Assembly: GCA_963555995.3 (NCBI GenBank)
Contig: OY821641.1
Span: 2,688,001-2,752,000, forward strand
From: Vicinamibacteria bacterium
GTDB taxonomy: Bacteria > Acidobacteriota > Vicinamibacteria > Marinacidobacterales > Marinacidobacteraceae
Direction: 5' to 3'
Length of the DNA stretch: 64,000 nt
The translations under genes were made by a program, and so were the position numbers. Shown piece by piece: positions 1 through 64,000 of this stretch. The notes under the pieces are model-generated. The model was not told the DNA's origin. It saw nothing but the letters and a program-made list of their open reading frames with translations, and did not search any database. The stretch's first letter is position 1. Each line of letters begins with the position of its first letter.

Positions 1-166
1 GGAAGCCGCGGCGGAGTTCCCGGTGGTGGTCGAGCCGGGCGAAGGGCGTCCGGCCGTCGTCGCCCACCGTCTCGAACGGGAACCGCAACCGCCGCGCCGC
101 CTCGCCGGGCGTCACGTCACCCGCCGCGACGCCGTCCAGCAGGCGGCGCAGGCTTTCGTCGTTCAT
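1..166 (-). CDS. larB: Nickel-pincer cofactor biosynthesis protein LarB (AIR-carboxylase-like), N-terminal part; runs off window
   Basis: Manual translation from ATG at 166: MNDESLRRLLDGVAAGDVTPGEAARRLRFPFETVGDDGRTPFARLDHHRELRRGF, matching the LarB N-terminal FA(K/R)xDHHRxLRxGFPE motif. Confidence 0.75.
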   Translation of the reverse strand, partial: MNDESLRRLLDGVAAGDVTPGEAARRLRFPFETVGDDGRTPFARLDHHRELRRGF

Positions 167-187
167 CGCGCGGAGTATGCTCGACTG

Positions 188-1972
188 ATGGCCAGCCGGG
201 AGGCGTTCCGGGAGCAGGTCCGGGAGTCGAACGACATCGTCGAGGTGGTCGGTGAGGCGGTCGCGCTGCGTCCCGCGGGACCCGGCCGCTTCACGGGGCT
301 CTGCCCGTTCCACAATGAGACCGCCCCCTCCTTCCAGGTCAACGCCGAGCGGGGCTTCTTTCACTGCTTCGGCTGCAAGGAGAGCGGGGACGTATTCGGC
401 TTCCTGATGAAGCGCGAGGGGCTGTCGTTCGTGGAAGCCCTCCATCAACTGGCGCGGCGCGCCGGAATCCCGATCCCCGAGACCGACCCGAAGCGGTTCT
501 CCCGCGACGAAAAGCTCCGGGCCGCCAACCGGAAGGCGCTCGACTACTACCAGCGGGCGCTGCGGAGCGAAGCCGGCCAGCGGGCGCGGACCTATCTCAG
601 GAAACGCGGCCTCGACGGGGAGACCATCACCGAGCACGGCCTCGGGTTCGCCCCGGACCGCTGGGACGACCTCACGACCACCCTCGAGAAGTCCGGCATC
701 GCGCGGGCCACCCTGGTCGAAGCGGGCCTCGCCCGCGAGGCGAAGCGCGGCGGGCACCACGACTTCTTCCGGAACCGCCTGATCGTGCCCATCTTCGACG
801 GCCAGGGGCGCGCGGCCGGCTTTGCGGGCCGGAGCCTCGACGGGTCCGAACCGAAGTACATCAACAGCCCCGACAGCCCCATCTACCGGAAGCGCTCCGT
901 CCTCTACGGACTGCACCGGGCGCGGAGCACCATCCGCCGGGAGCGCTCCGCCATCCTGTTCGAGGGGTACTTCGACTGCCTCTCGGCGTGGCAGGCGGGG
1001 ATCGGCGGCGCCGTCGCCGTCTGCGGCACGGCGCTCACGCCCGATCACGCGAAGCTCCTCTCCGCCCAGACCCGCGACATCGTCCTCGCCTTCGACGCCG
1101 ACGCCGGAGGCCGGCGCGCCACCCTGGCGAGCCTCCCGATCCTGCTGGAAGCCCAGCTCCGGGTGCGGGTGGCCCCCCTCTCCGGGGGCCGCGACCCCGA
1201 CGACATCATTCGCGAGGACGGCGCGGACGCCTTTCGGGAGGCGCTCCGGAAGGCGCCGGCGTTCGTGGAGTTCCTCGTCGAGGAGGCCCGGGAGCGGGCC
1301 CGCTCCCGGGCGGGGCGCGTGGCCGCGGTCCAGGAAGTACTCGAAATCATCGCCAGCGCCCCGAACCGCCTGGACCGCGAGGAATGGCTCACCGAGGCCG
1401 CCGGCTCGCTCGGCTTCTCGCTGGAAAGCGCCTGGCAGGAGATGGCGCGGCTCGAGAGCCGGCCCACCCGGGGGAGACCACTGCAAGAGAGCGACGGGGC
1501 CGACGAGGGCTCCACCCCCGCCGGGCCGCGGCCCTCACCGACCCCGGCCGAACGCGACCTGATCCGCTGGGCGGATGCCAAACCCGACAGGGCAGCCACG
1601 GTCCTCGAAGGGGCGGAGACCAAGGACCTCGAGGGGTTCGCCAGTTCGGACCTGCTGCTCGACCTGAAGCAGGCCGCCGCGGGCGGTGGCCCTCGGCTCG
1701 CGGACCGGATACAGGAGTTGCTCGCCGGCGAACCTACCGGCGGGCAGCAGCTCCTGATCGAGGTCCTGGAGCACCCGGTGAGTCTCAACACGGAGAAGCA
1801 GAGTCCCGAGGACTGCCTCGACGCACTGAGGGAGCCGAGGCTGCGCGACCGGCAAGCGACGCTCCGTGGCGTGGTCCGCACCGGTGGCGACGAGGCGACC
1901 GAGGCCCTCGCGGAACTGCAGCGGATCAACGAGGAGATTGACCGGCTGCGGCGTGGCCGATCCACACCCTGA
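188..1972 (+). CDS. dnaG: DNA primase
   Basis: CHC2 zinc finger (CPFHNE...CFGC), PKYINSP, TOPRIM EGYFD and FDADAGG; start refined to ATG 188 (MASREAF); directly upstream of rpoD. Confidence 0.97.
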   Translation: MASREAFREQVRESNDIVEVVGEAVALRPAGPGRFTGLCPFHNETAPSFQVNAERGFFHCFGCKESGDVFGFLMKREGLSFVEALHQLARRAGIPIPETDPKRFSRDEKLRAANRKALDYYQRALRSEAGQRARTYLRKRGLDGETITEHGLGFAPDRWDDLTTTLEKSGIARATLVEAGLAREAKRGGHHDFFRNRLIVPIFDGQGRAAGFAGRSLDGSEPKYINSPDSPIYRKRSVLYGLHRARSTIRRERSAILFEGYFDCLSAWQAGIGGAVAVCGTALTPDHAKLLSAQTRDIVLAFDADAGGRRATLASLPILLEAQLRVRVAPLSGGRDPDDIIREDGADAFREALRKAPAFVEFLVEEARERARSRAGRVAAVQEVLEIIASAPNRLDREEWLTEAAGSLGFSLESAWQEMARLESRPTRGRPLQESDGADEGSTPAGPRPSPTPAERDLIRWADAKPDRAATVLEGAETKDLEGFASSDLLLDLKQAAAGGGPRLADRIQELLAGEPTGGQQLLIEVLEHPVSLNTEKQSPEDCLDALREPRLRDRQATLRGVVRTGGDEATEALAELQRINEEIDRLRRGRSTP

Positions 1973-2295
1973 CCACGGCGCGTGACGTTCGACCCGGCTT
2001 TGGCGCCGGGCGGTACCGGGTTTGTACATGCTAGAGTGCCCGGTTGCTGTTTGGCGTTGCCTGGCCGGCGAATCGAACGGGCTGGACGCCGGACCGATCC
2101 GAACTTGCCCGCCTCTGCTGTCCGTTCCCGCCGGGAATTGCCTTTTTGGAGAGTTTGCGGAATCCGTCTGTACCCGGGCGCGGCAAACCGAATGAGCCAG
2201 CCGGCGAACACCCGTTCGCCGGCTGAACCTGTTCCCGGCGCGGAGCCGGGATTTCGGAAAGTCCGTTAGGGACCGCCCTGCCCGGAGGACCAACC

Positions 2296-4047
<1,752 letters not shown>

Positions 4048-4073
4048 GCGGCGCCGGGTCCTTCCGATCGGCC

Positions 4074-4146
4074 GGGCCCATAGCTCAGTGGTCAGAGCGG
4101 CCGGCTCATAACCGGTTGGTCCCAGGTTCAAATCCTGGTGGGCCCA
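4074..4146 (+). tRNA. tRNA with CAU anticodon, most likely tRNA-Ile2 (lysidine-modified); CCA not fully encoded
   Basis: GGGCCCA acceptor stem pairs with TGGGCCC; D-arm TAGCTCAGTGGTCAGAGC; anticodon loop CTCATAA; T-arm GGTTCAAATCC. Ile2 rather than Met is inferred from sequence style and position after rpoD. Confidence 0.9.
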
Positions 4147-4233
4147 CCGGCCGGAGTTTCAACACGGTGTGTGGGCGATTCCTCCGCCCGCCCCGGGTTG
4201 CCCGCAGCGCACCCCCTCCGGGAGTCTGAGGCG

Positions 4234-4959
4234 ATGCTTCCCGAGCTGGCGACGCTCCGGGAAGTTCAGGGCTTCGATATACGGCTCGCGGGCTGCGACC
4301 GCGAACTCGCGCGGGTGCCGGGCGTCCTCGACGGCATTGATGCGGAGATCGAGACGGCGAAGTCCCACGTCCATGCGGTGGAGGAGGAGCTGCGCCGGAC
4401 CGGCGCCGAACGCCGCCACGCCGAGACCGAACTCGAAGAGGCCGAGGCGAGCGTGGAGAAGTACGGGGACCAGTTGCTCGGGGCGCGCACCAACGAGGAA
4501 TACAAGGGACTCCAGCAGCAGATCGCCAGCACCAGGACGCGGATCGGGACGATCGAGGACCGGATCCTGGTCCTGATGGAAAAGGCCGACGAGCTGGAAG
4601 AAAAGCTCGCCGACCGCAAGCGGACGTTCGCCGAACGCAGCGCGGTGCTGGAAGCGCGGAAGACCGAGATCCGGACGAAGGCCCGCGAGCAGGAAGCGAA
4701 GCGCGATCAGCTCCGGAAGCGCCGGTCGGCTTCCTTCGCCGGGCTCTCCGAAGAGATCGCGGCCCGCTACGAGCGGATCCGCGGGGCTCGCCGCGGGATT
4801 GCCGTGGCCCCCGTGCGGGACGAGCGTTGCTCCGCGTGCAACGTGCGCCTCCGGCCCCAACTCCTCGAGGAAATCCACGTAGGACAGGCGATCCTGGCCT
4901 GCGAAACCTGCGCCCGCATCCTCTTCTTCGAAGCGGAACCGGCGGCGAAATCGGCATGA
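4234..4959 (+). CDS. Coiled-coil C4 zinc-ribbon protein (DUF164/CT398-like)
   Basis: Long coiled coil followed by YERIR...AVAPV...CSACNV...CETCARILF; usual neighbour of rpoD/tRNA. Confidence 0.88.
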   Translation: MLPELATLREVQGFDIRLAGCDRELARVPGVLDGIDAEIETAKSHVHAVEEELRRTGAERRHAETELEEAEASVEKYGDQLLGARTNEEYKGLQQQIASTRTRIGTIEDRILVLMEKADELEEKLADRKRTFAERSAVLEARKTEIRTKAREQEAKRDQLRKRRSASFAGLSEEIAARYERIRGARRGIAVAPVRDERCSACNVRLRPQLLEEIHVGQAILACETCARILFFEAEPAAKSA

Positions 4960-6641
4960 GCCGGTTCCTCAGGGAGCGGGCCGAGCGACGGCGCGCTCGG
5001 GAGACCTGGCTCGACGGGCCGGATACCGGCTTCCCGATTCCCTCCGCGCCGGGCGCGGCGGGGCTCCGGATCGCCGTCGGCTACCCGAACCGCTACGCGC
5101 TCGGGATGTCCAACGTCGGCTTCCAGGCGGTGCACCGCTTCTTCCACCTCCTGCCCGACACGGCGAGCGAGCGGTTCTTCCTTCCCGACCGGGCCGAGCT
5201 GGACGAGTACCGGAGGACCGGGCTCCCCCTGCGCACGCTCGAGAGCGGGAGCCCGGTGCGCGGCTTCGACGTGGTGGCGTTCTCGATCACCTTCGAGCCC
5301 GACGTGGTCCACCTCGTCGAGATGCTCCAGCTCGCCGGGATCCCGCCGCTCGCGGAAGACCGGACCGCCCGGGACCCGCTGGTGATCGCCGGCGGCCCGG
5401 TCACCTTCCTGAACCCGGAGCCGCTCGCCCCCTTCGTGGACGCCTTCGGCGTGGGCGAAGCGGAGGCGCTCCTTCCGGCCCTGACCGAGGTGCTGCAGGC
5501 GGAGACCCGCGGCGCGCGCCTCCGAGGACTCTCAGAGGAGTCCGGGTTCTACGTGCCCGCCACCCACGAGGTCGAATACGCGCCGGACGGCCAGGTGCTC
5601 CGCCGCCGCATCCACGGCGGACATCCGGTGGTGCGGGCCCGGATGGGCAAGGACGCCCGGTTCCCGCCTCCGGCCACCTACATCCTCACCCGCGACACCG
5701 AGATGTCGGACAAGTTCCTGGTCGAGGTGTCGCGCGGCTGTCCGACGCTCTGCCGCTTCTGCTGGGCCGGCTACAACTACCTGCCGAAGCGGTCCTTCGA
5801 GGTGGAGCGGCTGCTGGCGCTCGCCCGCGCCGCCCGCCCCCACACCGACCGCATCGGGCTGGTCTCGACCGCGGTGGGCGCGCACCGGGAGATCGTCCCG
5901 CTGGTCTCGGACCTCCGCGACCAGGGGTTCCGGGTCAGCGTCTCGTCCATCCGCTTCGAGGACGTGCGGGACGAGTTCGCCCGGCCGCTCGCGGAGAGCG
6001 GCGAACGGACGGTCGCCATTGCCCCGGAGGTGGGGACCGACCGGCTGCGCAAGGCCATCCACAAGCGGGTGACCAACGACGAGATCCTCGACAAGACCGG
6101 GACGCTGCTCGAAGCGGGGGTCGAGAACCTGAAGCTCTACCTGATGGTGGGGCTGCCGGGGGAGACCGACACCGACGTGCAGGCCATCGTGCCCCTCGTC
6201 CGCCGCATCCGCGATCTGGTGCGGGCGAAGCGGCGCGGCGGCCGGACCATCGCGAGCGTCAACCCCTTCATCCCGAAACCGGGCACGCCGTTCCAGTGGC
6301 GGCCCATGGCGCCGCTGCCGGTCCTGACCTCCCGCATCCGCTATCTCCAGCGCGAACTGGGAGCGCTCTCCGGCGTCGAGGCGCACTGCAAATCCCCGCG
6401 CATGGAGCGGCTCCAGGCGCTGCTCGCGCTCGGCGACCGCCGCCTCGCCCCGGTCATCCTCGCGCTCGCCGAGGGCCGCGGCCTGAACCGGAGCCTCAAG
6501 GACGCCGGCCTCTCACTCGACGCCTACCTCTACCGCCAGCGGGACCTCGACGAGGAACTCCCCTGGAGCTTCCTCGACACCGGCATGAAGGACACCCTCC
6601 TCAAGGACCAACTCGCCAAAGCCGACCGCCTCGTCGCGTAA
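4956..6641 (+). CDS. Radical SAM protein (B12-binding-like N-terminus)
   Basis: YPNRYALGMSNVGFQ N-terminal motif and EVSRGCPTLCRFC CxxxCxxC; ATGA overlap with the previous gene. Confidence 0.9.
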   Translation: MSRFLRERAERRRARETWLDGPDTGFPIPSAPGAAGLRIAVGYPNRYALGMSNVGFQAVHRFFHLLPDTASERFFLPDRAELDEYRRTGLPLRTLESGSPVRGFDVVAFSITFEPDVVHLVEMLQLAGIPPLAEDRTARDPLVIAGGPVTFLNPEPLAPFVDAFGVGEAEALLPALTEVLQAETRGARLRGLSEESGFYVPATHEVEYAPDGQVLRRRIHGGHPVVRARMGKDARFPPPATYILTRDTEMSDKFLVEVSRGCPTLCRFCWAGYNYLPKRSFEVERLLALARAARPHTDRIGLVSTAVGAHREIVPLVSDLRDQGFRVSVSSIRFEDVRDEFARPLAESGERTVAIAPEVGTDRLRKAIHKRVTNDEILDKTGTLLEAGVENLKLYLMVGLPGETDTDVQAIVPLVRRIRDLVRAKRRGGRTIASVNPFIPKPGTPFQWRPMAPLPVLTSRIRYLQRELGALSGVEAHCKSPRMERLQALLALGDRRLAPVILALAEGRGLNRSLKDAGLSLDAYLYRQRDLDEELPWSFLDTGMKDTLLKDQLAKADRLVA

Positions 6642-6647
6642 CGGCCC

Positions 6648-6801
6648 GGAGCGCCGGCTTCAGCCGGCACAGCCCGCCGCAGGCGGGCGGCGGGACGGAC
6701 TCATTGGCCGGGATGGCTCCGCTGCGCGCGCCGATGCGCCCGGGTAACGACGAACCGCCCGCGGCCCTGCGGGCCGCGGTGCCGGCTGAAGCCGGCGTTC
6801 C
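6648..6801. repeat. Inverted pair of REP-like palindromes (REPIN-like)
   Basis: GGAGCGCCGGCTTCAGCCGGCAC ... GTGCCGGCTGAAGCCGGCGTTCC between convergent genes. Confidence 0.85.
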
Positions 6802-6837
6802 AAGCCGGCGGCGCGATCACGGCTGCTGGCCAACCCC

Positions 6838-7662
6838 TCACGACGGGTGGGATGCGTTCACACGGTCAGCGCTCCCCGCCACCACCACCGACCAGTTGCG
6901 CCCCACTCCGGGACCTTCCCGCCGGTAGGAGTGGAACGCCGGCTGGCACCGGGTGCAGAGCGCGATGTCCTCGATGGCGTCCTCCGGCAGGCCCGCCGCG
7001 ACGAGTTGGAGGCGGTTCGCGAGCGCCAGGTCGAGGTGGGGGCGTCCCGCAGCCCGGGGCCGGAGGGCAAACCGGTCCACGTCGTGTTCTTGCTCGCGGA
7101 ATGCGGACACCACTTCGGGACCCACCTCGAAACAGCAGGCGCGGATCGCGGGGCCGATGACGGCCCTGAGCCGCGAAGGGGGAGCACCGGTCTCGGCGGC
7201 CAGCGCGCGGGCGGCCGCTTCGACCACCCACAACAGGGTGCCGCGCCAGCCGGCGTGCGCCCCGGCCACCGCTCCGGAGACGGGGTCGGCGAGCAGCACC
7301 GGAACGCAGTCGGCGGCCTTGATCGCGACGGCGGTTCGGGGGATGCGGCTTACCAGGGCGTCAGCGGTGGCCGGGGCGTCCGGCCGCGCGACGCCGCGTA
7401 GCACCTGCACGTCGTTGCCGTGGACCTGCCGCAGAGCGTGGACGGCCCGAACTCCGGCGGCGCGTTCCAGCAGGTCCAGATCGGCTTCCATCGTGTCGCG
7501 GACGCCGAGTGGCCAGGCATTCGCTTGCCGGGTCCGGACCCGGCAAGTGAAGCCGTGGCGGGCCGGGAACCGGATGGAGGCGAGCACTTCGAGCGGTTCG
7601 GTGGGGCCGAGCGGCTGCCAGCGGAAGCCGTCGGGTGGATTGGGGAAGTGCAGGGAGGTCAA
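6838..7662 (-). CDS. pgeF: Peptidoglycan editing factor PgeF / YfiH laccase-domain protein
   Basis: QVHG, ADCVPVLL, HAGWRG, GPAIRACCFEVG, CTRC...SYRR; downstream of ftsZ; TTG start uncertain. Confidence 0.92.
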   Translation of the reverse strand: MTSLHFPNPPDGFRWQPLGPTEPLEVLASIRFPARHGFTCRVRTRQANAWPLGVRDTMEADLDLLERAAGVRAVHALRQVHGNDVQVLRGVARPDAPATADALVSRIPRTAVAIKAADCVPVLLADPVSGAVAGAHAGWRGTLLWVVEAAARALAAETGAPPSRLRAVIGPAIRACCFEVGPEVVSAFREQEHDVDRFALRPRAAGRPHLDLALANRLQLVAAGLPEDAIEDIALCTRCQPAFHSYRREGPGVGRNWSVVVAGSADRVNASHPS

Positions 7663-7814
7663 CGCTCGACGCCGTGTCCGCGGCCTTCTTCAGGCCGTCA
7701 GGGTGGGTAAGGCCGCGCCGTGCGGGCCGGTGCGAAGGCCCCCACCGGGCGAAACGCTCATGCGCGTGTGCTGCTGCGCATGGCGCGAGTCATGAAGAAC
7801 GGCGGAGACGGCTT

Positions 7815-7969
7815 GGAGCGCCGGCTTCAGCCGGCACCGCGGGCCGAGGCCCGCGGATGTCGTGCCGTTGTTCGCGGTGATGGACCGCGAGCCGAGCGTC
7901 ATCGGGCAGGTCAGCGGTGCGCCGTCCGCTGCGCTTCGCGCGCCGGGTGCCGGCTGAAGCCGGCGTTCC
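7815..7969. repeat. Inverted pair of REP-like palindromes
   Basis: Same terminal palindromes as 6648-6801 with a different interior and almost the same length. Confidence 0.85.
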
Positions 7970-8023
7970 AAGCCGGCGGCGTCCTCACGGCCCCTGGCGG
8001 TCCCGGCTGACGCGTCACACCTC

Positions 8024-9805
8024 CTAGTTGCGGCGGGTCAGGTAGGGGGGGGTTTCGAGGTCGCCCCAGCGGTCCTCGCCGACGTCCTCGGGAAGGGACA
8101 TCGGCTCGTCAATCACGGGCCGTGAGGCGGAGGCGAAGACGTCGGCGCGTTCCTGGTGGGTCTCGCTCCCGTTCCCCCTCGCTTCCATGCGGTTCGCGTC
8201 GGATTCCGCGATTGTCGGGAAGGTGTCCAGTTTCGGGATGGTTCGGCCGACCCGCCCGCCGGCCCGGTCGGCCGGTCCCGCCGTCCCGGAACGGGCCGCC
8301 GAAGGCATGACGTCCCGCTGGCCGAACGTGCCGGTCGCGCGGGTGGTGTAGTTCGCGAAATCGTTGGGGGTCGCGTTCGCGCGGTTCCGGTCCGGGAACC
8401 CGGTGGCGACCACCGTCACCTTGATCTGGCCGGTCGCGTCCATGCTCGGGTCGAGCGCCGTCCCGATCAGGATGTTGTCTCCCGGCTCGGGGTCCGCGGA
8501 TCCGTAGATCCCGGTTCCCTCGGGCGCCACGGCGTCCCGGACGACCTCGACGGCGCGCTGCACCTCGTTCAGCGTCAGGCTCTCGCCCCCCGTGACGTTG
8601 ACGACGATGCTCGTCGCGCCCTGAATCGAGGTGTCTTCGAGCAGCGGCGAAGAGATGGCCGCTTCCGTGGCCTCCTCGACGCGGTGCTCGCCCGAGGCCT
8701 GCCCGATGCCCATGACCGCGTCTCCGCGCAACCGCATGGCGGAGCGGACGTCGGCGAAGTCCAGGTTGATCTCCCCCGGGACCTGGATCAGGTCCGAGAT
8801 CCCCTGAACGGCCTGCCGCACCACGTCGTCCGCGCTTCGGAACGCGTCCCGGATCTTGAGGTTCCCGTACACCGCGACGACCCGGTCGTTCGGAACGCAG
8901 ATGAGGGTGTCCACGAACTCGCGGAGTTCGCGAATGCCGTCGTTGGCCGCCGTCATGCGCCGCTTGCCCTCGACGGTCATCGGTTTGGTCGCCACCGCGA
9001 TGCAGAGGGCCTTGATCTCCTGGGCCACGCAGGCGATCACCGGCGCCGCGCCGGTACCCGTGCCGCCTCCCTCACCCACGGTGATGAAGACCATGTCGGC
9101 GCCCGCCAGCACGTCAATGAGACGGTCCATGTCGTCGCGCGCCGCCAGCCGTCCCACTTCCGGATCGCCGCCGCAGCCGAGTCCACCGGTCCGCTCGGTT
9201 CCCAACTGGATCTTCACGGGCGCATTCGACAGATCGAGTACCTGCGCGTCGGTGTTCGCCGCGATGAAGTCAACGCCGGTCACCCCGGCCTCGATCATCC
9301 GGTTGACGGCGTTGCCGCCGCCGCCGCCGACGCCGATGACCTTGATGACGGCTCGTTTCTCCGTCACGTCGCTGGCCGCCCCGACCGGCGGCGGCGCCGT
9401 CACGGCGACCGGAGCGGAGGCAGCCGCGGGTTCCTGCATCCCGGCCGGCGGCTCCCCGGCGCCCGCTGCCGATGCCTCGGCCGCCGCTACCGGTTCCTCG
9501 GCCGCGGCTGCCGGTTCCTCGGCTGCCGCGGCTGTTGCCTCCGCGCTCGCCGCCGATTCCTCGGCGGCGGCCGGCGGCTCCGCCGGCTCGGAAACGGCGG
9601 CTTCCGGCGGCGCGGCCTCCGGGGCGCCGGACCTCGCCTCCGGGGCGGCATCCGCGCCGGCAAAGAGCGCGGGCTGCGCTACGGGGGCCGTTTCCGCTGC
9701 CGTTTCCGGCAGTGCGTCCTGGGACTCGGCGGCCTTTCCGGCTTCCGTGGGGCCGGCTTCGGGATCGCTGGCCTTGGGTGCTGGTTCTTCGGCGAAGAAG
9801 ATCAT
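8024..9805 (-). CDS. ftsZ: Cell division protein FtsZ with long acidic N-terminal extension
   Basis: IKVIGVGGGGGNAVNRM, GEGGGTGTGAAP, INLDFADV, C-terminal DLETPPYLTRRN; start ATG 9805 with GAGGAG RBS. Confidence 0.96.
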   Translation of the reverse strand: MIFFAEEPAPKASDPEAGPTEAGKAAESQDALPETAAETAPVAQPALFAGADAAPEARSGAPEAAPPEAAVSEPAEPPAAAEESAASAEATAAAAEEPAAAAEEPVAAAEASAAGAGEPPAGMQEPAAASAPVAVTAPPPVGAASDVTEKRAVIKVIGVGGGGGNAVNRMIEAGVTGVDFIAANTDAQVLDLSNAPVKIQLGTERTGGLGCGGDPEVGRLAARDDMDRLIDVLAGADMVFITVGEGGGTGTGAAPVIACVAQEIKALCIAVATKPMTVEGKRRMTAANDGIRELREFVDTLICVPNDRVVAVYGNLKIRDAFRSADDVVRQAVQGISDLIQVPGEINLDFADVRSAMRLRGDAVMGIGQASGEHRVEEATEAAISSPLLEDTSIQGATSIVVNVTGGESLTLNEVQRAVEVVRDAVAPEGTGIYGSADPEPGDNILIGTALDPSMDATGQIKVTVVATGFPDRNRANATPNDFANYTTRATGTFGQRDVMPSAARSGTAGPADRAGGRVGRTIPKLDTFPTIAESDANRMEARGNGSETHQERADVFASASRPVIDEPMSLPEDVGEDRWGDLETPPYLTRRN

Positions 9806-9832
9806 GAGTTCACTCCTCGGGGTGGGGGGTAA

Positions 9833-10011
9833 CAGCCTGTGGATAAAGTGACGTGAGCACCGAGAACGGCGAGGCGCCCGGCTGACAAGGCGCGTGAGGG
9901 AGGAATACCGAGCGTATTCCGACCGAAACGCAACGATGAGGGCCGCGTAGCGGCCTGGTTCAGCCGGGATGCATCGCCGTTCGAATGCCGCGTGACTTTG
10001 TTCACAGGCTG
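9833..10011 (+). mobile_element. 179-bp MITE, copy 1 (between ftsA and ftsZ)
   Basis: Termini CAGCCTGTGGATAAA...TTTGTTCACAGGCTG; shared core CTGACAAGGCGCG-GGAATAC/GTATTCC-GACCGAAACGCAAC. Confidence 0.88.
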
Positions 10012-10028
10012 TTGACAGGGCAAAGTGG

Positions 10029-11315
10029 TCATTGGGCTTTCCGGAGGTGACCGGCGACCCGCCGCAGACCGTCACCGATGGCGCGGCCCATTTCCGAGAG
10101 CGCGGAGCGGGATCTGGCCGCGGGGGTGCGCCGGCGGTGCAGGAGGCCGTAGCGGCAGAGGCCCATGGCGCAGGCGAAGTCCGGGCGCGTCGCCAGATCG
10201 CGCCGGCCGGTCAGGTCCTGGGGACCGCGACTCTCGGCGTAGGCGCCGAAGACCAGGCGCGCCACGTCGCTCAATCCGTCGAGGTTCGCTCCGCCTCCGG
10301 TGATCACCACGGCGCCGGGGATCTCCCGGAGCACGCGGCCCAACTGGTCGCGAATCCTGGTGAGATCGCTCTCCGCCCGCCGCTGCAGGACATCGGCGAG
10401 CAGTCGGCGGCGCCACTGCTTGGGGTAGCCGCCCCCCGAGACCTGGATTTCGAAGTAGTCGTCCTCGGGGACCTTTTCCACGAGCGCGACGCCGTAACGC
10501 CGCTTGGCCTGCTCGGCGTGGGCGTGGGAGGTCTTGAGGCCGAGCGCGAGGTCCCGCGTGTACGCCCGGCCGCCGCTCGGCATCAGGTCCGAATGCCGCA
10601 TCGCTCCCTGCCGGAACACCGCGATCTCGGTCGTCATGGCGCCGACGTCGAGCAGGACGACGCCGTCCTGCCGCTCCTCCCCGGTAAGGACGGCGTGGCC
10701 GGCGGCCAGCGGGGCGGCCACCAGGCGCTCGATGCGGATGCCGGCGCCGTTCACCGCCTCTTCGATGCGGTGCAGGGTGTCGCGGGGACAGCTCACCAGG
10801 TGGACGTGGGATTCGATCTTCTCGCCCGTCCAGCCCGTCGGGTTCTCGGTGGAATCGAGGTCGTCCACCCAGAACTCCTGGGGGAGCGCGTGCAGCAGCT
10901 CGTACGGGGGGCGGAGCCACGCCGTCCCGCCGTCCCTCGGCACCGCCGCCATGACGGCCCGGTAGACATCGGACTCGGCGATGCGGTGGTCCGGCGTCAG
11001 GATCGAGATCGCGCCGGACGAGTTGATGCTGCGGCGGGTGCGGCTGCCCACCGAGACGAAGGCCGACCCCACCTCCACGCCGGCGGTCTGCTCGACTTCC
11101 TCGACCGCCTGCCGGACCGCTTCCGTGACCCCTCCCAGCCGTACGACCTCGCCGTGCTGGACCGAATTCCGCGACTCCGCCTGTCCGACCGCGAGCACCT
11201 CGATCTCCATCCCCTCCTCCGTTCCGGAGAGAGCCTCGGGCCCGCGGGCGAGCACCGTGCGCACGTGATCGGATCCGATGTCAATGCCGCAGAGCAGATC
11301 CGCCGGCCTCGTCAT
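10029..11315 (-). CDS. ftsA: Cell division protein FtsA
   Basis: GIDIGS, LLDVGAMTTEIAVF, VITGGGANLDG actin-like ATPase motifs; dcw position. Confidence 0.95.
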   Translation of the reverse strand: MTRPADLLCGIDIGSDHVRTVLARGPEALSGTEEGMEIEVLAVGQAESRNSVQHGEVVRLGGVTEAVRQAVEEVEQTAGVEVGSAFVSVGSRTRRSINSSGAISILTPDHRIAESDVYRAVMAAVPRDGGTAWLRPPYELLHALPQEFWVDDLDSTENPTGWTGEKIESHVHLVSCPRDTLHRIEEAVNGAGIRIERLVAAPLAAGHAVLTGEERQDGVVLLDVGAMTTEIAVFRQGAMRHSDLMPSGGRAYTRDLALGLKTSHAHAEQAKRRYGVALVEKVPEDDYFEIQVSGGGYPKQWRRRLLADVLQRRAESDLTRIRDQLGRVLREIPGAVVITGGGANLDGLSDVARLVFGAYAESRGPQDLTGRRDLATRPDFACAMGLCRYGLLHRRRTPAARSRSALSEMGRAIGDGLRRVAGHLRKAQ

Positions 11316-12241
11316 TCCGTCGCTCCTCCCACGGGATTGGAGGGCGCCTCTTCGGGGACCGCCGCCGGTTCGGTGCGGACGAGAAACCGGTCGGGAACCC
11401 GGGCGTCAACCCGCGAGAGCCCCGGCCAGCGCTCGACCAGGTCGGGCAGGACCCCGGCGACGCGCTCCAGCCCGTCCAGGAAGCCGCGTTCGCTCAACAG
11501 GATCGGGAGCGCCGGCGACCGGAGGATCACCTCCACGCGGTAGGGACCGCCGCTCACGTCCAGCTCGGAAACGAGCCGGTCCAGTTCGGGCCGGCGGGAC
11601 AGCGCCGCCGCCAACCGGCCGGCAAGCGCCGCCCGCCTTTCGAAGTCGGCGTGACTGCGGTCGGCGCCCCGGATCAGGACCAGGTCCACCGCGCCGGCCG
11701 ACGCGAAATCGTTGGCCGTGGCGGGTCCGAGGACCGTTCCGTCGCCCGCGAGGGCGGCCGGAGGCTGCCAGTCGAGGAGCGCCACGGTCCGCTTTTCCTC
11801 GACGTCCACCAGGATGACGCCGGGCAGCAGCCGCTCCACGGTGACCCGCTCGGGGATTCCCGTCGCGAGCAGCCGCTCGCGAATGGCCGCCGCATCGGCG
11901 AGCAACCCGGTGGGGCCGAGGCTCCCGGCGTCCGGGAACCGGGTCAGATGCACCGCTCCGCGGAGCCGCAGTTCCGCCGGGCCGGTCTCGGCCGCCGCGC
12001 CGGCGGGCTCGGCGGCGGTCATCCTCCCGACCACGATTCCGGCGGCGAGCGCCAGACCCACCGACCCAACCGCGATGCGGGCCACCAGCCGCGGCAGCGG
12101 GGTTCTGGGCGCGGGCGGCGCCACCAGCCGCGGCTCGCGTTCCGCCGCCCGGCGCCGGGCGTCCGGGTCGGCATGCGGCGGGAGCTCGACGGGCATCGAA
12201 TTGGTCCGGCCCGCCGGCCGCCGATCACGCCACCCGTTCAC
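11312..12241 (-). CDS. ftsQ: Cell division protein FtsQ/DivIB-like
   Basis: Single TM helix, POTRA-like VERLLPGVILVDVEE, C-terminal VDARVPDRFLVR; lies between murC and ftsA; start uncertain. Confidence 0.8.
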   Translation of the reverse strand: MNGWRDRRPAGRTNSMPVELPPHADPDARRRAAEREPRLVAPPAPRTPLPRLVARIAVGSVGLALAAGIVVGRMTAAEPAGAAAETGPAELRLRGAVHLTRFPDAGSLGPTGLLADAAAIRERLLATGIPERVTVERLLPGVILVDVEEKRTVALLDWQPPAALAGDGTVLGPATANDFASAGAVDLVLIRGADRSHADFERRAALAGRLAAALSRRPELDRLVSELDVSGGPYRVEVILRSPALPILLSERGFLDGLERVAGVLPDLVERWPGLSRVDARVPDRFLVRTEPAAVPEEAPSNPVGGATE

Positions 12242-13655
12242 GGAGCGCCTCCTGCAGCAGGTCGGGCAACTGGGTGATGCTTCCCGCCCCGAGCGTCAGA
12301 ACCACGTCGCCGGCGCCAAGCTCGGGGGCCAACCGATCAGCCACCTCCTCGAGGCGGCCCAGGAAACGGACATCGGGATGCCCCGCACCCCGGATTCCCC
12401 GGGCCAGCTCCTCGCCGTCCACTCCGGGAATCGGCTTTTCGCCCGCCGGGTAGATGTCCGTGACCACCACGACGTCCGCACCAGCGAAGGCGCGGCAGAA
12501 GTCCTCGTGCAGGTCCCGCACCCGGCTGTAGCGGTGCGGCTGGAAGACCGCCACCGTGCGGGCGCCGAAAGCCGCCCGCGCCGCCTCGAGCGTCTCCCGG
12601 ATCTCGCTCGGGTGGTGGGCGTAGTCGTCCACGATCCGCACCCCGGCCGGGGTACCGCGCCGTTGGAACCGGCGCTCGACCCCGGTGAAGGCCTCGAGAC
12701 CCTTGCGGATCGCCGGAGTCCCCAGGCCGAACTCGAGCCCGACGGCGGCGGCGGCGAGGCTGTTCAGGACCGCGGTGCGGCCCGGCTGCTTCAGATGGAC
12801 GGCGCCGGCCAGCCCGCCCCGGATCCGCAGCTCGTAACGGGTCCCGTCCTCGGCGATGGAGATCTTTTCGGCCGAAATCTCGGCGTCCGGAGAAAGGCCG
12901 TAGGTGATGACCCGCCGGCGGACGCGCGGCAGCAGCGAACGCACGTTGTCGCAGTCAGTGCAGACGATCGCGCCCCCGTAGAACGGAGTCATGTTGATGA
13001 AACGAAGGAAGGAATCGAGGAGGTCCTCCATCCCTTCGTAGGCGTCGAGATGCTCGCGGTCAATCCCCGTGACCACCGCCAGCACCGGCAGCAGCCGCAG
13101 GAAGGTGCGGTCGGACTCGTCGGCCTCCGCCACCAGGATCTCGGACTTCCCGACCCGCGCTCCGCCGCCGATCGTCGCGACCCGGCCCCCGATCACCGTC
13201 GTCGGATCGAGGCCCGCGTGATCGAGCAGCACGGAGGTCATCGAAGTCGTCGTGGTCTTGCCGTGCGACCCCGCCACCGCCACCGCAAACTTCATCCGCA
13301 TCAGCTCGGCGAGCATTTCCGCGCGCGGGATGATGGGGAGCTGCCGCTCGCGGGCGGCGACGACCTCGGGGTTGTCCGGGGGCACCGCCGAGGAGACGAC
13401 GACCACGTCGGCGGAGTCCACCTGATTGGCGACGTGTCCCTCGAACACGATCCCACCGAGTTCGGCCAGTCGCCGCGCGTTCGCGCCGGTGCGGAGATCG
13501 GAACCGCTGACCCGGTAGCCGAGATTCAGCAGTACCTCGGCAATGCCGCTCATCCCCACTCCGCCGATGCCGACGAAGTGCACGCGGGTGCGGGTGGAAA
13601 AGAGCAGACCCCGCGTCCCGGACGACGAAAGCAGGCTCTGGGCGAAGCCGTTCAC
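12225..13655 (-). CDS. murC: UDP-N-acetylmuramate--L-alanine ligase
   Basis: HFVGIGGVGMSGIA, GSHGKTTTT, EADESD, DDYAHHP, FQPHRYSR. Confidence 0.97.
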   Translation of the reverse strand: MNGFAQSLLSSSGTRGLLFSTRTRVHFVGIGGVGMSGIAEVLLNLGYRVSGSDLRTGANARRLAELGGIVFEGHVANQVDSADVVVVSSAVPPDNPEVVAARERQLPIIPRAEMLAELMRMKFAVAVAGSHGKTTTTSMTSVLLDHAGLDPTTVIGGRVATIGGGARVGKSEILVAEADESDRTFLRLLPVLAVVTGIDREHLDAYEGMEDLLDSFLRFINMTPFYGGAIVCTDCDNVRSLLPRVRRRVITYGLSPDAEISAEKISIAEDGTRYELRIRGGLAGAVHLKQPGRTAVLNSLAAAAVGLEFGLGTPAIRKGLEAFTGVERRFQRRGTPAGVRIVDDYAHHPSEIRETLEAARAAFGARTVAVFQPHRYSRVRDLHEDFCRAFAGADVVVVTDIYPAGEKPIPGVDGEELARGIRGAGHPDVRFLGRLEEVADRLAPELGAGDVVLTLGAGSITQLPDLLQEALRERVA

Positions 13656-14731
13656 GGCGCCCCCCCGGCGAGTGCGTGCAGCCTCGCCGCCAACCGCTCC
13701 GCGCAGTGTTCGTGCACGAGCTGCTCCCCGGCCCGAGCCATGTTCGCGCGGAGCTCCGGATCGTCCGCGAGGGTGGCGAGCGCGGTCGCGAACTCCGCTC
13801 CCGAAGACGCTTCGTCCACGGCCACCGCGGCGCCGGCGCGGGCCAGCGCCGCCGCGTTCTGCCGCTGGTGCGCGCCCGCGACCGGCGCGGGCACCAGAAT
13901 CCCTGGCCGTCCGGCGGCGGCCAGTTCGGCGCAGGTGATGGCGCCGGCGCGGCCCACCACCACGTCCGCCGCCTCCATGGCCCGCGGCATGTCGTCGAGA
14001 TACGCCACCACGCGAGCGTCCACCCCGGCGTCGCGATACGCGTCGCGAATCGGGTCCTCGTCGGCGGGGCCCGTCTGATGGGTGATCCGCAGTCGGCCGG
14101 GGCGCGCGCGGAGCGCGGGCAGCGAATCCACCACCAGCCGATTCAGCCGCGAGGCCCCCTGGCTGCCCCCGGTGACCAGCACCGACACGGCGCCGTTGGC
14201 GCCCGGCGGCGGCGCCATCCGGAAGAACTCCGGCCGCACCGGGATTCCGGCAACCACCGTGCGGCGCCGGAGGCGCCGGCGCGTCGCCTCCCAGGCCACC
14301 GCGACCTCGCTCGCGAACGGCGAGCTCCAGCGGGTCGCGAAACCGGGCTCCGCGTTGGGTTCCAGAATCAGCGAAGGAATCCCCAGGAGGCGGGCGGCGA
14401 ACACCGCGACCCCGGACACGGAACCCCCGGTCCCGAAAACCACGTCCGGACGAATCTCCCGGAGCCGCCGCCGCATCGCGGCGACCGAACGCAGGAGGCG
14501 GGCGGAGGTCCGGGGCAGCGCGAACGGCGAGCGGCCGCGGACGGGGGGCACCTCGACGAGTTCCAGCCCGAATCCGTGCTCCGGCACGAGGCGGTTCTCC
14601 AGCCCCCGGGCGGTGCCCACGAACCGGATCTCGGCGGGTCCCCGCTCGGCGAAGGCGCGGGCGACCGCGAGGCCCGGATAGATGTGCCCGCCGCTGCCGG
14701 CCGCCGCGACCAGGAGTCGGGTACCCACCAT
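13652..14731 (-). CDS. murG: Lipid II GlcNAc transferase MurG
   Basis: AAGSGGHIYPG, GGSQGA, GRAGAIT, HQRQNA. Confidence 0.95.
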   Translation of the reverse strand: MVGTRLLVAAAGSGGHIYPGLAVARAFAERGPAEIRFVGTARGLENRLVPEHGFGLELVEVPPVRGRSPFALPRTSARLLRSVAAMRRRLREIRPDVVFGTGGSVSGVAVFAARLLGIPSLILEPNAEPGFATRWSSPFASEVAVAWEATRRRLRRRTVVAGIPVRPEFFRMAPPPGANGAVSVLVTGGSQGASRLNRLVVDSLPALRARPGRLRITHQTGPADEDPIRDAYRDAGVDARVVAYLDDMPRAMEAADVVVGRAGAITCAELAAAGRPGILVPAPVAGAHQRQNAAALARAGAAVAVDEASSGAEFATALATLADDPELRANMARAGEQLVHEHCAERLAARLHALAGGAP

Positions 14732-15816
14732 CACGGCACCCTCTGGGAGACCGACAGCACCAGCCCCGCCGCCAGCAGGGTGGTGAGCAGCGAGGAGCCG
14801 CCGGCGGAAACGAACGGGAGCGGCAGCCCCGTGGTGGGAACGATCGCGGTCGCGACGCTGAAGTTCAGGAACGCCTGCAGGGCGATGGTCAGCGTGGCCC
14901 CCGCTCCGAGCAGCATGCCGAAGCGATCGGGAGCCCGGCTCGAGACGAGGAGTCCCCGGACGGTGAACAGGAGGAAGAAGACCACCACCAGCCCCGCGCC
15001 GATGAAGCCCAGTTCCTCGCCGACCACCGAGAAGACGAAGTCGGAGTGCGGCTCGGGAAGGTAGAGCAGTTTCTGGCGGCTGGCGGCGAAGCCGACTCCG
15101 GTGACGCCCCCGCTGCCGAGCGCGATGAGCGACTGGCTCAACTGGAAACCGTCGCCGAGCGGGTCGGCGAAGGGATCGAGGAAGGTGAGGATGCGGGCGA
15201 TCCGGTAGTCCGCGGCCAGCACCCCGGCGGCAAACAGCGGAACCGCCACCGCCGCCAGGCCCGCCAGGTGCCCGAGGCGCGCGCCGCCCAGGAAGATCAC
15301 CGATACGCCGACCAGCACCAGCAGGGTGGCGGTGCCCAGATCGGGCTGGAGGTAGATGAGCGCCGCGAGAAAACCCGTAGCGACCAGCGGCAACACCAGG
15401 GTGCGGAAGGAATCGGCGCCCCGCATCGCCAGCAGATGGGCAAGCGCCACCACCAGCCCGAGCCTCGCCGGCTCGGAGGGCTGCAGGGTGAACCCGGCGA
15501 ACTGCACCCAGCGGTGCACCCCGTTGATGGCCGGAGAGAGCAGGGCGGCGAAGAGCGACACGATGACCGCCCCGTACACCGCCCACACCACGGCCGGCCG
15601 GTTCAGCAACCGGTAGTCCGAACGGGCCACGGCGATCATCGCCAGACAGCCGAGCGCCGCCCAGACCGCCTGGCGCTCCAGGAAGTACGACGGACTGCGG
15701 TCGCTGGCGTCCGCCACGATGGCGGAGGCGCTGTAGAGCATGACCAGCCCGAAGACGAGGAGCCCGAGCGTCAGGAGGAACAGGAGCCGGTCGGGGGCCA
15801 TGCGCCGTCCCTTCAT
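14731..15816 (-). CDS. ftsW: Peptidoglycan polymerase FtsW (SEDS)
   Basis: Multi-TM; MLYSAS, LQPSE, LQPDLGT, LPEPHSDF, GLPLPFVSAGGSS. Confidence 0.95.
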   Translation of the reverse strand: MKGRRMAPDRLLFLLTLGLLVFGLVMLYSASAIVADASDRSPSYFLERQAVWAALGCLAMIAVARSDYRLLNRPAVVWAVYGAVIVSLFAALLSPAINGVHRWVQFAGFTLQPSEPARLGLVVALAHLLAMRGADSFRTLVLPLVATGFLAALIYLQPDLGTATLLVLVGVSVIFLGGARLGHLAGLAAVAVPLFAAGVLAADYRIARILTFLDPFADPLGDGFQLSQSLIALGSGGVTGVGFAASRQKLLYLPEPHSDFVFSVVGEELGFIGAGLVVVFFLLFTVRGLLVSSRAPDRFGMLLGAGATLTIALQAFLNFSVATAIVPTTGLPLPFVSAGGSSLLTTLLAAGLVLSVSQRVP

Positions 15817-17228
15817 CGAGGGCCTCCCTCCCCGCTCCCCGCGGCGGCGAGGCGGGCCACGATGCCGCGGAAGCGCGTTCCCCGGTCCCCGTAGTTGTCG
15901 AACTGGTCGAAGCTGGAGCAGCCGGGGGAGAGCAGCACGATCCCCCCGGGACGGGAGCGGGCCAGCGCGTCTTCCACCGCCGCCTCGAGGGTGTCGTGGA
16001 CCGCCACCGGAACGCTGCGGATTTCGGCGGCGATCCGGTCCCGGGAGCGCCCGATCGCGTGAATCCCCTCCACCGGGTCGAGATGGCCCTCCAGATCGCG
16101 GAACCGGCCGCCCTTGAGGATGCCGCCGAGGATGAGGTGAATCCCGGCGCCGGCCTCCGCGAGCGCCACGAGGGCGGCCCGGGTGGCCTGGAGGTTCGTC
16201 GCCCGCGAATCGTTGATGCACCGCACGCCGGCCACCGATCCCGCCTCTTCGAGGGCGTGGGGCAGGCCGCGGAAACGGTCCGCCGCCGTCTCGAGCGCCG
16301 CGCGCCCGATCCCCAGGAGGCTGGCGGCGGCCGCCGCCGCCGCGAGGTTGTGCTGCTGGTGGCGCCCCGGAACCCGGAGGGCGTCGAGGCGGGCCAGCAC
16401 CCCGACGTCGTCGCCGTCCCGCCGGACGAGCCGCCCGGCGTCGAACACCACCTCCGGGTCGTGTTCGCCCGGCGGCCCGCCGAAGGGGAGCAGACGCGCT
16501 CCGGTGCGGCGGGCGGCGGTGGTTGCGAGCTCCCGGGTCACGGCGTCGCTTCCATCGAAGACGACCCAGTCGGAAGCCGTCTGGTTCTCGAAGAGCCGCG
16601 CCTTGGACCGGCGGTAGTCCGCGAGATCGGGATGCCAGTCCAGGTGGTCCTGCCCCACTTTCAGCAGGACCGCGACCCGCGCCCGGAAGCGGGCGATGGT
16701 CGCCAACTGGAAACTCGTCGCCTCCACGACGGCGATCTCACCGGGAGCGAACGCGCCGACGAGCGAGGTGAGGGGCTCCCCGATGTTCCCGCAGGCCCTT
16801 CCCGGCGTCCCCCCGGCGCGGAGCGCTTCCGCCAGCAGGGTCACCACGCTGGACTTCCCCTTCGTGCCGGTCACCGCCACGATCCGGTCCCAGGGTTCGC
16901 CGAGCGCCCGGTAGCCCAGTTCCAGTTCGCCCCAGACGGGAATGCCCTGGCGGCGCGCGGCCCGCAGGATCTCGACCCCCGGCGGCACGCCGGGGCTCGT
17001 GACCACCAGCGAGATCCCGGAAAGCAGGGACGGGGGATGCCCCCCGGCGTGCACCCGGGCGCCGAGCGCCTTCAGGGAGGACGAGGCGATCCGCTTCTCC
17101 GGACGCGCGTCGGCGACCTGCACGCGGCGCCCGATCCGGCGGAGCCAGCGCGCCGCCGCCTGACCGCTGACGCCGGCTCCCAGCACCAGGACCTCCGGAC
17201 CCGGGATTGCCTCTGGACGTTCGGTCAT
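15813..17228 (-). CDS. murD: UDP-MurNAc-L-Ala--D-glutamate ligase
   Basis: LGAGVSG, TGTKGKS, NDSRATN, LLSPGCSSFDQF. Confidence 0.96.
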   Translation of the reverse strand: MTERPEAIPGPEVLVLGAGVSGQAAARWLRRIGRRVQVADARPEKRIASSSLKALGARVHAGGHPPSLLSGISLVVTSPGVPPGVEILRAARRQGIPVWGELELGYRALGEPWDRIVAVTGTKGKSSVVTLLAEALRAGGTPGRACGNIGEPLTSLVGAFAPGEIAVVEATSFQLATIARFRARVAVLLKVGQDHLDWHPDLADYRRSKARLFENQTASDWVVFDGSDAVTRELATTAARRTGARLLPFGGPPGEHDPEVVFDAGRLVRRDGDDVGVLARLDALRVPGRHQQHNLAAAAAAASLLGIGRAALETAADRFRGLPHALEEAGSVAGVRCINDSRATNLQATRAALVALAEAGAGIHLILGGILKGGRFRDLEGHLDPVEGIHAIGRSRDRIAAEIRSVPVAVHDTLEAAVEDALARSRPGGIVLLSPGCSSFDQFDNYGDRGTRFRGIVARLAAAGSGEGGPR

Positions 17229-18307
17229 CGCAGCTTCAGGGTGGTGAGGGTGGCGAGCGCGCAGAGGACGGCCAGGATCCAGAACCGGACGCTCACCTGC
17301 GTCTCCTTCCAGCCCGCGAGTTCGAAGTGATGGTGGAGCGGCGCCATCCTGAAGAGCCGCCGCCCGGTGAGCTTGAAGCCGGCGACCTGCAGGATCACCG
17401 ACAACGTCTCCATCACGAAGACGCCGCCGACGATCACCAGCAGGATCTCCTGCCGGATCAGGAGCGCCTGCATTCCGATCCCCGCCCCGAGGGCGAGCGA
17501 TCCCACGTCGCCCATGAAGACGCGCGCGGGATGGGCGTTGAACCAGAGGAACCCGAGCGCGGCGCCGGTGATCGCGGCGCCGAAGATGGTCACCTCGGAG
17601 GCGCCCGGGACGTAGAGGATGTCGAGATACGCCGAGAACTCGGCATGCCCGGACAGGTAGGTGAGCGCGGTGTACACCGCCGCCGCCACCAGCACGCAGC
17701 CCGCGGCGAGCCCGTCGAGCCCGTCGGTCAGGTTGACCGCGTTCGAGGACGCGAGGAGCACCACCATGGCCGCCGGCACGAACAGCAGTCCGAGCTCGGG
17801 CTGGAACTCCTTGAAGAACGGGAACACCACGCGGGTGGTGAACTCGCCGCCGCCGGCGTACCAGACCAGGAAGGCGCCGACGGCGAGCCCGAGCAGCAAC
17901 TGGACGCCGAACTTGGTGCGGGCGCGGAGTCCGATCCCGTCCGCGCGCCGCAGCTTCTTCCAGTCGTCCACGAATCCCAGCGTTCCGTAGGCGGCCATGG
18001 TGAGCACCGCCACCCAGACGAGCACGTTGCCCAGGTCCGCCCAGAGCAGGGTGGAAAGGACCACGGTCCCCAGGATCAGGACCCCGCCCATGGTGGGGGT
18101 GCCGGCCTTGTGCTGGTGCGCCGGACCGTCCGCGCGGATCTGCTCGCCCACCCGCAGCCGGGAGAGCCGGGAGATCACGAACGGACCGAGGCCGAGCGAG
18201 AGGACGATCGCGGTGGCGGCCGCCGCCGCGGTGCGGACGGAGACGTAGCGGAAGACGTTGAACGCGCTGATCTCGTCCGCGAGCGAGAAGAGCAGGTCGC
18301 CGAGCAT
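17225..18307 (-). CDS. mraY: Phospho-MurNAc-pentapeptide transferase
   Basis: KAGTPTMGG, NAVNLTDGLDGLA, FMGDVGSL, MAPLHHHFE. Confidence 0.97.
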   Translation of the reverse strand: MLGDLLFSLADEISAFNVFRYVSVRTAAAAATAIVLSLGLGPFVISRLSRLRVGEQIRADGPAHQHKAGTPTMGGVLILGTVVLSTLLWADLGNVLVWVAVLTMAAYGTLGFVDDWKKLRRADGIGLRARTKFGVQLLLGLAVGAFLVWYAGGGEFTTRVVFPFFKEFQPELGLLFVPAAMVVLLASSNAVNLTDGLDGLAAGCVLVAAAVYTALTYLSGHAEFSAYLDILYVPGASEVTIFGAAITGAALGFLWFNAHPARVFMGDVGSLALGAGIGMQALLIRQEILLVIVGGVFVMETLSVILQVAGFKLTGRRLFRMAPLHHHFELAGWKETQVSVRFWILAVLCALATLTTLKLR

Positions 18308-19698
18308 CAGGCGTCTCCTACCTGCGCCCCGGCGGGCGCCTCGAGAAGGCGGAGGGAGGCGTCCAGCCCGACGGCCCGGGACGCCTTGAAGAGCACCAGG
18401 TCGCCCTCCCGCAGCGCGCCGGCGAGGAGCGCCGCCGCCTCCTGCGGATCCTCGGCGGCGAGCGTGTCGGTGCCCAGCGCCCCCGCGGCGGCGGCGAGCG
18501 TTCGTCCGAGGGGACCGACGCCCACCACCAGGTCCAGTCGCAGCGCGTTGGCCAGCCGCCCGCAGGCGCGGTGGAGCCCTTCGGCGTCCTCGCCGAGTTC
18601 CCGCATGTCGCCCACCACCAGGACGTGCCGCGGGGCCGGCTGGACGACGAACTCGCGGAGCACGGTGCGGAGGGCGCGGGGGCTGGAGTTGTACGTCTCG
18701 TCCACCGCGACCGCCCCGCCCGGAAGGGCGACCCGAGCCCCGCGGCCGGGGAGCGGGCCCAGGTCCGCCACCCCGCGGGCGGCGCTCTCCAGCGGCACGT
18801 CGAGGACCGCGGCGGCGGCGAGGCCGGCGAGCACGTTCTCGGCGTTGTGGCGTCCGGCGAGGCCGCAGGTCACCGAGACCGCCGGTCCTCCGAACGCGCT
18901 CACCTCGAAGACGAGCCCGGAGGGGCGCGCCGCGTATCCGGAACCGCGGACGTCCACTCCCTCGGCGAACCCGTAGGTCACGCGCCGTCCCCCGAACCGT
19001 TCCGCCTGGGCGCGGACGCGCTCGTCGTCGTGGTTCACCACCGCCGTCGCCGCCACGGGCATGGCTTCGAAGAGTTCCCCCTTGGCGGCGGCGATAGCCT
19101 CGATGGAGCCGAAGTACTCGAGGTGCGCTTCCGCGACGGTGGTCAGCACGCCGCAGTCGGGAGCGGCGATCTCCGTCAGCGCCCGGATCTCGCCGGGGGC
19201 CGACATGCCCAGTTCGACCACTCCCACCTCCTCGTCCTCGTGGGCGAGGAGCGACAGGGGCAGGCCCCACTGGTTGTTCAGATTTCCGTGCGAACGAAAC
19301 ACCGAGCGGGTCGCGCCGATGGCCGCCGCCGCCGCTTCCTTGGTGGTGGTCTTGCCGAGACTTCCGGTGATCGCGACGATCCGCGCCCCGCTCTGCAGCC
19401 GTTCTTCGCGGGCCAGCGCTCCCAGCGCCGCGGTGGGATCGGGCACCCGGATCAGGAAGCGGTCCCCGAGTCCTGCCGGCGCGCCGCGGTAGCCGCTCTC
19501 CACCACCGCGCCGGCGGCGCCGCGGCGGACCGCGGCGGCCACGAACGCGTGGCCGTCGTGGCGGGGCCCCCGGATGGCGAAGAAGAGGTCGCCGGGCGCG
19601 AGCGTGCGGGAGTCAATGGAAGCCCCGCGCGCGAGTCCGGCCGGGCCTTCGAGCGTTCCCCCCATCGCGCGGGCGGCCGCTTCGCCGGACACCCTCAC
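18307..19698 (-). CDS. murF: UDP-MurNAc-tripeptide--D-Ala-D-Ala ligase
   Basis: DSR, ITGSLGKTTTKE, GNLNNQWGLP, DETYNSSP, LFKASR; GTG start overlapping the murE stop. Confidence 0.95.
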   Translation of the reverse strand: MRVSGEAAARAMGGTLEGPAGLARGASIDSRTLAPGDLFFAIRGPRHDGHAFVAAAVRRGAAGAVVESGYRGAPAGLGDRFLIRVPDPTAALGALAREERLQSGARIVAITGSLGKTTTKEAAAAAIGATRSVFRSHGNLNNQWGLPLSLLAHEDEEVGVVELGMSAPGEIRALTEIAAPDCGVLTTVAEAHLEYFGSIEAIAAAKGELFEAMPVAATAVVNHDDERVRAQAERFGGRRVTYGFAEGVDVRGSGYAARPSGLVFEVSAFGGPAVSVTCGLAGRHNAENVLAGLAAAAVLDVPLESAARGVADLGPLPGRGARVALPGGAVAVDETYNSSPRALRTVLREFVVQPAPRHVLVVGDMRELGEDAEGLHRACGRLANALRLDLVVGVGPLGRTLAAAAGALGTDTLAAEDPQEAAALLAGALREGDLVLFKASRAVGLDASLRLLEAPAGAQVGDA

Positions 19699-21239
19699 GG
19701 GGCGGCCACCTCCAGGGCGGCGGCCGCGATCCGCCGGTCGTCCAGCGGAATCCGCAGATCCCCGAGCTGCTGGTGAGTCTCGTGCCCCTTGCCGGCCACC
19801 AGCACGAGGTCCTCTGGTCCGGCCACCGCCACCGCGCGCTCGATGGCGCGCCGCCGGTCCGGCTCCTCCAGCACCTCGGCGCCGAGCGCCGGGTTCTCGG
19901 CGCCGGCGCGGATCTCGGCGATGATGGCCTCGGGCGCTTCGCCGCGCGGGTTGTCGGAGGTCAGGATCACCCGGTCGGCCAGACGGGCGGCGGCATCCCC
20001 CATGAGCGGCCGGTTGCCGCGGTCGCGCTCGCCGCCGCAGCCGAACACGACGTGCAGCCGGCCTTCGCCGACGAGACAGCGCGCGGCGGCCAGCGCCCGG
20101 GCGAGGGCGTCCGGGGTGTGGGCGTAGTCCACCACCACCGCCGGCTCCGGCGGCGCGCCCCTTCCGGCGTCCGGCCGTCCGATCCGCTCCATCCGTCCGG
20201 GAGGCGCGGCGATGTCGGAAAGCACCGCCGCGGCCCGTTCGCCGTCGAAGCCCAGCGCGGTGAGCGCCCCCCAGGCGGCGGCCAGGTTCAGCGCGCTGAA
20301 GTGCCCGAGCATGGGACTGCGGATCTCGTGAGCGCCCGCGGGACCGTGCAGCCGTACCCGGGTGCCGTCCAGATCGGAGCGCAGCGCGCCGAGGCGGATC
20401 GTCGCGTCCCGGGCGGTCCCGAAGCCCACCAGCTTCACGTCGGGGCGCCGCACCCGCAGTTCCCCGGCGAGGCGGACCCCGAAGGGATCGTCCCGGCCGA
20501 CGACCGCGGTTCCGCCCCGGCGGAGCAGGTCCGTGAACAGTTCCCGCTTGGCCTCGAAGTAGGCGTCGAAGGCGCCGTGGAAGTCGAGGTGGTCGCGGGT
20601 GAGGTTCGTGAACACCGCCGCCTCGAAGACCGTCCCGGCCAGCCGCCCCTGGCGGAGGCCGTGCGAGGAACACTCGACCGCGCCGGCCGCGCCGCCGGCC
20701 GCGAGGGCGGTCGCCAGCAGGGCCTGGAATTCGGGGGCCTCGCGGGTGGTGAGTCCGGCTCCGGCGGGCTCGAGGGACCGGCCGGCGACCCGCGCGCGGT
20801 GCCCCACGGTGCCGCAGTAGAGGCTGCCGGCGGTCTCCCGGTGGAAGAACTCGTCCAGCAGCCAGGCCACCGTGGTCTTCCCGTTCGTTCCGGTCACCCC
20901 GACGAGCTGCAGGTCCGCCGAGGGATGGCCGTGGAAGGCGGACGCCGCCGGGCCCGCGGCGCGGCGCGCGTCCGGGACCCGAACCAGCGGAATCCCGGGA
21001 TCGGCGAGGGGCCGTTCCACGACGGCGGCGGCGGCCCCGGCGGCGGCCGCCGCCGGAACGAAGTCGTGGCCGTCGAAACGCTCTCCCCGGGTGGCGATGA
21101 AGAGGCTTCCCGGCTCGACGCGCCGGGAATCGCAGGTGACGCCCCCGATGCGGAGGTCGCCGGCGCCGGCCGGCAGCTCCGCTTCCAGACCGTCGAGAAG
21201 GTCTCGAAGCCGGCGGGAGGGGAACCCGGTGGCGTTCAT
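19695..21239 (-). CDS. murE: UDP-MurNAc-dipeptide--meso-DAP ligase
   Basis: GVTGTNGKTT, TNLTRDHLDFH, DYAHTPD, DNPR (DAP-type), AGKGHE. Confidence 0.96.
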   Translation of the reverse strand: MNATGFPSRRLRDLLDGLEAELPAGAGDLRIGGVTCDSRRVEPGSLFIATRGERFDGHDFVPAAAAAGAAAAVVERPLADPGIPLVRVPDARRAAGPAASAFHGHPSADLQLVGVTGTNGKTTVAWLLDEFFHRETAGSLYCGTVGHRARVAGRSLEPAGAGLTTREAPEFQALLATALAAGGAAGAVECSSHGLRQGRLAGTVFEAAVFTNLTRDHLDFHGAFDAYFEAKRELFTDLLRRGGTAVVGRDDPFGVRLAGELRVRRPDVKLVGFGTARDATIRLGALRSDLDGTRVRLHGPAGAHEIRSPMLGHFSALNLAAAWGALTALGFDGERAAAVLSDIAAPPGRMERIGRPDAGRGAPPEPAVVVDYAHTPDALARALAAARCLVGEGRLHVVFGCGGERDRGNRPLMGDAAARLADRVILTSDNPRGEAPEAIIAEIRAGAENPALGAEVLEEPDRRRAIERAVAVAGPEDLVLVAGKGHETHQQLGDLRIPLDDRRIAAAALEVAAP

Positions 21240-23344
21240 TGCGGCCGGCTCTCCCGGCTTCCCGCCGCCGGTTCCCCGGGGGGCGGGGTCCCCGCCGTCC
21301 GGGCGGCCGGGGCCGTCCCGGACGCCGTCGGATCGGGGGCCTCCGTCATCCTCACCCGCGAGGCGACGAGGTCGCGCGCCGGGGCTTCGGGTCCCGCCGC
21401 GGCCTTCGAGCTCCGCGGAGCGGACGCGACCCGGATGCGCCGCGTGCGGGCGAACGGACGGCCTCCCCGGCCCGAACGGACCAGGCGCTCCGTTCCCCGG
21501 CCGGTCCTCCGGTACCGCCAGAGCACCCGGTCGGCGATCCTGCCGAAGACGGCCGCGGCGCCCGTCCCGCTGTGATGGGGCTTCCGCACGTCGAGGATCA
21601 CCACCCCGGTGAAGATCGGATCGCGGGCGGGTGCGAAGCCGGCGAAGGAGGCGGTGTAGTCGGTCTCCGAGTAGCCGCCCGCCTCCGCCTTCTGGGCGGT
21701 CCCCGTCTTCCCCGCGATCGAGAAACCGTCCACGGCCGCATTGCGGCCGGTCCCGTCGAGGACGGCGCCGGCGAGAAGTTGACCCACTCGGGCGGCCGTC
21801 ATCGGGCTGATGACCCGCGGGCCGTCGTCCGGCGGTCGGACCTCTCCGCCGATCTCCCGGATCAGGCGAAGGGGCGCCCGGACTCCCCCCGTCGCGATGG
21901 CGTTCACTCCCCGAACGAGCTGGACCGGAGTCACCGCGATCCCGTGACCGAAGGAAACCGTCGCGAGCCGGATCGGCCGCCAGACGCCCTTCGCCGGGAC
22001 GATGCCGCGACTCTCCGCCCCGAGGGGCAGCCCGGTGAGCTCGCCGAACCCGAAGGCGTGCAGATACCCGTGCAGGGTTTCCGAGCCGAGCCGGTCGGCG
22101 ACCTGCAGCGTGCCGATGTTGGAAGACTGCTGGATGACGCCGGCGAAGGTGAGCGGCCCGAGCGGCTTCCAGTCCCGCACGGTCCGCCGGCCGATGCGGT
22201 AGCTGCCGTCGAAGGTCTCGAACTCCTCCTCCTCGTCCGTCACGCCCTCCTCGAGCGCCGCCGCCGCGGTGAAGATCTTGAAGACCGATCCCGGTTCGTA
22301 GGGGTCCGTGATGCTCCGGTTGGCCAGGGTCGCCGCCGGAAACTCGCGGGCCCGGTTGGCATCGAAGGAGGGCGCGCTGGCCATGGCCAGCACCTCGCCG
22401 GTCCGGGGCTCCACGAGGATCACGGCCCCCGACGCCGCGGGCGTCTCGACGACGGCCCGCGCGAGTTCCTCTTCGGCAACGGCCTGCAGATAGGAATCAA
22501 TGGTCAGCTCGATGTCGGCGCCCGGCCGCGATGCGCGCACCACCCGGCTTCCCCGTCCGGTGCGCCGGCCGTCGGTCCAGACGGTGCGCCGTCCCGGTTC
22601 TCCGCGCAGGACCTCGTCGAGGGCGAACTCGACGCCGCCCAACCCGTCGCCGTCGGCCCCGACGAAGCCCAGGACGTGCGCGGCGAGTTCCGCACCGGGA
22701 TAGAAGCGGCCGAACTCCTCGATGGTCCCGACGGGAAACCCGGTCTCGCGGGCGCACGCGACCTGCTCCGCGGTGGCCTTCTGCTTGAGCCAGGAGAAGC
22801 GCGAGTCCCGCCGCAACCGGCGCTCGACGAGCGCCCTCGGCGCCTCCAGGCACGCCGCCAGGCGCTCCGCCGCTGCCGGAATCGTGGCTGCCGGGTAGTC
22901 GGGAGGGACCACGTACACCGAGTCCACCGCGACGGTCAGCGCCAGCGGCCGTCCGTTCCGGTCGTAGATCCTTCCCCGGAACGGCGGGATGGTGAGTTCG
23001 TGCTGGTGCTGACTCTCGGCCCGGCGCACCATGGTCTCGTGGTCGAGGACCTGGATCTGGACGAGTTGACCCAGGATCAGCGCCCCCCACACCCCGATCA
23101 GGACCACGCCCACCATCACCCGCCGGCGCAGTTCCGCCCTCCCTCCGTTTTCCGGCGATCCGGCGCCGCCCGGCGCCCGCGTCGGCTCGGGCGCCGCGGC
23201 CGGCGCGGGTTCGCGGTGGCGCCTCGGTTTGCGCGAAGACCCCCGAGCGGCCGTCTTGAGCAGCGGCGCCGGCAGATCGGGGAAGAGGCTGTTGGGAGGA
23301 GGCTTCCAGCCGCCCGGGCTCGGCCTCTTGCGCGCGGCGCTCAT
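21236..23344 (-). CDS. ftsI: Class B penicillin-binding protein FtsI/PBP3
   Basis: RGRIYDRNG, EPGSVFK (SxxK), SSN, KTGT; TM anchor. Confidence 0.94.
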   Translation of the reverse strand: MSAARKRPSPGGWKPPPNSLFPDLPAPLLKTAARGSSRKPRRHREPAPAAAPEPTRAPGGAGSPENGGRAELRRRVMVGVVLIGVWGALILGQLVQIQVLDHETMVRRAESQHQHELTIPPFRGRIYDRNGRPLALTVAVDSVYVVPPDYPAATIPAAAERLAACLEAPRALVERRLRRDSRFSWLKQKATAEQVACARETGFPVGTIEEFGRFYPGAELAAHVLGFVGADGDGLGGVEFALDEVLRGEPGRRTVWTDGRRTGRGSRVVRASRPGADIELTIDSYLQAVAEEELARAVVETPAASGAVILVEPRTGEVLAMASAPSFDANRAREFPAATLANRSITDPYEPGSVFKIFTAAAALEEGVTDEEEEFETFDGSYRIGRRTVRDWKPLGPLTFAGVIQQSSNIGTLQVADRLGSETLHGYLHAFGFGELTGLPLGAESRGIVPAKGVWRPIRLATVSFGHGIAVTPVQLVRGVNAIATGGVRAPLRLIREIGGEVRPPDDGPRVISPMTAARVGQLLAGAVLDGTGRNAAVDGFSIAGKTGTAQKAEAGGYSETDYTASFAGFAPARDPIFTGVVILDVRKPHHSGTGAAAVFGRIADRVLWRYRRTGRGTERLVRSGRGGRPFARTRRIRVASAPRSSKAAAGPEAPARDLVASRVRMTEAPDPTASGTAPAARTAGTPPPGEPAAGSRESRPQ

Positions 23345-23727
23345 CGCGTGGCCGGACTCCCGGGATCCGGACCGGCCCCCTCCGGCGCGTCCGGCGTCTC
23401 GAGGATCACCCGCTCCCCCGCCGGCTCCAGTCCATGGGTTTCGCGGGCGAGCCGCTCGACGGAGCTCGGGTCGGTGAGCTCGCTCAACTCCAGCCGGTAG
23501 CGCTCGATGTCCTTTTCGAGCCGGTCCCGCTCGAGACGGAGTTCCTCGACGCGGTAGCCGAGCCGAACGGTCTCGAGGTACGGCCAGGTGGCGGCCACCG
23601 CCGCCGCCAGCGCGAAGATCCCGATGGCGAGATAGAGGAGAAGCTGCGCGTAGCGCCGGCGGTCGAGTTTCCGGTGCAGCCACTGGTTGTCCGGGCGGTA
23701 GCTGACCTCGAAGCCCTCCGGAGTCAT
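23341..23727 (-). CDS. ftsL: Cell division protein FtsL
   Basis: One TM plus leucine-zipper coiled coil, VERLAR; between rsmH and ftsI. Confidence 0.85.
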   Translation of the reverse strand: MTPEGFEVSYRPDNQWLHRKLDRRRYAQLLLYLAIGIFALAAAVAATWPYLETVRLGYRVEELRLERDRLEKDIERYRLELSELTDPSSVERLARETHGLEPAGERVILETPDAPEGAGPDPGSPATR

Positions 23728-24656
23728 CGTCGGGTCTCCTCATCACGGGCCGCCGTGGACGCGCTCGCTCCGGTGCGGCGCAGGATCCGCAGGCAGGCGC
23801 TCCGGGACCGGCGGTTGGCGTCCGACTCGGCCTCGTCCGGACGGATGGGCCGCCGCGTCCCCAGCGCGAACCCGGACTGGGCGGCGAGCCGCCGGAAGGC
23901 GTGCTTGACGGGACGGTCTTCCCCGGAGTGGTAGGAGATGACCGCCAGGACGCCGGCTTCCCGGAGCCGCGCGGGCGCTGTGTGCAGGGCGGCGGCGAGG
24001 GCCTGCGGTTCGCGATTCACCGCCGAGCGCACCGCGAGAAAGGTCCGGGTGGCGGGATCAATCCGTCCCCGGCGGGGTCCGACGGCGGCGATCACGGCGG
24101 CGCGCAGGTCTCCGGTGGTGCGAAGCGGCCGGCGGGCGGCGATCCGCCGGGCGATGGCGCGGGACCGCCGTTCCCCGATCCCGAAGAGCAGGTCCGCGAT
24201 CTCGCGCTCGTCGAGCCGGTCGAGCAACTCGGCCGCCGTCTCCCCCGAACTCGGGTCGTAGCGCATGTCCAGCGGGCCGTCGTGGCGGAGCGCGAAGCCG
24301 CGTTCCGGCGTCTCAAGTTGCGGGCTGGAGAGGCCGAGGTCGAGGAGGATGCCGTCCACCCGGTCCCAACCCGCCGCGTCGAGGGCCGGCCCGAGTTCGG
24401 CGAAGTCCGCTGGGAAGAAGCGGAAGCGGGGCTCGCGGGCGGCGAGCGCGGTTGCGGCGGGCGCCGCCGCGGGGTCCTTGTCGAGGCCGAGCACGAGGGC
24501 GCCGGGGGCGGCCTCCAGAATCGCCTCGCTGTGGCCGCCGCGTCCGAACGTGGCGTCGAGGTATCGCCCGCCCGGGCGGGGAGCCAGCCAGCGCACGACC
24601 GTGTCCCGCAGGACCGGGACGTGGACTGGCGGCTTCGGCAGCTTCGGCGCGGTCAT
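23724..24656 (-). CDS. rsmH: 16S rRNA C1402 N4-methyltransferase
   Basis: HVPVL, DATFGRGGHS, DLGLSSPQL, GPLDMR, ISYHSGEDR. Confidence 0.96.
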   Translation of the reverse strand: MTAPKLPKPPVHVPVLRDTVVRWLAPRPGGRYLDATFGRGGHSEAILEAAPGALVLGLDKDPAAAPAATALAAREPRFRFFPADFAELGPALDAAGWDRVDGILLDLGLSSPQLETPERGFALRHDGPLDMRYDPSSGETAAELLDRLDEREIADLLFGIGERRSRAIARRIAARRPLRTTGDLRAAVIAAVGPRRGRIDPATRTFLAVRSAVNREPQALAAALHTAPARLREAGVLAVISYHSGEDRPVKHAFRRLAAQSGFALGTRRPIRPDEAESDANRRSRSACLRILRRTGASASTAARDEETRR

Positions 24657-24770
24657 CTCAGGACGGGTCCACGAGGAGGGTTGCGCCCGGAGCAACGGGA
24701 GCGGGAAGCGGGGCGGCGCCGAGCGGGGAGCGGGGTAGGGCTGAGCGAACATGGCTGCCGGAATCCGCCG

Positions 24771-25208
24771 TCAGATTTCCTCCTCCGCCAGGGCCGCCAA
24801 CTCATCGTCGGTGATCGGATCGGCCTCGATGTCGGCGTCGAGGCGCTCGTGATCCCAGACATGGAGATAGCGCCCGTGCCCCAGCACGTCCACCTTGCCC
24901 ACGGTGTTGGCCTTGGTCCGGGTCTGCTGCGGCAGCAGGATCCGGTTCTGGCGGTCCAGCTCGGCGACCTGCCCGTAGTAGCTGGTGACCTTCAGGAACT
25001 TCCGCCGGTTCGGGTCCAGTTCACCGCGGGCCAGATTCCGGGACTCGATCTCTTCCCAGACCGTCATGGGGAAGATGGCGACGCAGTCGCCCTTGAAACT
25101 GGTCACGAAGACCTGCGTGCCGAACTTCTTCAGGGTGGCGAGGAACGCGGCCGGAACCTTCAACCTCCCCTTGGCGTCCACGGTGGCGGGGTGGTTGCCG
25201 CGAAACAC
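24771..25208 (-). CDS. mraZ: dcw cluster repressor MraZ
   Basis: MFRG...DAKGRLKVP and DRQNRILLP SpoVT-AbrB repeats. Confidence 0.95.
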   Translation of the reverse strand: MFRGNHPATVDAKGRLKVPAAFLATLKKFGTQVFVTSFKGDCVAIFPMTVWEEIESRNLARGELDPNRRKFLKVTSYYGQVAELDRQNRILLPQQTRTKANTVGKVDVLGHGRYLHVWDHERLDADIEADPITDDELAALAEEEI

Positions 25209-25312
25209 GAGGTCTGAGGGGCGTGGGGGCGGGTGTGGTTCCCTCCCTGCCCACTCCGAGGCCTGAGTCTGGATCCAAGAGCTGAATGAGAAGGAAGGTT
25301 CGCCCTATTTAA

Positions 25313-25367
25313 CCACTTCCACCCACAAATTTCCACAAGCAAAACAATCCCCACCACCCCCGCCCAC
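25313..25367 (-). promoter_or_regulatory. Putative MraZ operator / dcw promoter
   Basis: GTGG direct repeats on the minus strand at 10-bp period (CCAC at 25313, 25323, 25333; also 25354, 25364) in an AT-richer patch upstream of mraZ, as known for MraZ boxes. Confidence 0.75.
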
Positions 25368-25380
25368 GACGCCCCCTCTC

Positions 25381-25615
25381 GGAGCGCCGGCCCTCCGGCC
25401 GGCACCGACCGCCACGAGGCGGTCGAAACCGCACCCCGCTCCCCGTCCAAACGGCGGAACCCGCCGGGAACGCCGGTCTTCAGACCGGCACCCGCTGCGC
25501 GCAGCGCAGCGGAACCGCACCCCTCCACCTACCCGGATCACGCACCCGGCTCGGAGCGCCGGCCTCTGGCCGGCATCGACCGCCGCCAGGCGGTCGAAAC
25601 CGCACCCCGCTCCCC
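25381..25615 (+). repeat. Three tandem REP-like units, 86-bp period
   Basis: GGA(G/A)CGCCGG-loop-CCGGCA at 25381, 25467, 25553, each followed by a second hairpin and AACCGCACCCC. Confidence 0.82.
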
Positions 25616-25626
25616 GCGGAACGCCC

Positions 25627-26691
25627 CTACCCCACGTTGAACCGGATCAACAGCACATCCCCGTCCTGCACCCGATAGTCCTTCCCCTCCAGCCGCAGCG
25701 CCCCCTGCTTCCGCGCCGCATCCCACGACCCGCATTCGACCAGGGCGTCGTAGGAGACCACCTCGGCCCGGATGAACCCCCGCGCCATGTCCGTGTGGAT
25801 CCCGCCCGCGACGTCCTGGGCGCGCGTGTTGCGGCGGAACAACCAGGCGCGGGCCTCGTTCTCGGCTGCCGTGTAGAACGTGCCGTTGTCCATCAACTCG
25901 AAGATGGCCCGGACGACCCGCTCGGCGGCGCCGGCCTCGACTCCCAGATCCCGCCGGAACTCCACCGCGTCCTCCTCGGGCAACTCGGCGATCTCGGCTT
26001 CGATCCGGGCGGAGATGGTCGCCAGCTTCGTCTCGGGGCGCGAGGACGGGGTTTCGAGCCCCGCCCAACGACCCGGGTCCCGGCCCGCCTCCTCTTCGCC
26101 GACGTTCACCACCACGAGGTGCGGTTTGGCGCTCATCAGCCCGTAGCCCACGAGCCGTCTCCGGTCGTCGCGGGAGAGCGCCTCGCGCAGCGGAACCTCC
26201 CGCTCCACCTCCCGTCGCGCCCGGTCCAGCAGGTCCCGCTCGCCCCGCACGGCCTCCGGCTTTCCCCGCGCCCGGTCGTAGTCGAGCCGGGCGATCCGCT
26301 TCTCGAGGACCGCGAGATCGGTGAGGAGCAGCTCCAGTTCCAGGTTCACCGCGTCCCGCCCCGGATCCACCGAATCGAACGGCGACGGAACCGTCGGGTC
26401 CTCGAACCCCCGCGCGACGTGCACGACGGCGTCCACGTCCCGAAGCGCCGCCAGGTTCTCCGTCTGGCCCCGCGCGCCCCGCCGGAGCGCGGGGATCAGC
26501 ACCACCTCCACGGTGGCGGGGACGATCTTCCGGGAGTCGTGGAGCCGCGCCACGATGTCCAGCCGCTCGTCAGGGACCGCCAGCACCCCCCGCCGGGCGC
26601 CCGCCGCGTAGCCCGCCTGGGCCACCCGGGTCAGGAGGGAGAACAGGGTCTTCTTGCCGGCAGCGGCGAAGCCAACGATTCCGGCGCGCAC
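25627..26691 (-). CDS. ychF: YchF-family (OBG) ATPase, DUF933 C-terminus
   Basis: P-loop GFAAAGKKT, AGGIHTDMARGFIRAEV, LEGKDYRVQDGDV; motifs somewhat diverged. Confidence 0.9.
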   Translation of the reverse strand: MRAGIVGFAAAGKKTLFSLLTRVAQAGYAAGARRGVLAVPDERLDIVARLHDSRKIVPATVEVVLIPALRRGARGQTENLAALRDVDAVVHVARGFEDPTVPSPFDSVDPGRDAVNLELELLLTDLAVLEKRIARLDYDRARGKPEAVRGERDLLDRARREVEREVPLREALSRDDRRRLVGYGLMSAKPHLVVVNVGEEEAGRDPGRWAGLETPSSRPETKLATISARIEAEIAELPEEDAVEFRRDLGVEAGAAERVVRAIFELMDNGTFYTAAENEARAWLFRRNTRAQDVAGGIHTDMARGFIRAEVVSYDALVECGSWDAARKQGALRLEGKDYRVQDGDVLLIRFNVG

Positions 26692-26882
26692 GGGCGGGAA
26701 ATCTACCTCCCATCGGGTGAGTCACGGCGTATTCGATCTACGACAGTCCACGTCACTCAGGTGCGGTAGGCTCCGTTCATGGCCAAGGTCGGGGGCAACC
26801 GAACCCCTTCCGTTGAGCGGCCCGTAGCGCCTACGGGCTGCGGGGCCTTCCACTTCGCGTGCCCCCGGACGGGTAGGAACCC

Positions 26883-27917
26883 ATGAGCCCGCACGCGGCG
26901 AAAGCAACGCTTCCGAGCCCCGAGCCGGTCTCTGACGCTCTGGGGGCCTTCGTCCCGAAGCCCTTCCGGCATCTTCGGGACCCGTCGCGGGACCTGCCGC
27001 GGATCGCCAAGGACGTACGGGCGATGGCCGCCATCGAATCCGCGGTCGCCCAGGTTCCCACGAAGCACCGTCTCCTGCTGGGTGATGCGCGAGGCGCCGA
27101 CCTCCCGGCCGAATCGGTGCATCTGGTGCTCACCTCCCCCCCGTACTGGACCCTCAAGGAATACCGCCGTTCGGAGGGGCAACTGGGCTGGATCGAGGAC
27201 TACGAGGCCTTTCTGGATCAACTGGACCAGGTGTGGCGGCGGTGCCAGACCGCCCTGGTTCCGGGTGGACGATTGATCTGCGTCGTCGGCGATGTGTGCC
27301 TATCGCGGCGCAAGAACCAAGGCCGGCACACCGTGGTACCGCTCCACGCGTCCATTCAGGAACGGTGTCGTTCTCTCGGATTCGACAACCTCGCGCCGAT
27401 CCTCTGGCACAAGATCGCGAACGCGGCGCACGAGGTGAATCGGGGTTCGGGTGGTTTCCTGGGGAAGCCGTACGAGCCGAACGCCGTAATCAAGAACGAC
27501 ATCGAGTTCATCCTCATGCAGCGGAAGGCCGGCGGCTATCGGAAGCCCACCCTCTCGGCGCGGACGCTCAGCGTTCTCGGCGAGGCGCGCTTCCGTCAAT
27601 CGTTCCGGCAGGTGTGGACCGACATCGCGGGTGCCTCAACCCGGGACCACCCCGCGCCCTATCCGGTCACGCTCGCCGAGCGCCTCATCCGAATGTTCAG
27701 TTTCGTCGGCGACACTGTGCTCGATCCCTTTACCGGCACGGCCTCCACCCAGATCGCCGCCTCTCGATCCGGCCGCAATTCGGTCGGGATCGAAGTGGAC
27801 ACCGTGTACTTCGAGAGAGCGTTCTTCCGTTTGCGGAATGAGACAAACCGGCTCCTGAGCACCGCCGAGGTCACCCGTGGTGACCTCCGTGCCGTAGCGA
27901 CGAATCCCGAAAGTTAG
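26883..27917 (+). CDS. Site-specific DNA methyltransferase, beta class (N4-C/N6-A)
   Basis: TSPPY catalytic motif precedes HPAPYP and VLDPFTGTAST SAM-binding motif. Confidence 0.92.
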   Translation: MSPHAAKATLPSPEPVSDALGAFVPKPFRHLRDPSRDLPRIAKDVRAMAAIESAVAQVPTKHRLLLGDARGADLPAESVHLVLTSPPYWTLKEYRRSEGQLGWIEDYEAFLDQLDQVWRRCQTALVPGGRLICVVGDVCLSRRKNQGRHTVVPLHASIQERCRSLGFDNLAPILWHKIANAAHEVNRGSGGFLGKPYEPNAVIKNDIEFILMQRKAGGYRKPTLSARTLSVLGEARFRQSFRQVWTDIAGASTRDHPAPYPVTLAERLIRMFSFVGDTVLDPFTGTASTQIAASRSGRNSVGIEVDTVYFERAFFRLRNETNRLLSTAEVTRGDLRAVATNPES

Positions 27918-29432
27918 CAGCCTGTGGTGAAACTCCGCTGGGCGGGATTGAGTGCGCTGGCGGGGCTTCGTAGAATTTTCGCATGGCTATGGGACGTCGC
28001 GGGACGCGGCGGCAAGGGTTGTGGATTGCGACCGGGGCGCTGCCTCGGAGCAAGGGGGATCCGTTTTACGAGCGTCTGAATAAGGTTCTCGGGGGGGATC
28101 GCTTTGACGAGTATGTGGAGGAGCGGTGTGAGCGTCACTACGCGCCGGACGGTCGTCCTGGGCTTGCGCCTGGGCGGTATTTCCGCTGCCTTCTGATCGG
28201 GTATTTCGAGGGTCTGGACTCGGAGCGATTGATCGCGTGGCGGGTGAACGACTCCCGCAGCCTGTTGCGGTTCCTGGGTTACGGGCCGGCGGACAGCGGG
28301 CCGGATCATTCGACGATTTCGCGGACGCGCCGTCGGGTGAGTGAGGAGACGCACGCGGAGGTGTTCGGCTGGGTTGTGGAGCGGGTGAAGCGAGCGGGGC
28401 TTCTGCGGGGGGATGCGCTGGGGGTGGATACGACGACGCTGATGGCGAACGCCTCGATGCGGAAGATCGTGCGACGGGACAGCGGGGAGGGCTACCGGGA
28501 GTATGTGAGGAGGTTGATGGAGGAGTCGGGGATCGAGGCTCCGACGTTGGAGGAGTTGGCGCGCTACGACCGGACGCGGAAGAAGCGGTTGTCGAACGGC
28601 GACTGGGCGCATCCGGTGGACCCCGAGGCCCGCATCAGTCGGCTGAAGGATGGCCGGACGCGGATGGGGTACAAGGCGGAGCACGCCGTGGACCTGGCGA
28701 GTGGCGCGATCGCGGCGGTGACGGTCCAACCCGGGGACCGCGGGGACACCAAGACCCTGCCGCAGACCCTGGACGAAGCGGAGAAGCATGTGGGGGCCGG
28801 GGCGGCGGAGGCTGAAACGCCGGGGAAGCCAACGGCTTGCCGGAAGGAGGGGAAGCCCCGGTCCTTGGTGTGTGACAAGGGGTATCACAGCGATGCGGTG
28901 ATCGAGCAGACGCGGGAGCGTGGTTACCGTTCGTACATCGCGGAGCCGAAGCGCGGGCGTCGTCGCTGGCGGGGTCGAGAGTCCCTGCGTCGCGCGACAT
29001 ACGGCAACCGTCGGCGGGTTCGTGGAAATCGCGGCACCCGGCTGCGAAGACGGCGCCACGAACTGACGGAGCGTTCCTTCGCGCACTGCTACGAGACCGG
29101 CGGGATGCGCCGGGTGTGGTTGCGGGGCAGTGGGAACATTCGAAAACGTCTGCTGATCCACACCGCTGGCTTCAATCTGTCGCTGCTCATGCGGCGCCTG
29201 ACCGGGATCGGGAAACCAAAGGGCCTCCAGAACCGGAACATGGAGGCCATGCAGCGCCACTTGTCGCCCGGACGGGCCTCCCTGTGGCGCATCGTGCACC
29301 TCTGGCGCCGTTGTCCGACCGCGATCCTCGTTCTCTTGACCGAACCCCCGTCCTGGCCGTGTCTCCACGAGCAGAAGCTCGACGCTCATTCCCGACGGAA
29401 TCCGCCGTGAACGCCACTTTCACCACAGGCTG
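27918..29432 (+). mobile_element. Intact 1515-bp IS (IS1182/IS5-like)
   Basis: Perfect 15-bp TIR CAGCCTGTGGTGAAA / TTTCACCACAGGCTG; TTAG duplicated at 27914-27917 and 29433-29436; single transposase ORF. Confidence 0.93.
27983..29410 (+). CDS. DDE transposase (DUF772 + DDE, IS1182/IS5-like)
   Basis: SERLIAW, PDHSTISR, VDTT...ANAS, DPEA...GYK, DKGY, ERSFAH. Confidence 0.92.
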   Translation: MAMGRRGTRRQGLWIATGALPRSKGDPFYERLNKVLGGDRFDEYVEERCERHYAPDGRPGLAPGRYFRCLLIGYFEGLDSERLIAWRVNDSRSLLRFLGYGPADSGPDHSTISRTRRRVSEETHAEVFGWVVERVKRAGLLRGDALGVDTTTLMANASMRKIVRRDSGEGYREYVRRLMEESGIEAPTLEELARYDRTRKKRLSNGDWAHPVDPEARISRLKDGRTRMGYKAEHAVDLASGAIAAVTVQPGDRGDTKTLPQTLDEAEKHVGAGAAEAETPGKPTACRKEGKPRSLVCDKGYHSDAVIEQTRERGYRSYIAEPKRGRRRWRGRESLRRATYGNRRRVRGNRGTRLRRRRHELTERSFAHCYETGGMRRVWLRGSGNIRKRLLIHTAGFNLSLLMRRLTGIGKPKGLQNRNMEAMQRHLSPGRASLWRIVHLWRRCPTAILVLLTEPPSWPCLHEQKLDAHSRRNPP

Positions 29433-29443
29433 TTAGTGGCTCT

Positions 29444-30049
29444 GTGATTTCGTGGCGCGACGCCGTGCGCGACCTGTATCGGATCGCCGTGACGGAGGGC
29501 AAATCGACGTCCACCGTCCGCCTTGATTCACTGGCCGAATTCTGTGTCCAGGAACTGAGCGGACGTGGCCTGCGAGATGTCCAGAAGGAGGTCGAGATCC
29601 CCGGGGCCGGGAGAACGAAGAAATGGGACGTGGCGTGGGAGTACGACGGGAAGCACCGGTTGGGAATCTCGCTCAAGTCGCTGCTGAAGAACCTCGGAGG
29701 AACCGTTCCGAACCGGATTGATGATTTGATCGGTGAAGTCGCGAACGCGCAGTTGCATTCGCCTGAGATCGCGATCGGCTACGTAATGATCTTCAACGTC
29801 GCCGAGGACCAGTTTTCTCCGAAGCATGATTCGACATGGTTCGAACTTCTGGAGAGCCGTCTGAACTCGCTATCGGGCCGACGCTCGCCGTCGTGGACAA
29901 CGGGAACGGTGGAGGATTTCGTTCTGGTCAAGGTTGACTTCAGTCAGCGTGCCTCCATCTTGTCCACCTCGAAATCGTTCGATGCGTTCTTCGACACCTT
30001 GGCGGCACAGGTTGTGGCAAGGAATCCCAATGCCATGCGGAACCGTTGA
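29444..30049 (+). CDS. Putative type II restriction endonuclease (PD-(D/E)xK; XhoI/PaeR7I-like)
   Basis: KKWDV...ISLKS...NRIDDLIGE pattern; only 7 bp from the MTase stop if the IS is removed. Family assignment tentative. Confidence 0.65.
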   Translation: MISWRDAVRDLYRIAVTEGKSTSTVRLDSLAEFCVQELSGRGLRDVQKEVEIPGAGRTKKWDVAWEYDGKHRLGISLKSLLKNLGGTVPNRIDDLIGEVANAQLHSPEIAIGYVMIFNVAEDQFSPKHDSTWFELLESRLNSLSGRRSPSWTTGTVEDFVLVKVDFSQRASILSTSKSFDAFFDTLAAQVVARNPNAMRNR

Positions 30050-30140
30050 GTCGGAAGCTACAGCGCCCTAGGACATCCAGCGCAGTTCCTCACATGCTAG
30101 GCTGGCCGACTGATCGACGATAACGTCCTCCTTGCACAAC

Positions 30141-30430
30141 TAGTGTCATGTCATACGTGATGTGTCGTATATCGTGATAGTCTCCACGTCCGTCCGGCAC
30201 GGGCGAGGAGGCCACCATGAAGCGTTACGTGGTGACATTGGAGAAACAGGAGCGGGAGGCACTCGAGGCGATCACGCGCAAGGGCTCACATCAATCGCAG
30301 AAGGTGATCAACGCTCTGATCCTGCTCAACTGCGACGAGGGGGAGTACAACCCGCACCGCATGCGTGGGGAGGTGATCGCCGAGGTGCTGCGCATCAGTG
30401 CGCGCAAGGTGGACCGGGTGAAGCGGCGCC
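30141..30430 (+). pseudogene. IS630-family remnant (left end plus N-terminal HTH, truncated)
   Basis: TA-GTGTCATGTCA end; ORF from 30217 MKRYVVTLEKQEREAL...IAEVLRISARKVDRVKRR typical of IS630 N-termini; broken at about 30430. Confidence 0.75.
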
Positions 30431-31021
30431 AATACTCCCGATAACCCTCCCCCGTGTCCCGACGCACGATCCCCCGCATCGAGGCGTTCGCCAGCAACGT
30501 CGTCCCGTCCACCCGCGTCTTGCCCCGCAGCAACCCCGCCTCCTCCAAACGACGCAGCACCCACACGAGAACCTCCCCGTGCGCCTCCGCCGATATCCGA
30601 CGCCGCGTCTTCGACAACGTCGAATGATCCGGACACCGATCCGTCAGCGCCAAACCCAGGAACTTCCGCAGACTCAGCGAGTCCGCAAGACGCCACGCTA
30701 TCTGACGCTCCGAATCGCACCCCTCGAAATCCCACCAACAGCAACCGGAAATAGTGCCCCGGCGCCAACCCCGGACGACCCAGCCGCGGGGCGTAGAACT
30801 CCCGGCAGATCCCTTCCGCATACGCGTCGAAGCCCGCCTCGTCCAGCAGACCGTTCAACCGTTCGTAGAACGGATCGCCCTCACTCCGGGGCAGCTGAGA
30901 AGGCAATATCCACAACCGCCCCTGCTGTCCAACACTGCGGTGTCCCATGGCCATGCCCGCCATCGTAGGACAGCCCCAAAGTGACATCAATGGCCCCGGC
31001 CACGACTTTGGCCACAGGCCG
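30430..31021 (-). pseudogene. Truncated, frameshifted paralog of the IS1182/IS5-like element
   Basis: Left TIR variant CGGCCTGTGGCCAAA flanked by CTAG; two frames give GDPFYERLN...GRPGLAPG and SERQIAW...PDHSTLSK...ANASM; 1-bp deletion near 30733. Confidence 0.88.
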
Positions 31022-31207
31022 CTAGGGCGCGACTGATCTCTACGGAAAGATTTTCGGTAGCAGCGCCACGCGCCTCTCGGTCCTAGCGGGGCACCTCGCG
31101 GACCAAGCTATCCACCGAGTCTCCGGTGACGAAGTCCCAGTGTTCAGGACGCCTGCTCCCTCGACTCACTCTCGGACGGCCGCCACTGCCTTCCGAACGT
31201 ATGGGCA

Positions 31208-31564
31208 TCACACCTCCTCATGTGAGCTCGCGGCTTCCTCTGCCTTCTTCGCCTCCGCCTTCTTCGCCTCCGCCTTCTTCGCCGCGGCCTCTAGCTCGGA
31301 CTTTAGAGACGGCGCCAGTGTTTCCAGAAGGAGCATCGCGGATCGCCTGGACATAACAACAGCCGCTGACGGGACAATCAGGGTGGACACGACTCCGTCA
31401 GTTGTCCGGCCGGGAACTTCTTGCGGAGCTAGATAACCGAAGTAGATCAGAATCTCGTCCTGACTCCCGTGTACCGAAAACGCGTCGGCTGGCCTCGGCA
31501 ACCGGTCGGAAACTGTCCCCCATGACCAGTCCGGTTTGGTAGTTCCAGTCGTGTTCTCGGCCAT
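31208..31564 (-). CDS. Small hypothetical protein (possibly DUF3467-like) with KKAEA repeat tail
   Basis: Strong AGGAGG RBS; ADAFSV...DEILIYFG...AVVMS pattern; 15-bp tandem repeats near 31242-31283. Confidence 0.65.
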   Translation of the reverse strand: MAENTTGTTKPDWSWGTVSDRLPRPADAFSVHGSQDEILIYFGYLAPQEVPGRTTDGVVSTLIVPSAAVVMSRRSAMLLLETLAPSLKSELEAAAKKAEAKKAEAKKAEEAASSHEEV

Positions 31565-32159
31565 GAAATCCTCCTAAGGAGTGTTTGAACAAACCCTCGT
31601 TGTCCGGCGACGGGGCATTTAGCACCGCTACGACCTCGCTCCAAAGCAAACTCGGTTTAGGGCTTGGCCCCGGTGACTCCAGCGGGATTCCCATCTGAAT
31701 AGCCATAGCGGCTCGGGAAACCCTGAACCTCTCAGCCAAGGAATCAAGATCTGACACACCATCAAAAAAGGCTCGCAGGAGCAGGTGTTTCGGCATCAGA
31801 ATGTCTGCTGCCATCTGATTCGCTTCGCGCTCTAGAGGGGTGCTCAGTCCGCTTCGATACATCACGTCGTGCTGGACCCCGTCGCCGATGAACTGGCGGT
31901 GTCGGACGAAATGCGCGATCTCGTGTGCAAGCGTGAAGCGGCGCCGGTGCTGATGATGAGATCCGTTCACGAAGACGGCGTAGCCACTGGGGCCTCCCCG
32001 GGGGCTCTTGCGAATCTGACCGGCCATGTCGTCGTCCCAATCACGAGTCTTGTAGACCTTTAGCCCCATCCCATGCGCAATCTTCAAGACGCTCACGGGC
32101 GCCGCTCTTTGGTGTCGTTCGATGACGCGCCGGCACTCTGCGGCTGTCAATTCTCGCAT
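31398..32159 (-). CDS. ImmA/IrrE-family Zn metallopeptidase (DUF955)
   Basis: RRRFTLAHEIAH (HExxH) and EREANQMAADILMP; the tail beyond about aa 161 may be stop-loss readthrough. Confidence 0.88.
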   Translation of the reverse strand: MRELTAAECRRVIERHQRAAPVSVLKIAHGMGLKVYKTRDWDDDMAGQIRKSPRGGPSGYAVFVNGSHHQHRRRFTLAHEIAHFVRHRQFIGDGVQHDVMYRSGLSTPLEREANQMAADILMPKHLLLRAFFDGVSDLDSLAERFRVSRAAMAIQMGIPLESPGPSPKPSLLWSEVVAVLNAPSPDNEGLFKHSLGGFHGREHDWNYQTGLVMGDSFRPVAEASRRVFGTRESGRDSDLLRLSSSARSSRPDN

Positions 32160-32164
32160 CAGGG

Positions 32165-32530
32165 CTACTCCTCGACCGGATCCTCGACTTCCGGTTCAAC
32201 TCCGAGAGGGGGTTGCTGCGTTGTGTCCCGGAAAAAAGCTGCCGCTACCTCCTCGGCAACCTTCCGCGCCTCAGTCCGAGCCGTCTCCTGGGCACGTTCC
32301 CGTATCTGGGTGTATCCCCAGATACTCAAGATGGCAATTCCGAATGTTGCCACCAGGAAAAACTGAGTGAGCAACGCGACCTGGAGCGAGACTGCGCTGA
32401 TCGCATTCGGCTCCTGTGCCCCGAAGTAGTAGAAACCGTCTAGCGCGAGCCAAGCCACCAGAATCCCGCTGAAACTGACAACTACGACCGTGCCAACCCA
32501 GAGCCCGACCGGCTTCCAAGAAAAATCCAT
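32165..32530 (-). CDS. Hypothetical two-TM membrane protein with charged helical tail
   Basis: Two hydrophobic segments then GYTQIRERAQETARTEARKVAEE; stop 5 bp before the IrrE start, with GAGGAG RBS in its 3' end. Confidence 0.7.
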   Translation of the reverse strand: MDFSWKPVGLWVGTVVVVSFSGILVAWLALDGFYYFGAQEPNAISAVSLQVALLTQFFLVATFGIAILSIWGYTQIRERAQETARTEARKVAEEVAAAFFRDTTQQPPLGVEPEVEDPVEE

Positions 32531-32949
32531 GCTCGGCTAAGCCCGTTGAGCGGTGTTCCGGAGGGGATTCACGACCTTCAATCCGATGTCATCAGGGACC
32601 AGTCACAACTGGCGTGGGCCGAGTGCGTCCGTGCGGCCCGCGACCAGCGGTTCCCTGTCGTGGACCCGGAGCGTCCCCCGGAGGGGAAGTGCCTGAGGGG
32701 CGTGGAAGCCTCACGCACCCGCTGTGGGGCGATCCTGTCCCGTTCGGCGGAGGAGAGCCTGCGGGCTCCGGAACCCCTCTCGAGACGAGCCGTCCCGAAG
32801 ACTCGCATCGTCTTCTGGAACACACAGAAGGCCTCACCAACGGGACCGAATCGGTTCATGGTCCGAATGATACGCCACACATTCAATTCAACCCATTGGA
32901 TCAAGGCAGGGCCGGACCGGATGCTGCTGGCCAAGTCTAGGGTTGCGAC

Positions 32950-32998
32950 GTGCGCGGCGCGGAGCGCCGCGCGTGCCGGTCTGGAGACCGGCGGTCCC
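32950..32998 (-). repeat. Single REP-like unit at the island border
   Basis: GCGCGGCGCGGAGCGCCGCGCGTGCCGGTCTGGAGACCGGCG, essentially identical to 60101-60142. Confidence 0.8.
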
Positions 32999-33003
32999 GG
33001 GCT

Positions 33004-34917
33004 CTACAGGTCGAGGGCGGTGGGGTCGGGGGCGCCGTTGCGGATGAGGAGGCGGCGTTCGGTGGGGTCCTTGCCCATGAGGGTGGCTATGAAGTTGTCG
33101 GCGGTGGGGCGGTCGGGGATCTGGACGCGGAGGAGGCTGCGGGTCTCGGGGTTGAGGGTGGTGTCCCAGAGGACCTTGGGCTGCATCTCGCCGAGGCCCT
33201 TGAAGCGGGTGATGGTGGGGGACTTTCCGCCGGAGGCGCGGAGGATCGATTCCTTGTCGGCGTCGTCGTGGGCCCAGTGGGTCTTGCCCCCGATCTCGAC
33301 CCGGTAGAGGGGCGGCTGGGCGACGAAGACCCGGCCCGCTTCGAGGAGTTTCCACATGAACTTCACGAAGTAGGCGAGCAGCAGGGTGGTGATGTGGTGG
33401 CCGTCGGCGTCGGCGTCGGCGAGCAGCACCACCCGGCGATAGCGGAGCTTCTCCGGGTCGCAGTCGTCGCCGGTGCCGCAGCCGAGGGCGAGGGCGATGT
33501 CCCGGAGCTCCGCGTTCTGGGCGACCTTCGCCCGGCTGGCCTGCGCCGCGTTCAGGATCTTGCCCCGGAGCGGGAGCACCGCCTGGTGCATGCGGTCCCG
33601 GCCCTGCTTCGCCGACCCGCCGGCGGAGTCCCCCTCCACGATGAAGATCTCGGTTTCGGCGGCGTTGCGGAGCGCGCAGTCGCTCAGCTTGCCGGGGAGG
33701 ACGGTCTTCTTGCGGGTCTCGGCCTTCCGGGAGACCGCCGCCGAGGCGGCGCGGGACGCCTCGCGGGCGCGGGCGGCGAGCACCACCCGGTTTGCGATGC
33801 GCTCCGCCGCGGTGGGTGACTGGTTCAGCCAGCGTTCGAGTTCGAGGCGGACGGCGGCGTCCACCGGCGCCCGCACCTCCGGGTTGTTGAGCCGGTCCTT
33901 GGTCTGGCCCTGGAACTGCGGGTTCGCCAGGAACACGCTCAGGATCGCCAGGATGCCCTCGCGGATGTCCTCCGCGGCGATGCTGACTCCCTTCGGAACC
34001 AGGGAATGCGTTTCGAGGTAGTTGCGGACGGCCTTGGCGAGCCCGTCGCGGAGCCCGGTCTCGTGCGAGCCGCCGGAGCCGGTGGGAATCCCGTTCACAT
34101 AGCTCCGGAACTCCTCCCGCGGCGCTTCGGTCCAGCCGAGGACGAGTTCGAGACGGCCGTCGCCGTTCAATGGGTCCCGCGACAGCTCGAAGGGCGCTTC
34201 GTGGGCCAGGGTCAGTTTGCGCTCCCCCGCCACCGCGTCGAAGTAATCGGGCAGGCCGCGCTGCTGCTTCCAGTCCTCCTGCGCGCCGGTCGCCTCGTCG
34301 CGGAAGGTGAGCCGGAGTCCCCGGTGGAGGTAGCTGGTCTCGAGAAGCCGGCCGGCGATCCGTTTCGCGTCCAGCTTGGGGTCCGGAAAGATCTGCGGAT
34401 CGGGGAGGAAGGTGATCTCCGTGCCCGTGCCCTTGCCGGGCCCGGTGTCCTTCAGCTTTCCGGTGGGCTTGCCGCGGCGGAAGGACATCGCCGATTGGCG
34501 GCCGCGCCGGCGGACCCGCGCGGTCAGGGACGCGCTCAGCGCGTTGACCACCGAGGCCCCCACCCCGTGGAGGCCGCCCGAGGCGTGGTAGGCGCCGCGG
34601 TCGAACTTTCCCCCCGCGTGCAGCGTGGTGAGGATCACCTCCAGAGCGGGCTTCTTCGACGGCTTGTGCAGGTCCACGGGGATCCCGCGGCCGTTGTCCC
34701 TGACCGTGACCGAACCGTCCCGGTGGAGCGTCACGTCAATCCGCGAGGCATGCCCGTTCATGGCTTCGTCCACGCTGTTGTCGAGGATTTCCCAGACCAG
34801 GTGGTGCAGCCCCTCGGTGTCCGTCCCGCCGATGTACATGGCGGGGCGCTTGCGGACCGGGGCGAGGCCCTCCAGGACCGTGATGTCCCGCGCGGTGTAT
34901 CCCTGCCGGTCGCTCAC
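33004..34917 (-). CDS. parE: Type IIA topoisomerase subunit B (ParE-like)
   Basis: [53 protein letters not shown]. Confidence 0.85.
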
Positions 34918-37265
34918 GGCGATCCCTCCAGCGGCTCGGGCAGGGTGATCTCCTGTCTCACCCGCTCAAAGCCCGCCTTGTTGACGAGTTGCCCGCGGCG
35001 GCCGCGGGCGCCCACCTTGAACTTGTCACCCCGGGCGATCAGGCGCGTTCCCCCGCCCTTCGTCACCGCCACCAGCGGTTCCCGGCGCCGCGCGACGCGG
35101 AAGCCGATGACCTGGTCCCCGGGGCCGAGATTGATCGCCTTCACCCCCAGCCCGGCGCCCGACAGCACGTTGATCTCCTCCACGTCGCAGAGCAGCGCCC
35201 GGCCGTTGCGGGTCGCCAGGATGAGCGTGTCCTCCCCGGTGGTGAGCACCGCCCCGATGATCTCATCGCCCTCCTTCAGCCGCGCGAAACGGCGCCCGTT
35301 CCGGTTTGACGGCTGGAGGAAGCCTTCGAGACGGAACCGCAGTGCGTAGCCGCTCTTCGTGAGGCCGATGGCGTGCCGTTCGGGTACCCGGCCCTCCGGG
35401 GCGGAGACCTCGCCGTCGAGGGTCCGGGGATCGAGGCCGAGCAGGCTCACGATCCGCTCCCCGTCGCGCAGCGTGAACAGCTTCTGCACCGGGTCCCCGT
35501 ACCCGGTCGTCGCCGGCACGTCCGCCAGCCGGGCGGTGAAGGCGGTTCCCAGCGACGAGAAGAGGATGACCGAGGCGCGCGTGCTGCCGGGTTCGAGCGC
35601 CAGGACCTCGTCGCCCTCGCGAAGCCGCAGCTTGTCCAGTTCGCGGACTTCGCGCTGGCGCTTGATCCAGCCGTCGCGGGTGAGGATCAGGATGGTGTCC
35701 TCGGCGAGGATGAAGTCCTCTTCGGCGAACTCGGCGTCCCCGGCGGTGTCCGCGAACGCGGTCAGGCGCGGCTGGCTGCCGCGCCAGCGGTCCCGGATCT
35801 CGACGAGCTCGGCGCGCACCAGCGCGGTGATCTCCGCCTCGCTCTTCAGCAGTCGTTCCACCTCCCGGAGCCGTTTCCGGCGCTCCCTGCGCTCGTCGAG
35901 GATCACCTGGATCTCGAGGCGGGCCAGCCGGTACACCTTCAGTTCAAGCACGGCGTCGGTCTGTTCCTGGTCGAGCGGCAGCTCCGCCATGATCTTGCGG
36001 GCGGCGTCGGCCTTGCCGTCCGAGGCGCGCACGATCTCGATGATCCGGTCGAGGGCGTCGAAGACCCTGGCGAAGCCCTCGAGGAGGTGGAGGCGCGCCT
36101 TCAGCTTCCGCCGCTCGTCTTCGAGCCGGCGGCGGACGACCTCCCGGCGGAAGTCGAGGAAGTCGAAGAGGATGGTCCGGAGTCCGACGCGTTCGGGAAT
36201 CCCGCCCGCGGACCGGTGGAAACGCAGGCACGTCAGGTCCACGGATACCGGGGACTGGAGCGGCGTGCGCTTGTAGAGGAAGGCCAGGATCTTTTCCGGC
36301 TCGACCTCCTTCCGCACCTCCAGCCGGATCTGCACGTCGTCGGTCGAGAGGTCGCTCACGTCCAGGAGCGCCGGGAGGGAGCGGTCCGCCACGATCTCGC
36401 CGAGGCGCTGGACGAGCTGGGCCTTGTTGACCCCGTAGGGCACCGACGTGATGAAGAGCGTCCGGAGGTGGCGCCGGATCCCGTCGTCCCGGACCGTGCC
36501 GCGGACCTGGACGGACCCCTTCCCCTCCTCGTAGATCGCGGCCAGCCTCTCGGGAGGGTCCAGGATCTCGCCGCCGGTGGGGAAATCCGGTCCGCGGACC
36601 GTTTCCGCCAGTTCCCGGCTACCCACTTCCGGGTCGTCGAGCAGCCGGATGAGCGCCGAGACCACCTCGATGAGGTTGTGCGGCGGGATGCTGGTGGCGA
36701 CCCCGACCGCGATCCCGGTGGAACCGTTCACGAGCAGGAGCGGCAGCCGCGTCGGGAGCACGACGGGTTCGGTACGGGCGCCGTCGTAGGTCGGGCGGTG
36801 GTCCACGGTGTCCGCGCCGATTTCTCCCAGCACGTCTTCCGCAGCAACCGCGAGCCGGCACTCGGTGTACCGCATCGCCGCCGCCGGGTCGCCGTCGAGC
36901 GACCCGAAGTTGCCCGCCCCCTCGATCAGCGGCAGGCGGGACGCGAAGGGCTGCGCCATCCGCACCAGCGCCTCGTAGATGGCCGCGTCGCCGTGCGGAT
37001 GGTAGCCGCCCATGACATCTCCCACCACCTTGGCGCACTTGCGGAAACGGCCGTCGGCGCGGAGCCCCTGGCGCCACATGGTGGTCAGGATGCGGCGCTG
37101 GACCGGTTTCAGGCCGTCGCGGACGTCGGGAAGCGCCCGGCTGCCGATCACCGACAGCGCGTAGGTCCGGTAGCGGTCCTGGACGACCTCTCCGAGCGGG
37201 GCCGGAACGCCGTTCGTCCCGTTATCCGTCCCGAGCGGCAGGGGGCGCTGTCTCGATCGCGCCAC
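34914..37265 (-). CDS. parC: Type IIA topoisomerase subunit A (ParC-like, no GyrA-box)
   Basis: [22 protein letters not shown]; shortened CTD lacking QRRGGKG. Confidence 0.85.
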
Positions 37266-37310
37266 GGGTCAATGCCCCGACAGATCGCGGGGGAGTTCGA
37301 AGGGGAGACA

Positions 37311-37691
37311 ATGGTCGCCGTGCGCAGCAGCCGGCATCAGGGTCTGGCGCTCCTCGCGCTGTCGTTGATCAGCCTGGGCGCCGCCGCCCTTCTCCGGGAC
37401 GTGGCTCCGGACGTCACCCTCTGCGGCGTCAAGGCGCTCTCCGGGCTGCCCTGCCCCTTCTGCGGCGGGGTCCGCGCCACCGCGGCGCTCGGGCGCGGAT
37501 CGCTGCTGGAAGCGTTCGCCTGGAATCCCGCGGTCACCCTGCTCCACGCCGGGATGTTCGCGAGCGGCGCCGCGCTGGTCCTGGGCCGAACGCCGGTATG
37601 GCTCACTCCGGGACGCCAGCGGTTCGTGTTCCGCGCGGTCGTCGTCATCCTGCTCGCGAACTGGTTGTACCTGATCGCGGTGGGGCGCTGA
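37311..37691 (+). CDS. DUF2752-like membrane protein
   Basis: LC...SGLPCPFCGGVRA...AFAWNP motif; GGAG RBS. Confidence 0.8.
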   Translation: MVAVRSSRHQGLALLALSLISLGAAALLRDVAPDVTLCGVKALSGLPCPFCGGVRATAALGRGSLLEAFAWNPAVTLLHAGMFASGAALVLGRTPVWLTPGRQRFVFRAVVVILLANWLYLIAVGR

Positions 37692-37733
37692 GAGTTCCCA
37701 CGCGGATCGGACCCGGCGCCGGACAGCCGCGGG

Positions 37734-38138
37734 TCAAGGCACGTCCTCCACATAGACCCGCACCTTGAGCCGCGTGGCGCTCCGCGAGTCGTTGGACCGG
37801 ATGGTCAGCCAGCGTTCGAGCACGCCCCGGTAGCGCCGGGTCTCGAGGGTCACCCGCAGCGTCGCCGCTTCCCCCGGCGGGATCACCGTGCGGTCGGTCA
37901 CCGCGGCGGCGCAGGCGCACGCGGACGCGATGCGGCCGATCTCCAGGTCCCGGCTCCCGGTGTTGTTCAGCGCGAACTCGTGGACCAGCACCTCCCCGGG
38001 AGCCGCCCGTCCGAAGTCCCACTCGCCGGGCTCGATCTCGAGCCGCGGCCCCCCCTGGAGGGCGTTTGCGGACGCCGCGGAAGCTCCCGCGGCGAGGATC
38101 GCGGCGATCAGGCCCGCCCCGGCAAGACATCGCTTCAA
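37734..38138 (-). CDS. Secreted DUF1573 (Ig-like) protein
   Basis: Signal peptide; WDFG...F.L.N.G...L.I....ACAC...IPPGE. Confidence 0.8.
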   Translation of the reverse strand: MKRCLAGAGLIAAILAAGASAASANALQGGPRLEIEPGEWDFGRAAPGEVLVHEFALNNTGSRDLEIGRIASACACAAAVTDRTVIPPGEAATLRVTLETRRYRGVLERWLTIRSNDSRSATRLKVRVYVEDVP

Positions 38139-38142
38139 CGGG

Positions 38143-38421
38143 TCAGTCCTCCTGCTCCGGGGTTTCGACCATCCTGAGAACCGCCGCCAGTCGCTCGTTC
38201 TCGTAGCGCACGACGTTCAGGAACAGGCTTTCTATCAGGTAGCTGCGGCGCTCGCCCGCATCCATCTCGTCCACCAGATGGCTGATCTCGCGGGTCATGG
38301 CCTCGTAAGTGTTGCGGAACTCGCTCCGCACCGAGACCTCCCGGTAGAGCGCCTCCAGGATCGCGAGCAGGTCGCCGTCCAGTTCGATCTCGCGACCGCC
38401 CTGCATTCGAATGGATCGCAT
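38143..38421 (-). CDS. Small conserved-looking hypothetical protein
   Basis: ATG overlaps the STAS gene stop; MRSIRMQGGREIELDGDLLAILEALYREV; typical codon usage. Confidence 0.7.
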   Translation of the reverse strand: MRSIRMQGGREIELDGDLLAILEALYREVSVRSEFRNTYEAMTREISHLVDEMDAGERRSYLIESLFLNVVRYENERLAAVLRMVETPEQED

Positions 38422-38780
38422 CACTCGTTCCCCCCGGTGCTTCCCGTGAGCGCGCGCACCGCCTCCCCCGCGGATCCGTAGATCGGAATGAACTCGTGGG
38501 CGCCCGTCATTCGGAGCATCCGCTCCACGCGTTCGAGGACCCCGGCAAGCGCGATCCGGCCCTGCTTCGCGGAGGCGCGCCGGTAGAGGTCCATGAGACA
38601 CCCGATCGCGGCGGAGTCCAGATAGTTCACCGGGGAGAGATCGAAGACCACCGCGGGCCGCTCGGCTTCGAGGTAGGGACCGACCTGATCCACGAAGGAA
38701 TCGAGGGTGGCGTAGACGAGACGTGCGACTTCGATGCGGACCACTACGGCGCCGCCGTCCGTGCGAGTGCTGACCTTCAT
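38421..38780 (-). CDS. STAS-domain anti-sigma factor antagonist
   Basis: FDLSPVNYLDSAAIGCL with the phospho-Ser motif. Confidence 0.9.
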   Translation of the reverse strand: MKVSTRTDGGAVVVRIEVARLVYATLDSFVDQVGPYLEAERPAVVFDLSPVNYLDSAAIGCLMDLYRRASAKQGRIALAGVLERVERMLRMTGAHEFIPIYGSAGEAVRALTGSTGGNE

Positions 38781-39466
38781 GACGTGGATCTCCGCCCGGC
38801 GGTGGAACCGGGTGGCCGACCGGGACTGTCCCTGTCGGCGACGAGGAGGCGCTTCAACTCGGCGCGCCCCCGGTGGATGCGGCTCTTGACAGTGCCTTCG
38901 GGAACGCCGAGGCGCTCACCGATTTCCTCGTAGGGCAGCTCCTGGAAGAACCGGAGCTGGACCACTTCCCGGAGCTTGGGGGAAAGGCCGTCGAGCGCGC
39001 GAAGCAGGCTGGCCCGCGCCTCCCGCTGCTCCAGCAGGCGGTCCGGGCCGAGCCGCGGACTCCCCGGCGTCCGTTCGAACGGGGCCTCCTCGGGGAGGAG
39101 CCGCTGGCGCTCGCGGACCTTCGTCCGGTAGTGGTCAATGCAGTAGTTGCGGGCGACCGAGTTGAGCCACACGGCGAAGTGCGCCCGCGGATCGAAACGG
39201 TCCAGTTGCCGGTAGACCCGGACGATGATCTCGTGGGTGAGCTCCTCGGCTTCCTGGTACTGGCCCGTGAAGCGATACGCGAGGGAGAAGAGCCTCCGGC
39301 GGTGCCGGCCGATGAGGTCCGCCCACGCGGTGTCGGGGTCCAGTTCACCGGCCCGCAGCGCCCGGATGGTCTCGATGTCCTGTGAGTTGCGAACGTCATC
39401 CGCTTCGCGTCCATCGCGGGCGACGGCAGGGGCTGGCGGCGCGGCGTTCGTGGCGAACTCGGTCAG
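38777..39466 (-). CDS. ECF sigma factor (probable CTG start)
   Basis: Frame open from 39472; region 2 RLFSLAYRF...AEELTHEI...F.VWL..VARNYCID and region 4 YEEIG..LGVPEGTVKSRIHRGR. No ATG/GTG/TTG before region 2. Confidence 0.85.
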   Translation of the reverse strand: MTEFATNAAPPAPAVARDGREADDVRNSQDIETIRALRAGELDPDTAWADLIGRHRRRLFSLAYRFTGQYQEAEELTHEIIVRVYRQLDRFDPRAHFAVWLNSVARNYCIDHYRTKVRERQRLLPEEAPFERTPGSPRLGPDRLLEQREARASLLRALDGLSPKLREVVQLRFFQELPYEEIGERLGVPEGTVKSRIHRGRAELKRLLVADRDSPGRPPGSTAGRRSTS

Positions 39467-39480
39467 GACAGGCTAAGAAC

Positions 39481-40302
39481 CTAGGTTTCGGGAACCTCGG
39501 GGCGTCCCGCCGCCACCCAGGCGGTGTACCAGAGGCTCGCGGTGTCGCGCGCCGCATCGGTCATCAACGCCCCGGTCAACCCACCAAGTTCGTTCCACAT
39601 GCCGTCCATGTAGAAGCGGTCGTAGCCGGCGACGCCGCGGCGCGACATGGAGTCGGTGAAGTTGATGTTGTCCACCCAGATGTGCGCCTTGAGCGGCAGG
39701 GACCGGATGAACTCGTGCGGCCGGTCGAGATACACGGCCGCCGAATCGCGCACCCGCAGCTCGTCGGCGAAGATCTCGATGAGCTGGGTGTCGTAGCGGC
39801 GGGCCAGACCGTCCTGCTGGGTCGCCTGTCCGTCGCCCGCCGCCGACGTGTTGGGCGGCGCCCCGACTTCGCCGACCAGCCACGCAACGTCGCTGGCGCG
39901 CTCCAGCACGAGCTCGAAGTCGGCCTCCTCGAACGCCTCCACCAGCGCGTCGTACGCCTCGAGGAGCCGCCAGAGACCGTCCCCGTTCTCGGAGATCTCT
40001 TCCTCGGAGAAGCGCCGCAGCGCCAACTCCCGGGTGGCCGGCACGTCCCAGAACGGGAACTCGTCGTACCGCTCCAGATAGAAGTGCGCCGTGTTCCGGC
40101 TGCGCGCCGGGTCGTCGAGCAACTCGTAGAAGGTGTCCTCGCGGTCCTCGAAGAAGTCCTTCAGCGGATCGCGGAGGGAATCAATCGCCTTCTCGGCGAT
40201 CTCCCGGTGGCCTTCCGGCCCCCAGGAGCGCGCGGGAGCGGTCGCGAGGGCCAGGCAGGCAAGAGCCGTGAGGGCAAAGACCCGGCGCCGCGTGGTTTCC
40301 AT
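39481..40302 (-). CDS. Secreted S1/P1 nuclease / Zn-phospholipase C-fold protein (degenerate)
   Basis: Signal peptide followed by WGPEGHREIA; C-terminal SLWYTAW. Confidence 0.7.
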   Translation of the reverse strand: METTRRRVFALTALACLALATAPARSWGPEGHREIAEKAIDSLRDPLKDFFEDREDTFYELLDDPARSRNTAHFYLERYDEFPFWDVPATRELALRRFSEEEISENGDGLWRLLEAYDALVEAFEEADFELVLERASDVAWLVGEVGAPPNTSAAGDGQATQQDGLARRYDTQLIEIFADELRVRDSAAVYLDRPHEFIRSLPLKAHIWVDNINFTDSMSRRGVAGYDRFYMDGMWNELGGLTGALMTDAARDTASLWYTAWVAAGRPEVPET

Positions 40303-40342
40303 AGCAGTGAGGGCGACAGTCCCGTGGACGGCCGGGCGAATT

Positions 40343-41140
40343 CTAGCGAGGGGCGCGGGCCACGGTCAGGACGTCCACGGGCCCGGCGCCCGCCCGGATC
40401 AGGGCCCGGACCGCCGCCTCGACGGTGCTTCCCGTGGTGAACACATCGTCCACCAGCAGGAGGGGCCGGCCGACGAGCCGTTCGGGCAACCGACCCGCCC
40501 GGAACGCTCCTCGGACGTTGCGGCGGCGGGCGCTCGGGCTCACCAGCGTCTGCGGCGGCCGGGACCGCCGCCGCAGCACGCCGCGCACCAGCGGAATCCC
40601 GAACTCCCGGGCGACCGGCCGGGCCAGCAGCTCGGCCTGGTTGAAACCCCGGCGCCTTCCCCGCCAGAACGGGACGGGAACCGCGACGACCGCGGCCGGG
40701 AACGCGCCCGCGGCGCCGGCGCCTTCGTCCCGGGACGCACGGCGGAAGGCCGAGACGGCGGGCCTCGCCAGGAGCTCGGCGAGCACCTCCCGCCGCCGGA
40801 ACTTGAGCTCCAGCAGGGCGCGCCGGAACGCGCCCTCGTACGGCGCGGCGGCCACCGCCATCCGGAAGGGCCGCCGGCGCGCCCGGCATTCGCCGCAACG
40901 GCCCGGCGCCGCGGAGGGCGCCAGAAACAGGCCGCACCCGGGACACGCGGGAACGGCAAGCGGGCGGAGGCCGTCCGTGCATTCCGGACACACGGGGCTG
41001 AGCAGAGGATCGTCGAGCGCCCGCTCGCACAGACAACAACCCTGCGGGAAGACGAGTTGCCCGACAGATCGCCTCCAGCGTACGGCGAAGCGGTCCCGCG
41101 CAGGAGCGGACGGGCGTCTCGCCGGGGCCCTGGTGTTCAG
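40343..41140 (-). CDS. comF: ComF-family phosphoribosyltransferase with double zinc ribbon (probable CTG start)
   Basis: FP..CCLC...CPEC, CPGC, CGEC, RGFNQA, LVDDVFTTGST. Confidence 0.88.
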   Translation of the reverse strand: MNTRAPARRPSAPARDRFAVRWRRSVGQLVFPQGCCLCERALDDPLLSPVCPECTDGLRPLAVPACPGCGLFLAPSAAPGRCGECRARRRPFRMAVAAAPYEGAFRRALLELKFRRREVLAELLARPAVSAFRRASRDEGAGAAGAFPAAVVAVPVPFWRGRRRGFNQAELLARPVAREFGIPLVRGVLRRRSRPPQTLVSPSARRRNVRGAFRAGRLPERLVGRPLLLVDDVFTTGSTVEAAVRALIRAGAGPVDVLTVARAPR

Positions 41141-41152
41141 GACGCCCTCCGC

Positions 41153-42502
41153 TCAGACGACCGGCGCCGATTCGTCCCCGCCCACCGGTACGGGCCGAAC
41201 CTGCTCCACGTCGAGCCGGATCCCTCCGTAGGCGCCGCACTCCGCGCAACTGTCGCTCCATTCCGGGAACCGCTCGCCGCACGCGGAGCAGCAGTACTCG
41301 GCGGACAGGGACGGCGCGGCGGAGATCACCTCGCGGGCCCGGATCACGGCTTCGGCGAGGTCGCCGCGGCCCTCGAGGATGCGGGAGAGGCGAGCGCCCA
41401 GCGCCGGAGCGGCGGTCCGGGGCAGGTTCGCGAACGTCTTGAGGGCGTCGTCCAGCATGTAGAGACGGTCGTAGAGCTTGCCGAGGAGGTACTGGCTCTC
41501 GGCGGGGCTGTCGGCGGCGCCGATCGCCCGCTTCCAGACCGAGATCGCGTCCTCCGGACAGGTCCGGTCGAGGTAGTAGTCCTGAAGCGCCGAGAGCGGC
41601 GCGGTGGCCCCGGTCTGGTCGAACGCCTTCTGCCAGGTATCCACGGCCGCCCTCTCGTTGCCGCCCGCGAGGTAGGCCTCCCCGAGGCGCACCCAGGCGG
41701 GCACCGCTTCCGGATCCTCCTCGAGGATGGCCCGGAACACCCGCGCCGCCTCGGCCGGCTCGCCCGCTTCGAGGAGCTCCCTGCCGTATCCGTGGCGGAG
41801 CGACAGGGTCCGCTGCTCCTCGGCGGCGCGGGCGGAGGGGGCGACGTGGGAGACGAGCTGCTGCTGGACGGACAGGGCGGCGCGGCTCTCACCCGCCTCC
41901 ACCAGGAGGTCGCGAAGCCGGGCGAGGGCCGTCGTCGGCGCCTCGGGATCCTCGGCGATGGTCTTTTCGAGCAGGGCCCGCGCCTGCTCGCGCTCTCCCA
42001 TCGCCTGCCGGGCCTCCGCCAGCGCGTAGGACACCTCGTGGCTTCCGCGATCCTCGGCCAGCGCCTGCTCCAGCGCCTCGGCCGCCTCCTCGGGCCGGCC
42101 GAGCCGCATCAGGCATTCGGCCTTGCGGCGGAGCGTCCTGGGATCGGCGCCCGCGTACTCCTGCGCCGCTTCGAAACTGAGGAGCGCCTGCGGCCACCGG
42201 CCGGAGGCCATTTCGTCGAGCCCGTCGAGGTACAGCCGCTCGCCTTCCTCGAGATCCTGGCGCCCGCGCCGGAGACGCCGCTCGCGAACCAGGCGCCGGA
42301 CCCGGCCCGCCAGATCGAAAGCCAGGGCGATCGCGGCCCCGAGACCGACGCCGGCGAACATGACCTTCCACAGTTCCACCCGGATCGGCAGGAAGAACGG
42401 CAGGGTGACGGTCACGAACTGCGCGTTGGACACGACGACCACCAGCAGGACGCCCGCCGTCAACAGGACGGCGGCTACGAACAACAGGGTGCGAATGCCC
42501 AT
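41153..42502 (-). CDS. LapA-like membrane domain fused to TPR + rubredoxin-like LapB-like protein
   Basis: Two N-terminal TMs (N...VTV.LPF), many TPR helices, C-terminal CSACG...W...CAECG. Confidence 0.75.
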   Translation of the reverse strand: MGIRTLLFVAAVLLTAGVLLVVVVSNAQFVTVTLPFFLPIRVELWKVMFAGVGLGAAIALAFDLAGRVRRLVRERRLRRGRQDLEEGERLYLDGLDEMASGRWPQALLSFEAAQEYAGADPRTLRRKAECLMRLGRPEEAAEALEQALAEDRGSHEVSYALAEARQAMGEREQARALLEKTIAEDPEAPTTALARLRDLLVEAGESRAALSVQQQLVSHVAPSARAAEEQRTLSLRHGYGRELLEAGEPAEAARVFRAILEEDPEAVPAWVRLGEAYLAGGNERAAVDTWQKAFDQTGATAPLSALQDYYLDRTCPEDAISVWKRAIGAADSPAESQYLLGKLYDRLYMLDDALKTFANLPRTAAPALGARLSRILEGRGDLAEAVIRAREVISAAPSLSAEYCCSACGERFPEWSDSCAECGAYGGIRLDVEQVRPVPVGGDESAPVV

Positions 42503-42533
42503 CGGAGGTGACTTCTTGGGAGAACTCCCGATT

Positions 42534-42941
42534 CTAAGGCGTGGCCGACATCTCGGCGGCTTCGCTCCCGGCCCGCGGTTCCGGGTGCCAGCGGCCGGCG
42601 TCGCCCCAGAGTTTCTCGAGCTGATACAGCTCGCGGCTCTCGGGCGAGAAGACATGGACGACGAAGTCCACGTAGTCGGCCAGCACCCAGCCGGCCGCCG
42701 GATACCCCTCGAGATGGATGGGCTTGCGGCCGACCCGCTCCCGGACGCGGCGTTCCACGGCGTCCACGATGGTGGCGCGGCGCCGCTCGCTGCTGGCGGT
42801 CGCGATCACGAAGAAGTCGGTGAACCCGGCGAGGCCGCGGAGGTCGAGCACCACCACGTCGTCGGCCTTTTCGAGTTGCGCCACCTCGGCGCTGAAACGG
42901 GCGCAGGACTCGGCGGAGGCGCTCGGAACGGATTCGTTCAA
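42534..42941 (-). CDS. rsfS: Ribosome silencing factor
   Basis: KADDVVVLD, DFFVIATASS, WVLADYVDFVVHVF, LEKLWGD; TTG start overlapping the nadD stop. Confidence 0.92.
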   Translation of the reverse strand: MNESVPSASAESCARFSAEVAQLEKADDVVVLDLRGLAGFTDFFVIATASSERRRATIVDAVERRVRERVGRKPIHLEGYPAAGWVLADYVDFVVHVFSPESRELYQLEKLWGDAGRWHPEPRAGSEAAEMSATP

Positions 42942-43603
42942 CGATAGAGACCCTTTTCGGCGATGCGGTCGGCGACCCGCGGCGGCACAAGGTGGTGGAC
43001 GGGCGTCTGCTGCTTCAGGAGTTCTCGAATCCGGTAGGACCTGGGGTCGGGGAGATCCATGTCCAGGGTGAGGATACGCGGGGGGAGCAACGGTGCGGAC
43101 AGATCGGCGGTCACCCGGGCCCGGAATCGGCGCGGAAGCACCGCGACCGCCTCCGCGATCGCGCAACCGGCCCGGCGATGGACCAGCACCGGGTGGCGTT
43201 CCAGAAGGCGCTCGTAGCGGCTCCAGGTCCGGATCTCCTGGAAGGCGTCGGACCCGACCGCGAACAGCACCGCCGCCCCGCCGGCCGGCCGGCCCCGCCC
43301 GGCCGCCAACCCGTCGAGGGTGTCGATGGTGAATGAAGGCCCCTCGCGCTCGAGTTCGACGGGGCTGGCGAGCAGGCGTTCCCGGCCGGCCACCGCCTCC
43401 TCCACGAGTCGAAGCCTCTCCTCGGCCGGCAGACGCGGCGTCGCCCGGTGGGGAGGAATCCGCGCCGGCGCCAGCCATACCGCTTCGACCCCCATGCGGT
43501 CCCGGACGGCCTCGGCGGCGCGGACGTGGCCCCAGTGCGGGGGATCGAACGTCCCGCCGAAGACCGCGATCACCCCGGGCCGCCGGACCGCCGCGTCCGT
43601 CAT
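42938..43603 (-). CDS. nadD: Nicotinate-nucleotide adenylyltransferase
   Basis: FGGTFDPPHWGH, PSFTIDTL, GSDAF. Confidence 0.93.
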   Translation of the reverse strand: MTDAAVRRPGVIAVFGGTFDPPHWGHVRAAEAVRDRMGVEAVWLAPARIPPHRATPRLPAEERLRLVEEAVAGRERLLASPVELEREGPSFTIDTLDGLAAGRGRPAGGAAVLFAVGSDAFQEIRTWSRYERLLERHPVLVHRRAGCAIAEAVAVLPRRFRARVTADLSAPLLPPRILTLDMDLPDPRSYRIRELLKQQTPVHHLVPPRVADRIAEKGLYR

Positions 43604-44616
43604 GCGTCGCTCCGTTCGGCGCCCCCGGCCACCCGGGCGCCGAGTTCGGCGATCAGGGCCGCGCAGCCGTCCCCGGTCGCCGCCGATACCGCAAAGAAGG
43701 GCAAGCCGCCTGCCGCCGCCGACTCCGAGAGCGCGTCGAGGCGGGCGTCGTCCGTCAGGATGTCCGTCTTGTTGCCCACCACCATGGCCGGCTTTCCCGG
43801 CAGGCTGCCGCCGTAGAGCGTCACTTCCCGCTGGAGCACCGCGAGATCGGCCGCCGGAGCCCGCCCCGACGACTCCGAGAGGTCCACGAAATAGACGAGG
43901 AACGCGGTCCGGGACAGGTGCTTCAGGAACCGGGTCCCCAGCCCGGCGCCCTCGCTGGCCCCGGGAATGAGGCCGGGAAGGTCCGCAACCACGAATTCGG
44001 CGTCGTCGCCGAGCCTTACGAGGCCGAGGTTCGGGGTCAGGGTCGTGAACGGGTAGTCGGCGATGCGGGGCTTCGCGGCGCTCACCCGGGCGATGAACGA
44101 CGACTTGCCGGCGTTCGGGAAACCCACCAGACCCACGTCCGCGAGGAGCCGCAGTTCGAGCCGGACGGTGCGGGCGACCCCGGACTCGCCGGGTTCGGTG
44201 CGCCGGGGCGCCTGGTTGGTCGGCGTCCGGAAGACCGCGTTGCCTCGCCCGCCCCGGCCACCGGGCGCCACCGTGAGCGAGCTGCCGTCCTCCACCAGAT
44301 CCCCGAGCAGCACGCCGCTCTCTTCGTCATAGGCCGCCGTCCCCGCCGGCACCCGCAGCCGCAGGTCCTGTCCCGAGCGGCCCTGCCGGTTGTTCCCGGA
44401 GCCGTGCCCACCGGAATCCGCCCGGTAGCTGGGCCGGTAGCGGTACGCCGCCAGCGTGTGGCGCCCCCGGTCCGCGACCAGCACGACGCTCCCTCCGCGT
44501 CCGCCGTTCCCGCCGTCGGGGCCGCCGCGGGGCACGAACTTCTCCCGGCGGAAACTGAGGGCCCCGTTGCCGCCGCGCCCTCCGGCGAGCTTGAGAACGA
44601 CCTCGTCAACAAGCAT
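43600..44616 (-). CDS. obgE: GTPase ObgE
   Basis: FRREKFVPRGGPDGG, GFPNAGKS, YPFTT, DLPG, NKTD. Confidence 0.97.
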   Translation of the reverse strand: MLVDEVVLKLAGGRGGNGALSFRREKFVPRGGPDGGNGGRGGSVVLVADRGRHTLAAYRYRPSYRADSGGHGSGNNRQGRSGQDLRLRVPAGTAAYDEESGVLLGDLVEDGSSLTVAPGGRGGRGNAVFRTPTNQAPRRTEPGESGVARTVRLELRLLADVGLVGFPNAGKSSFIARVSAAKPRIADYPFTTLTPNLGLVRLGDDAEFVVADLPGLIPGASEGAGLGTRFLKHLSRTAFLVYFVDLSESSGRAPAADLAVLQREVTLYGGSLPGKPAMVVGNKTDILTDDARLDALSESAAAGGLPFFAVSAATGDGCAALIAELGARVAGGAERSDA

Positions 44617-44898
44617 GTACTAGTGGGGGAAGCACCCCGCTCTGTTCGTCGGACAAACGTCGAGCCGATTGTCCCGGAATTCGTTCGTGCGGGGCGCTTC
44701 CCCCACCAGGTGATGCCGCGTCTCGCTTCGCGATCCGCGCCATCTTTTCCGTGGGGAGGGGGACACCCCCTCCCCACACCCCTCCCCGGCGGCGCTGTGC
44801 GCCGCGGGCGAATACAGGCAGACGCTCACCACAACCACCGCACCGAAGGACGGGCCAGCTTCCGCCGGCTCCTGGGAGGACTTACGGACTTGACGCCA

Positions 44899-45153
44899 TC
44901 AGTCCGCGGCGATCGAGATGAACCGGCCCAGCCGCCCGCGGTTCCAGAACTGCACGACCCCGCCGACCTTGGCGAAGAGGGTGTCGTCATTCCCGCGCCC
45001 AACGCCCACGCCCGGCTTGAAGCGGGTGCCGCGCTGGCGGACCAGGATGGTCCCGCCCGATACCCGTTCGCCGGCGAAGCGCTTGACGCCGAGCCGCTTC
45101 GAGTGGCTGTCGCGCCCGTTCCGGGAGCTTCCCTGACCCTTCTTGTGCGCCAC
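44899..45153 (-). CDS. rpmA: 50S ribosomal protein L27
   Basis: [16 protein letters not shown]...RQRGT. Confidence 0.98.
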
Positions 45154-45198
45154 GTTGACCTCCCGAGTGCTTCAGCCGCTTCTTCAGTCGTGACCGAT

Positions 45199-45555
45199 CT
45201 ACTCCGCTGCGGACGCGCTGTCGGCGGCGTCCGCCGTCCCCTCGTGGATGGCCTCCACGCGGACCTGAACGCGAGCCTGCCGATGTCCCTGCTTCTTCCG
45301 GTAGCCCTTCCGGCGCTTGCGCTTGAACACCAGCACCTTGGGATCGCGGTAGTGCGCCAGCACGGTCGCCGAGACGGTCGTTCCCGGCAGGTAGGGATTG
45401 CCGATGCGGCACTCACCACCCTCCGGATCCCGCACCATGAGGACGCGGTCGAACGACACGCTGTCGCCATCGCTGGCTTCGAGCTTCTCGAGCGCGAGGC
45501 GCTGCCCGGGCTCGGCGCGGTGCTGCTTGCCGCCGCTCTCGAAGATTGCGTACAT
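45199..45555 (-). CDS. rplU: 50S ribosomal protein L21
   Basis: MYAIFESGGKQ...KRRKGYRKKQGHRQ. Confidence 0.97.
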   Translation of the reverse strand: MYAIFESGGKQHRAEPGQRLALEKLEASDGDSVSFDRVLMVRDPEGGECRIGNPYLPGTTVSATVLAHYRDPKVLVFKRKRRKGYRKKQGHRQARVQVRVEAIHEGTADAADSASAAE

Positions 45556-45588
45556 GAGGTGTCTGCCCGGAGAAACGCGGGATTCTAG

Positions 45589-45767
45589 CAGCCTGTGGTG
45601 AAACCCCCGTGAGCGCCGAGAGCGGCGAGGCGCCTCGCTGACAAGGCGCGTGAGGGAGGAATACCGGGTGTATTCCGACCGAAACGCAACGCAGAGCGCC
45701 TCGCAGAGGCGTGGTTCAGCGAGGATGCATCGCCGCTCGAACGCCGCGAGGGTTTTGCCACAGGCTG
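45589..45767 (+). mobile_element. 179-bp MITE, copy 2 (between rho and rplU)
   Basis: Left end identical to the IS TIR CAGCCTGTGGTGAAA; CTAG duplicated on both flanks. Confidence 0.92.
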
Positions 45768-45809
45768 CTAGCAGCGGCGGAGGTCCACCCTGGTTCTGAT
45801 TTGCGAGCC

Positions 45810-47051
45810 TCAGGAGACCCGGATCGAGGCCAGCATGTCGGCGTTGTTCTTCGTCCGCTCCATCCGGCCAAGCAGCAGCGACATCGCCTCCATCGGCTTC
45901 AGGCCCGCGAGCGCGCGGCGAAGCAGATGGGTCTTCGGCAGTTCTTCGGCCGAGAGCAGGAGCTCCTCACGGCGGGTCCCGGACTGGTGAATGTCGATCG
46001 CGGGAAAGATCCGCGACTCCGCGAGCTTCCGGTCCAGCACCAGTTCCATGTTGCCGGTGCCCTTGAACTCCTGGAAGATGACCTCGTCCATCTGGCTGCC
46101 GGTGTCCACCAGCGCCGTCCCGAGGATGGTCAGGCTGCCGCCGTCTTCGATCTTGCGCGCCGCGCCGAAGAACTGCCGCGGGAACTCGAGCGCCCGGGAA
46201 TCAATCCCGCCGCTCATGGTGCGGCCCTTCCCGCGCATCTCCCGGTTCGCCGCCCGTCCCAACCGGGTGATCGAGTCGAGCAGGATCACCACGTCTTCCT
46301 TCATCTCGACGAGCCGGCGGGCCTGCTCCAGCACGATCCGGGCGACCCGCACGTGGTCCGCGCTGCCGCTGTCGGCGGTGGAGGCGACCACTTCGGCCTT
46401 GGGGACCGAGCGCCGCATGTGGGTCACTTCCTCCGGACGTTCGTCAATCAGCAGGATGATCAGGTGGATTCCCGGATAGTGATCCGAGATGGAGGACCCG
46501 ATCTGTTCGAGCAGAATCGTCTTGCCGGTCTTGGGGGCCGCCACGATCAGGCCGCGCTGACCCCTCCCGACGGGGGAGATGAGGTCCACCACGCGGAGCG
46601 ACAGCGAAGCCGGTTCGGTGCGCGCGAGCTCGATCCGGGGGGCCGGATGCTCGCTGATCAGGTCGGCGTAGTTCCGCCGCGGGGGCATGGCATCGACCGG
46701 ATAGCCGTTGACTTCGAGGACGGTGTGGAGTTCCGCGCGGGGCGGCCCCCCGCGCCGGCGGCCGCGTCGCGGCGGGCCGTGATAACCGAGGATCGTGTGC
46801 CCCTCGCGGAGCTTGTAGCGGTCAATGAGGCCGAACGGGACCCGGACATCGGTAGCCCGCGGCAGGAAGTTGTTGGCGAGGAGGCGCAGATGGCCGCTGT
46901 CGCGCGGCCCGATGTCCAGCAGGCCGGTGATCTCGATGCGAGGGATTTCCGGTTCGCGGGCTTGCGGTCCGCGATCCTTTTCGCCGGCCGGGGGAACTGG
47001 TTCCACCACCGCGACTTCCTCGTTCGCGGCGGCGACGGGCGCGTCGGGCAT
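45810..47051 (-). CDS. rho: Transcription termination factor Rho (short form)
   Basis: GRGQRGLIVAAPKTGKT, IDERPEEVT, LDSITRL, FKGTGNME; start ATG 47051 with GAGG RBS. Confidence 0.93.
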   Translation of the reverse strand: MPDAPVAAANEEVAVVEPVPPAGEKDRGPQAREPEIPRIEITGLLDIGPRDSGHLRLLANNFLPRATDVRVPFGLIDRYKLREGHTILGYHGPPRRGRRRGGPPRAELHTVLEVNGYPVDAMPPRRNYADLISEHPAPRIELARTEPASLSLRVVDLISPVGRGQRGLIVAAPKTGKTILLEQIGSSISDHYPGIHLIILLIDERPEEVTHMRRSVPKAEVVASTADSGSADHVRVARIVLEQARRLVEMKEDVVILLDSITRLGRAANREMRGKGRTMSGGIDSRALEFPRQFFGAARKIEDGGSLTILGTALVDTGSQMDEVIFQEFKGTGNMELVLDRKLAESRIFPAIDIHQSGTRREELLLSAEELPKTHLLRRALAGLKPMEAMSLLLGRMERTKNNADMLASIRVS

Positions 47052-47480
47052 GGGCGTTTTCCTCAGAGTTGGGGCGCGTCTTCGCCAAGTGGTGGGGCTT
47101 TCGGGTGACTGTTGGCTGCTTCGGCGGGGCCGCTTGGTGCAGACCCGGCATGGGCAAGGAGCCTTTGATTCGGCAACTCCGGAATGCGGACGGCGCCGGT
47201 ACCGGCGAGGGTCGCCGGGCGACAGTCTCGAGGGCGAAACCGGGCCGGCGCACCTCAAGGCGCGCAGAACCGGGCTCACCGGTCCGCGGATCGGAGTCCC
47301 CGGGAACGCCGGTCGTTAGTTGCGGAGCGAAACCGCCGTGAGTTGAGACCGGGTCACAGTGGGTGGGGAACGCGCTGCCGGTCGAGCCGCGTCATCCCCC
47401 AGCGAATCCGGGAATCAAGTGTAGCACGGGCGACCGCGTCCGCCCGGAAGAAACCGCGCGGAGTGCGGCGCCCGCGCCGC

Positions 47481-47825
47481 TCAGCGCGCTGCGATGGAAT
47501 GGACGGTCACGGTGCTCTTGTCCTCGCTGAGGACACCGGTGACGGTAACGTCCTGTCCCGCGAATTCCGTGACCTTCTCCTGATCGTCCACGGCGTAGAC
47601 GGCGTCGTCCGCCTCCACGAAGAGCGCGAGCGCCGCGCCCATTTCGACGCACGCAATGGCGCATTCCGGATCCGTCATCCCGTCCATCATGTGCTCCTTG
47701 GCGCACATGTCGTCGGTGACGTGCGCCTCCCAGGTCTGCTCCTCCTGGGCGACGGCGAAGGCAGCGGCGCCCGCCAGCAGCAGAACCAGGGGAAAAACGA
47801 TGGTTGCGTTTCGAACGGGACGCAT
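47481..47825 (-). CDS. Small secreted Cys/Met-rich OB-fold-like protein
   Basis: Signal peptide; TDDMCAKEH...ECAIACV..G...FAGQDVTVTG; GGAGG RBS. Confidence 0.75.
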   Translation of the reverse strand: MRPVRNATIVFPLVLLLAGAAAFAVAQEEQTWEAHVTDDMCAKEHMMDGMTDPECAIACVEMGAALALFVEADDAVYAVDDQEKVTEFAGQDVTVTGVLSEDKSTVTVHSIAAR

Positions 47826-47962
47826 GACGACCTCCTGCCAGCCATCCGGCCGACTATCGGTCGGCATTGTGGCGCATCCCGGCCGGCCGGGCGAACCCAA
47901 CCGCCCGGAACGGCCGCTGGTGAAACCCAGGCGGCCCGGTTGCTGCGAAAATGCAGTTCCGC

Positions 47963-48100
47963 AGGTTGGCCAACAGCCGTGACGGCGCCGCCGGCCTGGA
48001 ACGCCGGTCTCCAGACCGGCACCCGCGGCGCTCCGCGCCGCGCACGGCGAAACCCATCCACCCTCACGGCGGCTCGGAGCGCCGACCTCGAGCCCGCTGA
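47963..48100 (+). repeat. REP-like unit with conserved flank, plus a degenerate second unit
   Basis: GGAACGCCGGTCTCCAGACCGGCAC at 47998; flank GGTTGGCCAACAGCCGTGA is the reverse complement of the flank at about 6817-6835. Confidence 0.75.
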
Positions 48101-48217
48101 GCGAACACACCCGGTATTCCTCCCTCGCGCGCCCTTCCCGGCGCGCGCCTCGCCGCCCTCGGCACGCAACCGGATTCCACCACCGGCCGTTGGCGGTCAG
48201 TATGCTCCCCGCCGTCC

Positions 48218-49582
48218 ATGGGGAAAGCGCCCACCAAGCCGGTCAGCGGGATGCGGGACCACCTCCCCGCCGCCGCCCTGACCCGGCGTGAGGCGTTCCG
48301 GCGCGTCGAGAACGCCTTCGCCGCGCACGGCTTCGTTCCCCTCGAGACCCCGGCGATGGAGCGGCTCTCGACGCTGCTCGGGAAGTACGGCGAAGAGGGT
48401 GACCAGCTCATCTACCGGGTGCTCCACCGGGGCGAGCGCCTGGCCCGGGCGCTGGACCGGCAACCGGTGGAGCCGGGAGACCTGTCCGAACTCGGACTCC
48501 GCTACGACCTCACGGTGCCGCTCGCCCGGGTCACCGCCGAGTACCGCGCCCAACTGCCCCCGGTGTTCCGCCGCTACCAGATCCAGTCGGTCTGGCGCGC
48601 GGACCGCGCCCAGCGCGGGCGTTTCCGGGAGTTCACCCAGTGCGACGCCGACATCGTGGGCAGCAGTTCCCTCGTCGCCGATGCGGAAGCGCTGGTGGTC
48701 CTGCACGCGGCGCTTTCCTCCCTCGGTTTTTCGGACTTCACCATCCTGCTGAACCACCGGGAGCTCCTGCGGGCGCTGATCGCGGCCAGCGGAATCCCTG
48801 CCGGGTCCGAGCAGGAGACGCTCGTGGTGCTCGACAAGATGGGCAAGATCGGCCGCGAGGCGGTGGAGAGCGAACTCGGCGGCCTCGCCGAGGTCGGGGC
48901 GGACCGGGCCCGGCGGCTCCTCGATCTGGTGCCGGGCGATGCCGTAGACCGGGACGGCGATCTGGACCGGCTCCGCCGTCTCGGACCGGCGCTCCCCGAG
49001 GGGCCCGGAAGAAGCGCCGCGTCGGACCTCATCGAGCTGTTCGATGCGCTTGACGACGCGCTGGGAGAAGCCGCTCCGGTCCACTTCTCTCCCAGCCTGG
49101 CGCGCGGCCTGAGCTACTACACGGGACCCATCTTCGAGGTGGTCGCGGCGGGCGGCGCCGGGTCCCTCGCCGGGGGCGGGCGCTACGACGGATTGGTCGG
49201 GATGTTCAGCGGGAGGGCGACCCCGGCGGTGGGGTTCTCGCTGGGCATGGAACGCATCCTCATGCTTCTCGAGGAGGGCGGAGCCTTCTCGGCCGAGGGG
49301 GCGGCGCCGCAGGCGATGCTCTGCCCCCTCCCGGGAATCGCCGTCCGCGACACCCTCCGGGTCGCCCGCACCCTGCGCGCTGCCGGCGTGCGGCTCGACG
49401 TCCAGGTGGACTCATTGAAACTGGGAAAGCAGCTCGGACGCGCGGCCGCCACCGGCGTTCCCTTCGTCCTCATCCTCGGCCCGGACGAACTCGGCGACGG
49501 CCGCTGCACGGTCCGCAACCTCGAAACCGGCGCGCAGCGCACCGTCCCGCTCGCCGAGGTCCCGGAAGCCCTCGAAGCCTGA
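48218..49582 (+). CDS. hisS: Histidine--tRNA ligase
   Basis: GMRD, LRYDLTVP, GRFREFTQCD, RGLSYYTG, GGGRYD. Confidence 0.96.
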   Translation: MGKAPTKPVSGMRDHLPAAALTRREAFRRVENAFAAHGFVPLETPAMERLSTLLGKYGEEGDQLIYRVLHRGERLARALDRQPVEPGDLSELGLRYDLTVPLARVTAEYRAQLPPVFRRYQIQSVWRADRAQRGRFREFTQCDADIVGSSSLVADAEALVVLHAALSSLGFSDFTILLNHRELLRALIAASGIPAGSEQETLVVLDKMGKIGREAVESELGGLAEVGADRARRLLDLVPGDAVDRDGDLDRLRRLGPALPEGPGRSAASDLIELFDALDDALGEAAPVHFSPSLARGLSYYTGPIFEVVAAGGAGSLAGGGRYDGLVGMFSGRATPAVGFSLGMERILMLLEEGGAFSAEGAAPQAMLCPLPGIAVRDTLRVARTLRAAGVRLDVQVDSLKLGKQLGRAAATGVPFVLILGPDELGDGRCTVRNLETGAQRTVPLAEVPEALEA

Positions 49583-49591
49583 CGCCGCCGG

Positions 49592-49888
49592 TCAAGCCAC
49601 CGGCGTCAACAACACGCGGCTGCGGTCCCGGATTCGGGGATTCAGCGGATCCGCCCTGCCCTCCCTCGGGTCCGGCAGCCGCTGGGCGCGGAAGCGCTTG
49701 TCCGCCGCGAAGTACTCGGGCTCCCGCATGGGAGGCAGCGGCCGCGACGGATCGCGGACGTAGATTCCGTCCTCAGCCTCGCGCATCGCCCCGACGAACA
49801 GGACTTCCCGCCACTTCCGGAGGGGAACGCTGAAGGCTCCCCGGTCTCCGACCGGTCTCAGGTCGTGGAAGGGGCCGCGGTCGGACAT
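49592..49888 (-). CDS. Hypothetical protein
   Basis: 98-aa ORF filling the hisS-trmJ gap, divergent from trmJ. Confidence 0.55.
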   Translation of the reverse strand: MSDRGPFHDLRPVGDRGAFSVPLRKWREVLFVGAMREAEDGIYVRDPSRPLPPMREPEYFAADKRFRAQRLPDPREGRADPLNPRIRDRSRVLLTPVA

Positions 49889-49928
49889 GGGGAAACGTTC
49901 CGTCGCCTTCTAGGATAGGCAGTCGCTC

Positions 49929-50669
49929 ATGACCGAGGTCCACTTCGTTCTTGTCCGGCCCCGCCGTCCGGAGAACATCGGTGCCGTCGCCCGGGTGATC
50001 GGCAATACCGGGCTTGCCGGCCTCCGGCTGGTCGAGCCCGGGGACTGGCGGACGGTCGAGGCGTTCCGCATGGCCTGGCAGGCCGAAGAAGTGCTCGAAC
50101 AGGCAGTCGTGTTCCCCACGTTGGCCGAAGCGGTCGGCGGCTGCCGGCTGGTGGCCGGACTGAGCGGCCGGGGCCGGGAAGCGATCCGCCATCTGACCCC
50201 GCGGGAGCTCGCGGGCGAAGTCGCGGCGATCGGGCCGCACGGCGAGGTCGCGGTGGTCTTCGGCAACGAGTCGAGCGGGCTGACCCTGGAGGAGCGCTCG
50301 CTCTGCCAGCGCCAGGTGCGGATTCCCACCTCGCCCCGCCAGCCTTCCCTGAACCTCGCCCAGGCGGCGATGATCGCCGCCTACGAGATCTTCCTGGCGA
50401 ACGGTCCCCCGGCCGAGGAACCCGTGCGGCGGGCCACCGCGAAACAGGCCGAACGCGCACTCCTCACGCTGCGCGACGCCATGCTCGCGGTGGGATTCCT
50501 GCCGCCGCAGAAGCCGGAAGCGCGCTTCGCCGAATGGCGCGAACTCTTCGGGCGTACCGGCCTCACCGAACGGGAAACCCGGATGATGATGGCCTTCACC
50601 CGGCGGGTGAAGGACGCGGGGACCCGGGCGGGAAAGCCTCCGGCCCGGAGCGGCTCCGGAACGGCCTGA
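49929..50669 (+). CDS. SPOUT RNA methyltransferase (TrmJ/LasT-like)
   Basis: PENIGAVAR, VFGNESSGL, PSLNLAQA. Confidence 0.9.
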   Translation: MTEVHFVLVRPRRPENIGAVARVIGNTGLAGLRLVEPGDWRTVEAFRMAWQAEEVLEQAVVFPTLAEAVGGCRLVAGLSGRGREAIRHLTPRELAGEVAAIGPHGEVAVVFGNESSGLTLEERSLCQRQVRIPTSPRQPSLNLAQAAMIAAYEIFLANGPPAEEPVRRATAKQAERALLTLRDAMLAVGFLPPQKPEARFAEWRELFGRTGLTERETRMMMAFTRRVKDAGTRAGKPPARSGSGTA

Positions 50670-50670
50670 G

Positions 50671-50818
50671 TCAGAGGCTCCCGCGGAACAGCCGGATCAC
50701 CCGGTCCCAGGCGGGGAGCGCCGGTCTTCAGACCGGCACCGCCGCCCGGAGGGCGGCGAAAGCACGTCCTGACCGGGCGGGAACGCGCGGTCCGAACGGA
50801 ACGGAGAGCGCCGCGGAA
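50671..50818. repeat. Duplicated 3' end of the dienelactone hydrolase gene plus a REP-like unit
   Basis: 50671-50713 matches 50819-50861 at 39/43 nt; REP GGAGCGCCGGTCTTCAGACCGGCAC near 50715. Confidence 0.85.
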
Positions 50819-51487
50819 TCAGAGATTCGCCCGGAACAGCCGGATCACCCGGTCCCAGGCGTCCCCGGCCGCGTCGGCGTCGTACACCTCCGGGCGGCCG
50901 TCATTGAAGAACGCGTGGTCGGTACCCGGGTAGGTGTGGAACTCGTGAGCGACGCCCGCCGCCGTGAGCGACGCGTCCAACCCGGCGACGGCCTCGGCGT
51001 TCACGAAGCCGTCGTTCTCGGCGAAGAGCCCGAGCACCGGACAGCGGATCGCGGCGTAGTCGGGATGAACGTTCGGGTGGACGCCGTAGAAGTCGGCGCA
51101 GGCGCCGATGCGCGGCGACTTGCTGGCTGCGTAGAGCGCGAGCTGGCCGCCCATGCAGAAGCCGACCACGCCGACGGAGTCGCCGGAAGCCACGTTCGCC
51201 AGGTGGTCCGCGGCGCCCCGCAGGTCCTGCTCGGCGCGGTCCACCTCAAGCGCCATGAACAGCTTGCCGGCCTCGTCCGGCGAGGTCGTCGCCTCGCCGT
51301 GGAACAGATCGGGAGCGAGCGCGGTGAACCCGGCCTCGGCGAAACGGTCGGCGACCTCCTTGATGTGGCCCACCAGACCCCACCATTCCTGGATGACCAG
51401 GACCCCGGGACCCGGTTGGTCGGGGATCGCCAGGTAGCCGTCCGCGGAACCGCCGTTCGCGGCAAAGGAAACCATTTCGCTGCGCAT
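50819..51487 (-). CDS. Dienelactone hydrolase family protein
   Basis: QEWWGL, GFCMGG nucleophile, HAFFN; GAGGAGG RBS. Confidence 0.93.
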   Translation of the reverse strand: MRSEMVSFAANGGSADGYLAIPDQPGPGVLVIQEWWGLVGHIKEVADRFAEAGFTALAPDLFHGEATTSPDEAGKLFMALEVDRAEQDLRGAADHLANVASGDSVGVVGFCMGGQLALYAASKSPRIGACADFYGVHPNVHPDYAAIRCPVLGLFAENDGFVNAEAVAGLDASLTAAGVAHEFHTYPGTDHAFFNDGRPEVYDADAAGDAWDRVIRLFRANL

Positions 51488-51519
51488 CGTGATCCTCCTC
51501 CGGGGGGCCGCGATGTTAA

Positions 51520-51698
51520 CAGCCGGTGGCAAAACCCACGCGGCGTTCGAGCGGCGATGCATCCCGCCGGAACCGCGCCGCTTCGCGACGCTCATCGTTG
51601 CGTTTCGGTCGGAATACACCCGGTATTCCTCCCTCACGCGCCTTGTCAGTCGGGCGCCTCGCCGCTCTCGGCGCTCACGTGGGTTTCACCACCGGCTG
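51520..51698 (-). mobile_element. 179-bp MITE, copy 3
   Basis: CAGCCGGTGGCAAAA...TTTCACCACCGGCTG; flanks TTAA/TTAG. Confidence 0.9.
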
Positions 51699-51702
51699 TT
51701 AG

Positions 51703-51881
51703 CAGCCGGTGCCAATACCCACGCGGCGTTCGACGGGCGATGCATCCCGCCGGAACCGCGCCTCTACGAGGCGCTTATCGTTGCGTTTCGGTCGGAATAC
51801 ACCCGGGATTCCTCCCTCACGAGCCTTGTCAGCCGGGCGCCTCGCCCGTCTCGGCGCTCACGTGGGTGTCACCACCGGCTG
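51703..51881 (-). mobile_element. 179-bp MITE, copy 4 (tandem with copy 3, separated by TTAG)
   Basis: Same core and length, more diverged. Confidence 0.88.
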
Positions 51882-51984
51882 TTGCCAGCGCGGGTCCTGC
51901 GGGCCGCGATTTTCCTTCCGGAATGCACCCGTCCTTTGTTATCTTCGGCCGGCTACCGCGCGGGGAGCGAAAGGAAGGTCGCCG

Positions 51985-53685
51985 ATGAGCCCACTGCTCG
52001 CAACGCTGGTGTGTTTCGGCCTCTACATCGTCGGCTATCGCTTCTACGGCCGCCGCATCGCACGGCGCTCCTTCGAGCTGGACGACTCGCGGCTCACTCC
52101 CGCGCACGAATTGAAGGACGGGCACGACTACGTCCCGACCCCGAAGCCCGTTCTCTTCGGGCACCACTACGCCTCCATCGCGGGCCTCGCCCCGATGCTC
52201 GGGCCGGCGATCGCGGTGATCTGGGGCTGGGTCCCGGCGATGATCTGGGTGGTCGTCGGCACCCTGCTGGTGGGGGCGGTGCACGACTTCTCGGCGCTCT
52301 GCATCAGCATGCGGGCGAAGGGCAAGTCCATCGGCCGGATCGCCGAGGACATCATCGGCCGCCGCGCCAAGTACCTCTTTCACGCCCTGATCGTCTTCCT
52401 GGTCGGACTCGCGATGGGCGTCTTCGTCCAGGTCGTCGCGCAGCTCTTCTCGAGCATCTTCTATCCCGAGGCGGTCACCCCGAGCACCGCGGTGATGGTG
52501 CTCGCCATCGCCATGGGGTACCTCTCCTACCGGAAGGGCGTCCCGCTCCGCTACCTCGTGCCGGTGGGCGCCACGCTCCTGTTCGTGAGCATCTGGCTCG
52601 GGATGGCGGTGGTTCCGACGCCGGATCTCTCCACGACGGCGTGGAGCTACGTGCTGCTGGTCTACGCCTTCTGCGCCTCGGTCCTGCCGGTCTGGCTGCT
52701 GCTTCAGCCCCGGGACTTCCTGAACTCCATCCTGCTCTACATCGGGCTCATCGGGATCTTCGCTTCCTTCGTGATCCAGAACCCCGAGTTCGCGGCCCCC
52801 GCCTACAACCCCGAGCCCAGCGGCGCCCCGCCCATCCTCCCGTTCGTCTTCGTCGTGATCGCCTGCGGCGCGGTTTCCGGGTTCCACGCGCTGGTCTCGT
52901 CGGGCACCACCGCCAAACAGATCAACAAGGAGAGCGACGCGCCCCTCATCGGCTACGGGGGGATGATCGCCGAGAGCCTGCTCGGGCTTTCGGCCGTGCT
53001 CGCCTGCACCGCGGGATTCGCGAGCCGCGACCTCTGGCACCAGCACTACGCGGACTGGAACGCCGCGAACGGTCTCGCCCAGAAGCTGGACGCCTACATC
53101 ACCGGAGCCGCCAACTTCCTGGTGACCATCGGGATTCCGGTGGAGGCCGGGAAGGCCTTCGTGGCGCTGGTGGCGGTCTCCTTCGCGCTCACCACCCTCG
53201 ACTCGGCGACCCGGATCCTCCGCTACAACATCGAGGAGATCTCGGACAGCATCAAGGCGCCGCTCCTCGGGAACCGCCACGTGGCCTCGCTGCTCGCCGT
53301 CGCGATCATCGGTTTCTTCGCGCTGATGAAGGTCCCCTCGGGCACCGGAGAGATGGTGCCCGCGGGCACCGCGCTCTGGGCGCTCTTCGGAACCACGAAC
53401 CAGATCATGGCGGGACTGACCCTGCTGTCGGTGACCCTCTATCTCTACTTCCGCAAGAAGCCGTTCGCCTTCGCGCTCTTCCCGATGGTGTTCATGGTCG
53501 GCATCACCATCGCCGCCATGATCTACAACATCCGGCTCTACGCGGAGTCCGGCAACCTGGTCCTGCTGTTCGTGGGCGGGGCGATCATGGCGCTTGCCGT
53601 CGGGTTGGTCTTCGAAGGGATCCTCCGGTTCACGAGGGGCCGGGAAGCCGCGATCGAGGGAATCCGCCGCGCGTTTGGCGACTAG
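51985..53685 (+). CDS. cstA: Carbon starvation protein A family transporter
   Basis: DGHDYVPT...FGHHYASIAG, LLQPRD, IACGAVSGFH, LWALFGTTNQ. Confidence 0.93.
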   Translation: MSPLLATLVCFGLYIVGYRFYGRRIARRSFELDDSRLTPAHELKDGHDYVPTPKPVLFGHHYASIAGLAPMLGPAIAVIWGWVPAMIWVVVGTLLVGAVHDFSALCISMRAKGKSIGRIAEDIIGRRAKYLFHALIVFLVGLAMGVFVQVVAQLFSSIFYPEAVTPSTAVMVLAIAMGYLSYRKGVPLRYLVPVGATLLFVSIWLGMAVVPTPDLSTTAWSYVLLVYAFCASVLPVWLLLQPRDFLNSILLYIGLIGIFASFVIQNPEFAAPAYNPEPSGAPPILPFVFVVIACGAVSGFHALVSSGTTAKQINKESDAPLIGYGGMIAESLLGLSAVLACTAGFASRDLWHQHYADWNAANGLAQKLDAYITGAANFLVTIGIPVEAGKAFVALVAVSFALTTLDSATRILRYNIEEISDSIKAPLLGNRHVASLLAVAIIGFFALMKVPSGTGEMVPAGTALWALFGTTNQIMAGLTLLSVTLYLYFRKKPFAFALFPMVFMVGITIAAMIYNIRLYAESGNLVLLFVGGAIMALAVGLVFEGILRFTRGREAAIEGIRRAFGD

Positions 53686-53698
53686 CCGCGGCAGGGTC

Positions 53699-55024
53699 AT
53701 GCCGATCCGGTCCGGCGCAACCCTGATCGCCGCGCTGCTGCTCGCCGCCACCGCCGCGGCGGGCCAGGACCGGCTGGCGCTGGTCGGCGGCATGCTCCTC
53801 GACGGCTATGACGTGCCCCCGCTCCACCACGCGGCGGTGCTCATCGAGGGCGACCGGATCGCCGCCGTGGGCCGCGCCGCGGAAATGGAGATTCCGCCGG
53901 ATGCCGCCGTGGTGGACACGCGCGGCCGGGTGATGATGCCGGGGATGATGGATCTCCACGCCCACCTCGCCGTCCTCGGCCACGGCGAGTACGGCCGCTG
54001 GTTCTCCTGGATCGCCGAGGAGGGGGTGGACATCGAGGAGGTCATGGAGATCTCGGCGAAGCAGCTCCTGCTCGCCGGGGTGACCACCGCAGTGGATCTC
54101 GGAGCGCCGCTCGAAGCCAGCCTCGCGGTGCGCGACCGGATCGCCCGCGGCGAGGTCCCCGGCGCCCGGCTGCTGATGGCCGGCCCCTGGATCACCCGCC
54201 GGGTGAGTTTCTGGCCCGAGAACTACCAGATCGGCATCCGTTCACCGGAGGAGGCCTCGGCGGCGGTCGAGCGGCTCGCGGAGGCGGGCGTGGACGTCAT
54301 CAAGGCCTGGGTCGGGCTCACCCGCGAGGACTACCAGGCGGTCGCCGACACCGCGCACCGCCACGGACTGCGTGTCCATGCGCACGTGTACGCGCCGGAC
54401 GACGTCCGGAACGCCCTCGAAGCGGGCATTGATGTTCTGACCCACGCGGGATCGGCAGGCACGCCGCCCTACGGGGAGGACCTGCTGCGCGACATCGTGG
54501 TCGCCGGCCGCCCGGTGGTGATCACCGGCGCGCACCGGGTGTGGGTGTTCCCGGCCACCGTGGATTTTCCCGAGCGGCTGCAGGACCCGCGGCTCCGGGA
54601 CGACCTGCCGGCGGCCATGTACGACGAACTGCAACGCAGCTTCGAGAACTTCCACACGCTCCCGTACTTCCAGACGACCGCCCGCCAGATGTTCTTCGGC
54701 GACGCCTCGCTCGGACAGTGGATCGAGGCGGGAGCGGTGATGGGCATGGGGACCGATTCCGGGACGCCCATGAACTTCCATACCGAGGCCCTCTGGCGGG
54801 AGCTCAAGGCCCATGTGGATCTGGGTATGACATCCATGGAGGCCATCGTGGCGGCGACCCGGATCAACGCCCGGATCCTCGGGCTGGCGGACGATCTCGG
54901 CACCATCGAGGCCGGCAAGATCGCGGACATCGTGGTGCTCCGAGGGGACCCGCGGTTCAGCATCACCGCGCTCGACGACCCCGAACTGGTGGTCAAGGAC
55001 GGCAAGCTGTACCGGCGGCACTAG
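53699..55024 (+). CDS. Secreted metal-dependent amidohydrolase
   Basis: Signal peptide; PGMMDLHAH, HAH, GTDSG, GTIEAGKIADIV. Confidence 0.9.
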   Translation: MPIRSGATLIAALLLAATAAAGQDRLALVGGMLLDGYDVPPLHHAAVLIEGDRIAAVGRAAEMEIPPDAAVVDTRGRVMMPGMMDLHAHLAVLGHGEYGRWFSWIAEEGVDIEEVMEISAKQLLLAGVTTAVDLGAPLEASLAVRDRIARGEVPGARLLMAGPWITRRVSFWPENYQIGIRSPEEASAAVERLAEAGVDVIKAWVGLTREDYQAVADTAHRHGLRVHAHVYAPDDVRNALEAGIDVLTHAGSAGTPPYGEDLLRDIVVAGRPVVITGAHRVWVFPATVDFPERLQDPRLRDDLPAAMYDELQRSFENFHTLPYFQTTARQMFFGDASLGQWIEAGAVMGMGTDSGTPMNFHTEALWRELKAHVDLGMTSMEAIVAATRINARILGLADDLGTIEAGKIADIVVLRGDPRFSITALDDPELVVKDGKLYRRH

Positions 55025-55047
55025 CCGCCGTTCAGGAGAAGACGAAG

Positions 55048-56877
55048 ATGAAGACAACCGGTTTCCGATTCGGAGTCGCGGCGGTTCTGCTGGGACTCGC
55101 GGCGCCTTCGTTCGCCCAGGAGAGCGCCCATCCGATCCGCGTCGGGGAGATGCGGAGCCAGGACCGCCCGGTGGTGCCCGGGGTCCACGGCCTGGTGACC
55201 GCGGGGCACCCGCTGGCGACCATGGCGGGCATCCAAACGCTGATGAAGGGCGGCAACGCGATCGACGCCTCGGTCGCGGTGCTCGCGGTCCTGAACGTCG
55301 TGCGCCCGCAGATGTCGGGAGCGGCGGGGAACGGTTTCCTGACCTACTTCGACCAGGCGACCGGGACCGTCCACTCCCTGAGCGCCACCGGCGCGGCTCC
55401 CAAGGCGCTCCGCGCCCAGGAGCTCACCCCCGACCAACTCAACAAGGGCATCAACGCCGGAGTCGTTCCGGGCCTCTTCGGCGCCTGGATCTCGATGCTC
55501 GACCGCCACGGCACCATGAGCCTCGAGGAGGTGCTGGCGCCCGCGATCGATTACGCGAAGAACGGCCATCCCATGGAAGCGTCGGTGTCGCGCGCGATCG
55601 CAGCCTCGCGGGAGGACTTCGAGCGCTTCCCGACCAGCGTGCGGATGTTCCTGCCCGAGGGACGCGTGCCGGAAACCGGCGAGCTCTACAAGATGCCCGA
55701 CCTCGCCCGGACGCTCGAGAAACTGGTCGAGGCCGAGCAGGCCGCCCGGCGCGCCGGCAAGGGCCGCTCGGAAGCCCTGGACGCCGCCTTCGACCGGTTC
55801 TATCGCGGAGACATCGCCGAGGAGATGGCCCGCTTCTACGAGGAGAACGACGGCCCGTTCACGCTCGAGGACTTCGCCGCCTACGAGCCGATGTGGAAGG
55901 AGCCCCTCCACACCAACTACCGGGGATACGACGTCTATTCCAGCCCGCCCACTTCCCGCGGCGGCATGGAAGTGCTGATGCAGCTCAACCTGATCGAGGG
56001 CTTCGACATCGCCGCACTGGGTCAGAACTCGGCCGAGACGCTCCACCTGGTGATCGAGGCGGTCAAGGTGGCCAAATCCGATGTTTACCGCTACGTCGCG
56101 GACCAGGCAAAGTTCGAGGTCCCGCTCGACGGGCTCCTGTCCAAGGAGTACGCCGAGACGCGGCGCGCGCTCATGAACGAGCGGACCGCGATCGCCTACC
56201 CCGAGGGCGGCGTCCCGCCGGGAACGGCCGCCACCGATGCGGCGCCGGGTGTCCTTTCGGCGGCGAACCCGACAGCCAGCCGATCCTTCGCCGGCAGTAC
56301 CACCAGTTTCTCGGTGGTGGACGGGGCCGGCAACGCGGTGGCCTGCACCCCGACCCACGGCGGCATGTTCGGCACCGCAGTGGTGGTGGGAGGCACCGGC
56401 GTCACCTTCAACAACGGAACCCGGATCGGCTCCACCGCGCCGCACCCCGACCACCCGAACTACGCCCGCGGCGGCCAGATCCCCATCCTGAACAACTCGC
56501 CGATCATCGTCCTGAAGGACGGCGAGTTCCTGCTCGCGCTCGGGACGCCGGGCGGGGAGACCATCGGCCAGACCCAGTTCCAGGTGCTGCTCAACATCCT
56601 CGACTTCGGCCTGAACATCCAGGAAGCGGTGGCCGCTCCCCGCCTCAGCCTCTTCGCCGACCCCAACTTCTACACCCCCGGCTCCGACATCCTCGTGCGG
56701 GTCGAAAACCGCGTGACGCCCGGAGTCGTCGAAGCGCTCCTCGGGATGGGCCACCGGGCCGAACTCACCGGCGGCTACGCCCTCGGCAGCAACAACGGCA
56801 TCCTCATGGATCTCACCGCCGGCACCATGACCGCGGGCGCCGACCCCCGCCGCGCCGCCTACGCCATCGGCTACTGA
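55048..56877 (+). CDS. ggt: Gamma-glutamyltransferase family protein (secreted)
   Basis: GGNAIDA, FYRGDIA, STTSFS (Thr nucleophile), GTPGG, GADPRR. Confidence 0.92.
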   Translation: MKTTGFRFGVAAVLLGLAAPSFAQESAHPIRVGEMRSQDRPVVPGVHGLVTAGHPLATMAGIQTLMKGGNAIDASVAVLAVLNVVRPQMSGAAGNGFLTYFDQATGTVHSLSATGAAPKALRAQELTPDQLNKGINAGVVPGLFGAWISMLDRHGTMSLEEVLAPAIDYAKNGHPMEASVSRAIAASREDFERFPTSVRMFLPEGRVPETGELYKMPDLARTLEKLVEAEQAARRAGKGRSEALDAAFDRFYRGDIAEEMARFYEENDGPFTLEDFAAYEPMWKEPLHTNYRGYDVYSSPPTSRGGMEVLMQLNLIEGFDIAALGQNSAETLHLVIEAVKVAKSDVYRYVADQAKFEVPLDGLLSKEYAETRRALMNERTAIAYPEGGVPPGTAATDAAPGVLSAANPTASRSFAGSTTSFSVVDGAGNAVACTPTHGGMFGTAVVVGGTGVTFNNGTRIGSTAPHPDHPNYARGGQIPILNNSPIIVLKDGEFLLALGTPGGETIGQTQFQVLLNILDFGLNIQEAVAAPRLSLFADPNFYTPGSDILVRVENRVTPGVVEALLGMGHRAELTGGYALGSNNGILMDLTAGTMTAGADPRRAAYAIGY

Positions 56878-56884
56878 TGGCGCT

Positions 56885-57180
56885 CCCGGCTTGGAACGCC
56901 GGCTTCAGCCGGCACCGCGCAACGCTCGTCCTCCGGATGACACCCCCGGCTTGGAACGCCGGTCTCCTGACCGGCACGCGCGGGGCTCCGCAACGCGCAC
57001 GGCGCAACCCTCCTCCCCCCGCATGGCGCTCCCGGCCTGGAACGCCGGTCTCCTGACCGGCACGCGCGGGGCTCCGCAACGCGCACGGCGCAACCCTCCT
57101 CCCCCCGCATGGCGCCCCCGGCTTGGAACGCCGGTCTCCAGACCGGCACGCGCGGGGCTCCGCAACGCGCACGTCGCAAC
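56885..57180 (+). repeat. Four tandem REP-like units (last three at 86-bp period)
   Basis: GGAACGCCGG at 56893, 56953, 57039, 57125; units 2-4 nearly identical. Confidence 0.9.
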
Positions 57181-57214
57181 GCCAATCCCAACCGATGACC
57201 CATCTTCCCCGCCC

Positions 57215-58099
57215 ATGAAACTCCCAACCACCCTCCTCACCCTCAGCCTCCTCCTCGCCGCCACCGCCCCCGCCCAGGACACCCCCATGCCCGAAATGGT
57301 GGAAATCAAGGGCGGCGTCTTCTTCATGGGATCCCAGTCCGGCCCACCCCAGGAAAAGCCGATCCACGCCGTCCAGGTCTCGGACTTCTGGATCTCCAAG
57401 TACGAGATCACCCACGCCGAGTTCGCCGCGTTCGTCGAGGACACCGGATACGAGACCGAGGCGGAGACGTTCGGCACCGGCCGGATCCTCCGGGACGGCC
57501 GCTTCGTCTACTCCCCCGGCTTCACCTGGAAGGAACCCCACGGACCAGGCTCGACGGTCACGGAACCCGACCGGTACCCCGTGGTCCAGGTGAGCTGGAA
57601 CGACGGCGTCGCCTACACCCGCTGGCTCAGCCGGCAGACCGGCCAGGCCTACCGGCTACCCACCGAGGCCGAGTGGGAGTACGCCTGCCGCGGCGGCACG
57701 CAGACGACCTACTGGTGGGGCGACGACTTCGACCAGACGAACGTGAACACCGCGGGCACCTGGCGTCCGGGAGGCGCTCCCTGGCCTCGGGACGAGCACA
57801 CCCTCATCACCCCCATCGACCGCTACCCGGCGAACCCCTTCGGGCTCCACGACATGCTCGGCAACAACTGGGAATGGGTCCAGGACTACTCCTCCGCCGA
57901 CTACTACGCCGCCCAGGTGCGGCGGCCGGAGTCACCGGTGGTGGATCCCCAGGGACCCGCCTCCGGCAACGAGCGCGTCCTCCGCGGCGGAGGCTGGAAC
58001 GTCAACCCGGACCGGGCGACCTGCTCCTTCCGCTTCCTCGCCGACCCACCGGTGTACCGCAGCGACCACGTCAGCCTCCGGGTGGTCCGGAATCCCTAA
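57215..58099 (+). CDS. Secreted FGE-sulfatase (SUMF1-like) domain protein
   Basis: F.MGS, PVVQVSWND, RLPTEAEWEYA, NPFGLHDMLGN.WEW, RVLRGG. Confidence 0.9.
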   Translation: MKLPTTLLTLSLLLAATAPAQDTPMPEMVEIKGGVFFMGSQSGPPQEKPIHAVQVSDFWISKYEITHAEFAAFVEDTGYETEAETFGTGRILRDGRFVYSPGFTWKEPHGPGSTVTEPDRYPVVQVSWNDGVAYTRWLSRQTGQAYRLPTEAEWEYACRGGTQTTYWWGDDFDQTNVNTAGTWRPGGAPWPRDEHTLITPIDRYPANPFGLHDMLGNNWEWVQDYSSADYYAAQVRRPESPVVDPQGPASGNERVLRGGGWNVNPDRATCSFRFLADPPVYRSDHVSLRVVRNP

Positions 58100-58158
58100 C
58101 CGGGACTCATCGGCAGCAGTTCGACGGCCGAAACCGGCTGCGAAAACGGACACTTAGC

Positions 58159-58185
58159 TGCACGTTTTGCATAGCAAAATGTGCA
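58159..58185. terminator. AT-rich hairpin between convergent genes
   Basis: TGCACGTTTTGC-ATA-GCAAAATGTGCA immediately after the SDR stop; no clear U-tract. Confidence 0.4.
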
Positions 58186-58971
58186 TTAGCGCGCGCAGGT
58201 GAGGTGGCGGCCGCCGTCCACCGGGATCGTGACCCCGGTGCAGAAGCTCGCGTCGTCCGACAGCAGGAACAGCGCCAGGTCGGCCACCTCCTCCGGCGTG
58301 CCGATGCGGCCGATCGGGTGCGTGGTCTTGCTGTGCTCCACGAAGGCCGCGTAGCGGTCGTCGTCGAGCCCCCCGGCGAGGTGAAGCTCGGTCCGCGTGA
58401 CGCCGGGGTTCACGGAGTTGATGCGCACCCCCTTGGCGGCGAGTTCGAGGGCCGAGCAGCGCGTCAACTGGTCGAGGGCGGACTTGCTCGAGTTGTAGGC
58501 CAGCACTCCGGGGAACGAGCGGATGCCGTTGACGCTGGAGACGTTGACGATGCTGCCCTTCCGCTCCAGCAGGTGCGGCACCGAGAGCCGCATCAGGTCG
58601 AAGACGGCCTCCACGTTCAGGGCGAACATCCGCTGCCAGGCGTCGAGTCCGGTGTTTTCGATGGTGCCGAAAGCAATCACCCCGGCGGAGTTCACGAGGT
58701 GGTCCAGCCCCCCGAAGCGCGCGACGGTCTCCTCCACCGCCCGTGACCGGAACGCCGCTTCGGTCACATCCCCCGCCAGCGGCAGGGCCGCGCCGCCGGC
58801 CACTTCGATCTCGCGGGCCAGCGCCCCGAGACGCTCGGGCCGGCGGGCGGTGACGGTGACCCGCGCGCCCTCTCCGCCGAGCGCCAGCGCGGTGGCCCGT
58901 CCGATCCCGCTGGAGGCTCCGGTCACGATGGCGACCCGGTTCTGAAAGCGTTTCTGCGCGCGATTCGGCAC
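58186..58971 (-). CDS. Short-chain dehydrogenase/reductase
   Basis: TGASSGIG, VNSAG, YNSSK, VDGG; GTG start with GAGGAG RBS. Confidence 0.93.
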   Translation of the reverse strand: MPNRAQKRFQNRVAIVTGASSGIGRATALALGGEGARVTVTARRPERLGALAREIEVAGGAALPLAGDVTEAAFRSRAVEETVARFGGLDHLVNSAGVIAFGTIENTGLDAWQRMFALNVEAVFDLMRLSVPHLLERKGSIVNVSSVNGIRSFPGVLAYNSSKSALDQLTRCSALELAAKGVRINSVNPGVTRTELHLAGGLDDDRYAAFVEHSKTTHPIGRIGTPEEVADLALFLLSDDASFCTGVTIPVDGGRHLTCAR

Positions 58972-59051
58972 GTCGTTCTCCTCTGCCTGGCAGCGGCGGC
59001 GGCGCGCCGCCCGCTGGACATCCCCAAACCCCGGGCGGGAGACTATCGCCC

Positions 59052-60032
59052 GTGCCCGAATTCCCCGATGTCGAGCTGTACCGCTCCGCGATCGGGGGCC
59101 GGATCGTGGGGACGCGCCTCGCGGCGTTTCAGATCGCCTCCCCGCACCTCCTCGCCTCGGTCGAGACGCCTCCCGAGACGCTGATCGGACGGGTCGCAAC
59201 CGGCGTCCGCCGGATCGGCAAGCAGCTCGTCATGGAGTTCGAGGAGGAGCTCTTCTGCGCCGTCCACCTCGCGGTGGCGGGGCGGTTCCACTGGACCGCG
59301 ATTTCCGGTTCGGGGAACCCGGTGCGGCTGTCCCCGCACGGCAATCTGGCCGTCTGGAGTTTCGAGTCGGAAGCCGGGAGCGGCGGAAAGCTGCGGCTCG
59401 TCGAGCGGAGCCCGAAGAAGCGGGCTTCCATCCGGGTGGGCCAGGGTCCGGGGCCGCTCCGGGCGCTCGACCGCGGCGGGCTGGAGATTCCCGGTTCCAC
59501 CCGCGAAGAGTTCGGCGCCCGGCTGGCCGGGCTGACGAACACCATCAAGCGGGCGCTCACCGAACCGGCCCGTTTCGCCGGAGTCGGCAACGCCTACTCG
59601 GACGAGATCCTCCACCGGGCCCGGCTCTCGCCCTCGAAACGGGCCGGAAGCCTCACGTCCGAGGAAACCGGCCGTCTCCACGCCGCTGCGGAGTCCGTCC
59701 TGACCGAGTGGGCCGCGCGGCTCCAGGAAGAGTGCGGCAGCGCCTTTCCCACCGGCGTCACCGCCTTCCGCGAGGGGATGGCGGTGCACGGCCGCTTCGG
59801 CCAGCCCTGTCCGGACTGCGGATCTCCGGTGCAGCGGGTACGCCGCGCCGAGAACGAGTTCAACTACTGCGCGACCTGCCAGACCGGCGGCCGTCTCCTG
59901 GCGGATCGGGCGATGTCCCGGCTGCTCCGGAAGAAGTGGCCGCGAACGCTCAAGGCGGCCGAGGAGCGACGGCGGCGGCTCGGGACCCCGGGATCCGATT
60001 CTTCATCTCCGGACGATCGCAGCCAGACGTGA
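59052..60032 (+). CDS. Fpg/Nei family DNA glycosylase
   Basis: MPEFPDV, RIGK, GVGNAYSDEILH, CPDC...CATCQ zinc finger. Confidence 0.92.
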   Translation: MPEFPDVELYRSAIGGRIVGTRLAAFQIASPHLLASVETPPETLIGRVATGVRRIGKQLVMEFEEELFCAVHLAVAGRFHWTAISGSGNPVRLSPHGNLAVWSFESEAGSGGKLRLVERSPKKRASIRVGQGPGPLRALDRGGLEIPGSTREEFGARLAGLTNTIKRALTEPARFAGVGNAYSDEILHRARLSPSKRAGSLTSEETGRLHAAAESVLTEWAARLQEECGSAFPTGVTAFREGMAVHGRFGQPCPDCGSPVQRVRRAENEFNYCATCQTGGRLLADRAMSRLLRKKWPRTLKAAEERRRRLGTPGSDSSSPDDRSQT

Positions 60033-60097
60033 ATCCGGCGCGGCGGGACGGTGTGCAGTGACACACGTCAGTGCGGTGAGGGCGGCTGGAGTCGCGA

Positions 60098-60147
60098 CAC
60101 GCGCGGCGCGGAGCGCCGCGCGTGCCGGTCTGGAGACCGGCGTTCCC
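60098..60147 (-). repeat. Single REP-like unit next to MITE copy 5
   Basis: GTGCCGGTCTGGAGACCGGCGTTCC with the GCGCGGCGCGGAGCGCCGCGC hairpin. Confidence 0.8.
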
Positions 60148-60165
60148 GGCCGCCGCGCCGCCTAG

Positions 60166-60344
60166 CAGCCTGTGGACAAAGTCACGCGGCGTTCGGCGGG
60201 CGATGCATCCCGGCTGAACCGCGCCGCTTTGCGGCGCTCTGCGTTGCGTTTCGGTCGAAATACACCCGGTATTCCTCCCTCACGCGCCTTGTCAGCCGGG
60301 CGCCTCGCCCGCCTCGGCGCTCACGTCACTTTATCCACAGGCTG
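60166..60344 (-). mobile_element. 179-bp MITE, copy 5
   Basis: CAGCCTGTGGACAAA...TTTATCCACAGGCTG; CTAG on both flanks, the right one containing the neighbouring gene's TAG. Confidence 0.92.
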
Positions 60345-61106
60345 CTAGGCGATGCCCGGCTCGGGGCGCACGCCCATCAGGCGACCGGTGCGGCCGATGG
60401 CCGCTCCCATGACCGTCATGCCCCAGAAATAGCCGGGAATGGCGCCGATCAGGCAGAGAATGACGGTCAGGTCGGCGATGATCGAGAACAGGATCAGGCT
60501 CAGCAGCAGGACGATGTAGTTGCCGAAGTTGGCCCGAATCAGGCCGACGTTCTCGTTCAGCCGGAAGGCCGCGGTGAACCGGCCGGTCGCCGCCAGTTGC
60601 ACGATCCCGGCCGGGATGAGCGCCTTGGCGAGCAGCGCCGCGAACACGAGGAAGAAAATGGAGGCGAGGCTCCCGATCACCGAGGTCGCCACCACCGCCG
60701 GAGAACCCATGGACTGTCCGATCAGCGCCCAGAAGACGCCGATGGCCACGAGAACCAGGCCCATCACGACCGCCGCCAGGGTGTAGCCCGCGATCACCCC
60801 GAACACCTTGATCCCGTCCAGCAGCACCCCTCCGAAGTCATCCCAGTCGGCCATCGGGTGCTCGTCGCCGCGCAGGGCGCCCCGGGCGGTGCGCACGCCG
60901 AAGCCGAGCAGGGCCAGCAGGCCCAGGCCGAACAGCGGGATGAGCACCACCATGAGGCTGCCGATCACGAACTTGGAGAGCGCCTTCGGGTCCCGGAACG
61001 CAAAGGTGAACAGACCGCCCAGGTCGAATCGCTCCGGGGCCGGCGGCAGGGGTGGCGGCGGGGGCGGCGGCTCGTCCGTCGGCAGTACTGGCTGTTCTTC
61101 GGTCAT
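60345..61106 (-). CDS. DUF4013-like membrane protein
   Basis: FAFRDP...KFVIG...LIP..G..ALLGF......MADWDD; multi-TM. Confidence 0.78.
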   Translation of the reverse strand: MTEEQPVLPTDEPPPPPPPLPPAPERFDLGGLFTFAFRDPKALSKFVIGSLMVVLIPLFGLGLLALLGFGVRTARGALRGDEHPMADWDDFGGVLLDGIKVFGVIAGYTLAAVVMGLVLVAIGVFWALIGQSMGSPAVVATSVIGSLASIFFLVFAALLAKALIPAGIVQLAATGRFTAAFRLNENVGLIRANFGNYIVLLLSLILFSIIADLTVILCLIGAIPGYFWGMTVMGAAIGRTGRLMGVRPEPGIA

Positions 61107-61136
61107 GCGATGTCCCTCTGCAATCCGTAACGGATT

Positions 61137-61979
61137 TCAGTCCGCCGCGGTTTCCACCGCTTCCAGCTCGACGCCCATGATGCGGCCGGCGTGACCGATC
61201 GCGGCGCCGGACGCCGTCCAGGTCCAGAAGAGGCCCGGCACCAGACCCACCAGGAAGAGCGACAGGCTGAGGTTGGCGAGGATCGCGAAGAGCACGAGGA
61301 TCAGCAGCAGGAGGATGTAGGTCCCCGGGTGGGCGCGGATCCGCCTCAGGTTCCGGATCCAGCCGAGGGCCGGGCGGATCCGTCCGGTAGCGGCGAGTTG
61401 CATCAGCCCTGCCGGCAGCAGCGCCTTGGCGAACCCGGCCAGCAGCACCACGAACCAGCCGGTGACGACCAGGCCGAAGACCGCCGCCGCTCCCATCAGC
61501 CCGGCTCCGGCAACCGGGACCGCGACCATCTCGGGCAGGATCTCGCCGAAGACGTCGGGGGCGACCCCGCTGTCCAGCGCGGCGCCCGCCACCGCGGCGA
61601 AGATCCCGCCGGCAATCCCGACCGCCACCAGACCGATCAGGGCGCCCACCAGGAAGAGCCCGCCCCCAACGACGGCCACCACGGCGGCATGGACGAGGAC
61701 GACCGCCACCACCCGCAACCCGTCGGCGAGCTGGCTGGCCACCGCATCCCAGCCGGGCATGGGGTGCTCTTCTCCCCCTAGCGCGCCGCGCGCCGTCTGG
61801 ACCGCGAAACCGAGCAGCCACAGCAGGCCGAACCCGAGGAACGGGATCAGCAGGACCGCCAGGCAGCCGATCATCCACTTGCGGAACGCCCTTGGATCGC
61901 GGAACGCGAAACCGAGCAGGAAACCGAGGTCAATCCGCGCTGGCGGCGCGGCGGCAGCGGTGGTCGCTTCGTCGTTCAT
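61137..61979 (-). CDS. DUF4013-like membrane protein (tandem paralog)
   Basis: Collinear with 60345-61106 (FAFRDP, TARGAL, KAL.PAG..QLAATGR, AAIG..GR.MGV). Confidence 0.78.
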   Translation of the reverse strand: MNDEATTAAAAPPARIDLGFLLGFAFRDPRAFRKWMIGCLAVLLIPFLGFGLLWLLGFAVQTARGALGGEEHPMPGWDAVASQLADGLRVVAVVLVHAAVVAVVGGGLFLVGALIGLVAVGIAGGIFAAVAGAALDSGVAPDVFGEILPEMVAVPVAGAGLMGAAAVFGLVVTGWFVVLLAGFAKALLPAGLMQLAATGRIRPALGWIRNLRRIRAHPGTYILLLLILVLFAILANLSLSLFLVGLVPGLFWTWTASGAAIGHAGRIMGVELEAVETAAD

Positions 61980-62010
61980 GGTGGCCCCCGGAGAGGCCGC
62001 TGACCGTGAA

Positions 62011-62206
62011 CAGTCGGTGGTGGAACTGGCGTGAGCGCCAGCCCCCCACCGGGAGAACTGGTGTCCGCTGGGCCTCGCTGACAAGGCGCGCAAGGGAGGA
62101 ATACCAAGCGTATTCCGACCGAAGCGCAACGATGAGCGCGCCGAAGCGAGCGGTTCAGCGGGGATTCAGCGGGCGTTGAATGCCGCGTCAGTTCCATCAC
62201 AGACTG
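62011..62206 (+). mobile_element. 196-bp diverged MITE, copy 6
   Basis: Termini CAGTCGGTGGTGGAA...TTCCATCACAGACTG; same CTGACAAGGCGCG/GGAATAC-GTATTCC/GCAACG core. Confidence 0.82.
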
Positions 62207-62230
62207 TTAGCCTTACCGCCCCTCGCGCCG

Positions 62231-64000
62231 ATGTTACATAACTCCTTCGGATCCTTGGAAAAACACCGCACTGCCGACGGGGACGTGCACGTCTACGCCC
62301 TCGAAGCGGTGGAGCGGGAAGGACTCGGGTCCATTTCCCGGCTTCCGTTCTCGATCCGGGTCCTGCTCGAGTCGCTGCTCCGCGGGGTGGACGGGCGGAC
62401 GGTTCGCGAAGCGGACGTGGCCGCCCTCGCGGCCTGGAACGCCGAAGCGCCGGCCCGGCGCGAGGTCCCGTTCCGGCCGGCCCGCGTCATCCTGCAGGAC
62501 TTCACCGGAGTGCCCGCGCTCGTGGACCTCGCCGCCATGCGGTCCGCGCTGGCCCGGATGGGCGGCGACCCCGCGCGGATCAATCCGAAGGCGCCGGTGG
62601 ACCTGGTCATTGACCACTCGGTGGTGGTGGATTCGTTCGGAACCCCGATGGCGGCCCACCGGAACGCCGCGATCGAGTTCGAACGGAACCAGGAGCGCTA
62701 CCGGTTCCTCCGCTGGGGAGCGGAGGCGTTCTCCCGCTTCCGGGTCGTTCCCCCCGCCACCGGCATCGTCCACCAGGTGAACCTCGAGCTCCTCGCCAAG
62801 GTGGTCATGGAGGACGGCGAGGGCGACGAGCGGGTGCTGCTTCCGGACACCCTGGTGGGAACCGATTCCCACACCACCATGATCAACGGCCTCGGCGTCC
62901 TCGGCTGGGGCGTCGGGGGCATCGAGGCCGAGGCGGCGATGCTCGGCCAGCCGTGCTACCTCATCACGCCGAAGGTGGTCGGTTTCCGCCTGAGCGGCGC
63001 CCTGCAGGAGGGGGTCACCGCAACCGACCTCGTGCTCACCATCACCGAGCGGCTGCGCGCCCACGGGGTGGTGGAGAGTTTCGTGGAGTTCTTCGGCGAA
63101 GGGCTCTCGGAGATCTCGCTCTCCGACCGCGCCACGGTGGCCAACATGGCGCCCGAATACGGCGCCACCATGGGTTTCTTCCCGGTGGACGCCGAGACCC
63201 TCTCCTATCTCCGCCGCACCGGCCGGAGCGACGAGGAGGTGGGCCGGGTCGAGGCGTACGCCAAGCGCCAGGGTCTGTTCCGGACCGACGCGACGCCGGA
63301 CCCGGAGTACACCGACGTGCTCGAACTCGATCTCGGAACGGTGGAGCCGAGTCTCGCGGGTCCGAAGCGGCCGCAGGACCGGGTGGCGCTCTCCGACATG
63401 CAGCGCGCCTTCCGCGCGTCCCTGACCGCGCCGGTGGCGGAACGGGGATTCGCCCTCGAGGCCGAGCAGCTCGCGCGGACCGCGAGCGCCGGGAACGGCC
63501 GCAACCTGGGCCACGGCGCGGTGGTGATCGCGGCGATCACCTCCTGCACGAACACCTCGAACCCCGGCGTGATGCTCGCCGCCGGCCTTCTCGCGCAGCG
63601 GGCGGTGGGGCTCGGGCTCACTACCCCCGATCACGTCAAGACCTCGCTCGCGCCGGGGTCGAAGGCGGTGACCGAATACCTGCGGGACGCGGGACTGCTC
63701 GGCCCCCTCGCCGATCTCGGCTTCCACCTGGTGGGCTACGGGTGCACGACCTGCATCGGGAACAGCGGACCGTTGCCGGAGCGGGTGGAGCGGGCCATCG
63801 AGAGCGCCGACCTGGTGGCGGCTTCCGTACTCTCCGGGAACCGCAACTTCGAGGGCCGCGTGCACGCGAGCGTGCGCGCCAACTACCTGGCGTCTCCACC
63901 GCTGGTGGTGGCCTACGCGCTCGCCGGCACCGTGGACATTGATCTGGAGGAGGAGCCGCTCGGAACCGGCGCCGACGGCAATCCGGTGTTCCTGCGCGAC
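62231..64000 (+). CDS. acnA: Aconitate hydratase A (partial; runs off window)
   Basis: Manual translation: [73 protein letters not shown]. Confidence 0.96.

Follow-up and report, generated by a model that had tools for sequence, protein, structure and literature searches.

A gene-less repeat with IS1182-type ends in a Vicinamibacteria genome has an interior kept foldable on one strand

The window, a stretch of 64,000 nt from a Vicinamibacteria bacterium (GCA_963555995.3, contig OY821641.1, positions 2,688,001–2,752,000; gene calls from a custom script), contains six copies of a repeat, of which five measure 179 bp and the sixth 196 bp. Their positions, first given by a sequence-only reading of the same DNA, were re-checked and stand, and the compensatory stems and head motifs quoted there are present in the copies. 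Copy 1 (9833–10011, plus strand, flanks GTAA/TTGA) lies between ftsA and ftsZ, both on the minus strand. Its left terminal repeat (9833–9852, plus), an IS1182-type end, pairs with 9992–10011; its shared core (9886–9938, plus) comprises CAAGGCG, an apical arm with tandem GA/GA and a GGAATAC/GTATTCC hairpin, and CAACGATG; and its variable side hairpin (9940–9956, plus) carries a C-GTA-G triloop (9947–9949). Copy 2 (45589–45767, plus) lies between rho and rplU with CTAG doubled, copies 3 (51520–51698) and 4 (51703–51881) stand in tandem on the minus strand with one 4-mer in common, copy 5 (60166–60344, minus) again has CTAG doubled, and copy 6 (62011–62206, plus) owes its extra length to a recurrent 18-bp insert near 62042–62060. 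The earlier reading had missed a seventh, decayed copy (47911–48189, minus), which is split by part of the genome's REP-containing element, an element that inserts into this repeat, as well as the 4-bp flanks, an IS1182-family element with the same ends inside the window, and the genome-wide abundance of the repeat (81 full-length copies, 128 matches).

The likely helper is a 1515-bp IS1182-family insertion sequence (27918–29432, plus) with MITE-like terminal repeats and TTAG duplicated, present in the genome as three identical copies, each with a perfect 4-bp duplication. Its open frame (27983–29410, plus) encodes a 475-aa transposase with DUF772 and DDE_Tnp_1 domains, for which the best NCBIfam model is IS1182 (NF033551), at 113 bits over a 388-aa part and thus below the cut-off of 270, with IS5-like models scoring lower. 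D149, D298 and E360/E363, the putative catalytic residues, are invariant among seven sequences, and the element shows the terminal repeats, target duplication and conserved acidic residues of the IS1182 family. At 30432–31021 (minus) lies a 5' remnant of another IS1182-like element, whose left end is similar.

The repeat itself has the make-up of a MITE, being short (179 bp), lacking a transposase, ending in terminal repeats of 17–20 bp and being dispersed in its 81 full copies. Its ends match those of the autonomous IS (15 nt exact in 26 of 81 copies; mean agreement 87% over 17 nt) and its interior is unlike the IS, with no match by BLAST with the IS as query. Filled and empty orthologous sites both exist: all 14 relatives examined lack the insertion at the ftsA–ftsZ site, one of them carrying a separate insertion close by, and the rho–rplU site is empty in 14/14, with a single 4-mer there (CTAG, TTAG or CTAA), relative to which copy 2 represents a net gain of 183 bp with CTAG doubled. 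The repeat is almost certainly a MITE belonging to the element at 27918–29432, and the earlier reading, which could not assign it to a known family, is not supported on this point. In 74 of 81 copies the two arms are of one kind, both resembling the left end or both the right end of the IS, and in 2 they are mixed. In genome G018 the IS and the MITEs both sit in AATT, a flank absent before such ends in G000; MITE target choice thus tracks the local IS, an indirect sign of movement in trans by the cognate transposase, and on this comparative evidence the MITE is likely to be mobilised in trans by an IS1182-type enzyme. No helper was found in G000 for a third subfamily, which has TGTGGTGTCCCGC ends. 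Duplication of TA only, as in IS630-type elements, was ruled out for the MITE family, since the 4-bp targets duplicated by the IS include TTAC, CTAT, ATAG and AATT, and no significant replichore bias of copies was found.

The predicted fold of the CTGACAAGG strand is a rod of −112.6 kcal/mol (z −12.5), against −93.1 kcal/mol (z −8.6) for the opposite strand. Across the 137 different copies of 179 bp taken from five genomes, paired cells comprise 7844 Watson–Crick, 566 G·T, 45 A·C and 313 other combinations on the folding strand, bearing out the excess of G-U over A-C noted earlier, although the pair list was derived from the fold of the same sequences, which favours G·T. The ratio of G·T to A·C pair types is 11:14 among those seen once and 22:2 among those in at least 4 copies (p = 6 × 10^−4). 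On the tree, where counts are rough because the copies recombine, the ratio of changes from Watson–Crick to G·T over those to A·C is 42:3 for internal branches, compared with 112:32 for terminal ones (p = 0.026); G·T therefore exceeds A·C on terminal branches too, and private changes are unbiased only in the singleton count. Covariation persists after tree correction, with 51 of 57 double changes at interior pairs ending Watson–Crick, against 0–2 of 4–14 in controls with slid partners. Unpaired loop bases are 97–100% fixed and paired bases vary. The ability of the interior to fold is retained on only one strand, with the G·T bias strongest in variants that spread, and in this respect the sequence-only reading is supported, in that selection on the fold goes beyond the needs of the terminal repeats.

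MITE junctions differ from those of the IS. Perfect duplication of non-palindromic targets was found in 17 of 21 IS copies versus 12 of 130 MITE copies, and among young MITE copies in 3 of 24, with the targets of this test inferred from the outer flank bases; three such targets were checked against empty sites, of which one agreed, one was ambiguous and one failed to align, and at the agreeing one the empty site reads C and the filled site T. In 105 of 130 MITE copies the inner flank bases (2+2) pair with each other, extending the rod. CTAA targets, which would place A·C at the base of the rod, are perfect in 1 of 27 cases, against 7 of 16 for TTAG targets (G·T; p = 0.002).

The core, CAAGGCG…CAACGNNG (about 52 nt), recurs within hairpin elements from at least three phyla whose ends are unrelated; over the different phyla and end types, 30 of 36 examples are 52–55 nt long. 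Some core-bearing elements have ends that match IS630 elements: DDE_3 was matched in three of five genomes, where only the D-type ends and those of G171 corresponded, and no IS was found for end types C and E. Covariance model R1 gave nothing at E ≤ 0.1 in four of five outside genomes. Pattern counts were used only where at least 30, or as listed hairpins, since the backwards-pattern control gives too low a background for GC-rich coding DNA, where the matches listed for G317, G410 and G471 look like chance; 14 high-count genomes are identified by pattern counts alone. On this comparative evidence the interior appears to be the constant part of these elements and the ends the exchangeable one, across phyla. 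We found no paper on a core common to MITEs of different IS families in the mainly freely accessible literature.

The sequence-only reading had interpreted the fold as a mobile RNA, which the present analysis does not support, as several indirect signs favour folded DNA instead: the side-hairpin triloops, the relation of the strand to transcription, the lack of reverse transcriptase and the paired flanks. The side loop is C-GNA-G in 111 of the 137 copies, with all four bases represented at N, and its middle base changed 36 times on the tree versus 16 and 8 for its neighbours. A stricter pattern finds GNA loops in 146 of 225 distinct full-length copies, so that the loop is not universal; G019 and G020 carry other loops, end types C–E are without the side hairpin, and GNA loops reappear in the linker hairpins of other lineages. 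Mini-hairpins of the C-GNA-G type are very stable in DNA, the figure for RNA versus DNA stability in the same source referring to the four-base loop form (PMC13037366). A retro-element was not supported, as RVT_1 (PF00078) was found in none of the five genomes searched (completeness 91–95% where given). Likenesses to the hammerhead, group II intron domain V, the kink-turn and attC were dropped after inspection of the predicted fold, within which CTGA is paired.

An RNA role within a MITE deserves separate weighing, in that a transcript of the element might bind the transposase or a host protein, or tune neighbouring mRNAs as ERIC and Correia elements do. G·U pairs and tandem GA suit RNA as well, RNA parameters give one of the two strands the stronger fold, the long-form insert has GNRA-type loops, and ERIC is described in the available part of one source as altering mRNA stability in an orientation-dependent manner (PMC2229807). 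Against this, the folding strand shows no excess of sense orientation: at 53 co-directional sites it is sense in 20 and antisense in 33 (p = 0.098), so that no significant link to transcription emerges. The C-GNA-G triloops also count against RNA, no promoter-like site was found over copy 2, the Rfam search that the earlier reading had called for matched no family, ribozymes included, at gathering or E-value thresholds, and a folded RNA has no means of changing the flanking bases in the DNA. We regard selection as RNA as unlikely, and the fold probably acts as DNA during propagation.

Covariation might instead be a by-product, if occasional resident hairpins and arm-to-arm copying or repair matched the arms while the interior had no role in movement. 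That flank bases which cannot be inherited also match the hairpin, that the arms are homogenised to one IS end and that the 51 double changes each fall on single branches would all suit such a process. It sits poorly with the fixity of unpaired loop bases beside variable paired ones, the persistence of bulges and G·T pairs, the relative rarity of A·C among spread variants and the retention of the core at 52–55 nt across phyla and end types, and we consider it improbable. Very improbable is a separate core-recognising enzyme (such as a RAYT-like HUH nuclease or a host recombinase) that moves the folded strand with IS-like ends as borrowed stems, which would account for MITE junctions unlike IS junctions and for constancy of the core rather than the ends, and for which the genome has one Y1/RAYT-like gene, but the type of end goes with the IS families resident in the same genome, the targets chosen are like those of the local IS (AATT in G018) and that gene, located between REP arrays, is flanked by REP hairpins and not by the window MITE.

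The reading we favour, with reasonable though limited confidence, is that of a MITE with IS1182-type ends that is moved in trans and passes through folded single-stranded DNA of the CTGACAAGG strand. That strand, briefly unpaired in a cruciform or in a replication or transcription bubble, would fold as the rod, which would rebuild a double-stranded end from one strand and hold both termini close to each other. The innermost flank bases would either come along from the donor or be copied from the opposite arm as template, and new end types would arise when one IS end is copied onto the other arm. The invariant CAAGGC/AACGNNG loop, about 53 nt from the end, may serve as the binding site for a widespread host protein that improves the use or the copying of the folded substrate, a step that we put forward tentatively. 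Standard DDE integration needs two duplex ends, and a single folded strand without them counts against the proposed mechanism. A broader and more speculative possibility is that the core is a portable single-stranded-DNA module, also forming the centre of ERIC, which would let gene-less elements hijack unrelated DDE transposases (IS1182, IS630 and probably IS5): one strand would fold into the rod, the conserved loop would recruit a universal host factor, and insertion would take a route unlike that of the parent IS, leaving flanks hairpin-matched rather than plainly duplicated.

The interior of a MITE is usually regarded either as filler or as an RNA hairpin with effects on adjacent mRNAs, whereas here it is constant. 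Should the folded strand prove to be the substrate, a DDE transposase would be acting on a structure derived from a single strand, which to our knowledge is not expected of these enzymes. For a direct test the genome offers what has been missing with ERIC: a cognate IS, apparently intact and recently copied, beside the MITE, and flanks that, being hairpin-matched or duplicated, separate the two routes at the sequence level.

Among known systems, REPINs are hairpin elements moved by RAYT and thought to travel as single-stranded DNA; the window MITE has no REP doublet, bears IS-type terminal repeats and, at some sites, 4-bp duplications and does not lie beside the RAYT-like gene, which rules out REPIN/RAYT membership. 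Integron attC sites have RYYYAAC/GTTRRRY cores, an unpaired spacer and one orientation behind cassettes, and were rejected for the fully paired terminal stem, both orientations and housekeeping neighbours of the repeat. ERIC (IRU, RU-1), of enterobacteria, was also rejected as the identity of the repeat, having a 127-bp consensus, other ends with TA flanks, a shorter outer stem and a 75-nt core. Nevertheless, the E. coli hsdR–hsdM copy, which the ERIC primers (PMC3696847) fit by eye, has CAAGGCG…CAACGCAG in the equivalent internal loop of the rod, where 15 bases of the motif agree exactly and the surrounding helices are alike; ERIC too folds more strongly on one strand, and intermediates with ERIC-like apical arms exist. 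Yet two covariance models (R1 and R2) gave ERIC no score on any run, and the motif is kept no better than the rest (0.80 vs 0.86; 11 K-12 copies). As far as its available description goes, bcr1 of the Bacillus cereus group is, like the window MITE, a mobile repeat (about 155 bp) with direct-repeat flanks and compensatory changes that keep its fold, and differs in its 5-bp repeats, its cruciform-like shape and its reading as RNA structure (PMC3184786). IS1272, of the IS1182 family, is reported in the accessible text to have unusual junctions at inverted repeats and to leave no duplication (PMC5678879), whereas insertion of the window IS duplicates 4 bp cleanly, the departure being confined to its MITE. 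MITEPye1 of Paracoccus yeei, in the portion of its description available, resembles the window MITE in having no gene, an intergenic location, IS1182-family-like terminal repeats, 4-bp direct repeats and a long predicted stem-loop (PMC11578231); by that description, the window MITE is set apart by about 80–100 copies per genome, a one-strand bias, mostly imperfect duplication of non-palindromic targets and an interior that is unrelated to the IS and common to several transposase families.

The six copies of the repeat picked out by the sequence-only reading are present as described, and a profile of them gave 128 matches in the 3.8-Mb source genome, 81 of them full length, with matches in 34 of 41 related genomes (source genome included). 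The Rfam search that reading asked for matched no family to the repeat, which it had considered unassignable; the repeat is nevertheless a MITE, with matching IS1182-type ends in the window. These belong to a 1515-bp insertion sequence (IS) at window 27918–29432 with an open 475-aa transposase gene (domains DUF772 and DDE_Tnp_1; top NCBIfam model IS1182, score under the cut-off). IS ends and repeat ends are the same, the first 15 nt being identical in 26 of 81 MITE copies, and three identical IS copies in the genome each have a perfect 4-bp duplication. The rho–rplU site is empty in 14/14 relatives, with a single 4-mer where copy 2 shows CTAG twice; the ftsA–ftsZ site is likewise empty in 14/14, one relative (G013) carrying a separate nearby insertion. 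In another (G018) the local IS lies in AATT, as do MITEs (52 AATT-flanked ends), and no AATT-flanked ends occur in the source genome. No similarity was found between MITE interior and IS, which makes the repeat a type II MITE in the terms of PMC10969869.

Several features accompany these elements. The IS is flanked by a DNA methyltransferase gene (window 26883–27917) and a low-GC ORF (~29460–30049), possibly a restriction-modification pair divided by its insertion, and at 30140–31021 part of another IS1182-like element breaks up an IS630-like relic (HTH_29, weak). Copy 2 inserted into a minus-strand TAGAAT (45575–45590) that lies upstream of rplU, is largely conserved in relatives and resembles a −10 box. 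Many further copies adjoin TAA/TAG stop codons. Source contig C1 also has, in single copy, a 342-bp element (3647893–3648234) that arose from a related IS by plain internal deletion; it offers a natural control for the structured MITE with its 81 copies. Nested copies occupy fixed interior sites of other copies (C1 278029, 861651, 2890302, 2494623), position 127 in relatives, and about ten long forms carry at position 151 a 90–100-nt two-hairpin module of two types, tandem once (C1 2147485, 3472822, 3086533, 3763425 and others). A six-member subfamily of the source genome combines the main interior with different ends.

We collected 256 full copies (the source genome and 60 stretches from four relatives) and limited pair counts to the 150 copies of 179 bp, 137 of them distinct. 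The fold and tree numbers are rough, because the pair list derives from the same sequences as were counted and copies recombine: paired cells comprised 7844 Watson-Crick, 566 G·T and 45 A·C; 11 G·T and 14 A·C pair types occurred once, against 22 and 2 in at least four copies (p = 6e-4); on the tree, changes from Watson-Crick to G·T versus A·C numbered 42:3 on internal and 112:32 on terminal branches (p = 0.026), and 51 of 57 interior double changes finished Watson-Crick (slid partners, 0–2 of 4–14). Terminal changes are thus also biased to G·T, and the tree contrast is weaker than that of singleton counts. The head's unpaired bases are 97–100% fixed; that the covariation is a by-product of hairpin repair we consider improbable. 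The strand-specific paired changes first proposed for the interior are borne out, equal G·T and A·C frequencies, named in advance as contrary, were not seen, and the sequences argue that the interior is maintained as a fold of one strand.

The original proposal, that this fold has a role as RNA, is supported in its one-strand component and not supported in the rest. The side-hairpin loop reads C-GNA-G in 111/137 copies, the middle base taking all four identities (146/225 by a stricter pattern across all lengths; two genomes, G019 and G020, have other loops), and GCGNAGC mini-hairpins are highly stable in DNA, the tested RNA four-base-loop form being far less so (PMC13037366). Among 53 co-directional sites, by our own gene calls, the folding strand was the mRNA strand in 20 and the template in 33 (p = 0.098, not significant); no replichore bias was found, and the reverse-transcriptase domain PF00078 was found in none of the five genomes searched. 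An RNA role is accordingly doubtful.

Junctions were compared in 187 copies, after removal of 69 tandem or nested ones, with targets inferred from outer flank bases; at three sites, empty-site checks of such targets gave one agreeing, one ambiguous and one unaligned result. Non-palindromic targets were perfectly duplicated in 17/21 IS junctions versus 12/130 for the MITE (3/24 young copies), and in 105 of the 130 the two bases beside each end pair, extending the rod. Duplication was perfect in 1/27 CTAA targets (A·C at the rod base) and 7/16 TTAG targets (G·T; p = 0.002). Because CTAA and TTAG are one site on duplex DNA, their unequal outcomes suggest that the hairpin of a single strand has its effect in the DNA itself. 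By a crude rule, the two arms of a copy look like one and the same IS end in 74/81 cases (mixed in 2), which fits copying of one end to the other arm rather than internal IS deletion. Most likely, the MITE would be moved in trans by the IS1182-type transposase, the CTGACAAGG strand folding as DNA during movement; the rod would restore a duplex end and unite both termini, a host protein may bind the fixed loop, and the innermost flank bases would be carried or templated.

Within the same taxonomic order, no fewer than three additional end types flank the ~52-nt core. Of 151 genomes from the phylum, 28 gave hits to its covariance model; the hits lie in hairpin elements whose ends are many and unrelated, and some of these elements carry another core on the opposite strand. 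Two end types match the ends of IS630-family (PF13358) elements present in the same genome (G032, G171). The CAAGG…AACGNNG length is 52–55 nt in 30/36 cases and 73–74 nt in 4, although the model may favour that length. In 35 diverse sequences the closing helices co-vary, being 85% paired (slid controls 28–48%), with both sides changed in 16/18 pairs, and a model built without the window's family recovers all six window copies on the correct strand. As pattern matches alone, at least 30 occurred in 14/301 genomes of the class of genome G041 (top control 11, counted by eye), and 7–25 in 5/81 genomes of a third phylum versus 0 in controls. By these comparisons the core is portable between elements with different ends; that a core-specific mover transposes the element is very unlikely. 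Double-headed elements of ~270–277 bp bear a core-like arm per strand around a short linker hairpin (L249, L252, L253, L258, L269, L288).

An 18-bp insert occurs at seven or more MITE positions (lengths 197, 215, 233, 251 and 269; window 62042–62060, loci L091–L150, C1 e.g. 648995, 711288) and within REP-like hairpins, in either orientation and at times doubled. Its sequence is that of the left end of a ~300-bp REP-containing element joined to the right end; the two ends of this element are not inverted, and its left end occurs 35 times in the source genome. From this match the insert is likely a minimal form or scar of the element. A Y1/RAYT-like gene amid long REP arrays (C1 751165–751821, L011) is a candidate mover of the REP-containing element. 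REP-like repeats in the window lie at 56930–57187, 25451, 32937, 47975 and 60086, including a three-copy 86-bp array.

The element class is ordinary, which cannot be said of the junction signature or of the portable core with its one-strand fold; the source genome offers a way to test both. We found no literature description of a core common to MITEs of different IS families, though supplementary repeat catalogues could hold this family. An IS1182-type MITE with 4-bp repeats has been published for Paracoccus (PMC11578231). In E. coli K-12 the core pattern, chosen with ERIC in mind, occurs at two places; at one of them, a 127-bp element lies between hsdR and hsdM and the ERIC primers published in PMC3696847 fit it. 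Neither of two covariance models scores this element, and its motif is kept no better than the remainder (11 ungapped of 16 K-12 copies), but it carries the core motif in the same internal loop, and intermediate elements have ERIC-like apical arms; on balance we lean slightly towards homology between the MITE core and the ERIC centre.
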